Positions 1 to 41,773 of a stretch of 41,773 nt of DNA are shown here, one piece after another. The notes beneath the pieces are model-generated. The model was not told where the DNA came from. It saw nothing but the letters and a program-made list of their open reading frames with translations, and made no database searches. Source of the DNA: Actinomycetota bacterium (lineage in GTDB: Bacteria > Actinomycetota > AC-67); contig VAWS01000050.1 in assembly GCA_005884515.1 (NCBI GenBank), forward strand, positions 1-41,773. Direction: 5' to 3'. The first letter of the stretch is position 1. Each line of letters starts with the position of its first letter. The position numbers were made by a program, and so were the translations under genes.

Positions 1-1376
1 CTGACGTCGATCTCGCCCGAACCCACGTCGTTCGGGTTCGTCGACGCGACGTTGTGGGCCGTCGACGTGAAGGCGAACTTCACGCGGTCGGGACTCCACG
101 TCGGACGCGACTGCAGCAGCAGGGCCGCCGCACCGGACACGACGCCCGCGGCCTGCGAGGTGCCGCTGCCCTTGTGGTAGTAGGCGTCCATGTGCGGGAA
201 GTTCTGGTCGATCGTGCTTCCGGGCGACCGGAGAGAGACGATGTGCGTACCGGGGGCAACGACGTCCGGCTTGGTGATGCCGTCCGAAGCCGTCGGTCCG
301 CGGGCGGAGAAGTCGGGGATGAAATCGTCGCCGAGACCCGGCGTGCCGCTGTCGTCGACGGCGCCGACCGTGATGACGAAGGGGTCGTCGGCGGGCTTCG
401 AGATCGTTCCCGGGTTTGGGCCGGCGTTGCCGGCAGACACGATGACGGTGATGCCGGCCTGCCAGGCCTGCTCAACTGCGTAGTCGAACGGATCGGTGCG
501 GTAGGTCTGAACTCCGTTCGTTCCCAGAGAAAGGTTGAGGACCTTGATGTTGTAGCGGTTCTTGAACGAAACGACCCACTGCAACGCAGCGAGCACGTTG
601 CTGACGTCCGTCGTGCCGTTCGCGCCCGCGATCTTGATCGAGATGAGGTTGACGGCGGGCGCCATCCCTGCGTACTGGCCGCCGGAGGAGGCTCCGCTGC
701 CCGCGATGATGCCGGCGATGAACGTGCCGTGACCGTAAGAGTCGTTGCAGTTCGACTCGCCGGAGAAGTTCGCGCACGGTGCGTTCGTCAAGCCGAGCGG
801 ATCAGTCGTGACGGGTACCACGCGGCCCGCGAGGTCGGGAACGTTGGCGATGCCCGTGTCGATCAACGCGACGGTGACGCCGCTGCCGCTGTACCCGCTG
901 TTCCACATCTTGTCGGCGTTGACCGCCTTGGGGTACACGGACCGCACCTTCGAGGAGTCCGGCGCGCCGAGCATGTGAACCTTGGCGTCCAGAGAGATCG
1001 TGCTTACGGGCGGTATCTTCGCGAGGGAGTGGATCGCGCTCGACGGAATCGTGGCGGCGATCGCGTGAGCGATCGGAAGCAGACGAGTCACCCGTCCGCC
1101 GATCTTCCCAACGGCGGACTTGACGATGTGCACGTCCGTCGTCTGGATGATCACACGGACGTTGCCCTTCACTCCTTGAAGCGCCGGATCGATGTGCGTG
1201 CGGCCCGCGGTCGGCAACGACGCCCGGGGAGCGACCGGCGCGGTAAGGGATGCAGGGATGACGCGCTCGTGGATGGCGGTGCGCGCAGCGCCTAACGGAA
1301 CGAAAACCGCTGCGGCGGCGACGATCGATGCGAGAAGTGTTGCCGTCCGGCGATGCAGTGTCGCTGCGAACGTCAT
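1..1376 (-). CDS. Secreted subtilisin-like serine peptidase (S8 family); 3' end runs off the window
   Basis: Absent from the ORF track because no stop lies inside the window. Hand translation of the minus strand from ATG 1376..1374 gives a signal-like N-terminus (MTFAATLHRRTATLLASIVAAAAVFVP). The S8 triad contexts follow: VALIDTGI (Asp), YGHGTFIAGIIAG (His) and GSGTSQAAGVVSGAAALL (Ser). A GAAGGGAAGGG SD-like run lies upstream. Confidence 0.85.
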   Translation of the reverse strand, partial: MTFAATLHRRTATLLASIVAAAAVFVPLGAARTAIHERVIPASLTAPVAPRASLPTAGRTHIDPALQGVKGNVRVIIQTTDVHIVKSAVGKIGGRVTRLLPIAHAIAATIPSSAIHSLAKIPPVSTISLDAKVHMLGAPDSSKVRSVYPKAVNADKMWNSGYSGSGVTVALIDTGIANVPDLAGRVVPVTTDPLGLTNAPCANFSGESNCNDSYGHGTFIAGIIAGSGASSGGQYAGMAPAVNLISIKIAGANGTTDVSNVLAALQWVVSFKNRYNIKVLNLSLGTNGVQTYRTDPFDYAVEQAWQAGITVIVSAGNAGPNPGTISKPADDPFVITVGAVDDSGTPGLGDDFIPDFSARGPTASDGITKPDVVAPGTHIVSLRSPGSTIDQNFPHMDAYYHKGSGTSQAAGVVSGAAALLLQSRPTWSPDRVKFAFTSTAHNVASTNPNDVGSGEIDV

Positions 1377-1621
1377 AGGGTGGGCCCTTCCCTTCGACTG
1401 CGGCGCTCTTTCGCCGTTACACGATTGTTCGGCCGCACGCCGTGAAGGAACATAGACAGGCAGCGCTAAATGATCGGGTGATCTTCACCCGCACACATGG
1501 TCATTTCGGGTTGCCCTGAGACCGAAAAAATCAGCCTTTGCCGGGTGAGAACGGGGCGTATCGATCGCGAACCGATAGGCTCGGAGACCTAGCGGCTATG
1601 GGCAGCGATGGGTTCGGTGGC

Positions 1622-2344
1622 CTACACCAACTCATCTGCAAGCCGGAAATACTCTCCCGATTGCGACTGTCGTATCCAATCCTGGCCGAAAACGCTCGTC
1701 ATCCCCTCGATCTGCGAATCGTGCGCCATCACCGCTTGCACCTTCAGCTCGAGCAGATCCGGCGGGATGTCGATGCGGATCGCGAGCTCGTCGTCGGGAG
1801 TGATCGGCGGCGTGCCGGGTGCGAAGACGTTGAACCGGTTGAGGTAATCGACCCAGCGATCTGCGAACGCTTTCGTCTGCGTCGCGTAGTACAGCGTCGA
1901 CCCCTTCGGGGATGCTCGACGGAATGCTTCGGTCGTCCACGCGCTCACTGCTTTGTGATCGTCGTGTCCCGTCATGCCTTCGGGTCCGAACGTGATGACC
2001 GTCGTCGGCTGCACGTCTTCGATGAACGGCCGAACCATCGCGACGCCGTCCTCGAGGGCAACCTTGTCCGCCGTTCCGTCGTAGATGCCGAGCCACGAGT
2101 GCTCGTTCACGCCGAGGATCTCCAGGCAGCGCATGAGCTCGGCTTCGCGGATCTCGCCCATCCTCGGCGTCGGCCACCGTTCCTCGTCCCACGTTCCGGC
2201 TTCGCCCTTCGTCGCCGTCACGACGACGACGCGCTGGCCGTTGCGCCGGGCCCACGCCATCAGCGCGGCGGAGAGGTAGGCCTCATCGTCCGGATGCGCC
2301 CACACACCGAGGATCGTGCCGAGCTCGCGTACGTCTTTCGTCAT
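1622..2344 (-). CDS. PIG-L/LmbE family N-acetylglucosaminyl deacetylase
   Basis: This is the C-terminal third of the 739-aa track ORF. It starts MTKDVRELGTILGVWAHPDDEAYL (AHPDDE zinc motif) and later has GHDDHKA. ATG 2344..2342 overlaps the upstream stop as ATGA. Confidence 0.88.
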   Translation of the reverse strand: MTKDVRELGTILGVWAHPDDEAYLSAALMAWARRNGQRVVVVTATKGEAGTWDEERWPTPRMGEIREAELMRCLEILGVNEHSWLGIYDGTADKVALEDGVAMVRPFIEDVQPTTVITFGPEGMTGHDDHKAVSAWTTEAFRRASPKGSTLYYATQTKAFADRWVDYLNRFNVFAPGTPPITPDDELAIRIDIPPDLLELKVQAVMAHDSQIEGMTSVFGQDWIRQSQSGEYFRLADELV

Positions 2345-3841
2345 CGAAGTCCCCCGGGTCTCATCGTCGAATCGAAGCGCGCGCCGATCTCGGCTGCGAC
2401 GTCGAGCAGCATGTCGATCTCTTCCGCTTCGGTGCGGAAGTTCACGATGCACGCGCGCAGCACGAACCGGCCGTTCAACACCGCGTTCGAGCAGAACGCG
2501 CGCCCGTCGAGCTGCAGCTCGGTCATGAGGCGCTCGTTCAGCTCGTCGAGGTATTCGTCCCGTCCGGGGCCGGGTCGCCGGCAGGCCCGGCGGCACGTAA
2601 CGGAAGCAGCAGATCGACAGCACCGTCGGCGCCATCACCTCGAACTCGGGCCGTTCGGCCGCGCGCGCATCGAGGTACCGTGCGAGCGCCGCGTCGTGGC
2701 TGATGCGCTGCGCGTAGGCTGCTCGCCCGTGCGCCAGCAGCGAGACCCACACCTTCAGCGCTTGGAAGCCGCGCGAGAACTGCGGGCCCATCTGTGCGAA
2801 ATCGGTCCCGCGGCCCGTCGCGTCGAGGTCTTGGTAGATGTAGCTCGGATGCACACCGAAGGACTCGCCGAGCACCGTGAAGTCTCGCACGACGACACAT
2901 CCGCCCGAGTGCGGCGTGTACAGCCACTTGTGGGGGTCGAACGCGATCGAGTCGGCGCGCTCGATGCCGGCGTAGAGCGGGCGAAGGTCGTCGGCCAAGA
3001 CGCCGGGCCCCCCGTAAGCGCCGTCGACGTGCAGCCAGAGGCCGTACTCGTCGGCGAGGTCGGCGAGCTCGTTCAGCGGATCGATCGAGCCGGTTGCAAC
3101 ACTGCCGGCGCTCGCGACGATGGCGATCGGCCGCGACCGATCGGTGAGGTCCATCTCTATCGACCGGCGGACCTCGTCCGGTCGCATGCGGAACCGGTCG
3201 TCGATCGCGATGTGACGGCAGGCCTGCGTGCCGAGGCCGAGCATGTCCGCCGCCCGGTCGACAACCGAGTGGACCTCTTCCGATGCGTACAGCGTCATCC
3301 GCGGCTCGCCCTGCACGCCGCGCGCGCGCACCTCTTTCCCGCCCTTGGCATCGCGCGCGGCCTTGAGCCCGATGAAGTTCGCCATCGCGCCCCCGGAGGT
3401 GAGCAGGCCGCCGGACCCTTCCGGCAAGCCGAACTGGGCGGCCAGCCACTTCGTCAGATTCAACTCGATCTCGCTGGCCGCCGGCGAGAGGCGCCAGCCC
3501 CCGACGTTCTGGTTGACGGCTGCGGCGATCAGGTCGCCGGCGACCCCCGGGACGGTGCCGGCCCCCGACACGTACGCCATAAAGCCGGGATGCCCGGGGT
3601 ACATGGAGTGCTCGAGGACGACCGATCGCAGATGCGCCATGAGATCGTCGAGCGGCATCGGCTCGTCGGGGACGTCGAGCGACACGGCTGCTCGAACCTC
3701 TTCCGCGCGCTCCCGGCGGCCGATCGAAAGGTCGGGAAGCTTCTCGAGCAGCTCGACCCAGAGATCCAGCGCGCGCTCGCCGAGCTCGCGCGCGCGCTTC
3801 GGATCCCAGTCGAGGTCGCGGAACGGTTCTGGCCTGTCCAT
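2341..3841 (-). pseudogene. PLP-dependent group II (aromatic/glutamate-type) amino-acid decarboxylase, frameshifted near its 3' end
   Basis: The N-terminal 420 aa, in the frame of ORF 1622..3841, carry group II decarboxylase features (HPGFMAYVSGAG, SGGAMANF, DPHKW lysine motif). After RYVPPGLP the frame turns Arg-rich. The true C-terminus (DEYLDELNERLMTELQLDGRAFCSNAVLNGRFVLRACIVNFRTEAEEID) lies in the frame of ORF 2341..2526. The span is 1501 nt, which is 3n+1. Confidence 0.8.
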
Positions 3842-3854
3842 GTGACGTCGAAGG

Positions 3855-4148
3855 TTAACCCCGGCCGACGAAAACTAGCGCCCAGACGACGACGCCGACT
3901 ATGACGATCGTCACAAGCCACTTGGCCTCGGGCGGGAATTCTTCGTGCCGCCAGAACAGAACAAGGCCGGCCGGCGGGAACACGCACATGATCACGAAGA
4001 TGAACCAGAGGCGTTCGCGAAGAGGAACGGGAACGTCTTCTTCGACCGGCGTCTGACCGTTGTTCGAGATGGCGTCCTCCCTTCGGGGACGATAGCGCAG
4101 GGTGCCTGATAGCAGGTGGATATTGCCCTTTCGCCCGGCTCGACACAC
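3855..4148 (-). CDS. Small two-helix membrane protein; start uncertain
   Basis: ORF track 97 aa. Two hydrophobic helices are present (LWFIFVIMCVFPPAGLVLFW and WLVTIVIVGVVVWALVFV). Codons before about 4070 look non-coding. A GGGAGGA SD at 4075..4081 suggests the real start is near 4070. Confidence 0.55.
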   Translation of the reverse strand: MCRAGRKGNIHLLSGTLRYRPRREDAISNNGQTPVEEDVPVPLRERLWFIFVIMCVFPPAGLVLFWRHEEFPPEAKWLVTIVIVGVVVWALVFVGRG

Positions 4149-4301
4149 CGTTTAGACTGAGCCCCCCAACCGGGTCCCCCCGGCACGAGGAGGTCTGCGT
4201 GGCCGAAACGACCGATCGCTTCACGGATGCCATCGGCGAGCTCGATGCCGTCGCCGACGAGGTGACCCCGGACCACGCCGCGCGAACGTTCGCGCGGGCT
4301 G

Positions 4302-4685
4302 ATGGCGAGCCTCGGCGAGATCATGACCAAGGACGTCTACACGACGACCGGTGAAACGCCGGTGCTGGCCGCCGCGCAAGCGATGGTCAAAGGCCGCTTC
4401 GGCTCGGCGGTGATCGTTGAAGCCGGCTGGCTCGTCGGGATCTTCACCGAGCGGGACGTGTTGCGCGCGGCGGCGTCCGGCAAAGACCTCTCGGCGACAC
4501 CGGTCTCTGAGTGGATGACGAAAGACCCGCAGACCGTGACCGCGGAGATGGAGTCGGAAGAGGCCGCGCAGATCATGGCCGCGAACGGCTTCCGGCACCT
4601 TCCGGTGATGGACGGGAAAAACGTGCTCGGCGTGGTCAGCCTGCGCGACGTGATGGGCGCGCGCATCGGGCGCGCGGTGCGTTAA
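4302..4685 (+). CDS. CBS domain pair protein
   Basis: 127 aa. The N-terminus has the typical IMTKDVYTT pattern, followed by two CBS repeats (GIFTERDVLRA and GVVSLRDVM). Confidence 0.88.
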   Translation: MASLGEIMTKDVYTTTGETPVLAAAQAMVKGRFGSAVIVEAGWLVGIFTERDVLRAAASGKDLSATPVSEWMTKDPQTVTAEMESEEAAQIMAANGFRHLPVMDGKNVLGVVSLRDVMGARIGRAVR

Positions 4686-5137
4686 GCCTTTTCTCCGTTC
4701 GAGCCGCCCTGCGCTTCGCTCATCGGCAGGATCACTTGCGTGGCGGTTGCCTTGCACGCGACCTTGTCCCGATCGTCGACGAACGTCGCCTCGACGTGCG
4801 CCTGCCGACGGCCCCTGTTGAGTACTTCCGCGACGATGTGGAGATCGGTCGTGACCGGACGGAAGTAGGCGACGCGGAGATCAGACGTCGTGAAGAACTC
4901 TTCGTCGGTCAGCACGGATGACATCGCGAGACCGGTGAAGCTGTCGGCGAGCGCGGCGAGGTAACCCCCGAAGACGGATCCGCCGGCGTGGAACATGTCC
5001 TTATCGAGCTCCCAGTCGCCCCAGACGCGGCCGGGCTCCCAGCCGGCGATGCGCGGAAGCTTGAGCGCGAGAACCATTGGCGGCGGCGTGCCGACACCGG
5101 CGACGACATTGTCGAGGAACTCGGTCCAGAAACTCAT
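4682..5137 (-). CDS. PaaI/4HBT-type hotdog-fold thioesterase
   Basis: 151 aa with the GGSVFGGYLAALADSFTG motif typical of PaaI thioesterases. Its stop overlaps the CBS gene stop as TTAA. Confidence 0.85.
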   Translation of the reverse strand: MSFWTEFLDNVVAGVGTPPPMVLALKLPRIAGWEPGRVWGDWELDKDMFHAGGSVFGGYLAALADSFTGLAMSSVLTDEEFFTTSDLRVAYFRPVTTDLHIVAEVLNRGRRQAHVEATFVDDRDKVACKATATQVILPMSEAQGGSNGEKA

Positions 5138-5144
5138 GAGGGCA

Positions 5145-5150
5145 AGAGTA
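5145..5150 (-). promoter_or_regulatory. Housekeeping-type -10 box (TACTCT) placed for a leaderless thioesterase mRNA
   Basis: On the minus strand TACTCT lies 7 nt upstream of ATG 5137. No Shine-Dalgarno sequence is present. Confidence 0.3.
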
Positions 5151-5174
5151 CCGGTAGCTGCGAGCTACGAGTTA

Positions 5175-5220
5175 CTTGGTCCGGAATGACCCTCACATAC
5201 GAGGGTAGATCCGGACCAAG
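5175..5220 (-). terminator. Long imperfect hairpin just 3' of the enolase-superfamily gene
   Basis: CTTGGTCCGGA (5175..5185) pairs with TCCGGACCAAG (5210..5220). An inner CCCTC/GAGGG stem has a 6-nt loop. No U-tract follows. Confidence 0.4.
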
Positions 5221-5226
5221 ACGTCG

Positions 5227-6312
5227 CTAGGCGGCGAAGCGTTCGGCGTCCGCGCGCTTCAGCTCTATGCCGAGGCCCGGTCTCGAGAGATCCGGACGCA
5301 GGTACCCATGATCAGGGACCAGAGCGCCGTCGAACAGCATCCGCTCGATACGCGCGTGATCCAGGAAATACTCGACGTGGCGGGCGCGCGGGACCGCGCA
5401 CGCCACGTGGGCGTGCAGCGTGGGCGCGGTGTGCGGCGACAGCGGCACACCGCGCGCATCGCACATCGCACCGACGGCGAGCAGCCCGCTCACGCCACCG
5501 CATCTCGTTCCGTCCGGCTGGACCACGTCGACACTCTCGAACATCGGCGAGAAGTACGCGGGCTCGTACCCATACTCCCCCGCGGTGATCTCCATCTGCG
5601 CCGGCGAGCGGTCTCGTAGCAGCCGCAAGCCCTCGAGATCGTCCGACGACACCGGCTCCTCGAACCACGTCACGCCGAAGTCGGCGAACTCGAACGCCTT
5701 GTCGAGCGCCTCCTTCCGCACGTACGCGCCGTTCGCGTCGACGAACAGCAACGGCACGTCCCCGATCGCGTGACGCGCGGCGTGCACGCGGTCCACATCT
5801 TCCGGCGGGCGCCGGCCGACCTTCATCTTCACGGCGCCCATCCCGTCCTCGACCCAGTGCTGCAGCTGCGCCTCGAGCTGATCCTGCGTGTACGACGTGA
5901 ACCCGCCGCTGCCGTAGCACTGGATCTCGTCCCGTACCTTGCCCAACAAGGTCGCGAGAGGCTGCTCGAGCACGCGAGCTTTGCAATCCCACAGCGCGAT
6001 ATCGAGCGCGGACACGGCCATCATCCCGACGCCCGGCCGGCCGATGTTACGCAGCGCGCGTCGCATGTCCTCGTGCACGCCGGCGATGTCCATCGCGTTC
6101 CGGCCGCGAACGACGTCCGCCAGCACGGTGTCGGCGATCACAGCCGATGCGGCGTGGCCGTACGTGTAGCCGAAACCACGAACGCCACCGGCTTGTACCT
6201 CAACAACGACGATCGTCGTCGATTCCCACGCGAGCGTCCCGTCGGACTCCGGCGTCTCGGTCGGGATCGTGAATGTCGAGACGTCGACGCCGCTGATCGG
6301 TGTGTCGGTCAT
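5227..6312 (-). CDS. Enolase-superfamily enzyme (mandelate racemase/muconate lactonizing family)
   Basis: 361 aa with VKMKVG (KxK), FVDANGAY, WFEEP and ITAGE metal-ligand contexts. Confidence 0.9.
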   Translation of the reverse strand: MTDTPISGVDVSTFTIPTETPESDGTLAWESTTIVVVEVQAGGVRGFGYTYGHAASAVIADTVLADVVRGRNAMDIAGVHEDMRRALRNIGRPGVGMMAVSALDIALWDCKARVLEQPLATLLGKVRDEIQCYGSGGFTSYTQDQLEAQLQHWVEDGMGAVKMKVGRRPPEDVDRVHAARHAIGDVPLLFVDANGAYVRKEALDKAFEFADFGVTWFEEPVSSDDLEGLRLLRDRSPAQMEITAGEYGYEPAYFSPMFESVDVVQPDGTRCGGVSGLLAVGAMCDARGVPLSPHTAPTLHAHVACAVPRARHVEYFLDHARIERMLFDGALVPDHGYLRPDLSRPGLGIELKRADAERFAA

Positions 6313-6321
6313 GGTGCGCGC

Positions 6322-6347
6322 CTACCCCGCCGGCGCGGAAGGCAAAC
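6322..6347 (-). promoter_or_regulatory. SigB/SigF-type promoter candidate, GTTT-N16-GGGTAG, for the enolase-superfamily gene
   Basis: Minus strand reads GTTTgccttccgcgccggcgGGGTAG. The -10 box overlaps the TAG stop of the GH15 gene and ends 9 nt before ATG 6312, so the mRNA would be near-leaderless. Confidence 0.55.
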
Positions 6348-8130
6348 GGTTCTCTGAAAGCGCAACGGCAGCCGCGATGTGCGAGAGATGCGTCAGACCT
6401 TGCGGGAAGTTGCCACGCAGCTCACCCGCGTCGACGTCGAACTGCTCAGAGAAAAGGCCGAGGTCGTTCGCCGTCGCGACCGTATTGTCGAACCACACGC
6501 GCGCCCGCTCCTTGCGCCCCTGACGCGCGTAGACTTCCGCCAGCCAGAACGAGCACGGAAGGAACGCACCCTTCTCCTCGACGCCGTCGTCGTCGGCGTA
6601 CCGTCGCAGCAATCCCCCGACACCGAGCTCCTCGGCGATCGCGTCCGCCGTTCGCATCATCCGGTCGTCGTCGTACGCGCAGAAGTCGACAAAGGGAATC
6701 AGCAGCAACGAGGCGTCGAGCGCGCGCGACCCGAACTCGCGCACGAACACGCCGCGCTTGTCGTCGAAGCCGTCGCCCTCGACCGCTTCGCGGATCTCCT
6801 TACGCATCCGTTCCCAGCGATCCGTCGGCGCGCGGCGCGCGGACGCCTCGGCAAGCTTGAGCGCGCGATCGACGGCCGCCCAGCACATCACTTTCGAGTG
6901 CACGAAGTGTCTCGGTTCGCCGCGGACCTCCCAGATCCCCCGATCGGGCTCGGTCCAGCGCTCGCACGCGGTGTCGACCATCTCGACGATGAACTCCCAA
7001 TAGTCGTCGTCGGGCGAACGGCCGCGCTCGTACCAGCGCCATGCGAGGTCCATGGCTTCCCCGTACACGTCGAGCTGCTCCTGCCGCCACGCGTCGTTGC
7101 CGATCCGAACCGGCGCACAGCCGCGGTAGCCCTCCAGGTCCTCGAGCTCGATCTCGGTCAGGCGACGCTCGCCGCCGATCCCGTACACAACCTGGATGTC
7201 CGTACCGGTGCCGGCCGCGCTTCGTTCGACGAACCGCCGGAAACCTTCGGGCTCCTTCTCGTACCCGAGCTCGAAGAGCGCGCGCACCGTGAAGGTCGAG
7301 TCGCGGACCCAGCTATAGCGGTAGTCCCAGTTCGCATCGCCGGGGATGAGCGCCGGAAGCGACGTGGTCGGCGCCGCTGCGATCGCACCGGTCGGCGCGA
7401 ACGTCAGCGCTTTCAGCACCGCCGCCGACCGGATCGTGCCGGCCACGTACGGCCCGTCGAACTGCGCCTCGCGCGCCCACTGCTCCCACCACGTGAGCGT
7501 CTCGTCCAGCCGGCTGTCGAGCTCGTGCTGTTCCGGCGCCACCGCAGCCTGGTCGTCCAAGAGCTCCGGTTCGACGTAACGGATCGACAGGCGCACACGC
7601 TCGCCGGCGCGCACGACGATCCGCGCGGCAAGGTTGTGCCGGTCCACGCGCTCCATCGGGAAATCGCTCGCGAAGAGCAGCCCTTGCGCGCCGCCGATCG
7701 CGCTGTAGAGCTGCGCGCCCTCTCGCCGGAACCACGGGTTCACTTCGCCGTAGTCGAAACGAGGGGACGCGTGCAGATCGAGCTCGACGCGGCCGCGCAC
7801 GCCTTCGACGATCCGGATCAGCTGTCGGTACGGGCGGTCGCGCCCACCCCGGCGCATCGCGAAGAAGTCGTAAAGGCGCGCTTCGCCGCCGCCCGCGCGG
7901 AACGTCGTCTCGAGCACGAGCGAGTCGTTCACATACCGGCGCGACGTCTCGGCCCCGTCGGCCCCGATCGAACAGAACCCGCCGCGTTCGCGGTCGAGCA
8001 GGCGTCCGAAGACGCTCGGCGAGTCCAGACGTGGCGTGCAGCACCAGTCGATGGACCCGTCGCGCGAGACCAGCGCCGACGAGTGGCAGTCGCCGATCAG
8101 CGCGTAGTCGCCGATCGGTGGGTAGCTCAT
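6322..8130 (-). CDS. Glycoside hydrolase family 15 (glucoamylase/trehalase-like)
   Basis: 602 aa. The N-terminus IGDYALIGDCHSSALVSRDGSIDWCCTPRLDSPSVFGRLLD is the conserved GH15 N-domain signature. ATGA overlap with the upstream SDR stop. Confidence 0.9.
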   Translation of the reverse strand: MSYPPIGDYALIGDCHSSALVSRDGSIDWCCTPRLDSPSVFGRLLDRERGGFCSIGADGAETSRRYVNDSLVLETTFRAGGGEARLYDFFAMRRGGRDRPYRQLIRIVEGVRGRVELDLHASPRFDYGEVNPWFRREGAQLYSAIGGAQGLLFASDFPMERVDRHNLAARIVVRAGERVRLSIRYVEPELLDDQAAVAPEQHELDSRLDETLTWWEQWAREAQFDGPYVAGTIRSAAVLKALTFAPTGAIAAAPTTSLPALIPGDANWDYRYSWVRDSTFTVRALFELGYEKEPEGFRRFVERSAAGTGTDIQVVYGIGGERRLTEIELEDLEGYRGCAPVRIGNDAWRQEQLDVYGEAMDLAWRWYERGRSPDDDYWEFIVEMVDTACERWTEPDRGIWEVRGEPRHFVHSKVMCWAAVDRALKLAEASARRAPTDRWERMRKEIREAVEGDGFDDKRGVFVREFGSRALDASLLLIPFVDFCAYDDDRMMRTADAIAEELGVGGLLRRYADDDGVEEKGAFLPCSFWLAEVYARQGRKERARVWFDNTVATANDLGLFSEQFDVDAGELRGNFPQGLTHLSHIAAAVALSENRLPSAPAG

Positions 8131-9122
8131 CGCGCCGCGCGCCGTCGCAATGCCAGCCCGACGGCCGCGCCCAGCGCGGTCACGCCGAAGAGGCGCTTCT
8201 TCGTGCTCAAGACGACCTCGGGACTGTGCGCGTGCGCGCGCGCATCGAAGTCGCCGTGCGCGCCGTGGTCGCCGGGAACAGGGCTGAACAGGTTGTTGGG
8301 TCGCGTCGGGTCCTCCGGTTCGTTGGTCTGTTGCGCCTTCACGCCGGTCAACGCCAGATACCGGTCGAGCAGCCCCGGAGCGACGTCGTTCGCCAGGATC
8401 GTCGCCGCAGTCGTCGCGCCGACCCAGCTCTCATGACGATGCGGATGGTCGGCGGCCCATGCGATCGCGCGCGCGGCGACCTCGGGCTGGTAGATCGGCG
8501 GCACCGGTTGCGCGCGGCGCGGCAGCCGCGACTTCACAACGGCGAACTGCGGCGTGTTCAGGGCCGGCAGCTGAACCATCGTGATATGCACGCCGCTCTG
8601 CTCGTGCAACAGCTCGCAGCGGACGGACTCGGTGAAGCCCTGGATCGCGTGCTTCGCGCCGCAGTACGCGGACTGAAGCGGGATCCCGCGGTACGCGAGC
8701 GCCGAGCCGACCTGCACGATCGCGCCGCGGTTGCGCGGCATCATGCGCGCCAGTGCGACCCGCGTCCCGTTCACGACGCCGTGATACGTCACATCGGTGA
8801 CGCGCTCGTACTCCTCCGGCGTGATCTGCCAGAAGGGCGCGAACACGCTCGTCATCGCGTTGTTGATCCACACGTCCATCCCGCCGAGCTCCGCCTCGAT
8901 CTGCGCCCCGGCTCGCTCGACCTGTTCCACGTCGGCAACGTCGGTCGGGATCGCAAGCGCGCGCCCACCGAGCTCCTCGACCTCTGCCGCCGTCGCTTTC
9001 AGGCCGTCTTCGCCCCGCGCCAGGACGCCGATGCGCCAGCCGCGCTCGGCGAAGACGCGCGCGGTCGCGCGCCCGACGCCCGACGTCGCCCCGGTGATGA
9101 CGACAACTTTCTGCGCTCTCAC
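8127..9122 (-). CDS. Short-chain dehydrogenase/reductase with C-terminal hydrophobic tail
   Basis: VVVITGATSGVGRA Rossmann motif and YCGAK catalytic motif. I prefer the GTG start at 9122 because a GGGAGG SD lies 4 nt upstream. The track start ATG 9164 falls inside the divergent promoter and its first codons are AT-rich at position 3. Confidence 0.85.
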   Translation of the reverse strand: MRAQKVVVITGATSGVGRATARVFAERGWRIGVLARGEDGLKATAAEVEELGGRALAIPTDVADVEQVERAGAQIEAELGGMDVWINNAMTSVFAPFWQITPEEYERVTDVTYHGVVNGTRVALARMMPRNRGAIVQVGSALAYRGIPLQSAYCGAKHAIQGFTESVRCELLHEQSGVHITMVQLPALNTPQFAVVKSRLPRRAQPVPPIYQPEVAARAIAWAADHPHRHESWVGATTAATILANDVAPGLLDRYLALTGVKAQQTNEPEDPTRPNNLFSPVPGDHGAHGDFDARAHAHSPEVVLSTKKRLFGVTALGAAVGLALRRRAAR

Positions 9123-9139
9123 GATGCCTCCCAGCGGCG

Positions 9140-9164
9140 GTTTCGCGACTGAAGTCACGGGCAT
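9140..9164 (+). promoter_or_regulatory. SigB/SigF-type promoter candidate, GTTT-N15-GGGCAT, for the 85-aa gene
   Basis: Plus strand reads GGTTTcgcgactgaagtcacGGGCAT. The -10 box ends 10 nt before ATG 9175, so the mRNA would be near-leaderless. Confidence 0.5.
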
Positions 9165-9174
9165 GCTTTTACGG

Positions 9175-9432
9175 ATGGAACATTCCCGTCACGAACCGCG
9201 CCCAACCAACCCCGACAAGCGCGGGCCGAGCGAGGATCCCGGCCACCCACAGCCGGAAGCGGCTGAGGTGGAGAGCGCACGGCTGCTCGCGAACGATGCA
9301 AAGGAAGCGCTGAAGCGCAAGGGGCTGAGCGAGCGCGAGATACGCCGCCTTGCCGACGAGTACATCGCGCTGGACAAAGGCGAAGGCGTTCCCGAGTTCA
9401 TCGCGTGGGCGCACCGGCACGCGCGCGCCTAG
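9175..9432 (+). CDS. Small charged hypothetical protein (85 aa)
   Basis: This is the tail of track ORF 8797..9432 (MEHSRHEPRPTNPDKRGPSED...LSEREIRRLADEYIALDKGEGVPEFIAWAHRHARA). Third codon positions are GC-rich. A promoter motif lies directly upstream. Confidence 0.6.
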   Translation: MEHSRHEPRPTNPDKRGPSEDPGHPQPEAAEVESARLLANDAKEALKRKGLSEREIRRLADEYIALDKGEGVPEFIAWAHRHARA

Positions 9433-12354
9433 CGCGACGCGCGTTTCTTCCGAGCAGCCCTGCCCGCCACCACCGCTGCGCCGGCCAGCGCTGCGCCGAT
9501 CGCGATGCGCGCGCGGCTTCGGTCACGCGTCCCGCCGTCTCGTTGCACATCGCTCTCCGGCGGCACCCGTGCAGGACCGCGGCCAGCCGCCATCGTGAGC
9601 ACCTGCGCGAGGTGCAGTCCGCGCCGGTGGGTCAGCTGTTCGATCTGCGTCTGACAGCTGAACCCGTCGGCCACCACGATCGTGTCGAGGCCCGCTTCTC
9701 GCACCGTGGGCAAGATGCCGTGCTCGCCTTCGCCGGCCTTGACCGACACCTCGTACCGCTCGCCGGCCTCGAAGCCGAACGACCCGGCGAGGCCGCAGCA
9801 CGTCGCCTGGACCTCCTGGACGTCGACCCCCATCTTCTTCAGCAGACCCGTGTCGGGATGCGTGCCCATCACCGAGCGGTGGTGGCAGTGACCGAAGTAC
9901 AGGGCGGTGCGCTTCAGCCGCGGCGGTGAGAAGGTGCGGTCGCTCAGGAACTCCGCGAGCGTGAACACCTGCTTGCTGAGCCGCTTCGCATCTTCGTCCA
10001 GCGGCAGTAGGTTCGGCAGCTCGTCGCGGAACACGGCGATGCAGCTCGGCTCCATGCCGACGATCGGCGTGCCGGCCGCGATCTCGTCCCGCAGCGCGCG
10101 CACGGTCTGGCGCAGCAGCCGCTTCGCAAGATCGAGCATGCCGTAGTCGTAGAGCGGACGGCCGCAGCAGAGGATCTTCGGCGGCAGCTCCACCCGGCAG
10201 CCGGCAGCTTCCAGCACCTCGACCGTGGCTCGCGCGACGTCGGTGTGGAAGAAGTTGTTGAACGTATCCGGCCACAGGATCACGCGGTCGCCGCCGGGGT
10301 TGCGCGCTTGATGCGTCTTGAACCACGCGCGGAAGGGCTGCTCGGCGAAGACGGGGGCATCGCGCTGCGGCGCGATACCGCCTGCTTTCTTCACCAGCGC
10401 GCTCACTCCGCGCGCGTGCGTGGCGAAGTTCGCGAGCCGTGGCGCGCGCGACGCGAGCCGAGACCACCAGTAGATCAGCCCGAGCGCGTACGCCTGCCGC
10501 GGCCTCATCCGGCCTTTGTAGTAGTGCGAGTAGAACTCTGCTTTGTACGTGGCCATGTCGACGTTGACCGGGCAGTCGCTCTTGCAGCCCTTGCACGCGA
10601 GACAGAGGTCGAGCGCCTCGTGCACCTCCTCCGAGCGCCAGCCGTCGGTGATGGTCTCGCCGCGCATCATCTCGAAGAGCAAGCGCGCGCGCCCACGCGT
10701 CGAGTGGATCTCTTCGCGCGTCGCCATGTAGCTCGGGCACATCGTCCCGCCCTCGTGACGCCTGCACTTGCCTACGCCGACGCACCGCAGCGACGCGTGC
10801 GCGAAGTCCCCCTTGTCCTCCGGGTACGCGAAGTGTGTCTTCACTTCGAGCGGCCGCCACTCAGGGCCCAGCCGAAGGTTCGACGTGATCGGGTACGGGT
10901 CGACGACCTTGCCCGGGTTCATCTTCCCGTCCGGATCCCAGATCGACTTGAACTCGCGGAACGCTTCGATCAGTTGCGGTCCGTACATCTTCGGCAGCAG
11001 CTCCGCGCGCTGCTGCCCATCGCCGTGCTCGCCGGAGAGGGAACCGCCGTACCCGATGACCAGATCGGCCGCGTCGTCGAGGAACGAGCGCCACTTCTCG
11101 ACGCCGGGCGCCGTGTAGAGGTCGAACGTGATGCGGCAGTGCAGGCACCCCTGACCGAAGTGGCCGTACAGCGCGCACTGGTAGCCGTACTCGTCCGTGA
11201 GCTTCCGGAAGTCGCGGAGGTAGTCGGCGAACTTGTCCGGCGGCACCGCCGAATCCTCCCAGCCCTCCCACGCGTCGGGTTTGTTCGGGATGAACGCCGT
11301 CGCGCCCAGGCCGCTCTCGCGCACCTTCCAGATGTGGGCCTCGTCCTTCGGATCGTTGAGCAGCCTGATGTCGGTCAGCGCCGTGTTCTTGCGCAGGTCA
11401 CGCATCACCTCGCGCGCGCGCGCGTCGGCTTCCTCTTTCGTCGCGCCGCCGAGCTCGATCATCAGCCAGCCGCGCCCGTCGGGCAGGTACGCAATGTCCT
11501 CGACGTTCATGCCTTTGGCGCGCGCGTCGTTGATCAGCTCTTCGTCCAGGCCTTCCAACGCAAGCGGTCCGTGCTGGACGATCGCCGGAACGTCGTCGGC
11601 CGCGGCGAAGATATCCTCGAACCCGGCCACCAGCAGCGATCGATGAGCGGGCCAGTCGACGAGCCGCATCGTCGCGCCGAGCACCGTAACGAGAGTGCTC
11701 TCGCTGCCGACCAGCGCGCGCGCGACGTTGAACCCGTTCTCCGGCAGCAGCTGGTCGAGGTTATAGCCGGAAACTCGCCGTGGGATCTGCGGGTAGCGCG
11801 CGCGGATCTCGTCTGCATACCTGTCGCGCAAGTCTCGGAGACGTCGATAGATCTCGCCGGCGCGGCCGCCTCTCTCGATGTGGTCAGATACGTCTTGGTC
11901 GGACGTCGGTCCCACGCGCATCCTGGTTCCGTCATAAAGCAAGGCGTCGAGCTCTTCGGTGTTTTCCGCGGTCTTGCCGCTCATCAGCGAGTGCGCGCTC
12001 GACGCGCGCGCGCTTGTCGTTCGGGAACAGCTCGAAGTGCTGCAGGTACTTCGAGCAGTCCATCACGACGGCGACGTTGCAGCTCTGGCCGGCGAGGCTG
12101 GTGCCGCCGCCGCGGCTCAGCACCGGGTAGCCGTGCGCGCGGCACGCCGCCACCGTCGCGACGACGTCGTCGACCGAACGCGGGACGACGACGCAGATCG
12201 GCACCTGCCGGTAGTTGGAGGCGTCCGTTGAGTAGGCGGCCCGGGAGCCGAGGTCGAACCGCACCTCGCCCGACACGGCCGCGCGCAGCGCGGCCTCGAG
12301 CGATGCCGCGTCGACCTCTCGCCCGCGCGCGACCGAGCGCGGCGCTCGTGTCAT
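9429..12354 (-). pseudogene. FAD-binding (GlcD-like) plus Fe-S/CCG-domain (GlcF-like) oxidoreductase, disrupted by an internal out-of-frame deletion
   Basis: Track ORFs 11932..12354 and 9429..11984 are the two halves. The first carries the N-terminal FAD domain (VLSRGGGTSLAGQ). The second carries the rest (CLACKGCKSDCP 4Fe-4S motif, CCGRP and CCGLAGSFG CCG motifs). About 40 residues between ...RARVE and AHSLMSGKT are missing relative to the family, and the frames differ by 1 nt. Confidence 0.75.
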
Positions 12355-12364
12355 CGGTCTCGCG

Positions 12365-14149
12365 TCATCGGTGCAGGAACTCCTCGATCTTGCCTTTGAA
12401 CCCCTGCCTTATCACCTCGCGGGCATCGGGATCCCCGGCCATGATCGACTTCATCAGCTTCTTCGCCTGGTTCCATTCGATGTGCGGCGGCAGCGGTGGA
12501 ACGTTGGGGTCGACGACGGCTTCGAGCAACACCGGCCGGTCCGACGCGAACGCGTCGTCCCAGGCCGGCCCGACGGCATCGGGCGAGTCGACGCGGATCC
12601 CCTTGAATCCCAGCATGCGCGCGTAGCCCGCGTAGTCGAAGTCAGGAATCGTCTGCGACGCTTCGAACTTCGGGTCGCCTTCCATCGCCCGCTGCTCCCA
12701 CGTCACCTGGTTCAGATCGCGGTTGTTGAGCACCAGGAAGATCAGGCGCGGGTCGCGCCACTCCTTCCAATAGCGGGCAACCGTCAGCATCTCGTTCATC
12801 CCGTTCATCTGGAACGCACCGTCGCCGACGAGCGCGATCGGCACGCGCTCCGGGTACGCGAACTTTGCCGCGATGACGTACGGCACGCCGGGACCCATCG
12901 TCGCGAGCGTCCCGGACAGCGAGCACATCATCCCGCGGCGGATCTTGATGTCGCGCGCGAACCAATTGGCCGCCGAGCCCGAGTCCGCCGCGAGTATCGC
13001 GTTGTCGGGCAGGCGCTTCGACAGTTCCCAGAACACGCGCTGCGGGTTTACCGGGTCGGCATCGTTCATCGCGCGAGCGTGGACGATCTCCCACCACCGC
13101 GTCACCTCTTCGGTGATCTTCTGCTGCCAGCTGCGGTCTTCCTTCCGCCTCAGCATCGGGAGGAGCGCGCGCAACGTCTCCGCGCTGTCACCCACAAGCA
13201 TGCAGTCCATCGGGTACCGGATGCCGATCATCGTCCCGTCGAGGTCGACCTGCACCGCGCGGGCCTGGCCCCACTCCGGCATGAACTGGCTGTACGGGAA
13301 GCTGGACCCCACCATGAGCAGCGTGTCGCAGTCCATCATCATGTCGTAGCTGGGTTTCGTTCCGAGCAGCCCGATCGAACCCGTGACGAACGGCACGTCG
13401 TCGGGTACCGCATCTTTCCCGAGCAGCGCCTTGGCGATGCCGGCGCCGAGCACATCGGCGACCTCCAGCACCTCGTCGGTGGCGTGCTTGGCGCCTTGCC
13501 CGACGAGCATCGCGACTTTCTTCCCTTCGTTCAGGATGTCCGCCGCCGCAAGCAGGTCGTGCTCGGTCGGAAGCACGCGCGGCTCGTTGTACCCCACGGT
13601 TCCCGGAACCATCTTGAACTTGTGCGGCGGCTCCTCTTCCGCCGGCATCTCCTGAATGTCGGTCGGGATGATCACGCACGTGACGGTTCGCATCGCGCGC
13701 GCGATGCGCATCGCGCGATCGATGAGATTCGGGAACTGCTGCGGCGAGGCGGCCATCTGCACGTACTCGTGCGCGACGTCTTTGAACAAGCTGACGAGGT
13801 CGACCTCTTGTTGGTAGTTCCCGCCGAGGGCGCTCGTCGGCTGCTGGCCCACGATCGCGACCACAGGCTGATGGTCGAGCTTCGCATCGTAGAGACCGTT
13901 CAGAAGGTGAATCGCGCCGGGCCCCGACGTCGCCAGGCACACGCCCACCTCGCCGGTCCACTTCGCGTGACCGGTCGCCATGAACGCCGCCATCTCTTCG
14001 TGGCGGACCTGGATGAACCGCGGATCGTTGTTCGCGCGCTCGAGCGCGCCGAGGATGCCGTTGATGCCGTCGCCCGGGTAACCGAAGATCCGGCGAACCC
14101 CCCACTCCCGGAGGCGGTCGACGATCAGATCGCTGACGGACATGCCCAT
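12365..14149 (-). CDS. Thiamine-diphosphate enzyme, pyruvate oxidase / pyruvate:quinone oxidoreductase (PoxB/Pqo)-like
   Basis: Contains IFGYPGDGINGILGAL, ATSGPGAIHLLNGLYDA and the GDGAFQMNGMNE TPP-binding motif. Start taken at ATG 14149 (MGMSVSD), 6 nt after an AAGGAGGAGG SD. Confidence 0.9.
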   Translation of the reverse strand: MGMSVSDLIVDRLREWGVRRIFGYPGDGINGILGALERANNDPRFIQVRHEEMAAFMATGHAKWTGEVGVCLATSGPGAIHLLNGLYDAKLDHQPVVAIVGQQPTSALGGNYQQEVDLVSLFKDVAHEYVQMAASPQQFPNLIDRAMRIARAMRTVTCVIIPTDIQEMPAEEEPPHKFKMVPGTVGYNEPRVLPTEHDLLAAADILNEGKKVAMLVGQGAKHATDEVLEVADVLGAGIAKALLGKDAVPDDVPFVTGSIGLLGTKPSYDMMMDCDTLLMVGSSFPYSQFMPEWGQARAVQVDLDGTMIGIRYPMDCMLVGDSAETLRALLPMLRRKEDRSWQQKITEEVTRWWEIVHARAMNDADPVNPQRVFWELSKRLPDNAILAADSGSAANWFARDIKIRRGMMCSLSGTLATMGPGVPYVIAAKFAYPERVPIALVGDGAFQMNGMNEMLTVARYWKEWRDPRLIFLVLNNRDLNQVTWEQRAMEGDPKFEASQTIPDFDYAGYARMLGFKGIRVDSPDAVGPAWDDAFASDRPVLLEAVVDPNVPPLPPHIEWNQAKKLMKSIMAGDPDAREVIRQGFKGKIEEFLHR

Positions 14150-14192
14150 GGGAAGCCTCCTCCTTGGGCGCATGGATGCTTTCAATCCGTCA

Positions 14193-14218
14193 ATGCCCAC
14201 GGCTAGAAAGCGCGAAAC
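14193..14218 (-). promoter_or_regulatory. SigB/SigF-type promoter candidate, GTTT-N16-GGGCAT, for the PoxB-like gene
   Basis: Minus strand reads GTTTcgcgctttctagccgtGGGCAT, 43 nt upstream of ATG 14149. Confidence 0.5.
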
Positions 14219-14238
14219 GATTCGAGGTTATGCGTGGG

Positions 14239-14925
14239 TCACGCGTGGAAGAGCTTGCCGGAGAGCTTCTTCACCACAAAGAGCTCGAGCCCGGACGGGA
14301 ACGCCACGCCGACGTCCACGAACGTCGCGCGCACCTGCGCGCGGCCCCGCGCCAAGATTACGATGTCCTCCTGCACGGTGATCGCGGCGCCGGCAGCCGT
14401 CAGGTTGGCAACGACGCGGAACGCGGTCACGACGCCCTTCACCGCGACGACTCGCCTCGTGACGGCGACCGACCGGATCGTCGCCGAGAGCCCTCGGAGC
14501 TTGAGCTGCTCGGCGATGACCGGCCGCACGGCGGCCGTTGCGCACGGGATGACGCGCCGCCCTTTCAGCGCGGCGACCGCCTTGGTCGCAAGCGCCGTCG
14601 TGCGCGAGAACACGACCTCGCTGGCGATCGTCTGCGCACCTTGGCCGAACACGTCGCCGAACACGTCTGCCGAGACCGATCTCGCCGGGTCGGGAGCGCC
14701 GATGCAGGCTGCAAGTTTCTTGTCCTCGCGGTCGGAAACGGGATCCGAGCGATGCCGCGACGCCCGCCACCCCGGCGGCATGTCGACCTGCGTTAGAAGG
14801 AGCAGGCGCGCGCGGCCGGCGTCGTTCGTCGGCGTCGGAGGTACGGACGCCTTCGGCGTGCCGCCGCTGCACGCGACGAGGATCGCTGCGAGCGCGAGCG
14901 CCGGGAGCCGCACGAAAAGCTTCAT
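14239..14925 (-). CDS. Lipoprotein of unknown function
   Basis: 228 aa. The signal peptide carries a lipobox (LAAILVACSGG). Confidence 0.8.
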   Translation of the reverse strand: MKLFVRLPALALAAILVACSGGTPKASVPPTPTNDAGRARLLLLTQVDMPPGWRASRHRSDPVSDREDKKLAACIGAPDPARSVSADVFGDVFGQGAQTIASEVVFSRTTALATKAVAALKGRRVIPCATAAVRPVIAEQLKLRGLSATIRSVAVTRRVVAVKGVVTAFRVVANLTAAGAAITVQEDIVILARGRAQVRATFVDVGVAFPSGLELFVVKKLSGKLFHA

Positions 14926-14954
14926 CGCCGGGTCAGTCTAGAGGGCAGCACCCC

Positions 14955-14960
14955 TATACT
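14955..14960 (+). promoter_or_regulatory. -10 box (TATACT) placed for a leaderless transcript starting at ATG 14969
   Basis: TATACT is followed by 8 nt and then ATG 14969. No SD is present. Confidence 0.3.
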
Positions 14961-15018
14961 TCGCGCCCATGACGACGGTGCACGCCGCGTTCGGCATCGT
15001 TTCGGCCGCCGCCGTCGC

Positions 15019-15330
15019 GTGGTCGTCTTGTGGGCGATCGCCGCCAGGCTCCGGCACCGCGCGCCCGGCGTGTGGTTCGAGCGGGCCACGCTCAGCGCCG
15101 CCGCGCTGCTCGGGCTGCAGGTTCTCTTCGGCCTCATCCTCCTGGCCGCGAGTCACCGTCGCAGCGCCCTGCACTATGTGTACGGGATCGCAGCGCTCAT
15201 CGTCATCGTCGCGGGGTCGGCGCTCGCGCGCGCGCTCGAGCGCGACCGCTGGGTCGTCCTCGCCTGGGCGGCGTTCATCGCAGGGCTGCTCGTCCTACGC
15301 GCGCTGATGACCGGCTATCAGAAAGCCTGA
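15019..15330 (+). CDS. Integral membrane protein (3-4 helices); possibly frameshifted at its 5' end
   Basis: 103-aa track ORF with a GTG start and three clear helices. ATG 14969, in another frame, encodes MTTVHAAFGIVSAAAVA, which would complete a first helix if one base were added near 15015-15020. Confidence 0.65.
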   Translation: MVVLWAIAARLRHRAPGVWFERATLSAAALLGLQVLFGLILLAASHRRSALHYVYGIAALIVIVAGSALARALERDRWVVLAWAAFIAGLLVLRALMTGYQKA

Positions 15331-15332
15331 CC

Positions 15333-15758
15333 ATGGCGCGCGAGTTCTACGAAGACGTCTCCGACGCACTGGCGAGCTTCCTTCCGCCCGGCCTGCGCGG
15401 GTACGGCTCCACGATCTCCGGGCGCAACCTCAAAGTCTGGTTCGGCGACGACCCGCACGAGCACTACGAGGTGCAGGCGCTCGGCCGAAGCAAGCTCGAG
15501 ATCGGTTTCCACGCCGAGTACTCGGCCGAAGCGCGGAACGAAGCGGTCATCGACGTGTTGCGCGCGCGGCAGAAGACGTGGCGGCGCGCGCTCGGCGCAG
15601 ACGCGGAGACCGGACGGTTCCTCGGCCGCAAGGACTGGCGACGCCTGTCGGAGGTCTGGGAGGGTCCCGGGCTCGACACCGGCGAGGCCGCAGTCGAGGC
15701 GGCGGAGCGTCTGGCCCGCTACATCACGACGCTCGAGAAGATCCGCGGTGCGACGTAA
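15333..15758 (+). CDS. Hypothetical cytoplasmic protein (141 aa)
   Basis: Tail of track ORF 15030..15758, from MAREFYEDVSDAL. Codon usage is coding-like. It starts 2 nt after the preceding stop. Confidence 0.7.
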   Translation: MAREFYEDVSDALASFLPPGLRGYGSTISGRNLKVWFGDDPHEHYEVQALGRSKLEIGFHAEYSAEARNEAVIDVLRARQKTWRRALGADAETGRFLGRKDWRRLSEVWEGPGLDTGEAAVEAAERLARYITTLEKIRGAT

Positions 15759-15761
15759 GGG

Positions 15762-17450
15762 TCAGACCGTCTCTGCGTGCACCGCGTCGGCCGGGACCTC
15801 GTCGCGCTTCTGGAACGGCAGCATCGCCTCCGCGTTCAGCGCCGCGATCCCGAGCGCAGCGATGTCGATCGCCGACCGGTAGATCGCGTAGCGCGGAACC
15901 CAGCGGGGTCGGAACTTCTTATTGAACTTCCGCAGCGTGTCGATCTGGATGTACGAGGGCAGCTTCTTGATGATCCACGCCGCCAACGCTTCGACCTTCC
16001 CGATCTCAGCGTCCTTCTCGAGCATGTTCCGGAACGCCGCGAAGTTCAGAGAGACTTCGCCGACGCCGTGCGCGCGCCCCCACTCCACGATGTCGACGAT
16101 CATGCGCTCGTTGACGCCGCCGGGCACCCCCGTGTCGCGCCGCATCGCGTCGAGGGACAAGCCGCCGCCGGCTTTGCACGGTACGTACCGCTGGAACGCG
16201 ATCGGCGCGCCTTCGCCGTCGCGGCACACGATCAAGACGGTGTCGGGATCGCGTCCGGTGAGCAAGCCGTCGAGCGCCATCGAGAAGCCGCGCTCGGGCG
16301 CACCGGCTTTGTGGCGGTCGGAGATCCCAATCAGCGCACGCCGGAGCGTCGGATCGAGCTGCCCTTCCCGGTGGACCTCCGTCGCGACCCCTGCGCGCGC
16401 GCTGTGCGCAACGGACTGGCGCACGTTGCGCATCTTCCGGCCCTCGAGGCTGAACGAGGGAACGTCGATGATGGCTTCGTCGCCGATGTAGATGCTCTTC
16501 AACCCGGCACGCTCGTACAAGGGAAGACGATCGACGCGCGCCCCGTACACGGCGGGCCGCCAGCCCGATCGCTCGCAGAGCTGAACGAAGGCGTCGATCG
16601 CGCCCTGGAAGGCCGCCGGGTCGCCGACCGGATCACCGGACGCGAGGCCGACGCCGTTCAGGTAGCGGTAGGCGACGACGGCGCGGCCGTCGGGCGAGAA
16701 CACGTACCGCTTATCCCGTCGCAACGCGAACGGATCCAGTGTGTCGCCGTCCTTGCGATCGACCATCGCGCGCACATTGTTCCGCTCGTCGCGGCGCCCT
16801 CCGGCGCGCTCGGCCACCGGCGCGAGAACGAGCGACACGATGTACGCGATGCTGAACGCGCCCAGCGCGGTGATCGAGAGCGGGAACCACTTGCCGAAGA
16901 AGCGGCCGTCTATCGAGAGCGGGCCCGTCATCCCGATGAGGCGAGATCCGGTCTCAACGATCGCGCGCGTGAACGTGAGGTGGGGGTGCAGAAGGCCGCG
17001 CCGGAGGAACAGCCCGCCCATCCCGTACGCGAAGTCGATCCCGACGACGACCGGCACGACCCTCGCGAGCGTGTGCCAGCGCAGCGGATTCGGTCCGGCG
17101 ATGAAGATCCGCCGGTTCCAGAAGAGCGTGATGGCAAGGATCGCGGTCAGTCCCGCCTCTTCGACGTCCAGGCCCTTCACCAGGTGGGTGCCGGTCGACA
17201 GCACCAGCGTCGCCAGCGCGACCTGATACGCGATCTGCTTTCGCTGGGAGACGGCCCGGCCGACGAGCAGCAGCGCGACACCGAGGACCGCGGTGGCGCC
17301 GGCCGCGATCTCAGACGACAGCGGCGTGACGAGCTCGCGAAGCGTTGCGAAGCGGTCGCTGAGCGACGGGGTTATCGCGGAGACGATGTTGATGATCCCG
17401 ACCAGCGAGACGGCCAGCCCGAGCAGCCGTGCCTTGGATCTGCTTTTCAC
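15762..17450 (-). CDS. MprF-like phosphatidylglycerol lysyltransferase (membrane domain plus DUF2156/LPG-synthase C-terminal domain)
   Basis: 562 aa with a GTG start. The N-terminal part has multiple helices. The C-terminal part (DPFALRRDKRYVF, GLASGDPVG, VSLNFAAFR, FNKKFRPRW) matches the aminoacyl-PG synthase domain. Confidence 0.85.
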   Translation of the reverse strand: MKSRSKARLLGLAVSLVGIINIVSAITPSLSDRFATLRELVTPLSSEIAAGATAVLGVALLLVGRAVSQRKQIAYQVALATLVLSTGTHLVKGLDVEEAGLTAILAITLFWNRRIFIAGPNPLRWHTLARVVPVVVGIDFAYGMGGLFLRRGLLHPHLTFTRAIVETGSRLIGMTGPLSIDGRFFGKWFPLSITALGAFSIAYIVSLVLAPVAERAGGRRDERNNVRAMVDRKDGDTLDPFALRRDKRYVFSPDGRAVVAYRYLNGVGLASGDPVGDPAAFQGAIDAFVQLCERSGWRPAVYGARVDRLPLYERAGLKSIYIGDEAIIDVPSFSLEGRKMRNVRQSVAHSARAGVATEVHREGQLDPTLRRALIGISDRHKAGAPERGFSMALDGLLTGRDPDTVLIVCRDGEGAPIAFQRYVPCKAGGGLSLDAMRRDTGVPGGVNERMIVDIVEWGRAHGVGEVSLNFAAFRNMLEKDAEIGKVEALAAWIIKKLPSYIQIDTLRKFNKKFRPRWVPRYAIYRSAIDIAALGIAALNAEAMLPFQKRDEVPADAVHAETV

Positions 17451-17489
17451 GCCCAGAGGCTATCGAGAAAACAGGGCGAAGGGGAGGGC

Positions 17490-18029
17490 TCAGGAGAGGG
17501 GCAACGTAGGCTGTTCGCGCCCTCCCGGATAGACAACTGCGGCTCCCTCGACGACGGCTCCCTTCGTCAGCTCGTGGGGCCTCCGGGTCCGTGCATCCAT
17601 GATGTGCTCGACGCGTACCCCCCGAGCCGTGAGCGCGTCGGCGAGCAGCGACCGATGGCACCGCCACGGGACCGCTTCGGCGCACATGACGGCGACCACC
17701 GCTCGCTCGCCTTGTTCGAGCAGCCGGTCGAGCGCCCGCACGAAGCCCGGCGTCGACATGTGGTCGGCGTACCCGCGGAACTGCGCGTTGCGAAGCCCCT
17801 CGTTGCGCGCGTCGCCGTAGGGTCGGCGGCGGCCGCCGAGATCGACGGTGTGCTCGTAGGTGATGCCTTCCTCCGTCAAGGCACCGGCGAGGGTCTCCTT
17901 GTTGAACTGCGGCTGCCGGCGTGAGCCGGGGAAGCGGCGGATGTCGACCAGCAGCGTGACGCCGTGCGCGCGCAGCATGTCGATGAAGTCGTCGAGCGTG
18001 CGTGTGGAGTGCCCAATCGTGAGGATCAC
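17490..18029 (-). CDS. DUF488 family protein
   Basis: ILTIGHSTRTLDDFIDMLRAHGVTLLVDIRRFPGSRR and the CAEAVPWRCHR motif. The track TTG start at 18071 lies inside a terminator hairpin, so GTG 18029 is preferred. Confidence 0.8.
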   Translation of the reverse strand: MILTIGHSTRTLDDFIDMLRAHGVTLLVDIRRFPGSRRQPQFNKETLAGALTEEGITYEHTVDLGGRRRPYGDARNEGLRNAQFRGYADHMSTPGFVRALDRLLEQGERAVVAVMCAEAVPWRCHRSLLADALTARGVRVEHIMDARTRRPHELTKGAVVEGAAVVYPGGREQPTLPLS

Positions 18030-18069
18030 GTCCTCCTGCTTACCCGCCTCGCGCGCGCGGCGCCAAAGC

Positions 18070-18100
18070 AAGGAGTCCGGCGCGGTGCGCCGGACTCCTT
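18070..18100 (-). terminator. Intrinsic terminator hairpin after the LPXTG protein gene
   Basis: A 13-bp perfect stem, AAGGAGTCCGGCG (18070..18082) with CGCCGGACTCCTT (18088..18100), and a 5-nt loop. On the minus strand GCTTTGG follows. Confidence 0.6.
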
Positions 18101-18116
18101 TGGATCTTGTTCGGTC

Positions 18117-19886
18117 TTACTGTTCGATCTTGAACTTCCGCTTACGGAGCACCGTGCCACCGCCGAGCGCCGCGAGCAGCATCAGGATGCCTGCCCAGGT
18201 GTACGCGCTGTCCGCAACGCCGGTCTTCGGCAGGATGGCCTTGACGAACGTCTCGGGCTCGGTGAGGGTGCCGGTGCCGGTGACGGGGACCTTGGCGTTG
18301 GTGATGCCCGTCACGGTCGTCTCGCCGCTGCCCGGAGCCGGCTTGCAGTTGGACACTGCACCTGCCGCCGTCGCGATGTCCTTGATCTTGCCGCCACCGC
18401 CGCCGGTCTTCAGCGTGACCGTGAAGGTCGCGTGACCACCGGGCGGGATGGTCGGCAGGCCCTTGTCCCACACGACCTTCGCCGTCGTGAGTCCGTCTGC
18501 CGTCGGCAGGTTCGGGCTGCTCGGGTCCGGCGTGGCCGAGGTGACCTGGAAGGTCGCGGTGCCTTCGATCGTGTCGATCTGGTCCGTCACGTTGCTCAGA
18601 ACCAGCGGGCACGACCAGGGGTTGTCGACCTGGATCGTCGTGGTGAACGACTTGCCGCTCTCAACCGTCGTCACGTCCGGCGTCTTCGTGACCGGGATCG
18701 GGCAGTTGATGCCGCCGGCCGGAACTGCCGCAGCCGCTTCGAGGTGACCGACGCTGAGGTCGAGGACGTGCCCCGGGATCTCAGGGATGTTCAGGAGCTT
18801 GAGCTCCACCACGTTGACCGATCCGGACGCTGCCGTTCCGGCCGCGTTCACGTTGCCCTTGATGTTCGGGCCCGTCGAGGACATCAGTTGCTCGAGAGTC
18901 GCGATCTTCAGCTGCAGGAGCAGATCCGTGCCGGCGTCGCCGGCCCCCGGCGGGATCTGGATGTCGATCCCGTTCGGGCCGGTTACCTGGTCGGGAAGGA
19001 TGTGGATCGGAGCCTGCCCGGGAGGCGTGATCGTGACCAACGGCGCGATGTAGTCGATGTTGTCCTTCTTGTTCGCGTGATGGGTCCCGTCAACCTTGAC
19101 CACCAGGAGTGCGGGTGCGACGTCAACTTGGATGTCGTTTCCGGTGCCCTTCAACAGCACGAGGTGCACGGCGTGCGTCATCGCAACGCTCGCAAGACCG
19201 AGGCCTGGACCGGCGCCCGGGTACAGCTGCGTAAACGACGCCGACTCGACGACACCCGCGTGCACGAGTGCTTGCTTGAACGAGTCGTCAGCGTTCGTTC
19301 CCATCCCCGAGTCGATGTTGATCGCATCGGCTGCAGCGAGGCGAGAGAAGCCCGACGAGATCGGCTCGCCAATCACGCAGGTGTTGGTGTTCCAGTTCGC
19401 AGCCGCGGTCGTGTGGAATCCGTCTACCCACAAGAGCGGGCTGCCCGGGACGTGCAGCGGGTCTTTGTCGTCAACCTTGGGACCGTTGGCGGTCGCGGCC
19501 TGCGACACCAGCGGTGCGATCTGGTTCGGATCGTCCTTGGTGACACCGAGACCAACCTCGGCGACAGATCCCTGACCGTACGACTTGTCCGCCGTGAATC
19601 CCTTGGGGAGGATCGGACGGTTGAACTCGTTGTACAGCGCTGTGGGAAGTCCTTCCGACGAAACGACTGCGTTCGACTGGCCGACTTCCACATTCGCCAC
19701 CTTGGTGCCCATCAGTTCGAGGGCATCAACATGCGCGACTTCACCACTCGCGAAACCGCCGTATGGGCCGCCCGTTGCGGCCGCGCTGACCGGAACCGCG
19801 AACGCGGTTACGACCACGCCGGTCATGAGTGCGATCAGAGACGCAGAGAACTTCCGTGCGGCGCGTCCCCCGCTAACTTTCAACAT
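18117..19886 (-). CDS. Sortase-anchored (LPXTG) cell-wall surface protein
   Basis: Has an N-terminal signal peptide. The C-terminal sorting signal is LPKTG, then a hydrophobic helix (AYTWAGILMLLAALGGGTVL), then the RKRKFK tail. Start taken at ATG 19886, which has an AGGGGG SD 6 nt upstream. Confidence 0.88.
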   Translation of the reverse strand: MLKVSGGRAARKFSASLIALMTGVVVTAFAVPVSAAATGGPYGGFASGEVAHVDALELMGTKVANVEVGQSNAVVSSEGLPTALYNEFNRPILPKGFTADKSYGQGSVAEVGLGVTKDDPNQIAPLVSQAATANGPKVDDKDPLHVPGSPLLWVDGFHTTAAANWNTNTCVIGEPISSGFSRLAAADAINIDSGMGTNADDSFKQALVHAGVVESASFTQLYPGAGPGLGLASVAMTHAVHLVLLKGTGNDIQVDVAPALLVVKVDGTHHANKKDNIDYIAPLVTITPPGQAPIHILPDQVTGPNGIDIQIPPGAGDAGTDLLLQLKIATLEQLMSSTGPNIKGNVNAAGTAASGSVNVVELKLLNIPEIPGHVLDLSVGHLEAAAAVPAGGINCPIPVTKTPDVTTVESGKSFTTTIQVDNPWSCPLVLSNVTDQIDTIEGTATFQVTSATPDPSSPNLPTADGLTTAKVVWDKGLPTIPPGGHATFTVTLKTGGGGGKIKDIATAAGAVSNCKPAPGSGETTVTGITNAKVPVTGTGTLTEPETFVKAILPKTGVADSAYTWAGILMLLAALGGGTVLRKRKFKIEQ

Positions 19887-20275
19887 GAGCAACCCCCTAG
19901 GTTGTCCAGCGTTACATCACTAGTCTTTCGCCACGGAGAGAGCAAAGCCCTGTCTCAGGTACCCGTTCCTTCGGTGACAAACCGGCAAGGTGGTCGTACC
20001 TGTCTCTCCGCCTACCTCAACGACTCCCGAACTCCGAAAGTCACGTGACAATGGCACGTTTGGGCTAGTCATTTCAACCCCTACCTTCCATGACCTAGGA
20101 AATCGGAAATGGACTCGCTCGTTCCAAAAAGCTCATTTCTCCTGGTGAGAGGCCGTCCGGCGCACACTTTGGAAAATTGGACAAAAAGGGCGCATTTGAC
20201 CACGGAGCGTGATAATCCAGTGGTCCGGTAATCTGTAACAGTTCGCTCGCCAGCAACAACGGGAACAACTGTGGC

Positions 20276-22339
20276 ATGGGTCGGATCACGCGGAGTGCCA
20301 GGCGAGGGGCATTTGCGATTCTTTTGTCGCTGGCGTCGGCGTGTTCCCTGACGCGCTTCGCGCCGCCGACGGCGACCCCCCTTCAGCTCCGCTCGACGAT
20401 CGTTGCGGCCGACGGGACGCCGCTCGCAACCCTGTTCGCTCAGAACCGCACGGCCGTTCCGGCGCACGCGATCCCGAGCGTGGTCAAGGCCGCGACGATC
20501 GCTGCGGAAGACGCGCGCTTCCTCAGCCACGCCGGCATCGACTTGAAGGGCATCGCGCGCGCATTCGTCGCGAATCTCGCAGCCGGTCGCGTCGTGCAAG
20601 GAGGGAGCACGATCACCGAACAGCTTGCGAAGCTGATGTACGGACCGAACGCACCGCGGACGCTCGGCGAGAAACTTCGCGAAGCACGTCTGGCCGCGTG
20701 GCTCGAGAACCGCTACTCGAAGGACGAGATCCTGTCGATGTACTTGAACCGCGCGTACTTCGGTCACGGTGCCTACGGGATCCAAGCGGCGGTCGAGACG
20801 TACTTCGACGTTCCGCTGCGCGCGATAGATTCGTCACGCGCAGCACTTCTGGCCGGACTTCTGCGCGCCCCGGCGGCGCTCGATCCTTTCCGAGACCCAT
20901 CGGGCGCACTCGCGCGACGCAACGAGGTCCTCGCGCGTATGCGCGATGCCGGAACGATCAGCGCCGCGGAGGCCGCGCGCGCTTCATCAGCGCCGCTTTC
21001 GTTGCGCACGCGCCCGTTGCCGACGAACGCGCACGCTCCCTACTTCGTCGAGTACGTCGAAGACCAAGTGCTGTCCGATCCCGCTTTCGGCGCGACCGAG
21101 CAAGAACGACAGGATGCGCTGTACCGAGGCGGGCTCACCATCCGAACGACACTCGATCCCCGTCTGCAGAACGCAGCCGATCAAGCCGTTTCCGGCGTGC
21201 TCGGACGCGTCGGCGATCCGGATGTCGCGTTGATCGCGATCGATCCGCACACGGGTGCCGTGCGGGCGATGATCGGCGGAAAGGACTTCGCGCGCGCGCC
21301 GTTCAACCTCGCGGTGCAGGCGAGGCGCCAACCGGGGAGCGCCTTCAAGCCGTTCGCGCTTGCGGCGGCGATCGAAGACGGCATCTCGCCCGACAAGACG
21401 TACCAGTCGTCGGAAACGACCTTGCATTTCGATGCGTACTCGAGCTGGCGCGTTCGCAACTACGACGGCGCCAGCGGGGGCATGATGTCTCTTCGCACCG
21501 CGACGGAACGCTCGGTCAATGCCGTGTACGCGCGCTTGGTCATGGACATCGGCCCGGGCGCAGTCGCCGGTATGGCGCAGCGCGCCGGCATCACGTCACC
21601 GCTCGAGACGTTCCCATCGATCGCGCTCGGCGCGCTCCGGACGGGTGTATCGCCGCTCGAGATGGCCTCGGCATACGGGACGTTCGCGAACGACGGCGTG
21701 CACATGCCGCCGCACGGGATCGCGCTCGCGAAGGACGCGTCGGGCAACGTCTTGTCCGACGAGGGCGCGCTGCGCGGGACGCCGGCGATGGATGCGGGCA
21801 TCGCCTACGAGGTCACGAGCGTCCTCCAGGACGTGGCGAGGTACGGAACCGGCGCCAACGCCCGGATCGGACGGCCGATGGCCGACAAGACGGGAACGAC
21901 CGACCGACACCGCGACGCATGGCTCGTCGGATACACGCCCGACCTCGTGACGGCGGTGTGGGTCGGCTACCGCATCCCGCGGCCGATGACGAACGTCTAC
22001 GGGATCAGCGTCGTCGGCGCGTCGTTCCCGTCGACGATCTGGCGACGCTTCATGTCGCGCGCGGAGGCGGGCAAGAAGGTGCGCGACTTCGACGTTCCGG
22101 CCGCGCTCATGCACGTGCGCGTCGCGGGTAACGGAACGTGCATCGCCGCGCCCGATCAGCCCGGAATGGACGAATCGCTCCCTGTGTCCCTTGTTCCATC
22201 GTCGCCGTGCCCGCGCCCGACTCCGCCGGCTCCGTCGCCGTCGCCGAGCCCCGCCGTCCCTTCTCCCTCGCCGTCAGCAACTGCGTCTGCGTCGCCGAAG
22301 CCCTCTCCGTCTCCAAAGCCTTCGGTTTCTCCGCGCTGA
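20276..22339 (+). CDS. Class A penicillin-binding protein (GT51 transglycosylase plus transpeptidase)
   Basis: Glycosyltransferase motifs are AAEDARFLSHAGID and GGSTITEQLAK. Transpeptidase motifs are SAFKPF (SxxK), SVN and KTGTT. The C-terminal tail is Pro/Ser-rich. Confidence 0.92.
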   Translation: MGRITRSARRGAFAILLSLASACSLTRFAPPTATPLQLRSTIVAADGTPLATLFAQNRTAVPAHAIPSVVKAATIAAEDARFLSHAGIDLKGIARAFVANLAAGRVVQGGSTITEQLAKLMYGPNAPRTLGEKLREARLAAWLENRYSKDEILSMYLNRAYFGHGAYGIQAAVETYFDVPLRAIDSSRAALLAGLLRAPAALDPFRDPSGALARRNEVLARMRDAGTISAAEAARASSAPLSLRTRPLPTNAHAPYFVEYVEDQVLSDPAFGATEQERQDALYRGGLTIRTTLDPRLQNAADQAVSGVLGRVGDPDVALIAIDPHTGAVRAMIGGKDFARAPFNLAVQARRQPGSAFKPFALAAAIEDGISPDKTYQSSETTLHFDAYSSWRVRNYDGASGGMMSLRTATERSVNAVYARLVMDIGPGAVAGMAQRAGITSPLETFPSIALGALRTGVSPLEMASAYGTFANDGVHMPPHGIALAKDASGNVLSDEGALRGTPAMDAGIAYEVTSVLQDVARYGTGANARIGRPMADKTGTTDRHRDAWLVGYTPDLVTAVWVGYRIPRPMTNVYGISVVGASFPSTIWRRFMSRAEAGKKVRDFDVPAALMHVRVAGNGTCIAAPDQPGMDESLPVSLVPSSPCPRPTPPAPSPSPSPAVPSPSPSATASASPKPSPSPKPSVSPR

Positions 22340-22350
22340 CACAAGGGAAC
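22325..22350 (+). promoter_or_regulatory. SigB/SigF-type promoter candidate, GTTT-N16-GGGAAC, for membrane protein gene 22380
   Basis: Plus strand reads GGTTTctccgcgctgacacaaGGGAAC. It straddles the PBP stop codon (22337..22339), with the -35 box in the last PBP codons and the -10 box just downstream. It lies 29 nt upstream of ATG 22380. Confidence 0.45.
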
Positions 22351-22379
22351 AAACAGATCACGGAAGGAGGGTGTTGAAC

Positions 22380-22856
22380 ATGGCTCTCGAACACGAGCAC
22401 ATCCACGAGGTGCACGAGTCCGTCGTTTCTGAAGAGCCGGCCGCAGTGCGCGAGCCGTTCGGCATCGCACAGTTCTTCTCGCTGGCGATCGGCATCTTCC
22501 TGATCGTCATCGGCGCGATCGGACTGGCACGCGCAGGACTCCACCACATCGATTCTCCGACCGTGTCGGTCGGTCCCTTCACGATGACGCCGTTGCTCGC
22601 GGCCGTGAAGCTGTTCCTCGGTCTGGTCGGCTTGATCGGCGCTGCCGGTCGAGCAGCCGCGCGCGGCGTGTGCATGTTCATCGGGCCGGCGCTGCTTGCC
22701 GGCGGGATCGTTGCGCTGATCCAGAGCGTCAGGGTCCTCGGCTGGAACCGAGCGGACGCTGTTATCTACATCATCTTGGGCAGCGCGTCGATACTCGCCG
22801 CGCTGGTGACGCCGATGTTGACGTCGTACTCGGAACGCCGCGTTACCGCGGTGTAA
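22380..22856 (+). CDS. Four-helix membrane protein with His-rich N-terminus
   Basis: Tail of track ORF 22191..22856, from MALEHEHIHEVHE. A GGAAGGAGGG SD lies 8 nt upstream. Confidence 0.8.
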   Translation: MALEHEHIHEVHESVVSEEPAAVREPFGIAQFFSLAIGIFLIVIGAIGLARAGLHHIDSPTVSVGPFTMTPLLAAVKLFLGLVGLIGAAGRAAARGVCMFIGPALLAGGIVALIQSVRVLGWNRADAVIYIILGSASILAALVTPMLTSYSERRVTAV

Positions 22857-22860
22857 GGGA

Positions 22861-22980
22861 CTACGCGTCGGGGACCGGCTCGGGGTTCTCTTCCTCGAGG
22901 GCGCGCGCCCGGCTCTTCACCCGTTCGTCGTCGGGCTCTTCGCCGTCGGGGACGCGTTCATCGATCATCTCGTCGCCCAT
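22861..22980 (-). CDS. 39-aa highly acidic mini-protein (not in ORF track)
   Basis: Hand translation gives MGDEMIDERVPDGEEPDDERVKSRARALEEENPEPVPDA. Third codon positions are almost all G/C. A GAAAGGAG SD lies 6 nt upstream, and a promoter motif lies 27 nt upstream. Confidence 0.6.
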   Translation of the reverse strand: MGDEMIDERVPDGEEPDDERVKSRARALEEENPEPVPDA

Positions 22981-23007
22981 ATCGGGCTCCTTTCGACCGC
23001 TCGGGAA

Positions 23008-23033
23008 CTACCCACGTCTGCGGCCGGGCAAAC
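23008..23033 (-). promoter_or_regulatory. SigB/SigF-type promoter candidate, GTTT-N16-GGGTAG, for the 39-aa gene
   Basis: Minus strand reads GTTTgcccggccgcagacgtGGGTAG. Confidence 0.55.
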
Positions 23034-23035
23034 GG

Positions 23036-23069
23036 ACGTAAAAGCGCGCGCCCCACAGGGCGCGCGCTT
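23036..23069 (-). terminator. Intrinsic terminator after the 50-aa membrane gene
   Basis: A 12-bp GC-rich stem (23042..23053 with 23058..23069) and a CACA loop. On the minus strand TTTTAC follows. Confidence 0.6.
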
Positions 23070-23088
23070 CGATCGTCTCTCGTTGACG

Positions 23089-23241
23089 CTACCAGCGATA
23101 CCACCGGCGCTCGGGTCCGTGCGCGACGAAACCGATGAACCAAAGGATGAGCGCAGCGATCGCGACGTACCAAAGCACCTTCAAAGCAAAGCCGGCGCCG
23201 AACAAGATCACGACCAACAGCAAGATCAGAAGTGCCGCCAT
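23089..23241 (-). CDS. 50-aa two-helix hydrophobic mini-protein (not in ORF track)
   Basis: Hand translation gives MAALLILLLVVILFGAGFALKVLWYVAIAALILWFIGFVAHGPERRWYRW. A GGGAGGG SD lies 4 nt upstream. It resembles the small lmo0937-type membrane peptides. Confidence 0.65.
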   Translation of the reverse strand: MAALLILLLVVILFGAGFALKVLWYVAIAALILWFIGFVAHGPERRWYRW

Positions 23242-23295
23242 ACCGCCCTCCCTTCATCGTCTGTTGGTGCTCAGTTGATTCTGGTGCTCAGGTAA

Positions 23296-23321
23296 ATTCC
23301 CCCCCGCGAGCGCCGACAAAC
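23296..23321 (-). promoter_or_regulatory. SigB/SigF-type promoter candidate, GTTT-N16-GGGAAT, for the 50-aa gene
   Basis: Minus strand reads GTTTgtcggcgctcgcggggGGGAAT, 54 nt upstream of ATG 23241. Confidence 0.5.
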
Positions 23322-23343
23322 ATGGGACGAAACGGCTGTCGAC

Positions 23344-23381
23344 GTGAAAGGAACGAGCCGGCGCTCGGAAGCGCCGGCTCG
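23344..23381 (-). terminator. Intrinsic terminator after the Rho_N-domain gene
   Basis: An 11-12 bp stem, CGAGCCGGCGC (23354..23364) with GCGCCGGCTCG (23371..23381). On the minus strand TTCCTTTCAC follows. Confidence 0.55.
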
Positions 23382-23398
23382 GACGGGGTCCTGTTGCG

Positions 23399-23743
23399 TT
23401 AACCGCTACGCCCGCGTCTCCGATCGACCGCGGAAGCCAACTGGCGCTTGCTCATCTTCGAGCGGCCTTCGATCCCGAGCGCCTTCGCTTCGTCGTAGAG
23501 CTGATCGCGCGTACGCCCGCGCGGCCCGTGGTGCGAACGAAGCCCGCCACGACGCGAGGACGAGATGTCGGTACGCGAAAGACGGGAGCTCTCCTTCGCT
23601 TCGCCGGCGCGCGCGCGCTCTTTGTTCACGGTGCGCGCAGCGATCTCTTCTGCGGTGTCTTCGTCGCGACCGTGCTCGAGCAGCCCTCCTTTGATGTGCT
23701 CGTACTGACGCTCACGCTTCTCGCTCCAAGCCCGCTGCGGCAT
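23399..23743 (-). CDS. Small basic protein with C-terminal Rho-N/SAP-like helix-extension-helix motif
   Basis: Starts MPQRAWSEKRERQYEHIKGGL and ends with TRDQLYDEAKALGIEGRSKMSKRQLASAV, which looks like a Rho termination factor N-terminal domain. Start taken at ATG 23743, 7 nt after a GGAGGTG SD. Confidence 0.8.
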   Translation of the reverse strand: MPQRAWSEKRERQYEHIKGGLLEHGRDEDTAEEIAARTVNKERARAGEAKESSRLSRTDISSSRRGGLRSHHGPRGRTRDQLYDEAKALGIEGRSKMSKRQLASAVDRRRGRSG

Positions 23744-23781
23744 GTGACAACACCTCCACATATTTCGTGGTCTTTTCAATC

Positions 23782-23806
23782 ATTCCCCGCCGCGTTTTCC
23801 GTAAAC
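23782..23806 (-). promoter_or_regulatory. SigB/SigF-type promoter candidate, GTTT-N15-GGGAAT, for the Rho_N-domain gene
   Basis: Minus strand reads GTTTacggaaaacgcggcgGGGAAT, 38 nt upstream of ATG 23743. Confidence 0.5.
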
Positions 23807-23823
23807 GGCTCGCGAAAACAGGC

Positions 23824-23849
23824 GTTTGGCACGCACAGGCAATGGGCAT
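23824..23849 (+). promoter_or_regulatory. SigB/SigF-type promoter candidate, GTTT-N16-GGGCAT, for the His-tagged membrane mini-protein
   Basis: Plus strand reads GTTTggcacgcacaggcaatGGGCAT, 59 nt upstream of ATG 23909. It sits back-to-back with the 23782..23806 element. Confidence 0.5.
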
Positions 23850-23908
23850 TAGCAGCGACAGGACGTGCACCACCGGTGCATCGCGAGAGACGATGAAGGA
23901 GGGTAGAG

Positions 23909-24190
23909 ATGGCCGACCTACACCACCACCACGGCGATACAAGCAGCACTACCGTCGTGAGTGAGGGCTACGATCGAGAAGGCCCGGCCACAGCATTGAT
24001 CGTTCTCCTGATCCTTGCATTCGTGGGATTCTTGATCTGGCTCTTTGCTTTCAGCGGGATCATGTTCGGACACAACGGCAGCTCAACGACCAACAACAAC
24101 GTCAGGATCCAACAACCGGTTCAGCAGCCTGCCAACCCGGGGACGAACTCCGGCAATACTTCCGGCGGCGGCTCGCCGATGCCGACCTAA
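23909..24190 (+). CDS. 93-aa single-pass membrane protein with N-terminal HHHH and Asn/Gln/Gly-rich tail
   Basis: Starts MADLHHHHGD, has one helix (LIVLLILAFVGFLIWLFAF), then a low-complexity tail. A GAAGGAGGG SD lies 5 nt upstream. Confidence 0.75.
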   Translation: MADLHHHHGDTSSTTVVSEGYDREGPATALIVLLILAFVGFLIWLFAFSGIMFGHNGSSTTNNNVRIQQPVQQPANPGTNSGNTSGGGSPMPT

Positions 24191-24206
24191 CCCAAAGAAG
24201 AACGTG

Positions 24207-24236
24207 CGACGCGCGCCGGGAGACCGGCGCGCGTCG
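24207..24236. terminator. Bidirectional terminator hairpin between convergent genes
   Basis: A 13-bp perfect stem, CGACGCGCGCCGG with CCGGCGCGCGTCG, and a GAGA loop. The minus-strand side has T-rich flanks (GTTCTTCTTTGGG). Confidence 0.6.
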
Positions 24237-24251
24237 GCTTGTATGGCCCTG

Positions 24252-24743
24252 CTAGTCGAACGACGGCATCGCGTCGGTCCCGGCCGACATCTGTCCGGCC
24301 GGAACGACGAAACGCACCGTGGTGCCCCGTTCTTCGTTGCGCACGATCTCAGCGCCCGGGAACAGTGAGCTGATAAGCGTGAGCCCGAGCGATCCTTCGT
24401 ACAACCCGGCCGCCGGCGTCACGGCGCCGTCCGAGACCGCCTTCTGCAGCTCGGTGTCGATCCCTCCGCCGGCGTCGACGACCTCGAACTGCAGATCGCC
24501 GTCCACGAGGCGCGCGAGCAGCTCGATCGGCTCCAACGTTTCCGTATCGCGATGCGCTTTGACGGAGTTCGTGCACGCTTCCGACACAGCGACCTTGACG
24601 TCCTCGACGACGTCCTCGTCACATCCGAAGTGGCGGGCGACCGAGCCGGCGAACATGCGCGCCATCGCGATGTAGTCCGCTTCCGGAGGGATGCTCAGGC
24701 GAAGCTGCTCGGTCGCTCTGTCTTGGTCAGTTCGCGTTGCCAA
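24252..24743 (-). CDS. RsbW/SpoIIAB-type anti-sigma factor serine kinase (HATPase_c)
   Basis: 163 aa with a TTG start 6 nt after a GGGAAGGA SD. The N-box (SEACTNSVKAH), G1 (VVDAGGGI) and G2 (GSLGLTLI) motifs are all present. Confidence 0.85.
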   Translation of the reverse strand: MATRTDQDRATEQLRLSIPPEADYIAMARMFAGSVARHFGCDEDVVEDVKVAVSEACTNSVKAHRDTETLEPIELLARLVDGDLQFEVVDAGGGIDTELQKAVSDGAVTPAAGLYEGSLGLTLISSLFPGAEIVRNEERGTTVRFVVPAGQMSAGTDAMPSFD

Positions 24744-24767
24744 TCGACGTCCTTCCCGCGGAGGGCC

Positions 24768-25115
24768 TCAGCCCGCCGCGACCGCCTGCTCGACCGATTC
24801 GTGGATCGGGAAGACGTTGTTCAGTCCCGTGATCGAAAGCACGCGCAGGACCGGCCTGCTCGAGCAGACCAACGACAGAACGCCCTCGTGCTCCTTGACC
24901 CGCTTGAGCCCGCCGACGAGCGTCCCCAAGCCGGTGCTGTCCATGAAGGACACGCCCTGCAGGTTCACGATGATCTTGTAGCGGCCTTGGTCCACGGTCT
25001 CCACAAGCCGCTCGCGCAACTTCGGAGCCGTGAACATGTCGACCTCTCCTTGGACGTCGACGACCGTCCACGGGCCTTCCTGACGCGACTCAACGACGAA
25101 GTCGATCGCCGCCAC
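24768..25115 (-). CDS. STAS-domain anti-sigma-factor antagonist (RsbV/SpoIIAA-like)
   Basis: 115 aa. GEVDMFTAPKLRERL, and the conserved phosphorylatable serine context FMDSTGLGTLVG. The start (GTG 25115) is uncertain by a few codons. Confidence 0.88.
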   Translation of the reverse strand: MAAIDFVVESRQEGPWTVVDVQGEVDMFTAPKLRERLVETVDQGRYKIIVNLQGVSFMDSTGLGTLVGGLKRVKEHEGVLSLVCSSRPVLRVLSITGLNNVFPIHESVEQAVAAG

Positions 25116-25142
25116 CCCCTCTGTAGAATCGGCCTGGCTAGA

Positions 25143-25169
25143 TTACCCAGCGCATGTTCCCACCAAACC
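25143..25169 (-). promoter_or_regulatory. SigB/SigF-type promoter candidate, GGTTT-N16-GGGTAA, for the STAS/kinase operon
   Basis: Minus strand reads GGTTTggtgggaacatgcgctGGGTAA, 27 nt upstream of GTG 25115. Confidence 0.6.
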
Positions 25170-25191
25170 GTCATGCTACCCATGTCCAGCG

Positions 25192-25219
25192 GGTTTCCAC
25201 TTCCAAGCCCTGGGGGTAA
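25192..25219 (+). promoter_or_regulatory. SigB/SigF-type promoter candidate, GGTTT-N17-GGGTAA, for the anti-sigma/sigma operon (autoregulation)
   Basis: Plus strand reads GGTTTccacttccaagccctggGGGTAA, 30 nt upstream of GTG 25250. Confidence 0.6.
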
Positions 25220-25249
25220 GACTCTTCCACCTGAGCCCAAGGAGCCCAT

Positions 25250-25636
25250 GTGAGCGAGATACGCCTTTCCGTTCCGGCGCGCGCCGACTACGTCCACGTG
25301 CTCCGGTCGGTTATCGCCAGTGTGGCGGCCAAGCTCGACTTCTCCTACGACGACATCGAGGACCTGCGGCTGGCCGTCGATGAAGCGTGCGCCTACTTGT
25401 TGGGTCTGCGCGACGGTCCGACCTCGTTGACGCTGACTATCACGCCGAGCAGCAGTGCCGTCGATGTGCTCGCGTCGGTCGACGGCGCCGAGGCCACGGA
25501 GCGAGCCCAGGGCCTGCAAGCCAACATGGTGTGGCATCTGCTCGGCGCCCTGACCGACGAGGCGCGCTTCGACGAGTCGGCCGGGCATCCGGGGATCCGT
25601 TTCACGAAGCGCGCGCCCGCGGGCGCCGGGCGCTGA
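25250..25636 (+). CDS. Anti-sigma factor of the RsbW/UsfX type with degenerate ATP-binding motifs
   Basis: 128 aa with a GTG start after an AAGGAG SD. The layout is anti-sigma-like (DYVHVLRSVIASVAAKLDFSYDDIEDLRLAVDEA). It has no N-box Asn (DEACAYLL) and no DxGxG or GxG boxes. It lies immediately upstream of the sigma gene. Confidence 0.7.
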   Translation: MSEIRLSVPARADYVHVLRSVIASVAAKLDFSYDDIEDLRLAVDEACAYLLGLRDGPTSLTLTITPSSSAVDVLASVDGAEATERAQGLQANMVWHLLGALTDEARFDESAGHPGIRFTKRAPAGAGR

Positions 25637-25648
25637 CGGCCTTTCGCT

Positions 25649-26398
25649 ATGGCGGAAACCGACAACGAGCTCCAAGAAGAGCGAGCAGCCGAGCTGTTCG
25701 CCGCGTTGCCGGACGACGCCGCGCGCGAAGAGCTCGTGCGGATGTTCTTCCCGCTCGTCGAGTACCTGTCGCGGCGCTTCCGGAGCCGCGGCGAGCCGCT
25801 CGACGACTTGGTTCAGGTCGCAAGCATCGGCTTGCTCAAGGCGATCGACCGGTTCGAGACAGACCGCGGCGTGAAATTCTCGACCTACGCCGTGCCGACG
25901 ATCATCGGCGAGCTGAAACGCCACTTCCGCGATACCGGGTGGGCGATGCGCGTGCCACGTCGGTTGCAGGAGCGCGCGCTGCTGCTTCGGTCGGTGATCG
26001 CCGACTCCTACCAGGAGCTGGGCCGCTCCCCGACGGTCGCCGAGATCGGACAGCGCGCCGGTCTGTCCGAGGAAGAAGTCCTCGAGGCGATGGACACCAT
26101 GCACGCGCACTCGGTCGAGTCCCTGGACGCGCCGATCGACGACGACGACAACAGCTCGATGACCACGCTGGGGACGGAGGATCAGCTGATCGAGCAGCTC
26201 GAGGGATGGGCCGACGTCGCGCCTCTGCTGCGCACGCTGCCGGAGCGGGAACGGCTTCTCCTTTATTACCGCTTTGTCGCCGGCATGCCCCAGAGCCAGA
26301 TCGCCCAGAAGCTCGGGATCTCGCAGATGCACGTCTCCCGACTGCTCTCACGGACACTCCAGACGCTGCGGACCGCGGTCAGCGGCGTCGATGGGTGA
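25649..26398 (+). CDS. Group 3 sigma-70 factor of the SigB/SigF/SigG subfamily
   Basis: 249 aa. Region 2 is DLVQVASIGLLKAIDRFETDRGVKFSTYAVPTIIGELKRHFRD. Region 3 is present. The region 4 HTH is QSQIAQKLGISQMHVSRL. Confidence 0.9.
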   Translation: MAETDNELQEERAAELFAALPDDAAREELVRMFFPLVEYLSRRFRSRGEPLDDLVQVASIGLLKAIDRFETDRGVKFSTYAVPTIIGELKRHFRDTGWAMRVPRRLQERALLLRSVIADSYQELGRSPTVAEIGQRAGLSEEEVLEAMDTMHAHSVESLDAPIDDDDNSSMTTLGTEDQLIEQLEGWADVAPLLRTLPERERLLLYYRFVAGMPQSQIAQKLGISQMHVSRLLSRTLQTLRTAVSGVDG

Positions 26399-26413
26399 AT
26401 GTGCCGAGGGCAG

Positions 26414-26439
26414 GTTTCACCGGCGAACGGCTCGGGTAC
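26414..26439 (+). promoter_or_regulatory. SigB/SigF-type promoter candidate, GGTTT-N16-GGGTAC, directed at the S8 protease gene
   Basis: Plus strand reads GGTTTcaccggcgaacggctcGGGTAC. It begins 15 nt after the sigma gene stop and lies 222 nt upstream of ATG 26662. Confidence 0.55.
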
Positions 26440-26661
26440 TTCTGGGGGAAGACATAGCAGGACAGGCCTCCCCGACCCGACGTAAGCGTCGTCGCGGCCG
26501 GGGTGAAGCCCCCAGGACCCTGCGGCTTCCCCAGGCCGCGGGGTCCGCCCGTTGAGGGACCTTTTTCTCCATCCTCCCGTCCGTGACCCAGGCTCCGCAC
26601 CGCCGTAGCGTCGAGCCTGGACGCCACCGGCTCCTCCCCGTCGGACGCTCGAGGAGGAGAG

Positions 26662-28221
26662 ATGAAGAAGCTCGTCACCACATTCGTCGCGTTGCTCGCC
26701 TTTCCGCTGACTCAGACGCCGGCACTCGCATCGGACCGCGCGACCGTCATCGTGCACCTGGCGCCGGGCGGGTCGGTGCGCGAGCTTCACGAGCGCGCCG
26801 GCGCGTTTCCCGTGCGCGCGCGCTGGCACGCCGTCGACGCGTTGGCCGCTTCCCTGACCCGCGTGCAACGCGCGCGCCTGGCGCGTGACCCGCTCGTCCG
26901 ATCGATCGAGCCCGAGCGCACCTATCGGATAACGGCGAGCACCGCGCGAGCCTCGTACGGCGTGGCGAAAGCGGCCGCCGACTTCGGCATGACCGGCGAC
27001 CGCGACGGCGCGCCGAAGACGTATACGCGCACAGACGTCGTCGCGTGCGTGATCGACACGGGGATCGACTCGTCGCATGTGGATCTCAACCAAGGGCAAG
27101 TGATCGGCTGGAAGGACTTCGTCAACGGACGGACGTCGCCGTACGACGACAACGGACACGGCACGCACGTGTCGGCGATCCTCGCCGGACAAGGCGACGG
27201 CAATGCCGCGTACCGTGGCGTGGCACCGGGCGCCGCCCTCGTCGGCGTGAAGGCGATGAATTCGTCCGGCGCCGGTTCGACGTCGACGATCATCTCCGCT
27301 GTGCAGTGGTGCATCGACAAGAAGGCCACCTACAACATCCGCATCATCAACATGAGCTTCGGCAGCAACGGGCCGTCGAGCGGAACCGACACCCTGTCTG
27401 CGATCGTGAACACCGCCGCCGACCGAGGGATCCTGCCGGTGGTCGCCGCCGGGAACGGCGGCCCCGCTGCGTCGACCGTCGGCTCTCCGGCTGCAGCGGC
27501 GAAGGCGCTGACCGTGTGCAGCATCTCCGACCCCGGCGTGAAAGGGTTCTCCGTGTCGCCGTGGTCGTCGCGCGGACCTACCGCGGACGGTCGCGCGAAG
27601 CCCGACGTGTGCGGCCCCGGGCAGACCATCACATCCGCGAAGGCGGGTTCGGGCAACGGATACGTCACGCACTCGGGGACGAGCATGGCGGCGCCGTTCG
27701 TCGCCGGCGTCGTGGCGCTGATGCTCGACGTGAACAACGCGCTGACCCCGGCGCAGCTGAAGTACCACATGATGGTCTCGGCGCAGGACTGGGTGGTGGC
27801 CGGCACGGACTCCGATACGGGCGCCGGCAGGTTGCAGGCGTATGAAGCGATCAAGCGGGTCGGTGGACTCTCGGGAACCGGACCGGCCGTGCCCAACCAC
27901 TACATGACCGGCAGCTCGTTGCGCGCGAGCGGCAACGAAGATCAGTGGTCGATCCGGATCGCGAGCACCTCGTCACCGATCGCCGTCACGTTGATCATCC
28001 CCGGCGCGAGTGCGAGCAAGGACTTCGACATCCGCCTGCGCGCGCCGAATGGCACGGTGCTCGCAACGAGCAACGGAACGTCGCGGCAGGAAACGATCGG
28101 CATCACGCCGGGAGTGACGGGAACGTACGTGTTGCTTGTCGACTCCTACACGGGGATCGGCGGCTACGATCTCGATTTCTCTTATAACGGAAGCGCGCCG
28201 GTGTTGGTCAGCAACGGCTGA
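26662..28221 (+). CDS. Secreted subtilisin-like serine peptidase (S8) with propeptide and C-terminal PPC-type domain
   Basis: 519 aa. Signal peptide MKKLVTTFVALLAFPLTQTPALA. Triad contexts are VIDTGID, HGTHVSAILAG and SGTSMAAPFVAGVVALM. The C-terminal beta domain contains GTYVLLVDSYTGIGGYDLDFSY. A GAGGAGGAGAG SD directly abuts the ATG. Confidence 0.92.
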   Translation: MKKLVTTFVALLAFPLTQTPALASDRATVIVHLAPGGSVRELHERAGAFPVRARWHAVDALAASLTRVQRARLARDPLVRSIEPERTYRITASTARASYGVAKAAADFGMTGDRDGAPKTYTRTDVVACVIDTGIDSSHVDLNQGQVIGWKDFVNGRTSPYDDNGHGTHVSAILAGQGDGNAAYRGVAPGAALVGVKAMNSSGAGSTSTIISAVQWCIDKKATYNIRIINMSFGSNGPSSGTDTLSAIVNTAADRGILPVVAAGNGGPAASTVGSPAAAAKALTVCSISDPGVKGFSVSPWSSRGPTADGRAKPDVCGPGQTITSAKAGSGNGYVTHSGTSMAAPFVAGVVALMLDVNNALTPAQLKYHMMVSAQDWVVAGTDSDTGAGRLQAYEAIKRVGGLSGTGPAVPNHYMTGSSLRASGNEDQWSIRIASTSSPIAVTLIIPGASASKDFDIRLRAPNGTVLATSNGTSRQETIGITPGVTGTYVLLVDSYTGIGGYDLDFSYNGSAPVLVSNG

Positions 28222-28559
28222 TCCTTCGAAGCCCGCGTCACCTGCAACGGCACGGTCACCTGTGTGATCGCTGCGACGAGAATGTATGGCCACCACGCGC
28301 GGACGTGGCCGGTAGCCTCCTTGAAGATCAAGAAACCGAGCACGACGCCGAGCGCCATCTCGGAGACGACGAGGTTCAGCGTGTACGCACCCAAGAAGAA
28401 TCCCGACGACGTTCCACGATCGAAGAGATAACCGCAGCCGGGGCATCGGTCGCGCATCTTGAAACACGACCGGAAGAGGTGACCAGTACCGCAGCGTGGG
28501 CACCTCTTGCGCACACCGCGCGCGAGCATGGTGGAGAGCCTCGGCTTCGCAGCGTCCAT
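28182..28559 (-). CDS. DUF983 family zinc-ribbon membrane protein
   Basis: CPRCGTGHLF....CPGCGYLF followed by two helices. Start taken at ATG 28559 (MDAAKPRLSTMLARG). The longer track ORF begins with Arg/Pro-rich sequence that overlaps the divergent gene. Its 3' end overlaps the S8 gene by 40 nt. Confidence 0.75.
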   Translation of the reverse strand: MDAAKPRLSTMLARGVRKRCPRCGTGHLFRSCFKMRDRCPGCGYLFDRGTSSGFFLGAYTLNLVVSEMALGVVLGFLIFKEATGHVRAWWPYILVAAITQVTVPLQVTRASKDQPLLTNTGALPL

Positions 28560-28614
28560 CTCTGTAGGGTATTCCCTTGCGAGCAGCCGGACACGCGCGC
28601 ACCGGGAGGCGGCG

Positions 28615-29976
28615 ATGAGCGAGCGAGCAGATGTGGTCGTCGTAGGCATGGGACCCGGCGGTGAGGACCTCGCAGGCAAGCTCGCGGAGAAGGGCCTCGA
28701 CGTAATCGGTATCGATCACGGTTTGGTCGGCGGTGAGTGTCCGTACTGGGGCTGCATTCCCTCGAAGATGATGATCCGCGCGGCGAACTTGCTCGCGGAA
28801 GCGCGCCGGATCCCCGGCATAGCAGGGAATTCGAGCGTCACGCCCGATTGGAGCGTCGTGGCGCAGCGCATCCGCGAGGAAGCGACCGACGACTGGAACG
28901 ATCAGGTCGCCGTCGACCGCTTCGTGAAGAAAGGCGGACGGTTCATCCGCGGGAGCGCGCGCTTCATCGCGCCAGGTCGATTGTCGGTGGATGGCACGAC
29001 GGTTGAAGCGCCGAAGATCGCGATCAATGCGGGAACGGTGCCGGTTATCCCGCCGATACCCGGCCTGTCCGACGTGCACTACTGGACCAACCATCACGCG
29101 ATCGAAACGAAGGACATCCCGGCGACGCTGACGATCCTCGGCGGGGGGCCGATCGGCCTGGAGCTCGGCCAGATGTTCGGACGTTTCGGCGTGAAGGTCA
29201 CCGTCGTCGAAGCCGGCGAGCGGATCCTGGGGCCGGAAGAGCCGGAGTCGAGCGCGCTGCTGACCGAAGTGTTCGAGCGCGAAGGGATCGTCGTTCGAAC
29301 GGGCGCAGCGGCCGAGAAGGTGTCGATGGACGGCGGTGATATCGCGCTGTCGCTGAGCGATGGCTCGACCGTTCGCGGTGAAAAGCTGCTCGTCGCCGTC
29401 GGACGGCGCGCGCCTCTGGCGGAGTTGAACGCGGCAGCGATCGGGGTCGCCGCCGACGCGAAGTCTTTATCGGTGGACGAGCACGGGCGCGTGACGGACG
29501 GGGTATGGGCGCTCGGCGACATCACCGGCAAGGGGAACTTCACGCACATGTCGATGTACGAGGCGAACGTTGTTCTGCACGACATCCTGGGCGATGCCGG
29601 CCCTGTGGCCGAGTACCACGCGGTGCCGCGGGTTACGTTCACCGACCCCGAGATCGGCTCGGTCGGCATGTCCGAGAAGAGCGCACGCGACGCCGGCATC
29701 GACGTGCGGATCGGAAACTATCCCGTCCCTCGATCCACGCGCGGATGGATCCATAAAGCAGGGAACGACGGATTCATCAAGCTGATCGAGGATCGCGTGC
29801 GCGGTGTGCTGGTCGGGGCAACGTCGGCGGGCCCGACCGGCGGCGAGGTGCTGTCGATGCTGACGCTCGCCGTGCACGAACGGACCACGGTCGAGCGGCT
29901 GCGCTCGATGATCTTCGCGTACCCGACGTTCCACCGGGCGGTCGAAGCTGCGCTCGACGACTTGCTGTCTCACTGA
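28615..29976 (+). CDS. Class I pyridine-nucleotide disulfide oxidoreductase (Lpd/mercuric/mycothione reductase family)
   Basis: Starts MSERADVVVVGMGPGGEDLA (FAD GxGxxG). Redox-active pair is GGECPYWGCIPSK. A second Rossmann motif (ILGGGPIGLELG) and a C-terminal dimerisation domain are present. Start taken at ATG 28615, 5 nt after a GGGAGG SD. Confidence 0.88.
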   Translation: MSERADVVVVGMGPGGEDLAGKLAEKGLDVIGIDHGLVGGECPYWGCIPSKMMIRAANLLAEARRIPGIAGNSSVTPDWSVVAQRIREEATDDWNDQVAVDRFVKKGGRFIRGSARFIAPGRLSVDGTTVEAPKIAINAGTVPVIPPIPGLSDVHYWTNHHAIETKDIPATLTILGGGPIGLELGQMFGRFGVKVTVVEAGERILGPEEPESSALLTEVFEREGIVVRTGAAAEKVSMDGGDIALSLSDGSTVRGEKLLVAVGRRAPLAELNAAAIGVAADAKSLSVDEHGRVTDGVWALGDITGKGNFTHMSMYEANVVLHDILGDAGPVAEYHAVPRVTFTDPEIGSVGMSEKSARDAGIDVRIGNYPVPRSTRGWIHKAGNDGFIKLIEDRVRGVLVGATSAGPTGGEVLSMLTLAVHERTTVERLRSMIFAYPTFHRAVEAALDDLLSH

Positions 29977-29979
29977 GTC

Positions 29980-30783
29980 TCAGTAGTACCTGGGCGGCTC
30001 GCCGTGCATAGCCGACTGCAGGTACGCGAGCATCCCGTCCACGCCCGCCCCGTGCAAGATCATCCCGCCGTCGATAACGATGTTCTGCCCGGTGACGAAC
30101 CCGGCTAGGTCCGAGCACAGGAACACGACCACCTTCGCGATGTCCTCGGGCTCGCCGAGGCGCTTCATCGGTGTGCGCTCGACTGCACGCAGCTCCTCGC
30201 CGGGGATCTCTTTCCACGGCGCGGTCAGCCCGGTGAGGATCCAACCGGGCGAAACGGCATTGACGCGGATCGCCGGCGCGTACTCCAACGCCGCCGACTG
30301 CGTCAACGCGATCACACCGGCCTTCGCCGCGGCATACGGCGCTTCGCCTGCGGACGGCCGGACGCCGCTGATCGACGCGGTATTGACGATGCCGCCGCCA
30401 CCACTCTCGAGGATGACAGGCACCGCAGCTTTCATCCCGTTGAAAACGCCGTTCAGGTTGAGCCGCACGACCTGATCCCACTGTTCGGCGCTGTACTCGT
30501 GCACGTTCGCGAGCAGCCCTGCTCCTGCGTTGTTGAAGGCGATCGTGAGCCCGCCGAAGGCATCGGCCGCATCTCGCACCGCCGCTTGAACCATCTCGAG
30601 GTCTGTGACGTCCACCTCGAAAGCGAGACCGCCGATCTCAGCGGCCACCTCTTTGGCGCCGTCGCCGTTGATGTCGGCGACCGCGACCCGCGCGCCTTCC
30701 GCAGCCATCATCCGCGCCGTCGCGCGCCCGATGCCCGACGCACCGCCGGTGATGAACGCGCGCTGCGCTTCGAGCAAACCCAT
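29980..30783 (-). CDS. Short-chain dehydrogenase/reductase
   Basis: 267 aa with ITGGASGIGRA, NNAG and YAAAK motifs. Confidence 0.9.
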   Translation of the reverse strand: MGLLEAQRAFITGGASGIGRATARMMAAEGARVAVADINGDGAKEVAAEIGGLAFEVDVTDLEMVQAAVRDAADAFGGLTIAFNNAGAGLLANVHEYSAEQWDQVVRLNLNGVFNGMKAAVPVILESGGGGIVNTASISGVRPSAGEAPYAAAKAGVIALTQSAALEYAPAIRVNAVSPGWILTGLTAPWKEIPGEELRAVERTPMKRLGEPEDIAKVVVFLCSDLAGFVTGQNIVIDGGMILHGAGVDGMLAYLQSAMHGEPPRYY

Positions 30784-30874
30784 AGGGACGGCACACTAGT
30801 ACGTACGTTCGCGGCCAGAAACCCGACAGGGGTAGTGTCCGCCGATCGAGTGAGCCTTTGACGAGGACGCCGTC

Positions 30875-31782
30875 ATGGATCACGTGGCGATCGACGGACT
30901 CAACATCGCGTATCGGACGGCCGGAGCGGGCCGGCCGCTCGTCCTGCTGCACGGAGGGATCAGCGACGGCCGAGAATGGCGCGCTCAGATCGAGGACCTA
31001 TCGGACGAGCTCCTCGTCGTCGCGTGGGATGCCCCAGGGTGCGGCGGCTCGTCCGACCCACCGGCGACATTCGCGCTGACCGATTACGCCGATTTTCTCG
31101 CCGGCTTCATCGGGGCGCTCGGCCTTGACCGGCCGCATATCGCCGGTCTTTCGTTTGGGGGCGGGCTGGCTCTCGCGCTCTACGAGCGGTATCCCTCGTT
31201 GCCCGCTTCCGTTGTCCTCGCGTCCGCGTATGCGGGCTGGGCGGGCTCACTCCCGGCTGAGGAAGTGCAGCAACGGCTCAACGGTACGCTGCGAGACACG
31301 GAGAGACCGGCTTCGGAGCTCGTCGCGAAGTTCTTACCGACCCTCTTCGCCGGCGCGGTGGGCGACCGGACCATCGAGGAGATATCGACGATCATGTCCG
31401 AGTTCCATCCAGCGGGCGCGCGCGCGATGGTGCGCTCGTTCGCTGAAGCGGACCTCCGCCACGTTCTTCCGGACGTCGAGGTTCCGACGCTCCTCTCCTA
31501 TACGGCGCGAGAGACGAACGTGCCCCAAGAGCAGTCGCCGACGCGCTCCACGCCGGCATCCGAGGGTCGCGACTCGTGTTCATCCCCGACGCCGGCCACC
31601 AGATCAACATGGAAGCGCCGGCGCGCTTCATTCGGCGACGACGTTCTTCTGCACCTCGTCGGTACCGCCCCCGATGTGGAACGCCGGCGCCTCGAGGAAC
31701 GCGCGCGTCGGACTCCCGTCCTTCAGCAACAAGCCCTCGCCGCCGAGCAGCCGTACCCCCAGCGCCGCCGACGCCGATATAA
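30875..31782 (+). pseudogene. Alpha/beta hydrolase, frameshifted and lacking a normal C-terminus
   Basis: Contains LVLLHGG and GLSFGG (nucleophile elbow). After VEVPTLL the frame is lost. The homologous continuation LLYGARDERAPRAVADALHAGIRGSRLVFIPDAGHQINMEAPARF lies in the frame of ORF 31576..31782. Family similarity stops at about 31629, exactly where the convergent ACAD gene ends. Confidence 0.7.
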
Positions 31783-32734
31783 GGTCGGCCAGTGCGATCT
31801 TCAAGATCGAGCCTTCCGCCGTCGGGATCTCGCCCTTGCGCAACTTCGACAGGACGCGCGCGTTCAGCAGGTCGAGGATCTTGTAGCGCGTGTACACCCC
31901 GGCAAGTGCTTGGCGGTCCAGCGCACCGGGACGGCCGTGCGCGCGCGCGAGGGCCACCAGCCGCTCGAACGGGAACGTATAGCCGCCGGTGGCTGAGCCG
32001 ATCGACATCCGCTCGAACATCAGCGTCGTCATCGCGACTCGCCAGCCGTCGCCCGGCTCGCCGATGCGGTTCTCATCGGGGATGCGAACGTCGGTCATGA
32101 ACACTTCGTTGAACTCGGACTCTCCCGAGATCTGGCGCAGCGGCCGGACCTCGATCCCCGGCGCGCGCATGTCGACGATGAAGTAGATGAGGCCTTCGTG
32201 CTTCGGCTTGTCGAAGTCGTAGCGCGCCAGCAGGATCCCGAAGTCTGCCTCGTGCGCGCTCGAGCTCCACACCTTCTGGCCGGTGACGATCCACGAGTCG
32301 CCGTCGCGTTGCGCGCGCGTCGTGACGTTGGCGAGGTCGCTTCCCGCACCGGGCTCGCTGAAGAGCTGGCACCAGATCTCGTCGCCGCCAAGCAGCGGCG
32401 GTAGGTAGCGCTTCTTCTGCAGTTCGGTCGCGTGCGCGATGATCGTCGGTCCGGCCATGCCGAATCCGGTCACGTTGAAGGGGATATTCGCGCCGATGCG
32501 CGCCTTCTCCTCGGCCCAGACCGCGTATTCGACGGGTCCGAATCCCTTGCCGCCGTACTCAACCGGCCAGCTCGGCGCGCCCCACCCGCCCTGGGCCTGA
32601 ACCCGGTGCCACGCGCGCCGTTGCTCGCTGTTGTAGCGCGCGGGATTGCCGACGCTCTCGCGCCACGCCGGGAACGTCGCTTCCAGCCACGCGCGCGCTT
32701 CCGCGCGCAACGCTTCCTCTTGCGCTTCGCTCAT
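31628..32734 (-). CDS. Acyl-CoA dehydrogenase family protein (C-terminus looks short)
   Basis: Starts MSEAQEEALRAEARAWLEA. Contains WCQLFSEPGAGSDLA and ends GGGTDEVQKNVVAE-stop. ATG 32734 overlaps the upstream stop as ATGA. The longer track ORF (556 aa) is an Arg-rich extension. Confidence 0.85.
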   Translation of the reverse strand: MSEAQEEALRAEARAWLEATFPAWRESVGNPARYNSEQRRAWHRVQAQGGWGAPSWPVEYGGKGFGPVEYAVWAEEKARIGANIPFNVTGFGMAGPTIIAHATELQKKRYLPPLLGGDEIWCQLFSEPGAGSDLANVTTRAQRDGDSWIVTGQKVWSSSAHEADFGILLARYDFDKPKHEGLIYFIVDMRAPGIEVRPLRQISGESEFNEVFMTDVRIPDENRIGEPGDGWRVAMTTLMFERMSIGSATGGYTFPFERLVALARAHGRPGALDRQALAGVYTRYKILDLLNARVLSKLRKGEIPTAEGSILKIALADLISASAALGVRLLGGEGLLLKDGSPTRAFLEAPAFHIGGGTDEVQKNVVAE

Positions 32735-33900
32735 CGGTCTACGCCCACCAACACGGCGCTCGTCGGCACGCCGGTGCCGCCGGTCGCGATCGCGTGCTCG
32801 AGGCCGTCGATCTGGTTCACCGCCGTGCCGCGCACCTGGCGCACCGCTTCCGCTATCCCGTTCATCCCGTGGATGTACGCCTCGCCCAGCTGCCCGCCGT
32901 TCGTGTTCACGGCGAGGTTGCCACCGATCTCGATGCCGCCGTCGGCCACGTAGTCCTTCGCTTCGCCGCGGCCACAGAAGCCGAACTCTTCCAATTGCAC
33001 GAGCACCATCGGCGTGAACGCGTCGTAGAGCATCGCGGCCTTCACATCGGAAGGTCCGACGCCGGACTGCTCCCATAGCTGGCGCGCGACCAAGCCCATC
33101 TCGGGCAGGTCGCTGATGATCTCGCGGTAGTAGCTGTTCATCGACCACTGCTCGTAGCTCACGCCTTGCGACACGCCTTCGATCAGGGCCGGAGGCTGCG
33201 GTAGGTCGCGCGCGCGCTCGGTGCTGGTGACGACGATCGCGACGGCGCCGTCCGATTCCTGACAGCAGTCGAGCAGCCTGAGCGGCTCGACGATCCATCG
33301 CGAAGCCTGATGATCTTCGAGCGTGATCGGCCGCTGGTAGAAGAACGCGTCGGGGTTCGTCGCGGCGTGCTTGCGGTCGGCGACCGTGACGCGGCCGAGG
33401 TCTTCGGACGTCGCGCCGAACTCATGCATGTAGCGGCGCGCGAACATCGCAACCCACGACGCGGGTGTCGAGAGGCCGAACGGCGTGATCCACGAGTAGT
33501 GCACCATGTCGGCGGTCGGCGCCGGCTGACGGTCGCGTGGGATGCCGTAGCGGTACCACGACCGCTCGTTGAACGCGCGGTACGCGACGACGACGTCGGC
33601 CATGCCCGTTGCGACAGCCATCGCGGCTTGATGGATCGTGCCGCCGGCTGCTCCCCCGCCGTGCGGAACGCGGCTGTAGAAGGTGAGCTCGGGGATGCCC
33701 ATGTTGCGCGCGATGTCGATCTCATCGTTGCGGTCGAGCGTGAACGTCACCATGCCGTCGACGTCCTTCGGCTCCAGGCCGGCGTCTTTCAAAGCAGCCT
33801 GGATCGCTTCGATCGCGAGCCGCAGCTCGGTCCGGCCGGAGTCCTTCGAGAACTCGGTCTGGCCGATGCCGGCGATCGCCGTTGTGCGCGAGATGCTCAC
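32731..33900 (-). CDS. Thiolase-like lipid-transfer protein (Ltp/SCP-x thiolase family; Ltp2-like position)
   Basis: 389 aa with a GTG start. Contains AIAGIGQTEFSK and NTNGGQLGEAYIHGMNGIAEAVRQVRG. It follows a MaoC pair, as in chsH2-chsH1-ltp2. Confidence 0.85.
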   Translation of the reverse strand: MSISRTTAIAGIGQTEFSKDSGRTELRLAIEAIQAALKDAGLEPKDVDGMVTFTLDRNDEIDIARNMGIPELTFYSRVPHGGGAAGGTIHQAAMAVATGMADVVVAYRAFNERSWYRYGIPRDRQPAPTADMVHYSWITPFGLSTPASWVAMFARRYMHEFGATSEDLGRVTVADRKHAATNPDAFFYQRPITLEDHQASRWIVEPLRLLDCCQESDGAVAIVVTSTERARDLPQPPALIEGVSQGVSYEQWSMNSYYREIISDLPEMGLVARQLWEQSGVGPSDVKAAMLYDAFTPMVLVQLEEFGFCGRGEAKDYVADGGIEIGGNLAVNTNGGQLGEAYIHGMNGIAEAVRQVRGTAVNQIDGLEHAIATGGTGVPTSAVLVGVDR

Positions 33901-34301
33901 GGCAGCTGGACCTTCACCGTGCCGGTGACGTGGTCGCCGAGGGAGTTCGCGCCGCGCACGTCGACCTCGACCTCGTTGCCGTCGACTTTCTTAATCGCGC
34001 CGGTCAGCTTCATCGTGTCGCCCGGATAGTTCGGGACACCCAGGCGGATCGACACCTTCTTGATGATCGCGTCGGGTCCGGACCAGTCGGTAACGAAGCG
34101 CCCGACGAACCCGTTCGTCGTCAGGATGTTCATGAAGACGTCCTTCGCCCCGCTCGCGCGCGCAAGCTCCGCGTCGTGGTGCACGTCCTGGAAGTCGCGC
34201 GACGCAAGTGCCGCGACGACGACCAGCGTTGTCGTGATAGGCACGTCGAGCGAGGGCAGCTCGTCCCCGGCGTGCACGTCGCGCGCGCGCAGCGTTTCCA
34301 T
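33897..34301 (-). CDS. MaoC-family (R)-hydratase hotdog protein (ChsH1-like position)
   Basis: 134 aa from METLRARDVHAGDELPSL. Contains RDFQDVHHDAELARASGAKDVFMNILT. Its start shares one nucleotide with the upstream stop (TGATG). Confidence 0.85.
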   Translation of the reverse strand: METLRARDVHAGDELPSLDVPITTTLVVVAALASRDFQDVHHDAELARASGAKDVFMNILTTNGFVGRFVTDWSGPDAIIKKVSIRLGVPNYPGDTMKLTGAIKKVDGNEVEVDVRGANSLGDHVTGTVKVQLP

Positions 34302-36223
34302 CACGTGGCCATCCGATCGCCGAGCTTGGCGAGCTGCTCGGTCGCGCCGCCGAGGGTAAGCTCCGCCTGCTTGGCTAAGAACGTGTACCGGTGCAGCGGG
34401 TACGTCATGTCGACACCGATGCCGCCGTGCAGGTGCTGCGCGGCCGCCAGCACGCGGTGCCCGCCCTCCGACGCGAAGTATTTCGCTTCGAGCACCTCGT
34501 CGGTGGCCGGCAGCCCTTCGGAGAGCAGCCACGCCGCGCGCCACATCGTCCAGCGCATCGCTTCGACGTCGACGTACGCGTCGGCCGCGCGCTGCTGCAC
34601 CGCCTGGAACGACCCGAGCGGCCGCCCGAACTGCTCGCGGCCGGACGAGTACTCGGCCGTCAGGCGCAAGGCGTGCTCGGCGATCCCGAGCTGCAGCGCG
34701 CACAGCCCGACCTGCGCGTGATCGAGCATGATCCCGAGCGCTGCGCGGCCGTCCGGCGGCAAGAGCACGTCGGCGTCGCCGATGCGCACGCCGAGGAGCT
34801 GCATCTGCGACAGCGGCTCGGCCGCCGTGTTCGCTTGCATCGCGAGGGTCACACCGGGGGCTTGCGGGTCGACCAGGAACAACCCGACGCCGTCGGCGGC
34901 CAGCGCCGGCACGATCACGCGCGACGCCAGCGAGACTGCCGGTACCTCCGTCTTTGTCCCGTCGATGCGCCACTCGTCACCCTCGACGCGCGCGACAGAC
35001 GCCGGCGCCGATGGATCGCGCGACTCCGGCTCGTCGAACGCGGCTGTGACGATCGCGCGACCCTCGATCACCTCCGGCAACAAGCGGCTCTTCTGCTCTT
35101 CCGTTCCGAACATCGCGACCGGGAGCACACCGCAGACGAGCGCAGCCCACAATGGGACGGGGGCTGCGGCGCGGCCGGCCTGCTCGAGCAACAAGCACAG
35201 CTCGATGATCCCGCCGCCGTTGCCGCCCATCTCTTCCGAGACGCCGAACCCAAGAAGGTGCGCGCGCGCAAGCTCCGCCCACAGATCCGGGTCGAACGCC
35301 GCGCCCGTCTTCTCGAGCTCGACCGCAACGAAAGTGACTTCGACCGGCATGCCGATCGTGATCTCGTCGAGCGGCATCTCGACGATGTTGGACAGCATCC
35401 GGACGCCTTCTTCCAGCTCGATCAAGCCCACGGCGAAAGGCGTCTCGAACCCGGGGAGCGGCGGGTGGTGGTAGATCACGTAGCTGTAGACCTCGCCGAG
35501 GCCGCTCGATCGGATCGTGTCCCAGTCGAGCGATCCGCAGCTCGCACATCCTGGCCGCGGCGGGTGGCGGAGCACGCCACACGCCGTACACCGCTGGATC
35601 AGAAGCTCTCCACAGCTCGCGCCGTCCCAGAAGAACTCCGTGTCCTTGCTGATCGACGGACGGGGACGAAGCGCTTTCGGTTCACCGGCCGCCGGCTTCG
35701 GTGCGAACTTCAGCATACGGAAGCGCTCGATGCCGACGACCTCGCCGTTCTCGTCCTTGTAGATCGCTTTCGTCGTGAAGAAGTGCCCGGGGCCCAGGGC
35801 CGTGTTCTTCTCCTCCGACACGTCCTCGACCGACATGTACGCCGTGAGGTGGTCGCCCGGCCGCACGTACCGCAGGTACTCCTGCTCGCAGTTCGTCGCG
35901 ATCACGCCGGTGAACCCGGCTTCGTCGAGCATGTCGATGATCGCGGTGCGCGGGTCCTCGGGGTTGCGCGGCGGCATCTCCAGCGGGCGCATCGTCCACG
36001 CGCCGAGCATCGTCGGCGGCGCGACGATCCCGCCGTGCACGCTGCGCGCGGCCTGCTCGGCATCGGTGTAGACCGGGTTGCGGTCGCCGACGGCTTCGCA
36101 CCAATGACGGATCATCGCTTCGTTGACGGGGTCGAGCCCGCGGCGGATCTGCGGGGAGTCGATGCCGGTCCACGCGCGCAGCCGCTCGAGGAACGCGGCC
36201 TTCTCGTCGGTCACCATGGTCAT
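34301..36223 (-). CDS. Three-part fusion: MaoC_N-type hotdog, then DUF35 zinc-ribbon/OB fold (ChsH2-like), then an acyl-CoA dehydrogenase lacking its first ~35-40 residues
   Basis: 640 aa from MTMVTDEK. The hotdog part spans residues 1-170. The DUF35 part contains CTACGVLRHPPRPGCASCGS and GMPVEVTF. The sequence then runs directly into ELEKTGAAFDPDLWAELARAHLLGFGVSEEMGG and the rest of an ACAD, ending LGGATEQLAKLGDRMAT. ATGA overlap with the upstream ACAD. Confidence 0.75.
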   Translation of the reverse strand: MTMVTDEKAAFLERLRAWTGIDSPQIRRGLDPVNEAMIRHWCEAVGDRNPVYTDAEQAARSVHGGIVAPPTMLGAWTMRPLEMPPRNPEDPRTAIIDMLDEAGFTGVIATNCEQEYLRYVRPGDHLTAYMSVEDVSEEKNTALGPGHFFTTKAIYKDENGEVVGIERFRMLKFAPKPAAGEPKALRPRPSISKDTEFFWDGASCGELLIQRCTACGVLRHPPRPGCASCGSLDWDTIRSSGLGEVYSYVIYHHPPLPGFETPFAVGLIELEEGVRMLSNIVEMPLDEITIGMPVEVTFVAVELEKTGAAFDPDLWAELARAHLLGFGVSEEMGGNGGGIIELCLLLEQAGRAAAPVPLWAALVCGVLPVAMFGTEEQKSRLLPEVIEGRAIVTAAFDEPESRDPSAPASVARVEGDEWRIDGTKTEVPAVSLASRVIVPALAADGVGLFLVDPQAPGVTLAMQANTAAEPLSQMQLLGVRIGDADVLLPPDGRAALGIMLDHAQVGLCALQLGIAEHALRLTAEYSSGREQFGRPLGSFQAVQQRAADAYVDVEAMRWTMWRAAWLLSEGLPATDEVLEAKYFASEGGHRVLAAAQHLHGGIGVDMTYPLHRYTFLAKQAELTLGGATEQLAKLGDRMAT

Positions 36224-37398
36224 CGCGCGCCCCTCGGCATGCCGAGCCCGGCCACCGCAATGATCTCGCGCTGGATCTCGTTGACGCCGCCGCCGAACGT
36301 CAGGACCAGCGCGGATCGCAGCGCTTCGTCGATGTCGCCGCGCAGGGCCGCGCCCGGCGAGCCGAGCGACAGCGTTCCCGCGCGTCCGATCACTTCGAGC
36401 AAGCTCCGGTACCCATCGACGAACAGCTCCGTTCCGAACACCTTCACGACCGACGCTTCGGCGGGGTTCAACCGACCGACCGTCATCGCCCACGCCATCC
36501 GCAGGTTCATCGCGCGCAACGCGTCGGTGCGCGCGCGCACCCGAGCCAGCACCAGGCGCACCCAGGGCTCGTCGATGACGCGCGCCTCGCCGTTGCGCGC
36601 TTCCTTCGCCCAGGCGACCGTTTCTTCAAGAAGCCCTTCCAGCCTGCCGGACGCTGCAAGCGCGACGCGCTCGTGGTTCAGCTGCGTTGTGATGAGGCGC
36701 CAGCCGTCGTTCTCACCGCCGACGATCGCCGACGCCGGCACGCGGACGTCCTCGAAGTACGTGGCGTTCGTCGTCCCGCCGTCGATGAGGTCGATCGGTG
36801 TGACGCTGAATCCGGGAAGCGTGGTCGGCACGATGAAGATCGTGATGCCTTTGTGCTTCGGCGCGTCGGGGTCGGTGCGCCCTGCGAGCCAGATGTAGTC
36901 GGCGTCGTGCGCGCCGGTGGTGAAGATCTTCTGCCCGTTGATCACGAATGAGTCGCCGTCCCGGATCGCGCGCGTGCGCAGCGAGGCGAGGTCCGTCCCC
37001 GAGCCGGGCTCCGTGTACCCGATCGCGAAGTGAACTTCGCCGCGGAGGATCGCCGGGAGAAAGCGGCTCTTCTGCTCGTCCGAGCCGAACTGCATAAGCG
37101 TCGGGCCGACGGTGTTGATCGTCACGAGCGGGATCGGCGCCTGCGCGCGCCGGCACTCGTCCATGTAGATCAGCTCTTCGACGTACCCGCGTCCCTGGCC
37201 GCCGTACTCGACCGGCCACCCCACGCCGAGCCAGCCGTCGTGGCCCATCGTCTTCACGAAGTCTCGAAATGCGGGGCCCATGTGCTCGCCGGCGCGCGGA
37301 CCGAGGGCTGCTCGAACTTCCGGGGTCAGCTTTTCCGCGAAGTAGGCGCGCAAGCTGTCGCGGAAGGCGCGCTGCTCGTCGTTGAGATCGAAGTACAT
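36220..37398 (-). CDS. Acyl-CoA dehydrogenase
   Basis: 392 aa. Starts MYFDLNDEQRAFRDSL. Contains YTEPGSGTDLASL and FGGGVNEIQREIIA. Confidence 0.9.
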   Translation of the reverse strand: MYFDLNDEQRAFRDSLRAYFAEKLTPEVRAALGPRAGEHMGPAFRDFVKTMGHDGWLGVGWPVEYGGQGRGYVEELIYMDECRRAQAPIPLVTINTVGPTLMQFGSDEQKSRFLPAILRGEVHFAIGYTEPGSGTDLASLRTRAIRDGDSFVINGQKIFTTGAHDADYIWLAGRTDPDAPKHKGITIFIVPTTLPGFSVTPIDLIDGGTTNATYFEDVRVPASAIVGGENDGWRLITTQLNHERVALAASGRLEGLLEETVAWAKEARNGEARVIDEPWVRLVLARVRARTDALRAMNLRMAWAMTVGRLNPAEASVVKVFGTELFVDGYRSLLEVIGRAGTLSLGSPGAALRGDIDEALRSALVLTFGGGVNEIQREIIAVAGLGMPRGAR

Positions 37399-37406
37399 CC
37401 GCGCCT

Positions 37407-38183
37407 CTAGTCCGGGCGCGGTACGGGCCCGCCCCAGCCGACGAATGAGGTTGCGCCGCCGTCGACGACGAACTCGGCGCCGCTGCAGTAGCTGCTTTCG
37501 TCCGACGCCAGGAACAGCGCGAGGTTCGCGACGTCCTGGGGCGTGCCGGCTCGACGCAGCGGGACGCCCCTCTTGAAGATCGCGTTCAGGTCGATGTCGC
37601 CGGTCTGCGCGCGCAGCATAGCCGTGTCGATCACGCCGGGATGGATCGAGTTCACGCGGATCGCGTACTTGCCGAACTCCCCCGCCGCGACCTTCGTCAT
37701 TCCGCGCACGGCGAACTTCGAAGCCGTGTACGCGGCCAGGCCGACGCTGCCGCGCAGGCCCTCCACCGACGAGATGTTGATGATCGAGCCGCCGCCCGCG
37801 CGCTTCATGCCTTCGAACACCGCGCGCATCCCGAGGAACACACCGACCTGATTAACGTTGATCACACTCATGTACTCGGCGAGGGGCTGCTCGGCGATCG
37901 TCCCGAACTTGAGGATCCCCGCGCTGTTCAGCAACACGGTCACGTCGCCGAAGCGCTGCTCGGCTTCGCTTATCGCGGTGCGCCAGTCCTCTTCGTTGGT
38001 CACGTCGAGGTGGACGAAATGCGCCTCGTCGCCGATCGCGTTCGCCGCTTCCTTGCCTTCGGCGTCGAGCAGGTCGCCAAGGACGACGCGCGCGCCTTCG
38101 CGCGCGAATAGCTTCGCGGCTTCGAGGCCCTGCCCGCGCGCGCCGCCGGTGACAAAGGCCACCTTACCGTCGAGGCGGCCCAC
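37407..38183 (-). CDS. Short-chain dehydrogenase (3-hydroxyacyl-CoA / hydroxysteroid dehydrogenase-like)
   Basis: LDGKVAFVTGGARGQGLEAA, NSAG and YTASK motifs. Start taken at GTG 38183, 2 nt after the upstream stop. The 409-aa track ORF has an Arg-rich false extension. Confidence 0.85.
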   Translation of the reverse strand: MGRLDGKVAFVTGGARGQGLEAAKLFAREGARVVLGDLLDAEGKEAANAIGDEAHFVHLDVTNEEDWRTAISEAEQRFGDVTVLLNSAGILKFGTIAEQPLAEYMSVINVNQVGVFLGMRAVFEGMKRAGGGSIINISSVEGLRGSVGLAAYTASKFAVRGMTKVAAGEFGKYAIRVNSIHPGVIDTAMLRAQTGDIDLNAIFKRGVPLRRAGTPQDVANLALFLASDESSYCSGAEFVVDGGATSFVGWGGPVPRPD

Positions 38184-38185
38184 GC

Positions 38186-39304
38186 TCAGATGCCCAGCCT
38201 TTGCGCCAGCAGCTCGCGATGGTACGGAGCGTCGCCGAACATCAGCTCGTCCGATTTTGCGCGCCGGTAGTAGAGGTGCGCGTCGTGCTCCCAGGTGAAG
38301 CCGATGCCGCCGTGCACCTGGATGTTGTCGCGCGCAGCCTTGAAGAACGCGTCGGCCGCGTAGGCCTTCGCCATCGGTGCCACGATCGGCAGCTCGGGAT
38401 CGTCGGCGGCGGCGACCCAGAGCGCGTAATACATCGCGGTCTTCGCGGATTCCACTTCGAGCAGCATGTCGGCGCACTTGTGCTTGATCGCTTGGAACGA
38501 GCCGATCGGCCGGCCAAACTGCACCCGGTCCTTGGCGTATTGCACGGCCATGTCCAGCGCGCGTTGCGCGCCGCCGCACATCTCGGCGGCCAGCGCGACG
38601 GCGGCGTGGTCGAGCGTCCGCTGCAGGGCCGGCCACGCCGTGCCTTTCTCGTCGAGCAGATCACCCTTCACGCCGGAGAAGTCGAGCTGCGCGAGCTTCC
38701 GGGTGAGGTCGATCGCCTCGAGCGACTTCCTATTTAGCCCTTCCGCGTCGCCCCTCACTGTGTAGAGCGAGATCCCGTCGGTTCCGGTCGTTCCGGCTTC
38801 GCGCGCGGCCACCACGATGAGGTTCGCTGTGGTCCCGTCGATCACGTACGTCTTCGTGCCGTTCAGCACGCCGTCCTTCGATTCGAGCGTCATGTCGTCG
38901 GCCGTCCAGCCTTTGCCCGGCTCGCCCAGCGCCAGCGTTGCGATCGTCTCGCCGCTCGCGATCCCCGGCAGCAGGGCCTTCTTCTGCTCTTCCGTACCCG
39001 CGTTCAGGATCGCGTTCGCCGCGACGCCGACCGTCGAGAGGAACGGCGCGCACAGCAGCACGCGGCCCATCTCCTCCAGCACGATGCCGAGCTCGACGAA
39101 GCTGAACCCCTGGCCGCCGTAATCCTCGGGGATGTGCAGCGCCTGCAGGCCCAGCTCTTGTGCCATCTGCTTCCACACGGCTTCGTCGTAGCCGTCGGGC
39201 GTCTCCATCAGGCGACGCACCTCCGTCGACGGCGACTTGTCGTCGAGGAAGCGGCGGATCGTCCGCCGCAGCTCGTCCTGTTCCTCGCTGAAGGTGAAGT
39301 TCAA
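38186..39304 (-). CDS. Acyl-CoA dehydrogenase
   Basis: 372 aa with a TTG start 4 nt after a GGAGG SD. Starts MNFTFSEEQDELRRTIRRFLD. Contains RPIGSFQAIKHKCADM. Confidence 0.88.
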   Translation of the reverse strand: MNFTFSEEQDELRRTIRRFLDDKSPSTEVRRLMETPDGYDEAVWKQMAQELGLQALHIPEDYGGQGFSFVELGIVLEEMGRVLLCAPFLSTVGVAANAILNAGTEEQKKALLPGIASGETIATLALGEPGKGWTADDMTLESKDGVLNGTKTYVIDGTTANLIVVAAREAGTTGTDGISLYTVRGDAEGLNRKSLEAIDLTRKLAQLDFSGVKGDLLDEKGTAWPALQRTLDHAAVALAAEMCGGAQRALDMAVQYAKDRVQFGRPIGSFQAIKHKCADMLLEVESAKTAMYYALWVAAADDPELPIVAPMAKAYAADAFFKAARDNIQVHGGIGFTWEHDAHLYYRRAKSDELMFGDAPYHRELLAQRLGI

Positions 39305-39313
39305 CGTGCCTCC

Positions 39314-40474
39314 CTACGGCGCTTCGCTCGAGACGACCCACATCGCGAAGAACTGCGAGCCGCCGCCGTACGCGTGTCCGAGCGCGGTGCGCGCGCCGTC
39401 GATCTGATGCTCCCCAGCCGTCCCGCGCACCTGCATCGCAGCCTCCGCGAACCGAAGCATCCCCGATGCGCCGATCGGATTCGACGAGAGTACCCCGCCC
39501 GACGGGTTGACCGGAAGGGACCCGCCGAGGGCCGTCGAGTCGTCGTCGGTCATCTTCCAGCCGGTGCCCTCATCCGTGAAGAAGAGATTCTCGAGCCACA
39601 TCGGCTCATACCAACTGAAAGGCACATACATCTCCACGACGTCGATGTCTTTCCGCGGGTCGGTGATGCCGGCCTGCTCGTAGACGTCCTTCGCGCAATC
39701 GCGGCCCGCGCGCGGATTGACCTCATCGCGCCCCGCCAAGCCGAGCGGTTCGCTGCGGATCGCGGTGCCCTTGATCCACGCCGGAGACTTCGACGCCGAC
39801 TTCGCGACGCGCTCCGACGTCAGCACCATCGCGCACGCGCCGTCGGACGAGGGGCAACACTCCAAGAACCGGATCGGGTCCCACAGGATCGGCGACTGCT
39901 CGACCGTTTCCATGCTGATGTCCGGCATGTGTAAGTGGGCATACGGGTTCTTGAGCGCGCTGATGCGGTCCTTTACCGCGACCTTGCGACCGATGTGGTC
40001 GGGCGCGTGCGCGCGCCTGATGTACTCGCGGATGTGCGGCGCGAAGTATCCGCCGGCGCCGGCGACCAGCGTCGGCTGGAACGGGATCTTCGGCGCCAGC
40101 GCCCACATCGCGTTCGACTCGGACTGCTTCTCGAACGCGACCGTGAGCACTCGCTCGTGGATGCCGGCTTGCACGAGGTGCGCGGCAACGACCGCGGTGG
40201 AGCCGCCGACGCTTCCGGCGGTGTGCACGCGGAGCATCGGCTTGCCGACGGCACCGAGCGCCTCCGCAAGGTACAGCTCGGGCATCATCACGCCTTCGAA
40301 CATGTCCGGCGCCTTGCCGAGCACGACCGCGTCGATATCGGACCACGTCATCTGTGCGTCTTCGAGCGCGCGCACCGCGGCCTCGCGCACGAGGCCCGCG
40401 ATCGACACGTCGTCGCGCTTCGTGTCGTGCTTCGTCTGGCCGATGCCGACGACCGCTGCCGGTAGCTTCGCCAT
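39314..40474 (-). CDS. Thiolase-domain protein (Ltp family)
   Basis: 386 aa. Contains AVVGIGQTKH, LECCPSSDGACAMVL and NPSGGVLSSNPIGASGMLRFAEAAMQVRG. Confidence 0.88.
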   Translation of the reverse strand: MAKLPAAVVGIGQTKHDTKRDDVSIAGLVREAAVRALEDAQMTWSDIDAVVLGKAPDMFEGVMMPELYLAEALGAVGKPMLRVHTAGSVGGSTAVVAAHLVQAGIHERVLTVAFEKQSESNAMWALAPKIPFQPTLVAGAGGYFAPHIREYIRRAHAPDHIGRKVAVKDRISALKNPYAHLHMPDISMETVEQSPILWDPIRFLECCPSSDGACAMVLTSERVAKSASKSPAWIKGTAIRSEPLGLAGRDEVNPRAGRDCAKDVYEQAGITDPRKDIDVVEMYVPFSWYEPMWLENLFFTDEGTGWKMTDDDSTALGGSLPVNPSGGVLSSNPIGASGMLRFAEAAMQVRGTAGEHQIDGARTALGHAYGGGSQFFAMWVVSSEAP

Positions 40475-40477
40475 GTC

Positions 40478-41533
40478 TTACTCGCCCTCCAGCACGCACA
40501 CGAGGTTCTGCTGCAGGCACGGGCCGCTGGTCGCGTGCGCCAGCGCGCGGTCGGCCGAGCCGTCCGTGATGCGCGCGGCCGCTTCGCCGATGCGGATCAA
40601 GCCGGCGGCCATGACGGGATTGGCCGCGAGCGCGCCGCCGGACGGGTTGATCGCGCTACCGTTCTTGAGGTTCAACGCGTCGCGCAGGATCAGCTCCTGG
40701 TGCGTAAAGGGTGCAAGCAGCTCGACCACGTCCAGCTTGTCGTCGAGCGCCCCTGCCCGCTCGGCCGCGACGGCGGTCGACTCCGAGGTCGTGAGATCGC
40801 GCGCGCCGAGCGAGTGCGGCTCGATGCGGTGGTCGATGCCGCGGATCCACGCCGGACGCGACGACACCGAACGCGCGAGATCGTCGGCGGCCAGCACAAC
40901 TACGGCGGCGCCGTCGCTGATCGGCGCGCAGTCGGACTTGCGGAGCGGCGAGACGAGGTAGTCCTCGGCCAAGATCATGTCGACGTCGAAATCTCCCGTG
41001 ACCTGCGCGTGCGGATTCGCTTTCGCGTCCCGGCGGCTCCGTGCCGCAACCTCGGCCATCTCGCGCTCGGTGTGATCGGTACCGTCCAGCATCGCGCGCG
41101 CCTGCAGAGCGGCCAGGGACACCGCGTCCGGCCACATCGGTGCGTAGTAGTACGGGTCGAGCTGCATCGCCATGACGTCGCGGATCGAACCCGGCGAGGA
41201 TTTCCCGAACCCATACACAAGGGCGGCGTCGATCTCGCCTTCCTGCAGCAGGACCCACGCCTCGTACAACGCCCACGCGCCGTCCATCTCGACGTGCGAC
41301 TCGCGGATCGGCGGCCAGGCTGCGATCGCTTCCAAGCCCCACACGAATGCGAATGGCTGCCCGGCGAGGTAGTCGCACGAGCCCGAGCACGTGAAGCCGA
41401 TCTTCTCGCGCGGGACGCCGGACTTCTCGACCGCTTCCGCGACGACCGGCATCAGGATCTCGACCTCGTTTGCCTCCGGCACGCGGCGCCGCGAGGGCGC
41501 TTGCGCGAAGGAGACGACCGCAACGTCACGCAT
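40478..41533 (-). CDS. Thiolase-like protein (Ltp family, partner subunit)
   Basis: 351 aa. Contains DCAPISDGAAVVVL and NPSGGALAANPVMAAGLIRIGEAA. Confidence 0.85.
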   Translation of the reverse strand: MRDVAVVSFAQAPSRRRVPEANEVEILMPVVAEAVEKSGVPREKIGFTCSGSCDYLAGQPFAFVWGLEAIAAWPPIRESHVEMDGAWALYEAWVLLQEGEIDAALVYGFGKSSPGSIRDVMAMQLDPYYYAPMWPDAVSLAALQARAMLDGTDHTEREMAEVAARSRRDAKANPHAQVTGDFDVDMILAEDYLVSPLRKSDCAPISDGAAVVVLAADDLARSVSSRPAWIRGIDHRIEPHSLGARDLTTSESTAVAAERAGALDDKLDVVELLAPFTHQELILRDALNLKNGSAINPSGGALAANPVMAAGLIRIGEAAARITDGSADRALAHATSGPCLQQNLVCVLEGE

Positions 41534-41773
41534 CGGCGCGCATCCTCTTCAGCACGTCGTCGATCGCTGCGTCGGGCTCGCCGGCCGGCTTGAAATACTT
41601 GATCGTGTCCATGCTCGGGATGCGCTCGCCTTCCGGCAGCCACTCCGCGCGCACGCGCATCCCCATGCGAACCTCTTCCGCCGGGATCTCCTGGATGAGG
41701 TGCATCAGCGGGATGTCGGCGCCGTCGAGAAGGATCGAGGCCGACACGTACGGGATCTGAACAGTCGCGCCGG
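41526..41773 (-). CDS. DUF35 OB-fold protein, C-terminal part only (5' end beyond the window)
   Basis: The frame is open to the window edge. VSASILLDGADIPLMHLIQEIPAEEVRMGMRVRAEW matches the DUF35 OB-fold end. It overlaps the next gene by 8 nt. Confidence 0.7.
   Translation of the reverse strand, partial: GATVQIPYVSASILLDGADIPLMHLIQEIPAEEVRMGMRVRAEWLPEGERIPSMDTIKYFKPAGEPDAAIDDVLKRMRADA

Follow-up and report, generated by a model that had tools for sequence, protein, structure and literature searches.

Eleven sites matching GTTT-N15-17-GGGNA, together with up to three near-matches, are very probably promoters for RNA polymerase carrying a group-3 SigB/SigF-type sigma factor, most likely the one encoded at 25649-26398 of the 41,773-nt stretch of DNA analysed here (the window). 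Promoters of this type had been proposed in a preliminary description of the same DNA, and the consensus, geometry, adjacent sigma gene, conservation and recurrence in metagenomes all fit the sequence-level expectations of that proposal. SigF/SigB-type regulons are already known from mycobacteria, Streptomyces and Bacillus, and the system belongs to this known kind, since the published consensus matches and a sigF-adjacent cluster of SigF promoters is documented in M. smegmatis. The new case is a well-supported SigF/SigB-type cluster in an uncultured soil Actinomycetota lineage.

Motif census and placement

A pattern scan of both strands of the window returned 12 matches, equivalent to 11 distinct sites because the G-run at 23297/23298 counts double (Table 1). 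The eleven places described earlier were thereby recovered with coordinates within 1 nt, the offsets reflecting a flanking base that had been counted in the preliminary description. Both earlier counts were also reproduced, with spacers of 16 nt in 8 sites, 15 in 2 and 17 in 1, and a variable -10 base of T (n = 5), C (n = 3) or A (n = 3). The shuffled control called for in that description gave about 1.2 matches per dinucleotide shuffle of the window (mean 1.19, sd 1.07, maximum 5) against the 11 sites, and a count of 12 was reached in 0 of 100 shuffles. When spacer length was varied, with overlapping G-run matches taken separately, the window held 2 matches at k = 14, 3 at k = 15, 8 at k = 16 and 1 at k = 17, and none at k = 5-13 or k = 18-25; the small rise at k = 26-28 came mostly from the same sites, where another GTTT lies upstream or a G-run follows. 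Permuting or reversing the half-sites left 0-6 matches in the window, and GTTT itself occurs 73 times on its two strands, 11 of these within the motif sites. As the motif was defined from these sites, invariance of its boxes within the window is circular, and the independent tests are the shuffles, the spacer scan and cross-genome conservation. No repeat family overlapped any of the 11 sites in a repeat check of the window, so mobile-element copies do not account for them.

A same-strand start codon follows 10 of the 11 sites at a distance of 10-60 nt, and the zone 0-70 nt upstream of such starts makes up only 3.2% of strand positions, so that a binomial estimate for this placement by chance is about 1e-14. 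Each copy had been said to point at a downstream start, and this held with site 11 as the exception. The gene identities assigned earlier were confirmed by Pfam and NCBIfam, and AGGAGG-like Shine-Dalgarno sequences precede most of the chosen starts. Three promoters situated 10-11 nt from an ATG would give near-leaderless mRNAs, and the remainder would give leaders of ~20-55 nt with Shine-Dalgarno sequences. The -10 box of site 1 overlaps the GH15 stop codon and site 4 overlaps the PBP1 gene at its 3' end, whilst site 2 falls between genes provided that GTG 9122, which has a GGGAGG Shine-Dalgarno sequence, is the start of the divergent SDR gene. Site 3 probably heads an operon that runs on into FAD-oxidase/Fe-S gene(s), down to 9429, and sites 7 and 8 stand back to back, 17 nt apart. 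The near-leaderless geometry of sites 1 and 2 is shared by the candidate at 20241..20265.

Table 1. Regulatory genes, motif sites, extra candidates and hairpin element in the window. Distances (nt) are those between the -10 box end and the start codon selected on the same strand or, for extra candidates, the downstream gene.
Feature	Position	Strand	Motif	Distance	Details
SigB/SigF/SigG-family sigma factor	25649..26398	+			249 aa; TIGR02980 270.7 bits (cutoff 234.35)
RsbW1-like anti-sigma factor	25250..25636	+			128 aa; without N, G1 and G2 ATP-binding boxes
STAS anti-sigma-factor antagonist	24768..25115	-			115 aa; conserved DSTG phospho-serine motif
RsbW2-like serine kinase	24252..24743	-			163 aa; intact N (EACTN), G1 (DAGGG) and G2 (GSLGL)
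Site 1	6323..6347	-	GTTT-N16-GGGTA	10	Enolase-superfamily gene, ATG 6312; near-leaderless geometry
Site 2	9140..9163	+	GTTT-N15-GGGCA	11	85-aa ORF, ATG 9175; near-leaderless geometry
Site 3	14194..14218	-	GTTT-N16-GGGCA	44	Intergenic; TPP-dependent PoxB-like enzyme, ATG 14149 (AGGAGG Shine-Dalgarno)
Site 4	22325..22349	+	GTTT-N16-GGGAA	30	DUF4383 membrane protein, ATG 22380; kept in L002
Site 5	23009..23033	-	GTTT-N16-GGGTA	28	39-aa acidic ORF
Site 6	23297..23321	-	GTTT-N16-GGGAA	55	50-aa two-helix membrane ORF
Site 7	23783..23806	-	GTTT-N15-GGGAA	39	114-aa Rho_N-domain protein; kept in L002 and L065
Site 8	23824..23848	+	GTTT-N16-GGGCA	60	93-aa His-run membrane protein
Site 9	25144..25168	-	GTTT-N16-GGGTA	28	STAS/RsbW2 operon; kept in L001-L004
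Site 10	25193..25218	+	GTTT-N17-GGGTA	31	rsbW1-sigF operon; kept in L001-L004
Site 11	26414..26438	+	GTTT-N16-GGGTA	223	16 nt past sigF stop; distance is to S8 protease ATG (target uncertain)
Extra candidate	19960..19982	-	GTTT-N14-GGGTA	67	Intergenic; LPXTG surface-protein gene (18117-19892)
Extra candidate	20241..20265	+	GTTC-N16-GGGAA	10	Class A PBP, ATG 20276
Extra candidate	9183..9206	-	GTTG-N15-GGGAA		Upstream of SDR-GH15 operon, divergent from site 2
Hairpin	26515..26546	+			14-bp, GC-rich, conserved; between site 11 and S8 gene
Whole hairpin element	26515..26570	+			14-bp hairpin followed by small hairpin and T-run (26562-26566)

The sigma factor, its regulators and conservation of the sites

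The SigB/SigF-subfamily sigma factor reported earlier at this locus scored above the TIGR02980 cutoff and is ~47-53% identical to homologues from Corynebacteriales and Streptomyces, but lies below the equivalog cutoffs for mycobacterial SigF (NF005514, 245.7 vs 372 bits) and Bacillus SigB (TIGR02941, 177 vs 315 bits). The best PDB match (8x6g chain H) has the same region 4.2 recognition helix, SQMHVSRL. Adjoining the sigma gene is the RsbW1-like anti-sigma gene, whose product is predicted to be kinase-dead because it lacks all three ATP-binding boxes, and the STAS-plus-kinase operon is divergent from rsbW1-sigF. Sites 9 and 10 head these two regulatory operons, which implies autoregulation. 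A PP2C phosphatase gene was not found within the 41,773-nt window.

From sequence features, statistics, conservation and protein family memberships we infer sigma-dependent transcription, partner-switching roles and an inducing stress. Sigma region 4.2 would contact GTTT as the -35 element and GGGNA would form the -10 core; their separation of 15-17 nt equals the classical hexamer spacing of 12-15 nt. RsbW1 would sequester the sigma factor, unphosphorylated STAS protein would bind RsbW1 and free it, RsbW2 would inactivate the STAS protein by phosphorylating its serine and, upon stress, a PP2C phosphatase encoded outside the window would reactivate it. The motif on both divergent operons would provide positive autoregulation plus feedback. 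Free sigma would then activate a contiguous ~21-kb island (5.2-26.7 kb), with small hydrophilic or membrane proteins as targets (the DUF4383 protein, the 50-aa and 93-aa membrane proteins, the Rho_N-domain protein and the 85-aa protein) as well as TPP-dependent pyruvate-oxidase-like and enolase-superfamily enzymes; the SDR-GH15 operon, class A PBP and LPXTG protein may be further members. This regulon had been described as local and the cluster does lie beside sigF, but its locality is an effect of the window, and by analogy with M. smegmatis the regulon more likely extends across the genome, with a hot spot close to sigF.

Orthologous promoters of four related loci (L002, L003, L004 and L065), including relatives whose sigma factor is 65% identical, preserve both boxes and the spacer length, though the spacer sequence is randomised (20/80 identity in L003/L004, the random level). 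The motif of site 6 is kept ahead of orthologues of the 50-aa ORF in L002 and L003, and the boxes of site 8 are invariant in L001, L002 and L065. Site 5 is the weakest, both boxes being lost in the closest divergent relative (L002), and its poorly conserved 39-aa ORF is doubtful. Amongst 73 soil-metagenome loci encoding Rho_N-protein homologues, the motif was present upstream in 22, compared with 0.26 expected from shuffles, and on the opposite strand in a further 9, which suggests divergent neighbour genes; genes for sigma, STAS or RsbW homologues are present at several of these metagenome loci as well. Equivalent motifs precede rsbW-sigF in Rhodococcus, Tomitella, Mycobacteriaceae and Amycolatopsis loci, with similar sigF-proximal clusters in the first three (L014, for instance, has 9 sites within 8.7 kb). 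For sites 1-3, the sole comparative support is GTGT-N15-GGGTA ahead of the TPP-enzyme orthologue in one Amycolatopsis locus.

Site 11 and alternative readings

Site 11 is present as described and is kept in L002, but linking it to the S8 protease is doubtful because a conserved hairpin and T-run intervene, an invariant TAGCGT lies closer to the protease gene, and the 99%-identical L001 has lost the site by deletion. The intervening element, which had no Rfam match, resembles a terminator or attenuator. Site 11 may yield a short RNA rather than a protease transcript, the candidate targets being a short RNA, a leader and the S8 protease gene. A precedent is the M. tuberculosis SigF-dependent sRNA F6/SfdS, a short non-coding transcript from a typical SigF promoter (PMC8557902), although sequence similarity between the two is not expected.

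The sites could be genuine SigB/SigF-type promoters read mainly by one or more SigB/F/G paralogues encoded elsewhere, with the adjacent sigma one of several. Actinobacteria can carry several cross-recognising paralogues, as illustrated by the nine SigB homologues of S. coelicolor that share promoters with GTTT/GGGNA-type boxes (PMC8346170), and the sigma that reads these sites may therefore be another one, alone or alongside the adjacent factor; the window is only 42 kb of the genome, and two loci for such sigmas (L053 and L056) occur in the Amycolatopsis genome of the comparison set. We nevertheless consider this unlikely, given that the motif heads both the sigma factor's own operon and the antagonist operon, a pair conserved with the sigma in L001-L004, and that clustering is densest right around the sigma gene, as for M. 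smegmatis sigF (PMC4694148).

Far less probable is that the bipartite motif binds a transcription factor, whether repressor or activator, instead of being a sigma-specific promoter. The binding protein's identity cannot be read directly from DNA, and two short intergenic regions between divergent genes each contain a back-to-back pair of sites, as is often seen with operators. The half-sites, however, are non-palindromic and strictly oriented to the downstream gene, their spacing is that expected of -35/-10 geometry, three sites fall 10-11 nt from an ATG, where the -10 box of a leaderless mRNA belongs, and the boxes equal those of experimentally defined SigF/SigB promoters (PMC4694148, PMC8346170). 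That the matches arose by chance, from composition or from a dispersed repeat is effectively refuted: the motif was picked by eye and specifies just 8 bases, but the shuffles, confinement of spacers to 14-17 nt, crowding of sites ahead of start codons, conservation of boxes between diverged orthologous regions and lack of an overlapping repeat family in the window all oppose it. The earlier judgement that so many oriented matches were unlikely by chance agrees with these results. Promoters served by the adjacent sigma factor remain the favoured reading.

Comparison with known SigF and SigB systems

The architecture had been likened to the B. subtilis SigB and mycobacterial SigF consensus, and the published sequences agree (PMC4694148, PMC7693655, PMC8346170). 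The closest parallel is the SigF regulon of M. smegmatis and M. tuberculosis, with RsbW1/UsfX, RsfA/RsfB and RsbW2. The M. smegmatis consensus is GTTT-N14-19-GGGTA with GGGAA and GGGCA variants, many sites being 8-11 nt from the start (PMC4694148), and the window holds the same GTTT-N15-17-GGG[T/A/C]A form, including both variants and near-start sites. In M. smegmatis a dense promoter cluster beside sigF (MSMEG_1766-1804) similarly drives numerous small hypothetical proteins as well as an RsbW homologue (PMC4694148), a SigF-type promoter lies upstream of the mycobacterial rsbW-sigF operon (PMC4694148, PMC7693655, PMC6448022), and the split into a kinase-dead anti-sigma encoded next to sigF and an operon for STAS protein and kinase has been experimentally dissected (PMC7693655). 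Unlike M. smegmatis, where the STAS-RsbW2 operon occupies a distant locus and the autoregulatory promoter lies >1 kb upstream of sigF, before chaB, here the two operons are directly divergent and the promoter is 31 nt from rsbW1. Further differences are the sigma score below the NCBIfam SigF cutoff, the uncultured soil Actinomycetota host and targets that are mostly uncharacterised small proteins.

The B. subtilis SigB promoter, GTTTAA-N12-14-GGG(A/T)A(A/T), is the same motif if counted from GTTT to GGG (PMC8346170). Its operon is likewise autoregulated by a SigB-dependent promoter, its STAS antagonist carries a phosphorylatable serine and small stress proteins are numerous in its regulon; the closest PDB sigma, 8x6g_H, shares the region 4.2 recognition helix of the sigma described here. 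In B. subtilis, however, one RsbW is both anti-sigma and kinase within a single rsbV-rsbW-sigB-rsbX operon, whereas here these roles are split over two paralogues in divergent operons. S. coelicolor shares with B. subtilis SigB promoters an almost invariant GGG and fifth-position A, and its network of nine SigB paralogues resembles the present system in high-GC promoters with near-invariant GGG/A5 and a GTTT-type -35 (PMC8346170). Recognition is shared among those nine paralogues (PMC8346170) and the -35 is often degenerate (GNNT) in Streptomyces, whilst GTTT is strict in 11/11 sites here, as the motif definition dictates, and the window encodes one such sigma factor.

Spacing, placement and predicted targets of the probable promoter motif

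A pattern scan of the 41,773-nt window for GTTT-N15-17-GGGNA returned 12 matches at 11 distinct sites, a G-run at 23297/23298 being counted twice, and recovered all 11 copies of the preliminary description to within 1 nt. Spacers of 16 nt predominated (n = 8), with two of 15 nt and one of 17 nt, and the variable -10 base was T in five sites, C in three and A in three. Across 100 dinucleotide-preserving shuffles of the window, matches averaged 1.19 and reached at most 5, bearing out the earlier judgement that this many copies were unlikely by chance. When the spacer of GTTT-Nk-GGGNA was varied from k = 5 to 40, with overlapping G-run matches each counted, the window yielded 2, 3, 8 and 1 matches at k = 14, 15, 16 and 17, respectively, and none at k = 5-13 or k = 18-25. 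Permuted or reversed half-sites gave 0-6 matches. The GC content of the window is 64-70%, and 11 of the 73 GTTT tetramers on its two strands lie within the sites. A further peak at k = 26-28 was rejected as a second motif, since most of it comes from the known sites, paired with a second GTTT further upstream or with a G-run downstream (of its eight matches, two are away from these sites). Between 22 and 27 kb the sigma-70 consensus had 0 matches, a scan that is uninformative for actinobacteria.

Placement was assessed on a gene map guided by GC3, in which the window is ~90% coding. The zone 0-70 nt upstream of a same-strand start codon comprises 3.2% of strand positions and holds 10 of the 11 sites, for which a binomial estimate of the chance probability is ~1e-14; the start codons below the sites are mostly preceded by an AGGAGG-like Shine-Dalgarno sequence. 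The earlier proposal that each copy points at a downstream start thus stands for sites 1-10, at 10-60 nt, but is doubtful for site 11, whose nearest candidate target, the S8 protease gene, begins 223 nt away. Site 2 at first appeared to lie inside a divergent SDR gene; a more plausible start for this gene is GTG 9122, with GGGAGG in front of it, and site 2 is then intergenic. The distance of 10-11 nt to the ATG shared by site 1, site 2 and the PBP1 candidate predicts near-leaderless mRNAs.

Together, the shuffles, the spacer scan, the permuted half-sites and the position statistics rule out an origin of the motif in chance or base composition. Dispersal by a repeat or mobile element was likewise ruled out: no direct or inverted repeat family found in the window overlaps any of the 11 sites, and the spacers and flanks of the sites are mutually unrelated; they are therefore not mobile-element copies. 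The sites are supported as probable promoters of a SigB/SigF-type (group 3) sigma factor.

With three relaxed-pattern candidates included, nearly every transcription-unit head between ~5.2 and 26.7 kb carries an exact or near-exact motif on our reading of the gene map, and none does so at 0-5.2 kb or 26.7-41.8 kb; eight exact sites fall within 4.1 kb (22.3-26.4 kb). Two back-to-back divergent promoter pairs are present (23783-23848 and 25144-25218), their -35 boxes 17 and 24 nt apart. At the sites beginning at 6323, 23009, 23297 and 23783, a second T-tract (GTTT, CTTT or TTTT) lies 11-13 nt upstream of the -35 GTTT, about one helical turn away, and may be UP-element-like; the tract at 23009 is the tail of a neighbouring terminator.

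The gene identities first read from the sequence were upheld by Pfam and NCBIfam. With lenient thresholds, these databases placed the 85-, 93-, 50- and 39-aa proteins in no significant family. Elsewhere in the window, a FAD-linked oxidase/Fe-S gene (GlcD/CCG-type; 9429-12354, minus strand) appears split by a frameshift, FAD_binding_4 being truncated in ORF 11932-12354 and continued in a different frame in the overlapping ORF 9429-11984, the cause being a pseudogene or else an error of assembly. A motif-free cluster resembling those for lipid/steroid side-chain degradation occupies 30875-41533 (ChsH2-type OB/zinc-ribbon-ACAD fusion, several thiolase-like proteins, acyl-CoA dehydrogenases, MaoC and SDRs). 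Another S8 subtilase gene (3-1484, minus strand) is cut by the left window edge and has no motif in its available sequence.

Promoter sites, additional candidates, genes and predicted structures (distances run from the end of the -10 box to the start codon)
Feature	Position	Strand	Distance (nt)	Target, basis or remark
Site 1	6323-6347	-	10	Enolase-superfamily gene
Site 2	9140-9163	+	11	85-aa ORF
Site 3	14194-14218	-	44	TPP enzyme gene
Site 4	22325-22349	+	30	DUF4383 gene
Site 5	23009-23033	-	28	39-aa ORF
Site 6	23297-23321	-	55	50-aa ORF
Site 7	23783-23806	-	39	114-aa Rho_N protein gene
Site 8	23824-23848	+	60	93-aa membrane protein gene
Site 9	25144-25168	-	28	STAS/RsbW2 operon
Site 10	25193-25218	+	31	rsbW1-sigF operon
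Site 11	26414-26438	+	223	S8 protease gene (doubtful)
Candidate GTTT-N14-GGGTA	19960-19982	-	67	LPXTG protein gene; relaxed pattern
Candidate GTTC-N16-GGGAA	20241-20265	+	10	PBP1 ATG; relaxed pattern
Candidate GTTG-N15-GGGAA	9183-9206	-		SDR-GH15 operon; relaxed pattern
Enolase-superfamily MR/MLE enzyme	5227-6312			Pfam/NCBIfam
TPP enzyme (PoxB-like)	12365-14149			Pfam/NCBIfam
DUF4383 membrane protein	22380-22856			Pfam/NCBIfam
114-aa protein, weak Rho_N domain	23399-23743	-		Pfam/NCBIfam
RsbW-like HATPase_c_2 protein (RsbW2)	24252-24743	-		Pfam/NCBIfam
STAS protein	24768-25115	-		Pfam/NCBIfam
RsbW-like HATPase_c_2 protein (RsbW1)	25250-25636	+		Pfam/NCBIfam
SigB/SigF/SigG-subfamily sigma factor	25649-26398	+		TIGR02980
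S8 protease	26662-28221			Pfam/NCBIfam
14-bp GC hairpin	26515-26546			Nearly invariant spacer stretch
Small hairpin, then T-run	T-run 26562-26566			3' of the 14-bp hairpin

The sigma factor and its putative partner-switching module

The sigma factor proposed in the preliminary description to read these promoters does belong to the SigB/SigF subfamily, scoring 270.7 bits against the TIGR02980 (SigBFG) model (cutoff 234.35). It fell below the cutoffs of the mycobacterial SigF models NF005514 (245.7 bits, cutoff 372) and NF005644 (138 bits, cutoff 261), and is therefore a SigB/F/G-subfamily member rather than a demonstrated SigF orthologue; the Bacillus SigB equivalog TIGR02941 was also below cutoff (177.3 bits, cutoff 315). 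Its best solved relatives are chain H of 8x6g and the SigF of 1l0o, the former of which has exactly the same recognition helix in region 4.2 (SQMHVSRL), consistent with the same -35 specificity.

The operons flanking the divergent pair at 25144-25218 encode putative components of a partner switch. The STAS protein (TIGR00377, 103 bits, cutoff 53) retains the DSTG phospho-serine motif within FMDSTGLG, and RsbW2 (HATPase_c_2, 78 bits) retains the N (EACTN), G1 (DAGGG) and G2 (GSLGL) ATP-binding boxes. RsbW1, encoded directly upstream of the sigma gene, has lost all three boxes and keeps only its N-terminal part. No PP2C (SpoIIE/RsbU-type) phosphatase domain was detected in the window ORFs scanned, and such an enzyme may be encoded elsewhere in the genome, as in M. 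smegmatis.

From these features we infer a switch in which RsbW1 would keep the sigma factor inactive until RsbW1 is titrated away by the STAS protein in its unphosphorylated form, a stress signal being conveyed by a postulated, unlinked PP2C phosphatase and the switch being reset when RsbW2 phosphorylates the STAS serine. The freed sigma factor would then guide RNA polymerase to the GTTT/GGGNA promoters, those of both regulatory operons included, an arrangement that would amount to autoregulation with built-in negative feedback, and would also turn on the neighbouring genes of the island, which encode small membrane proteins, hydrophilic proteins and several enzymes. Mycobacteria suggest, by analogy, that stationary phase, oxidative stress or respiratory stress is the likely trigger; desiccation may be a further trigger in a soil organism.

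Conservation in related loci and recurrent predicted targets

The sigma factor is 99% and 97% identical to its counterparts on two soil MAG contigs (L001 and L002, respectively), 65% identical to those of two further soil MAG relatives (L003 and L004), and at most ~53% identical to those of cultured Nocardioides, Rhodococcus and Streptomyces. Exact motifs were present in L002 at seven of the eight core sites. The back-to-back pair before the STAS and rsbW-sigF operons is kept in both L003 and L004, as is, in L003, the site before the orthologue of the 50-aa ORF. In L003 and L004, the boxes match those of the window, as do the spacer length and the variable -10 base, while spacer identity (20/80) is random. 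The same footprint, with boxes and not spacers conserved, was found for the divergent pair at 23783/23824 in L002 and in the soil-metagenome locus L065.

Motifs upstream of rsbW-sigF were also detected in Rhodococcus, Tomitella, Mycobacteriaceae and Amycolatopsis loci, and were not found in Nocardioides-like and most Streptomyces loci with the patterns used. Rhodococcus gannanensis (L014) carries nine sites in 8.7 kb around sigF against ~0.2 expected. Five sigF neighbourhoods from Rhodococcus, Tomitella and one Mycobacteriaceae MAG (L014, L015, L016, L060 and L039) hold 4-9 exact motifs per 5-9 kb, compared with ~0.03-0.3 expected, and sigF-proximal clustering is therefore widespread in Corynebacteriales; it was absent among the fetched Streptomyces and Nocardioides loci. 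No orthologues of the enolase-family gene (site 1) or the 85-aa ORF (site 2) occurred in the fetched loci. A 60%-identical orthologue of the TPP enzyme lies ~1.4 kb from a SigB/F/G-family sigma gene in Amycolatopsis (L056), with GTGT-N15-GGGTA ~36 nt before its ATG (L056 2660-2720, minus strand), which is suggestive only as comparative support for site 3; a GTTT upstream of the same gene was discarded for its wrong, 21-nt spacing.

The 114-aa protein below site 7 combines an N-terminal region (MPQRAWSEKRERQYEHIKGG...) lacking a Pfam match with a C-terminal Rho_N-like domain; searches of Pfam and NCBIfam at lenient thresholds returned nothing significant for its N-terminal half. This family is very common in soil metagenomes, with at least 447 confirmed relatives. 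Away from the sigma locus, we examined 80 soil-metagenome loci (L065-L144) encoding homologues 69-96% identical, 73 of which had enough upstream sequence for counting. An exact sense-strand motif lay within 130 nt upstream in 22 of the 73 (~30%; shuffles, 0.26), and nine of the 73 carried one on the reverse strand, suggestive of divergent neighbours; a back-to-back promoter arrangement thus seems common upstream of these homologues. Genes for sigma, STAS or RsbW homologues also occur on some of the short contigs. Recurring as a SigF-type target, this small-protein family merits functional study.

Site 5 and site 11 stand apart. In L002 the -35 box of site 5 is deleted, its -10 box is mutated and the 39-aa ORF aligns poorly; next to it, the terminator hairpin of the 50-aa gene is conserved without any change. 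The site or its ORF may be restricted to this lineage or lack a function. Site 11 begins 16 nt past the sigF stop codon, and the sigF-S8 spacer hardly differs among the window, L001 and L002 over 26495-26611 (fold z-score of the spacer, -3.0). The consensus fold of this leader showed no compensatory changes, and with two informative sequences its structure is unproven. Under the TANNNT rule, an invariant TAGCGT (26606-26611) located 50 nt upstream of the S8 ATG could serve the protease gene as a housekeeping -10 box of its own. In L001, a deletion of ~110 nt (L001 3380-3400 vs window 26375-26490) removes site 11 and replaces the last sigma residues, so that the stop codon immediately precedes this hairpin. 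Given the hairpin, the TAGCGT and this deletion, site 11 may not simply drive the protease gene and may instead give rise to an attenuated leader or a short RNA, the conserved stretch serving as sigF terminator, attenuator or 3' end of a SigF-dependent short RNA. Only small, low-quality ORFs of 27-28 aa occur in this interval. Rfam returned no family at the gathering threshold across the whole window, and a miRNA match in the spacer (E = 0.85) was dismissed as meaningless. F6/SfdS of M. tuberculosis is a precedent for a SigF-dependent sRNA (PMC8557902).

We regard as rather unlikely a broader reading in which the locus is a compact conserved "dormancy/stress micro-protein island" under a SigF-type sigma factor with two previously undescribed elements: a widespread ~110-aa family with an N-terminal domain absent from Pfam and a Rho_N/SAP-like C-terminus, perhaps a nucleic-acid-binding protectant, as a core promoter-conserved SigF-type target across soil actinobacteria, and a ~120-nt SigF-dependent short RNA running from site 11 to the hairpin/T-run at 26515-26566. 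Both the core-target role of the family and the short RNA after sigF are possibilities only.

Comparison with known SigB/SigF systems

At every level within reach of sequence analysis, the original interpretation of the motif as a SigB/SigF-type promoter is supported, and its boxes and spacing agree with the published consensus in mycobacteria and B. subtilis, as had been claimed, and in S. coelicolor. SigF promoters of M. smegmatis follow GTTT-N14-19-GGGTA with frequent GGGAA and GGGCA variants, and in many cases the distance to the start codon is 8-11 nt (PMC4694148); another form of the mycobacterial consensus is GGWWT-N16-17-GGGTAY (PMC7693655), and transcription start site mapping placed GGGTA -10 motifs at 56 hypoxia-induced starts (PMC6448022). 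Promoter recognition overlaps among the nine SigB homologues of S. coelicolor, whose shared promoters show hardly any variation at GGG and the fifth-position A; in B. subtilis, SigB promoters follow the consensus GTTTAA-N12-14-GGG(A/T)A(A/T) (PMC8346170).

An uncultured soil actinobacterial lineage without genetics thereby gains a confident regulatory annotation, in which the predicted responders to a SigF-type stress/stationary-phase switch are mostly unannotated small proteins; the understanding of how SigF-type regulons work is unchanged. The regulatory architecture is that of M. smegmatis, where RsbW1 beside sigF is a kinase-negative anti-sigma factor and the rsfB-rsbW2 operon encodes a STAS antagonist and its only kinase (PMC7693655): the window likewise pairs an RsbW1 beside sigF, predicted to be kinase-dead, with a separate STAS and RsbW2 operon. 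The dense promoter block adjoining sigF likewise resembles MSMEG_1766-1804, where SigF-dependent units are densely packed, among them the chaB-rsbW-sigF operon, an RsbW homologue and small hypothetical proteins (PMC4694148). Ultimately, the promoter class, regulatory architecture and genomic pattern of the window are already known ones, and both the sigF-proximal promoter hot spot and the split between kinase-dead RsbW1 and RsfB-RsbW2 extend well beyond Corynebacteriales.

Follow-up and report, generated by a model that had tools for sequence, protein, structure and literature searches.

Five small genes with SigF/SigB-type promoter motifs beside a partner-switching sigma factor module in an uncultured soil actinobacterium

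The closest described counterpart of the locus reported here is the SigF region of Mycobacterium smegmatis. There, a group 3 sigma factor and its upstream anti-sigma factor are encoded in a single operon (rsbW1-sigF) with an autoregulatory GTTT-N16-GGGxA promoter, a separate operon (rsfB-rsbW2) supplies a STAS protein and an RsbW kinase, and a neighboring run of small 'conserved hypothetical' genes has individual GTTT-N15-16-GGG(T/A/C)A promoters. Beside rsbW-sigF, the genes MSMEG_1758-1804 depend on SigF, and every one has a GTTT-N15-16-GGGxA element; most encode hypothetical proteins. The consensus determined experimentally for M. smegmatis SigF is GTTT-N14-19-GGGTA (PMC4694148). Promoters of matching shape belong to the nine SigB homologues of Streptomyces coelicolor, which cross-recognize them, and several cross-recognizing SigB/F paralogues are common in actinobacteria (PMC8346170). 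The sigmaB regulon of Bacillus and Listeria has the same promoter shape, GTTTaa-N12-14-GGG(A/T)A(A/T) (PMC8346170), is under partner-switching control of the RsbV/RsbW type, and abounds in small proteins without known function, some hydrophilic and some of the membrane. Listeria lmo0937, a small membrane protein, is 54-fold sigmaB-dependent (PMC2813243).

We analyzed a window of 41,773 nucleotides (VAWS01000050.1) from an uncultured, deep-branching soil lineage of Actinomycetota, in which a 1.9-kb island of five small protein-coding genes with five SigF/B-type promoter sites lies next to a sigma factor module. This locus shares with M. smegmatis the two-operon arrangement, the autoregulatory promoter motif and the adjoining small genes with individual promoter motifs, and since the layout is known from that species, the island is best regarded as a well-supported but ordinary stress-regulon cluster. 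The two islands differ in gene content; the present one, known from sequence alone, is much smaller (five genes), its units are individually terminated, and it has no match to ChaB or UsfY. The Bacillus/Listeria system belongs to another phylum, and the window showed no stressosome genes of the RsbT/RsbU type.

The initial annotation had placed a partner-switching and sigma module beside the island, and profile searches bore this out, identifying a SigB/F/G-family sigma factor, two RsbW-like proteins and a STAS antagonist. On the + strand, a 128-aa UsfX/RsbW1-like anti-sigma factor (25250-25636; Pfam PF13581; NCBIfam RsbW 2.5e-13, N-terminal part only) is encoded directly upstream of the group 3 SigB/SigF/SigG-family sigma factor (25649-26398; TIGR02980 270.7 bits, above the 234.35 cutoff, E 1e-80; Sigma70 regions 2, 3 and 4). 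On the - strand, the STAS anti-sigma-factor antagonist (24768-25115; Pfam STAS 1.8e-22; TIGR00377 103 bits, above cutoff) is co-operonic with an RsbW-like HATPase_c_2 serine kinase/anti-sigma paralogue (24252-24743; Pfam PF13581 7e-22; NCBIfam RsbW 1e-20). The translated STAS protein contains a DSTG phosphorylation-type motif with a candidate phosphorylatable serine. SigF/B-type promoter motifs precede both the STAS-RsbW operon (25144-25168, - strand) and the anti-sigma/sigma operon (25193-25218, + strand), are kept in the other genomes L008, L009, L010 and L077, and in the second case imply autoregulation. The locus combines three of the elements by which a SigB/SigF-type regulon is recognized: a group 3 sigma factor, an RsbW/UsfX-type anti-sigma factor with a STAS protein, and the motif before the targets.

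A GTTT/GGGNA box had been claimed before every island gene, and GTTT-N14-17-GGGNA was indeed found upstream of all five, with one site 26-60 nt 5' of each start codon. Compared by sequence, this motif is the published SigF/SigB-homologue promoter consensus. The whole window contains 14 matches (12 distinct sites) against 1.42 expected, a roughly tenfold enrichment that none of 100 shuffles reached (largest, 5 matches), and 11 of the 12 have a start codon on the same strand 10-225 nt downstream. The motif is also conserved in evolution: its strict form was present in 18 of 21 orthologous promoters from up to nine other genomes, in which the -35 and -10 boxes were kept, the spacers had diverged, and each gene retained its own -10 flavor. 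The promoter of the 158-aa DUF4383 gene (22325-22349, + strand; GTTT-N16-GGGAA), whose -35 box falls within the final codons of the PBP gene that precedes it, is kept in L008 and L010 and has a GTGT variant in L077. That of the acidic-protein gene (23009-23033, - strand; GTTT-N16-GGGTA) is kept in L077, L009, L010 and L076, and that of the 50-aa gene (23297-23321, - strand; GTTT-N15/16-GGGAA) in L008, L077 and L009 with diverged spacers. The predicted back-to-back pair was recovered, with the 114-aa gene promoter at 23783-23806 (- strand; GTTT-N14/15-GGGAA; kept in L008, L077, L071 and L074) and the 93-aa gene promoter at 23824-23848 (+ strand; GTTT-N16-GGGCA; kept in L008, L077 and L078). Two observations speak against the regulon reading: in L008 no motif precedes the acidic gene, and in L077 the -35 box of the DUF4383 gene is degenerate.

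All five ORFs proposed earlier are real genes. Pairwise comparison with L008, a related MAG contig, gave dN/dS values of 0.09-0.26 at a dS of approximately 0.6, and a third-position substitution bias was seen in all five frames against both L008 and L077. A lack of conserved reading frames had been named as grounds for discarding the proposal; purifying selection was found in exactly these frames. Each ATG has, 6-10 nt upstream, a ribosome-binding site of the GGAGG type described before (AAGGAGG, AAGGAG, GGGAGG, GGAGG and AAGGAGG), and homologue families were recovered for the acidic, 50-aa, 114-aa and 93-aa products. Three of the products are predicted to be small membrane proteins (the DUF4383 protein with four transmembrane segments, the 50-aa protein with two, and the bitopic, His-rich 93-aa protein) and two to be highly charged and soluble (the acidic protein of approximately 81 aa, truncated in the window, and the basic 114-aa protein with a Rho_N-like domain). 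PDB sequence and fold searches with the island proteins returned nothing significant. The view that none has an assignable function is essentially true, except that three lie in or near named families: DUF4383, plasmid stabilization protein/Rho_N and, weakly, DUF5670/lmo0937.

The three strong hairpins that had been noted are also real and conserved, with perfect 11-13-bp GC stems. On the - strand a U-rich tail follows all three, giving the GC hairpin plus U-tract of an intrinsic terminator; a strict T-run scan was passed by one of the three. The terminator of the 50-aa gene (23036-23070, stem 23041-23070, - strand) has a 13-bp GC stem followed by UUUUAC (-33.2 kcal/mol, z -3.7), and its stem is identical in L008. 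That of the 114-aa gene (23344-23381, stem 23355-23380, - strand) has an 11-12-bp GC stem followed by UUCCUUUCAC (-28.2 kcal/mol, z -3.3), and its L008 counterpart keeps the stem but has a different loop. The 93-aa and RsbW-like genes converge on a 12-bp GC hairpin, also conserved in L008 (24207-24236, stem 24208-24235; -34.5 kcal/mol on the + strand and -31.2 on the - strand). It is probably a bidirectional terminator, the + strand copy having a poor tail (GGCUUGUAU). Most of the genes had been said to have their own terminator; there is none where the DUF4383 and acidic genes converge, with 4 nt between their stop codons. Nor was a terminator found separating the DUF4383 gene from the upstream PBP gene, and both gaps count against the reading of the island as five separate units.

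The DUF4383 gene (22380-22856, + strand; dN/dS 0.235 against L008) encodes a 158-aa membrane protein with about four hydrophobic segments by hydropathy and a His-rich N-terminus, EHEHIHEVHE. Its match to Pfam PF14325 is a marginal pass (27.5 bits, cutoff 27) covering 124 of 125 profile positions. The 39-aa acidic ORF (22861-22980, - strand), listed earlier as a peptide gene, is a truncated allele: an in-frame deletion of 126 nt has shortened an 81-aa acidic protein (pI 4.05) whose full-length family spans 76-87 aa, and has removed that family's most conserved motif, the C-terminal RVERRTSEDATPPPD. The 39-aa product is not on record in the databases searched; the full-length gene has a dN/dS of 0.227 against L008. 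Likewise, the idea that two of the genes are too short for routine gene callers did not hold, because the JGI/ENA pipelines call the 50-, 81- and 93-aa genes alike, the 81-aa gene being the one of which the 39-aa ORF is an allele.

The 50-aa gene (23089-23241, - strand; dN/dS 0.089 against L008) encodes a two-helix hydrophobic protein. Its family comprises 172 representative clusters, and the alignment shows conserved LFGxGF, LW..GF and C-terminal RWYRW motifs. Among 31 relatives, 14 matched DUF5670 (PF18919; best E 2.2e-4) and 18 the lmo0937 family (NF033488; best E 5.6e-5), weak hits in both cases, and the window's own protein matched neither profile. The likeness to Listeria lmo0937, a protein of about the same size, is therefore a weak one. 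The single-pass 93-aa protein (23909-24190, + strand; dN/dS 0.255 against L008) has a conserved N-terminus, MADLHHHH, a highly conserved transmembrane helix, and a low-complexity tail of S, T, N, G and P, judged by alignment and hydropathy; its family of 49 clusters is lineage-restricted.

The island and module together are syntenic in L008 and L077, and the proposed linkage of the five genes to the module holds in such close relatives. It is lost with distance. At approximately 65% sigma factor identity (L009 and L010) only some of the island genes are still nearby, and at approximately 51% only the 114-aa gene is found, within 3-5 kb, other small genes having replaced the rest. The complete five-gene arrangement occurs only in L008, L077 and near-identical contigs, which gives no support to a dedicated cassette. 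What stands of the original stress-effector interpretation, in silico, is a set of independently promoted regulon members.

We consider it about 75% probable that the island consists of five monocistronic units belonging to a SigF/SigB-type (group 3) regulon, whose sigma factor is most likely the product of the gene at a distance of 1.4 kb. If control follows the pattern of M. smegmatis SigF, the 128-aa anti-sigma factor would keep the sigma factor inactive, the unphosphorylated STAS protein would free it, and the RsbW-like kinase would re-phosphorylate the STAS protein. Free sigma factor would then transcribe both module operons, its own and that for STAS and kinase, and all of the small genes from GTTT-N14-17-GGG(T/A/C)A promoters, and the strong hairpins would insulate the transcription units from each other. 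The five products would be effectors rather than regulators, and most likely would protect the membrane, and also nucleic acids or ribonucleoprotein, during general stress or dormancy. We infer which sigma factor reads the promoters, as well as the inducing signal and the protective role.

The adjacent sigma factor is not proven to be the reader, because actinobacteria often carry several cross-recognizing SigB/F paralogues. It is unlikely, but conceivable, that these are genuine SigB/F-type promoters read mainly by a paralogous sigma factor elsewhere in the genome, the proximity of the module being historical rather than functional; the cross-recognition of promoters of such shape by the nine S. 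coelicolor SigB homologues (PMC8346170) would fit, as would the failure of more distant genomes to retain the five-gene island beside the sigma gene. Against this, the motif also precedes the two operons of the neighboring module, synteny of the island with the module extends over three diverged genomes, and the 114-aa gene lies repeatedly within 10 kb of an orthologous module. We regard it as quite improbable that some of the small proteins, instead of being stress effectors, feed into partner switching or modulate it by feedback, as the bitopic 93-aa protein or the acidic one might do through the kinase, phosphatase or anti-sigma factor. The 93-aa gene does adjoin the RsbW-like gene, a distant homologue of the acidic protein in L076 lies between an RsbW-like gene and one for a 1049-aa GAF/PAS protein, and a distant 93-aa homologue in L078 lies beside a PAS/GAF histidine kinase gene and a WhiB gene. 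These linkages are loose and come from single loci, however, the island proteins have no domain known to bind partner-switching components, and the corresponding M. smegmatis island has been described as the output of its regulon.

The 50-aa peptide, being small and very hydrophobic with its own promoter and terminator, might recall the membrane peptides that act as type I toxins, in which case antisense transcription or the neighboring hairpins would be the antitoxin. This we hold to be very improbable given its strong conservation (dN/dS 0.089), the specific C-terminal RWYRW retained over the 172 clusters and the stress-sigma promoter before the gene in four genomes; a window scan for an antisense promoter over the gene, which also counts against a toxin, found neither an opposite-strand SigF/B-type motif nor a sigma-70-type promoter. 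High-GC DNA does yield many spurious ORFs (56 in 4.5 kb), but a chance origin of ORFs and motifs in a GC-rich intergenic stretch is effectively refuted by the tenfold motif enrichment, the dN/dS values, the third-position bias and the conservation of the promoters, quite apart from the existence of homologue families.

The basic 114-aa protein (23399-23743, - strand; pI 10.8; dN/dS 0.089 against L008) belongs to a very large actinobacterial family, with at least 8000 homologues at E <= 0.001 (all 8000 scored candidates). Its match to Pfam Rho_N (PF07498; E 6.3e-5, 23.3 bits) falls below the 24.9 cutoff, and many close homologues have a precomputed PF07498 match. The AF2 model consists of an N-terminal helical hairpin, a low-confidence segment containing the invariant SS-x-RRGG, and a C-terminal Rho_N-like helix-extended-helix; Foldseek aligned it locally with the N-terminus of Rho (2a8v; 40 columns, rmsd 1.1, probability 0.72, E 6.3). 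Database homologues are named 'plasmid stabilization protein' or 'Rho termination factor N-terminal domain-containing protein', and annotated proteins of Streptomyces, Kitasatospora, Embleya and Nocardia are 55-66% identical. By sequence it is a clear member of this PGAP family of small proteins in Actinomycetota, whose name is uninformative and for which we found no experimental function.

To this our analysis adds a frequent SigF/B-type promoter and frequent linkage of the family to a SigB/F module. The strict motif was found upstream of 16 of 76 metagenomic homologues (background 1.3%), and among the 20 loci that were 7 kb or longer, 7 had a SigB/F sigma factor gene within 10 kb; three Streptomyces homologues had no such motif upstream. 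It is a tentative proposal that the 114-aa protein is an ancient core effector of the actinobacterial SigF/SigB-type response, perhaps binding RNA, DNA, the ribosome or RNA polymerase in dormancy, accompanied by two lineage-specific families (acidic 81-aa and His-rich bitopic 93-aa) and by a sigma-dependent structured RNA of approximately 125 nt just 3' of the sigma gene. If true, the core effector, both families and the RNA would all be previously undescribed. Set against hydrophilin criteria, the 114-aa protein (GRAVY -1.42, 9.6% Gly) and the acidic protein (GRAVY -1.38) resemble hydrophilins and LEA-like desiccation proteins in being small, highly charged, partly disordered and placed behind stress promoters, a likeness of composition only, with no sequence relationship. 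Even where the sigma factors of two genomes share only approximately 51% identity, their 114-aa proteins share 78-82%.

The island contains five small open reading frames, which encode a 158-aa protein that is a marginal DUF4383 member (22380-22856, plus strand), a 39-aa acidic peptide (22861-22980, minus strand), a 50-aa hydrophobic peptide (23089-23241, minus strand), a 114-aa basic protein (23399-23743, minus strand) and a 93-aa single-pass protein (23909-24190, plus strand). A GGAGG-type ribosome-binding site was read from the sequence 6-10 nt before the ATG of each. The left neighbor encodes a class A penicillin-binding protein (PBP). To the right, one minus strand operon encodes an RsbW-like protein (HATPase_c_2) together with a STAS antagonist; the next, on the plus strand, encodes another anti-sigma, of shorter length, and a sigma factor. 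The sigma factor scored 270.7 bits against TIGR02980 (SigB/SigF/SigG family), which exceeds the model cutoff. A genome scan using this sigma factor as the query placed the source in an uncultured soil lineage of Actinomycetota and identified a locus, L008, whose sigma is 97% identical and in which all five island genes are present in unchanged order; L077 is a second diverged genome with the complete island and module. Between the window and L008 (dS ~0.6), dN/dS was 0.235 for the DUF4383 gene, 0.227 for the full length acidic protein, 0.089 for both the 50-aa and the 114-aa genes, and 0.255 for the 93-aa gene, values comparable to those of the adjoining regulatory genes (0.03-0.18). Substitutions in the island genes clustered at third codon positions against both L008 and L077 (9/4/37 and 7/4/44 by codon position in the 114-aa gene), and their GC3 was 0.74-0.83. 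Conservation of the reading frames was the test named in the initial annotation, and the synonymous-biased pattern it called for was found (dN/dS 0.09-0.26, third-position excess); judged by these alignments, the five open reading frames are real genes. Two of them had been thought too short for routine gene callers, but public pipelines call the 50-aa, 81-aa and 93-aa genes.

The 81-aa product is the form in which the acidic protein is encoded at this position by four near-identical contigs, which derive from other soil samples. The 39-aa frame, initially taken as a gene of its own, proved to be an allele of that gene with an in-frame 126-nt deletion at 22864/22865, the missing stretch corresponding to positions 10863-10988 of comparison contig L001. 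All 74 homologue clusters of the acidic family fall between 62 and 122 aa in length (75-87 aa in most), and the best-conserved motif of the family, RVERRTSEDATPPPD, lies in the deleted part. No record of the 39-aa product turned up in an exact-match search. The deletion is either a true strain polymorphism or an assembly artefact. In Pfam, even with E values up to 10 allowed, the acidic protein had no useful match (DUF768, E 0.17), and a scan of 20 family members found nothing.

The motif GTTT-N14-17-GGGNA occurred 14 times (12 sites) in the window, compared with 1.42 matches expected; none of 100 shuffles gave 14, the maximum being five. Five sites fall inside the 1.9-kb island, one per gene and 26-60 nt upstream of the start codon, two lie upstream of the two operons of the sigma module, and four additional sites are upstream of larger genes elsewhere. 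The motif equals the experimentally derived M. smegmatis SigF consensus, GTTT-N14-19-GGGTA (PMC4694148), and the promoters read by S. coelicolor SigB homologues (PMC8346170). Between 21500 and 25500, scanning for the sigma-70 consensus revealed nothing promoter-like, so promoters of the housekeeping type do not account for these units. In alignments with L008 the -35 GTTT and the -10 GGGNA were kept while spacers and flanks had diverged, and 18 of 21 orthologous promoters, counted across the window, L008, L077, L009, L010, L071, L074, L076 and L078, matched the strict motif. The -10 flavor is gene-specific: the DUF4383, 50-aa and 114-aa genes carry GGGAA, the acidic gene carries GGGTA and, in close relatives, the 93-aa gene carries GGGCA. 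Three exceptions were seen: the motif is missing upstream of the acidic gene in L008, the -35 box of the L077 DUF4383 gene reads GTGT, and the 114-aa gene of L073 has a spacer of 21 nt. We regard this comparative conservation as the decisive evidence for the predicted promoters, and it supports the proposal that each small gene has its own sigma-type promoter. The -35 box of the DUF4383 gene falls within the end of the PBP gene.

Folding identified perfect GC stems of 11-13 bp at 23041-23070 (minus strand), 23355-23380 (minus strand) and 24208-24235 (both strands), with energies of -28 to -34.5 kcal/mol and z-scores of -3.3 to -4.1, all three conserved in the L008 alignment. Given their positions, the three tandem minus strand genes form three promoter-gene-terminator units, and the second terminator stops 2 nt short of the next -35 box. 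The third hairpin, placed between the convergent 93-aa and RsbW-like genes, could work on both strands. No such hairpin separates the DUF4383 (plus) and acidic (minus) genes, which are convergent with stop codons 4 nt apart (22854-22863). Should their two stress promoters be active at the same time, these transcripts would be expected to overlap as mutual antisense.

The initial annotation described a dedicated cassette, whose genes would be expected to stay with the sigma module in relatives. All five do so in L008, L077 and near-identical contigs, and the complete island is kept only in these close relatives. In L009 and L010 (sigma ~65% identical), homologues of the 50-aa, acidic and DUF4383 genes lie near the module, each behind the motif. 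In L071, L073 and L074 (sigma ~51% identical) only the 114-aa gene is left, 3-5 kb off and at 78-82% identity, and other small motif-bearing genes fill the positions beside the module. Among 76 metagenomic homologues of the 114-aa gene, the strict motif was present within 130 nt upstream in 16 (1.3% background), or in 28 when the -35 box was relaxed (3.8% background), and 7 of 20 such loci of at least 7 kb had a SigB/F-type sigma in the fetched flank. Three Streptomyces loci with homologues had no motif upstream, and an annotated Streptomyces megaplasmid neighborhood had no sigma gene near the homologue. Since the full island occurs only in close relatives, with partial linkage beyond them, the association with the module is real but loose, and the island represents regulon members that tend to cluster by their regulator rather than a fixed cassette.

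In the more distant genomes, another small gene, likewise behind a SigF/B-type motif, occupies the slot beside the RsbW/STAS operon (L071 11500-11748; L073 12377-12598; L074 10574-10792). Its Cys-rich product of 72-82 aa (…GRVCxNxxCSTVLSIYNxxGxCWQHE…) is possibly a zinc ribbon.

With a pI of 10.8, the 114-aa protein is one of a very large family (8000 of 8000 scored candidates at E <= 0.001) whose members PGAP names "Rho termination factor N-terminal domain-containing protein" or "plasmid stabilization protein"; the latter name is misleading. A PDB sequence search returned no matches at E up to 10. The AlphaFold2 model (mean pLDDT 73) has two confident helical hairpins joined by SS-x-RRGG, a segment of low model confidence that is invariant in sequence, and Foldseek found no match to the model in the PDB at E <= 0.001. 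The sole hint was local and non-significant: the C-terminal hairpin resembled the N-terminus of Rho. The N-terminal half gave nothing in Pfam at E up to 10; a likeness by eye to a DUF7218 protein in L071 suggested ChaB or DUF7218 kinship, which was set aside with no profile match. A literature search for small Rho_N proteins in SigF/SigB contexts found nothing functional. The protein is 78-82% identical where the adjacent sigmas are only about 51-53% identical (23399-23743 versus L071/L073/L074 8001-8348), and its center, S61 S62 x R64 R65 G66 G67, is modeled as disordered yet is invariant. From these comparisons, constraint is unusually strong for a protein of no known function.

An NCBIfam search of the five island proteins gave no usable match. 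The 158-aa protein, rich in His at its N-terminus, has some four hydrophobic segments, and a literature search on DUF4383 found nothing functional. The 50-aa protein, with two hydrophobic helices and the C-terminus RWYRW, represents a family of 172 representative clusters. Its relatives, but not the window protein, showed weak matches to DUF5670 and to the "lmo0937 family membrane protein" model. Listeria lmo0937 is strongly sigmaB-dependent (PMC2813243), and the parallel is suggestive, short of proof of homology. The 93-aa protein forms a lineage-restricted family (49 clusters). Its N-terminus, of the MADLHHHH type, is invariant, its TM helix is highly conserved, and its tail is polar and of low complexity. 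It had no useful match in Pfam at E values up to 10, and the one NCBIfam match among the five proteins, Cei to this protein, was rejected (E 0.053, 13 bits against a cutoff of 150). Both plus strand membrane proteins open with conserved His-rich N-termini, MALEHEHIHEVHE (22380-22420) and MADLHHHHGD (23909-23935), H5 and H7 being invariant across the 93-aa family; these N-termini may bind metal.

By analogy, the 128-aa anti-sigma would sequester the sigma factor, the unphosphorylated STAS protein would bring about its release, and the RsbW-like kinase would reset the STAS protein; free sigma would then amplify its own expression and fire the five small genes. The products, three membrane proteins and two highly charged soluble proteins, make a mix typical of general stress or dormancy regulons, and their most likely role, held with low certainty, would be to protect membranes and nucleic acids. 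The nearest known parallel is M. smegmatis MSMEG_1758-1804, a run of SigF-dependent genes directly beside rsbW-sigF, most of them "conserved hypothetical" and individually preceded by a GTTT-N15-16-GGG(T/A/C)A promoter; the window island is smaller, from a different lineage and different in gene content. It contains no new mechanism and leaves the understanding of such regulons unchanged. Its value is in giving a stress-sigma context to uncharacterized small-protein families, above all the 114-aa family, but also the 50-aa two-helix membrane family and two lineage-restricted families. It further allows a SigF/SigB-type stress regulon of an uncultured lineage of soil Actinomycetota to be reconstructed from sequence alone, with two module promoters that are predicted to be autoregulated and no fewer than four additional candidate targets; this can guide the choice of small stress proteins to characterize in tractable relatives, e.g. 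Mycobacterium and Streptomyces.

A conserved SigF/B-type motif at 26414-26438 (plus strand) lies just after the sigma stop codon; behind it comes a segment of ~125 nt that is conserved, strongly structured and ends in a U-run. Motif and segment together span 26414-26580 (plus strand) in the window, 9443-9600 in L008 and 6001-6175 in L077. In order after the motif come a variable hairpin, a 14-bp hairpin that is perfectly conserved (GGACCCUGCGGCUU-CCCC-AGGCCGCGGGGUCC) and sits within a longer stem, and the U-run, about 90 nt upstream of the ATG of an S8 peptidase (26662). The segment is near-identical in the three genomes, where coding regions have dS ~0.6. At gathering thresholds the window had no Rfam match, and a permissive search of 26380-26700 (E up to 10) yielded noise alone. 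One possibility is that the segment encodes a small RNA dependent on the sigma; another is that it is a leader with attenuator function.

Further exact matches to the SigF/B-type motif on the minus strand lie upstream of genes for a mandelate racemase/MLE-family enzyme (6323-6347; gene 5227-6312), which is nearly leaderless with 10 nt from -10 box to ATG, a TPP-dependent enzyme (14194-14218; gene 12365-14152) and a 591-aa protein lacking any Pfam domain (19960-19982; gene 18117-19892), the last site being conserved in L077. One plus strand match, at 9140-9163, has no obvious gene downstream. Directly downstream of the sigma gene in L071, a type IB topoisomerase gene (13946-15015) carries a SigF/B-type motif, paralleling the SigF-dependent type I topoisomerase MSMEG_1784 of the M. 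smegmatis island.
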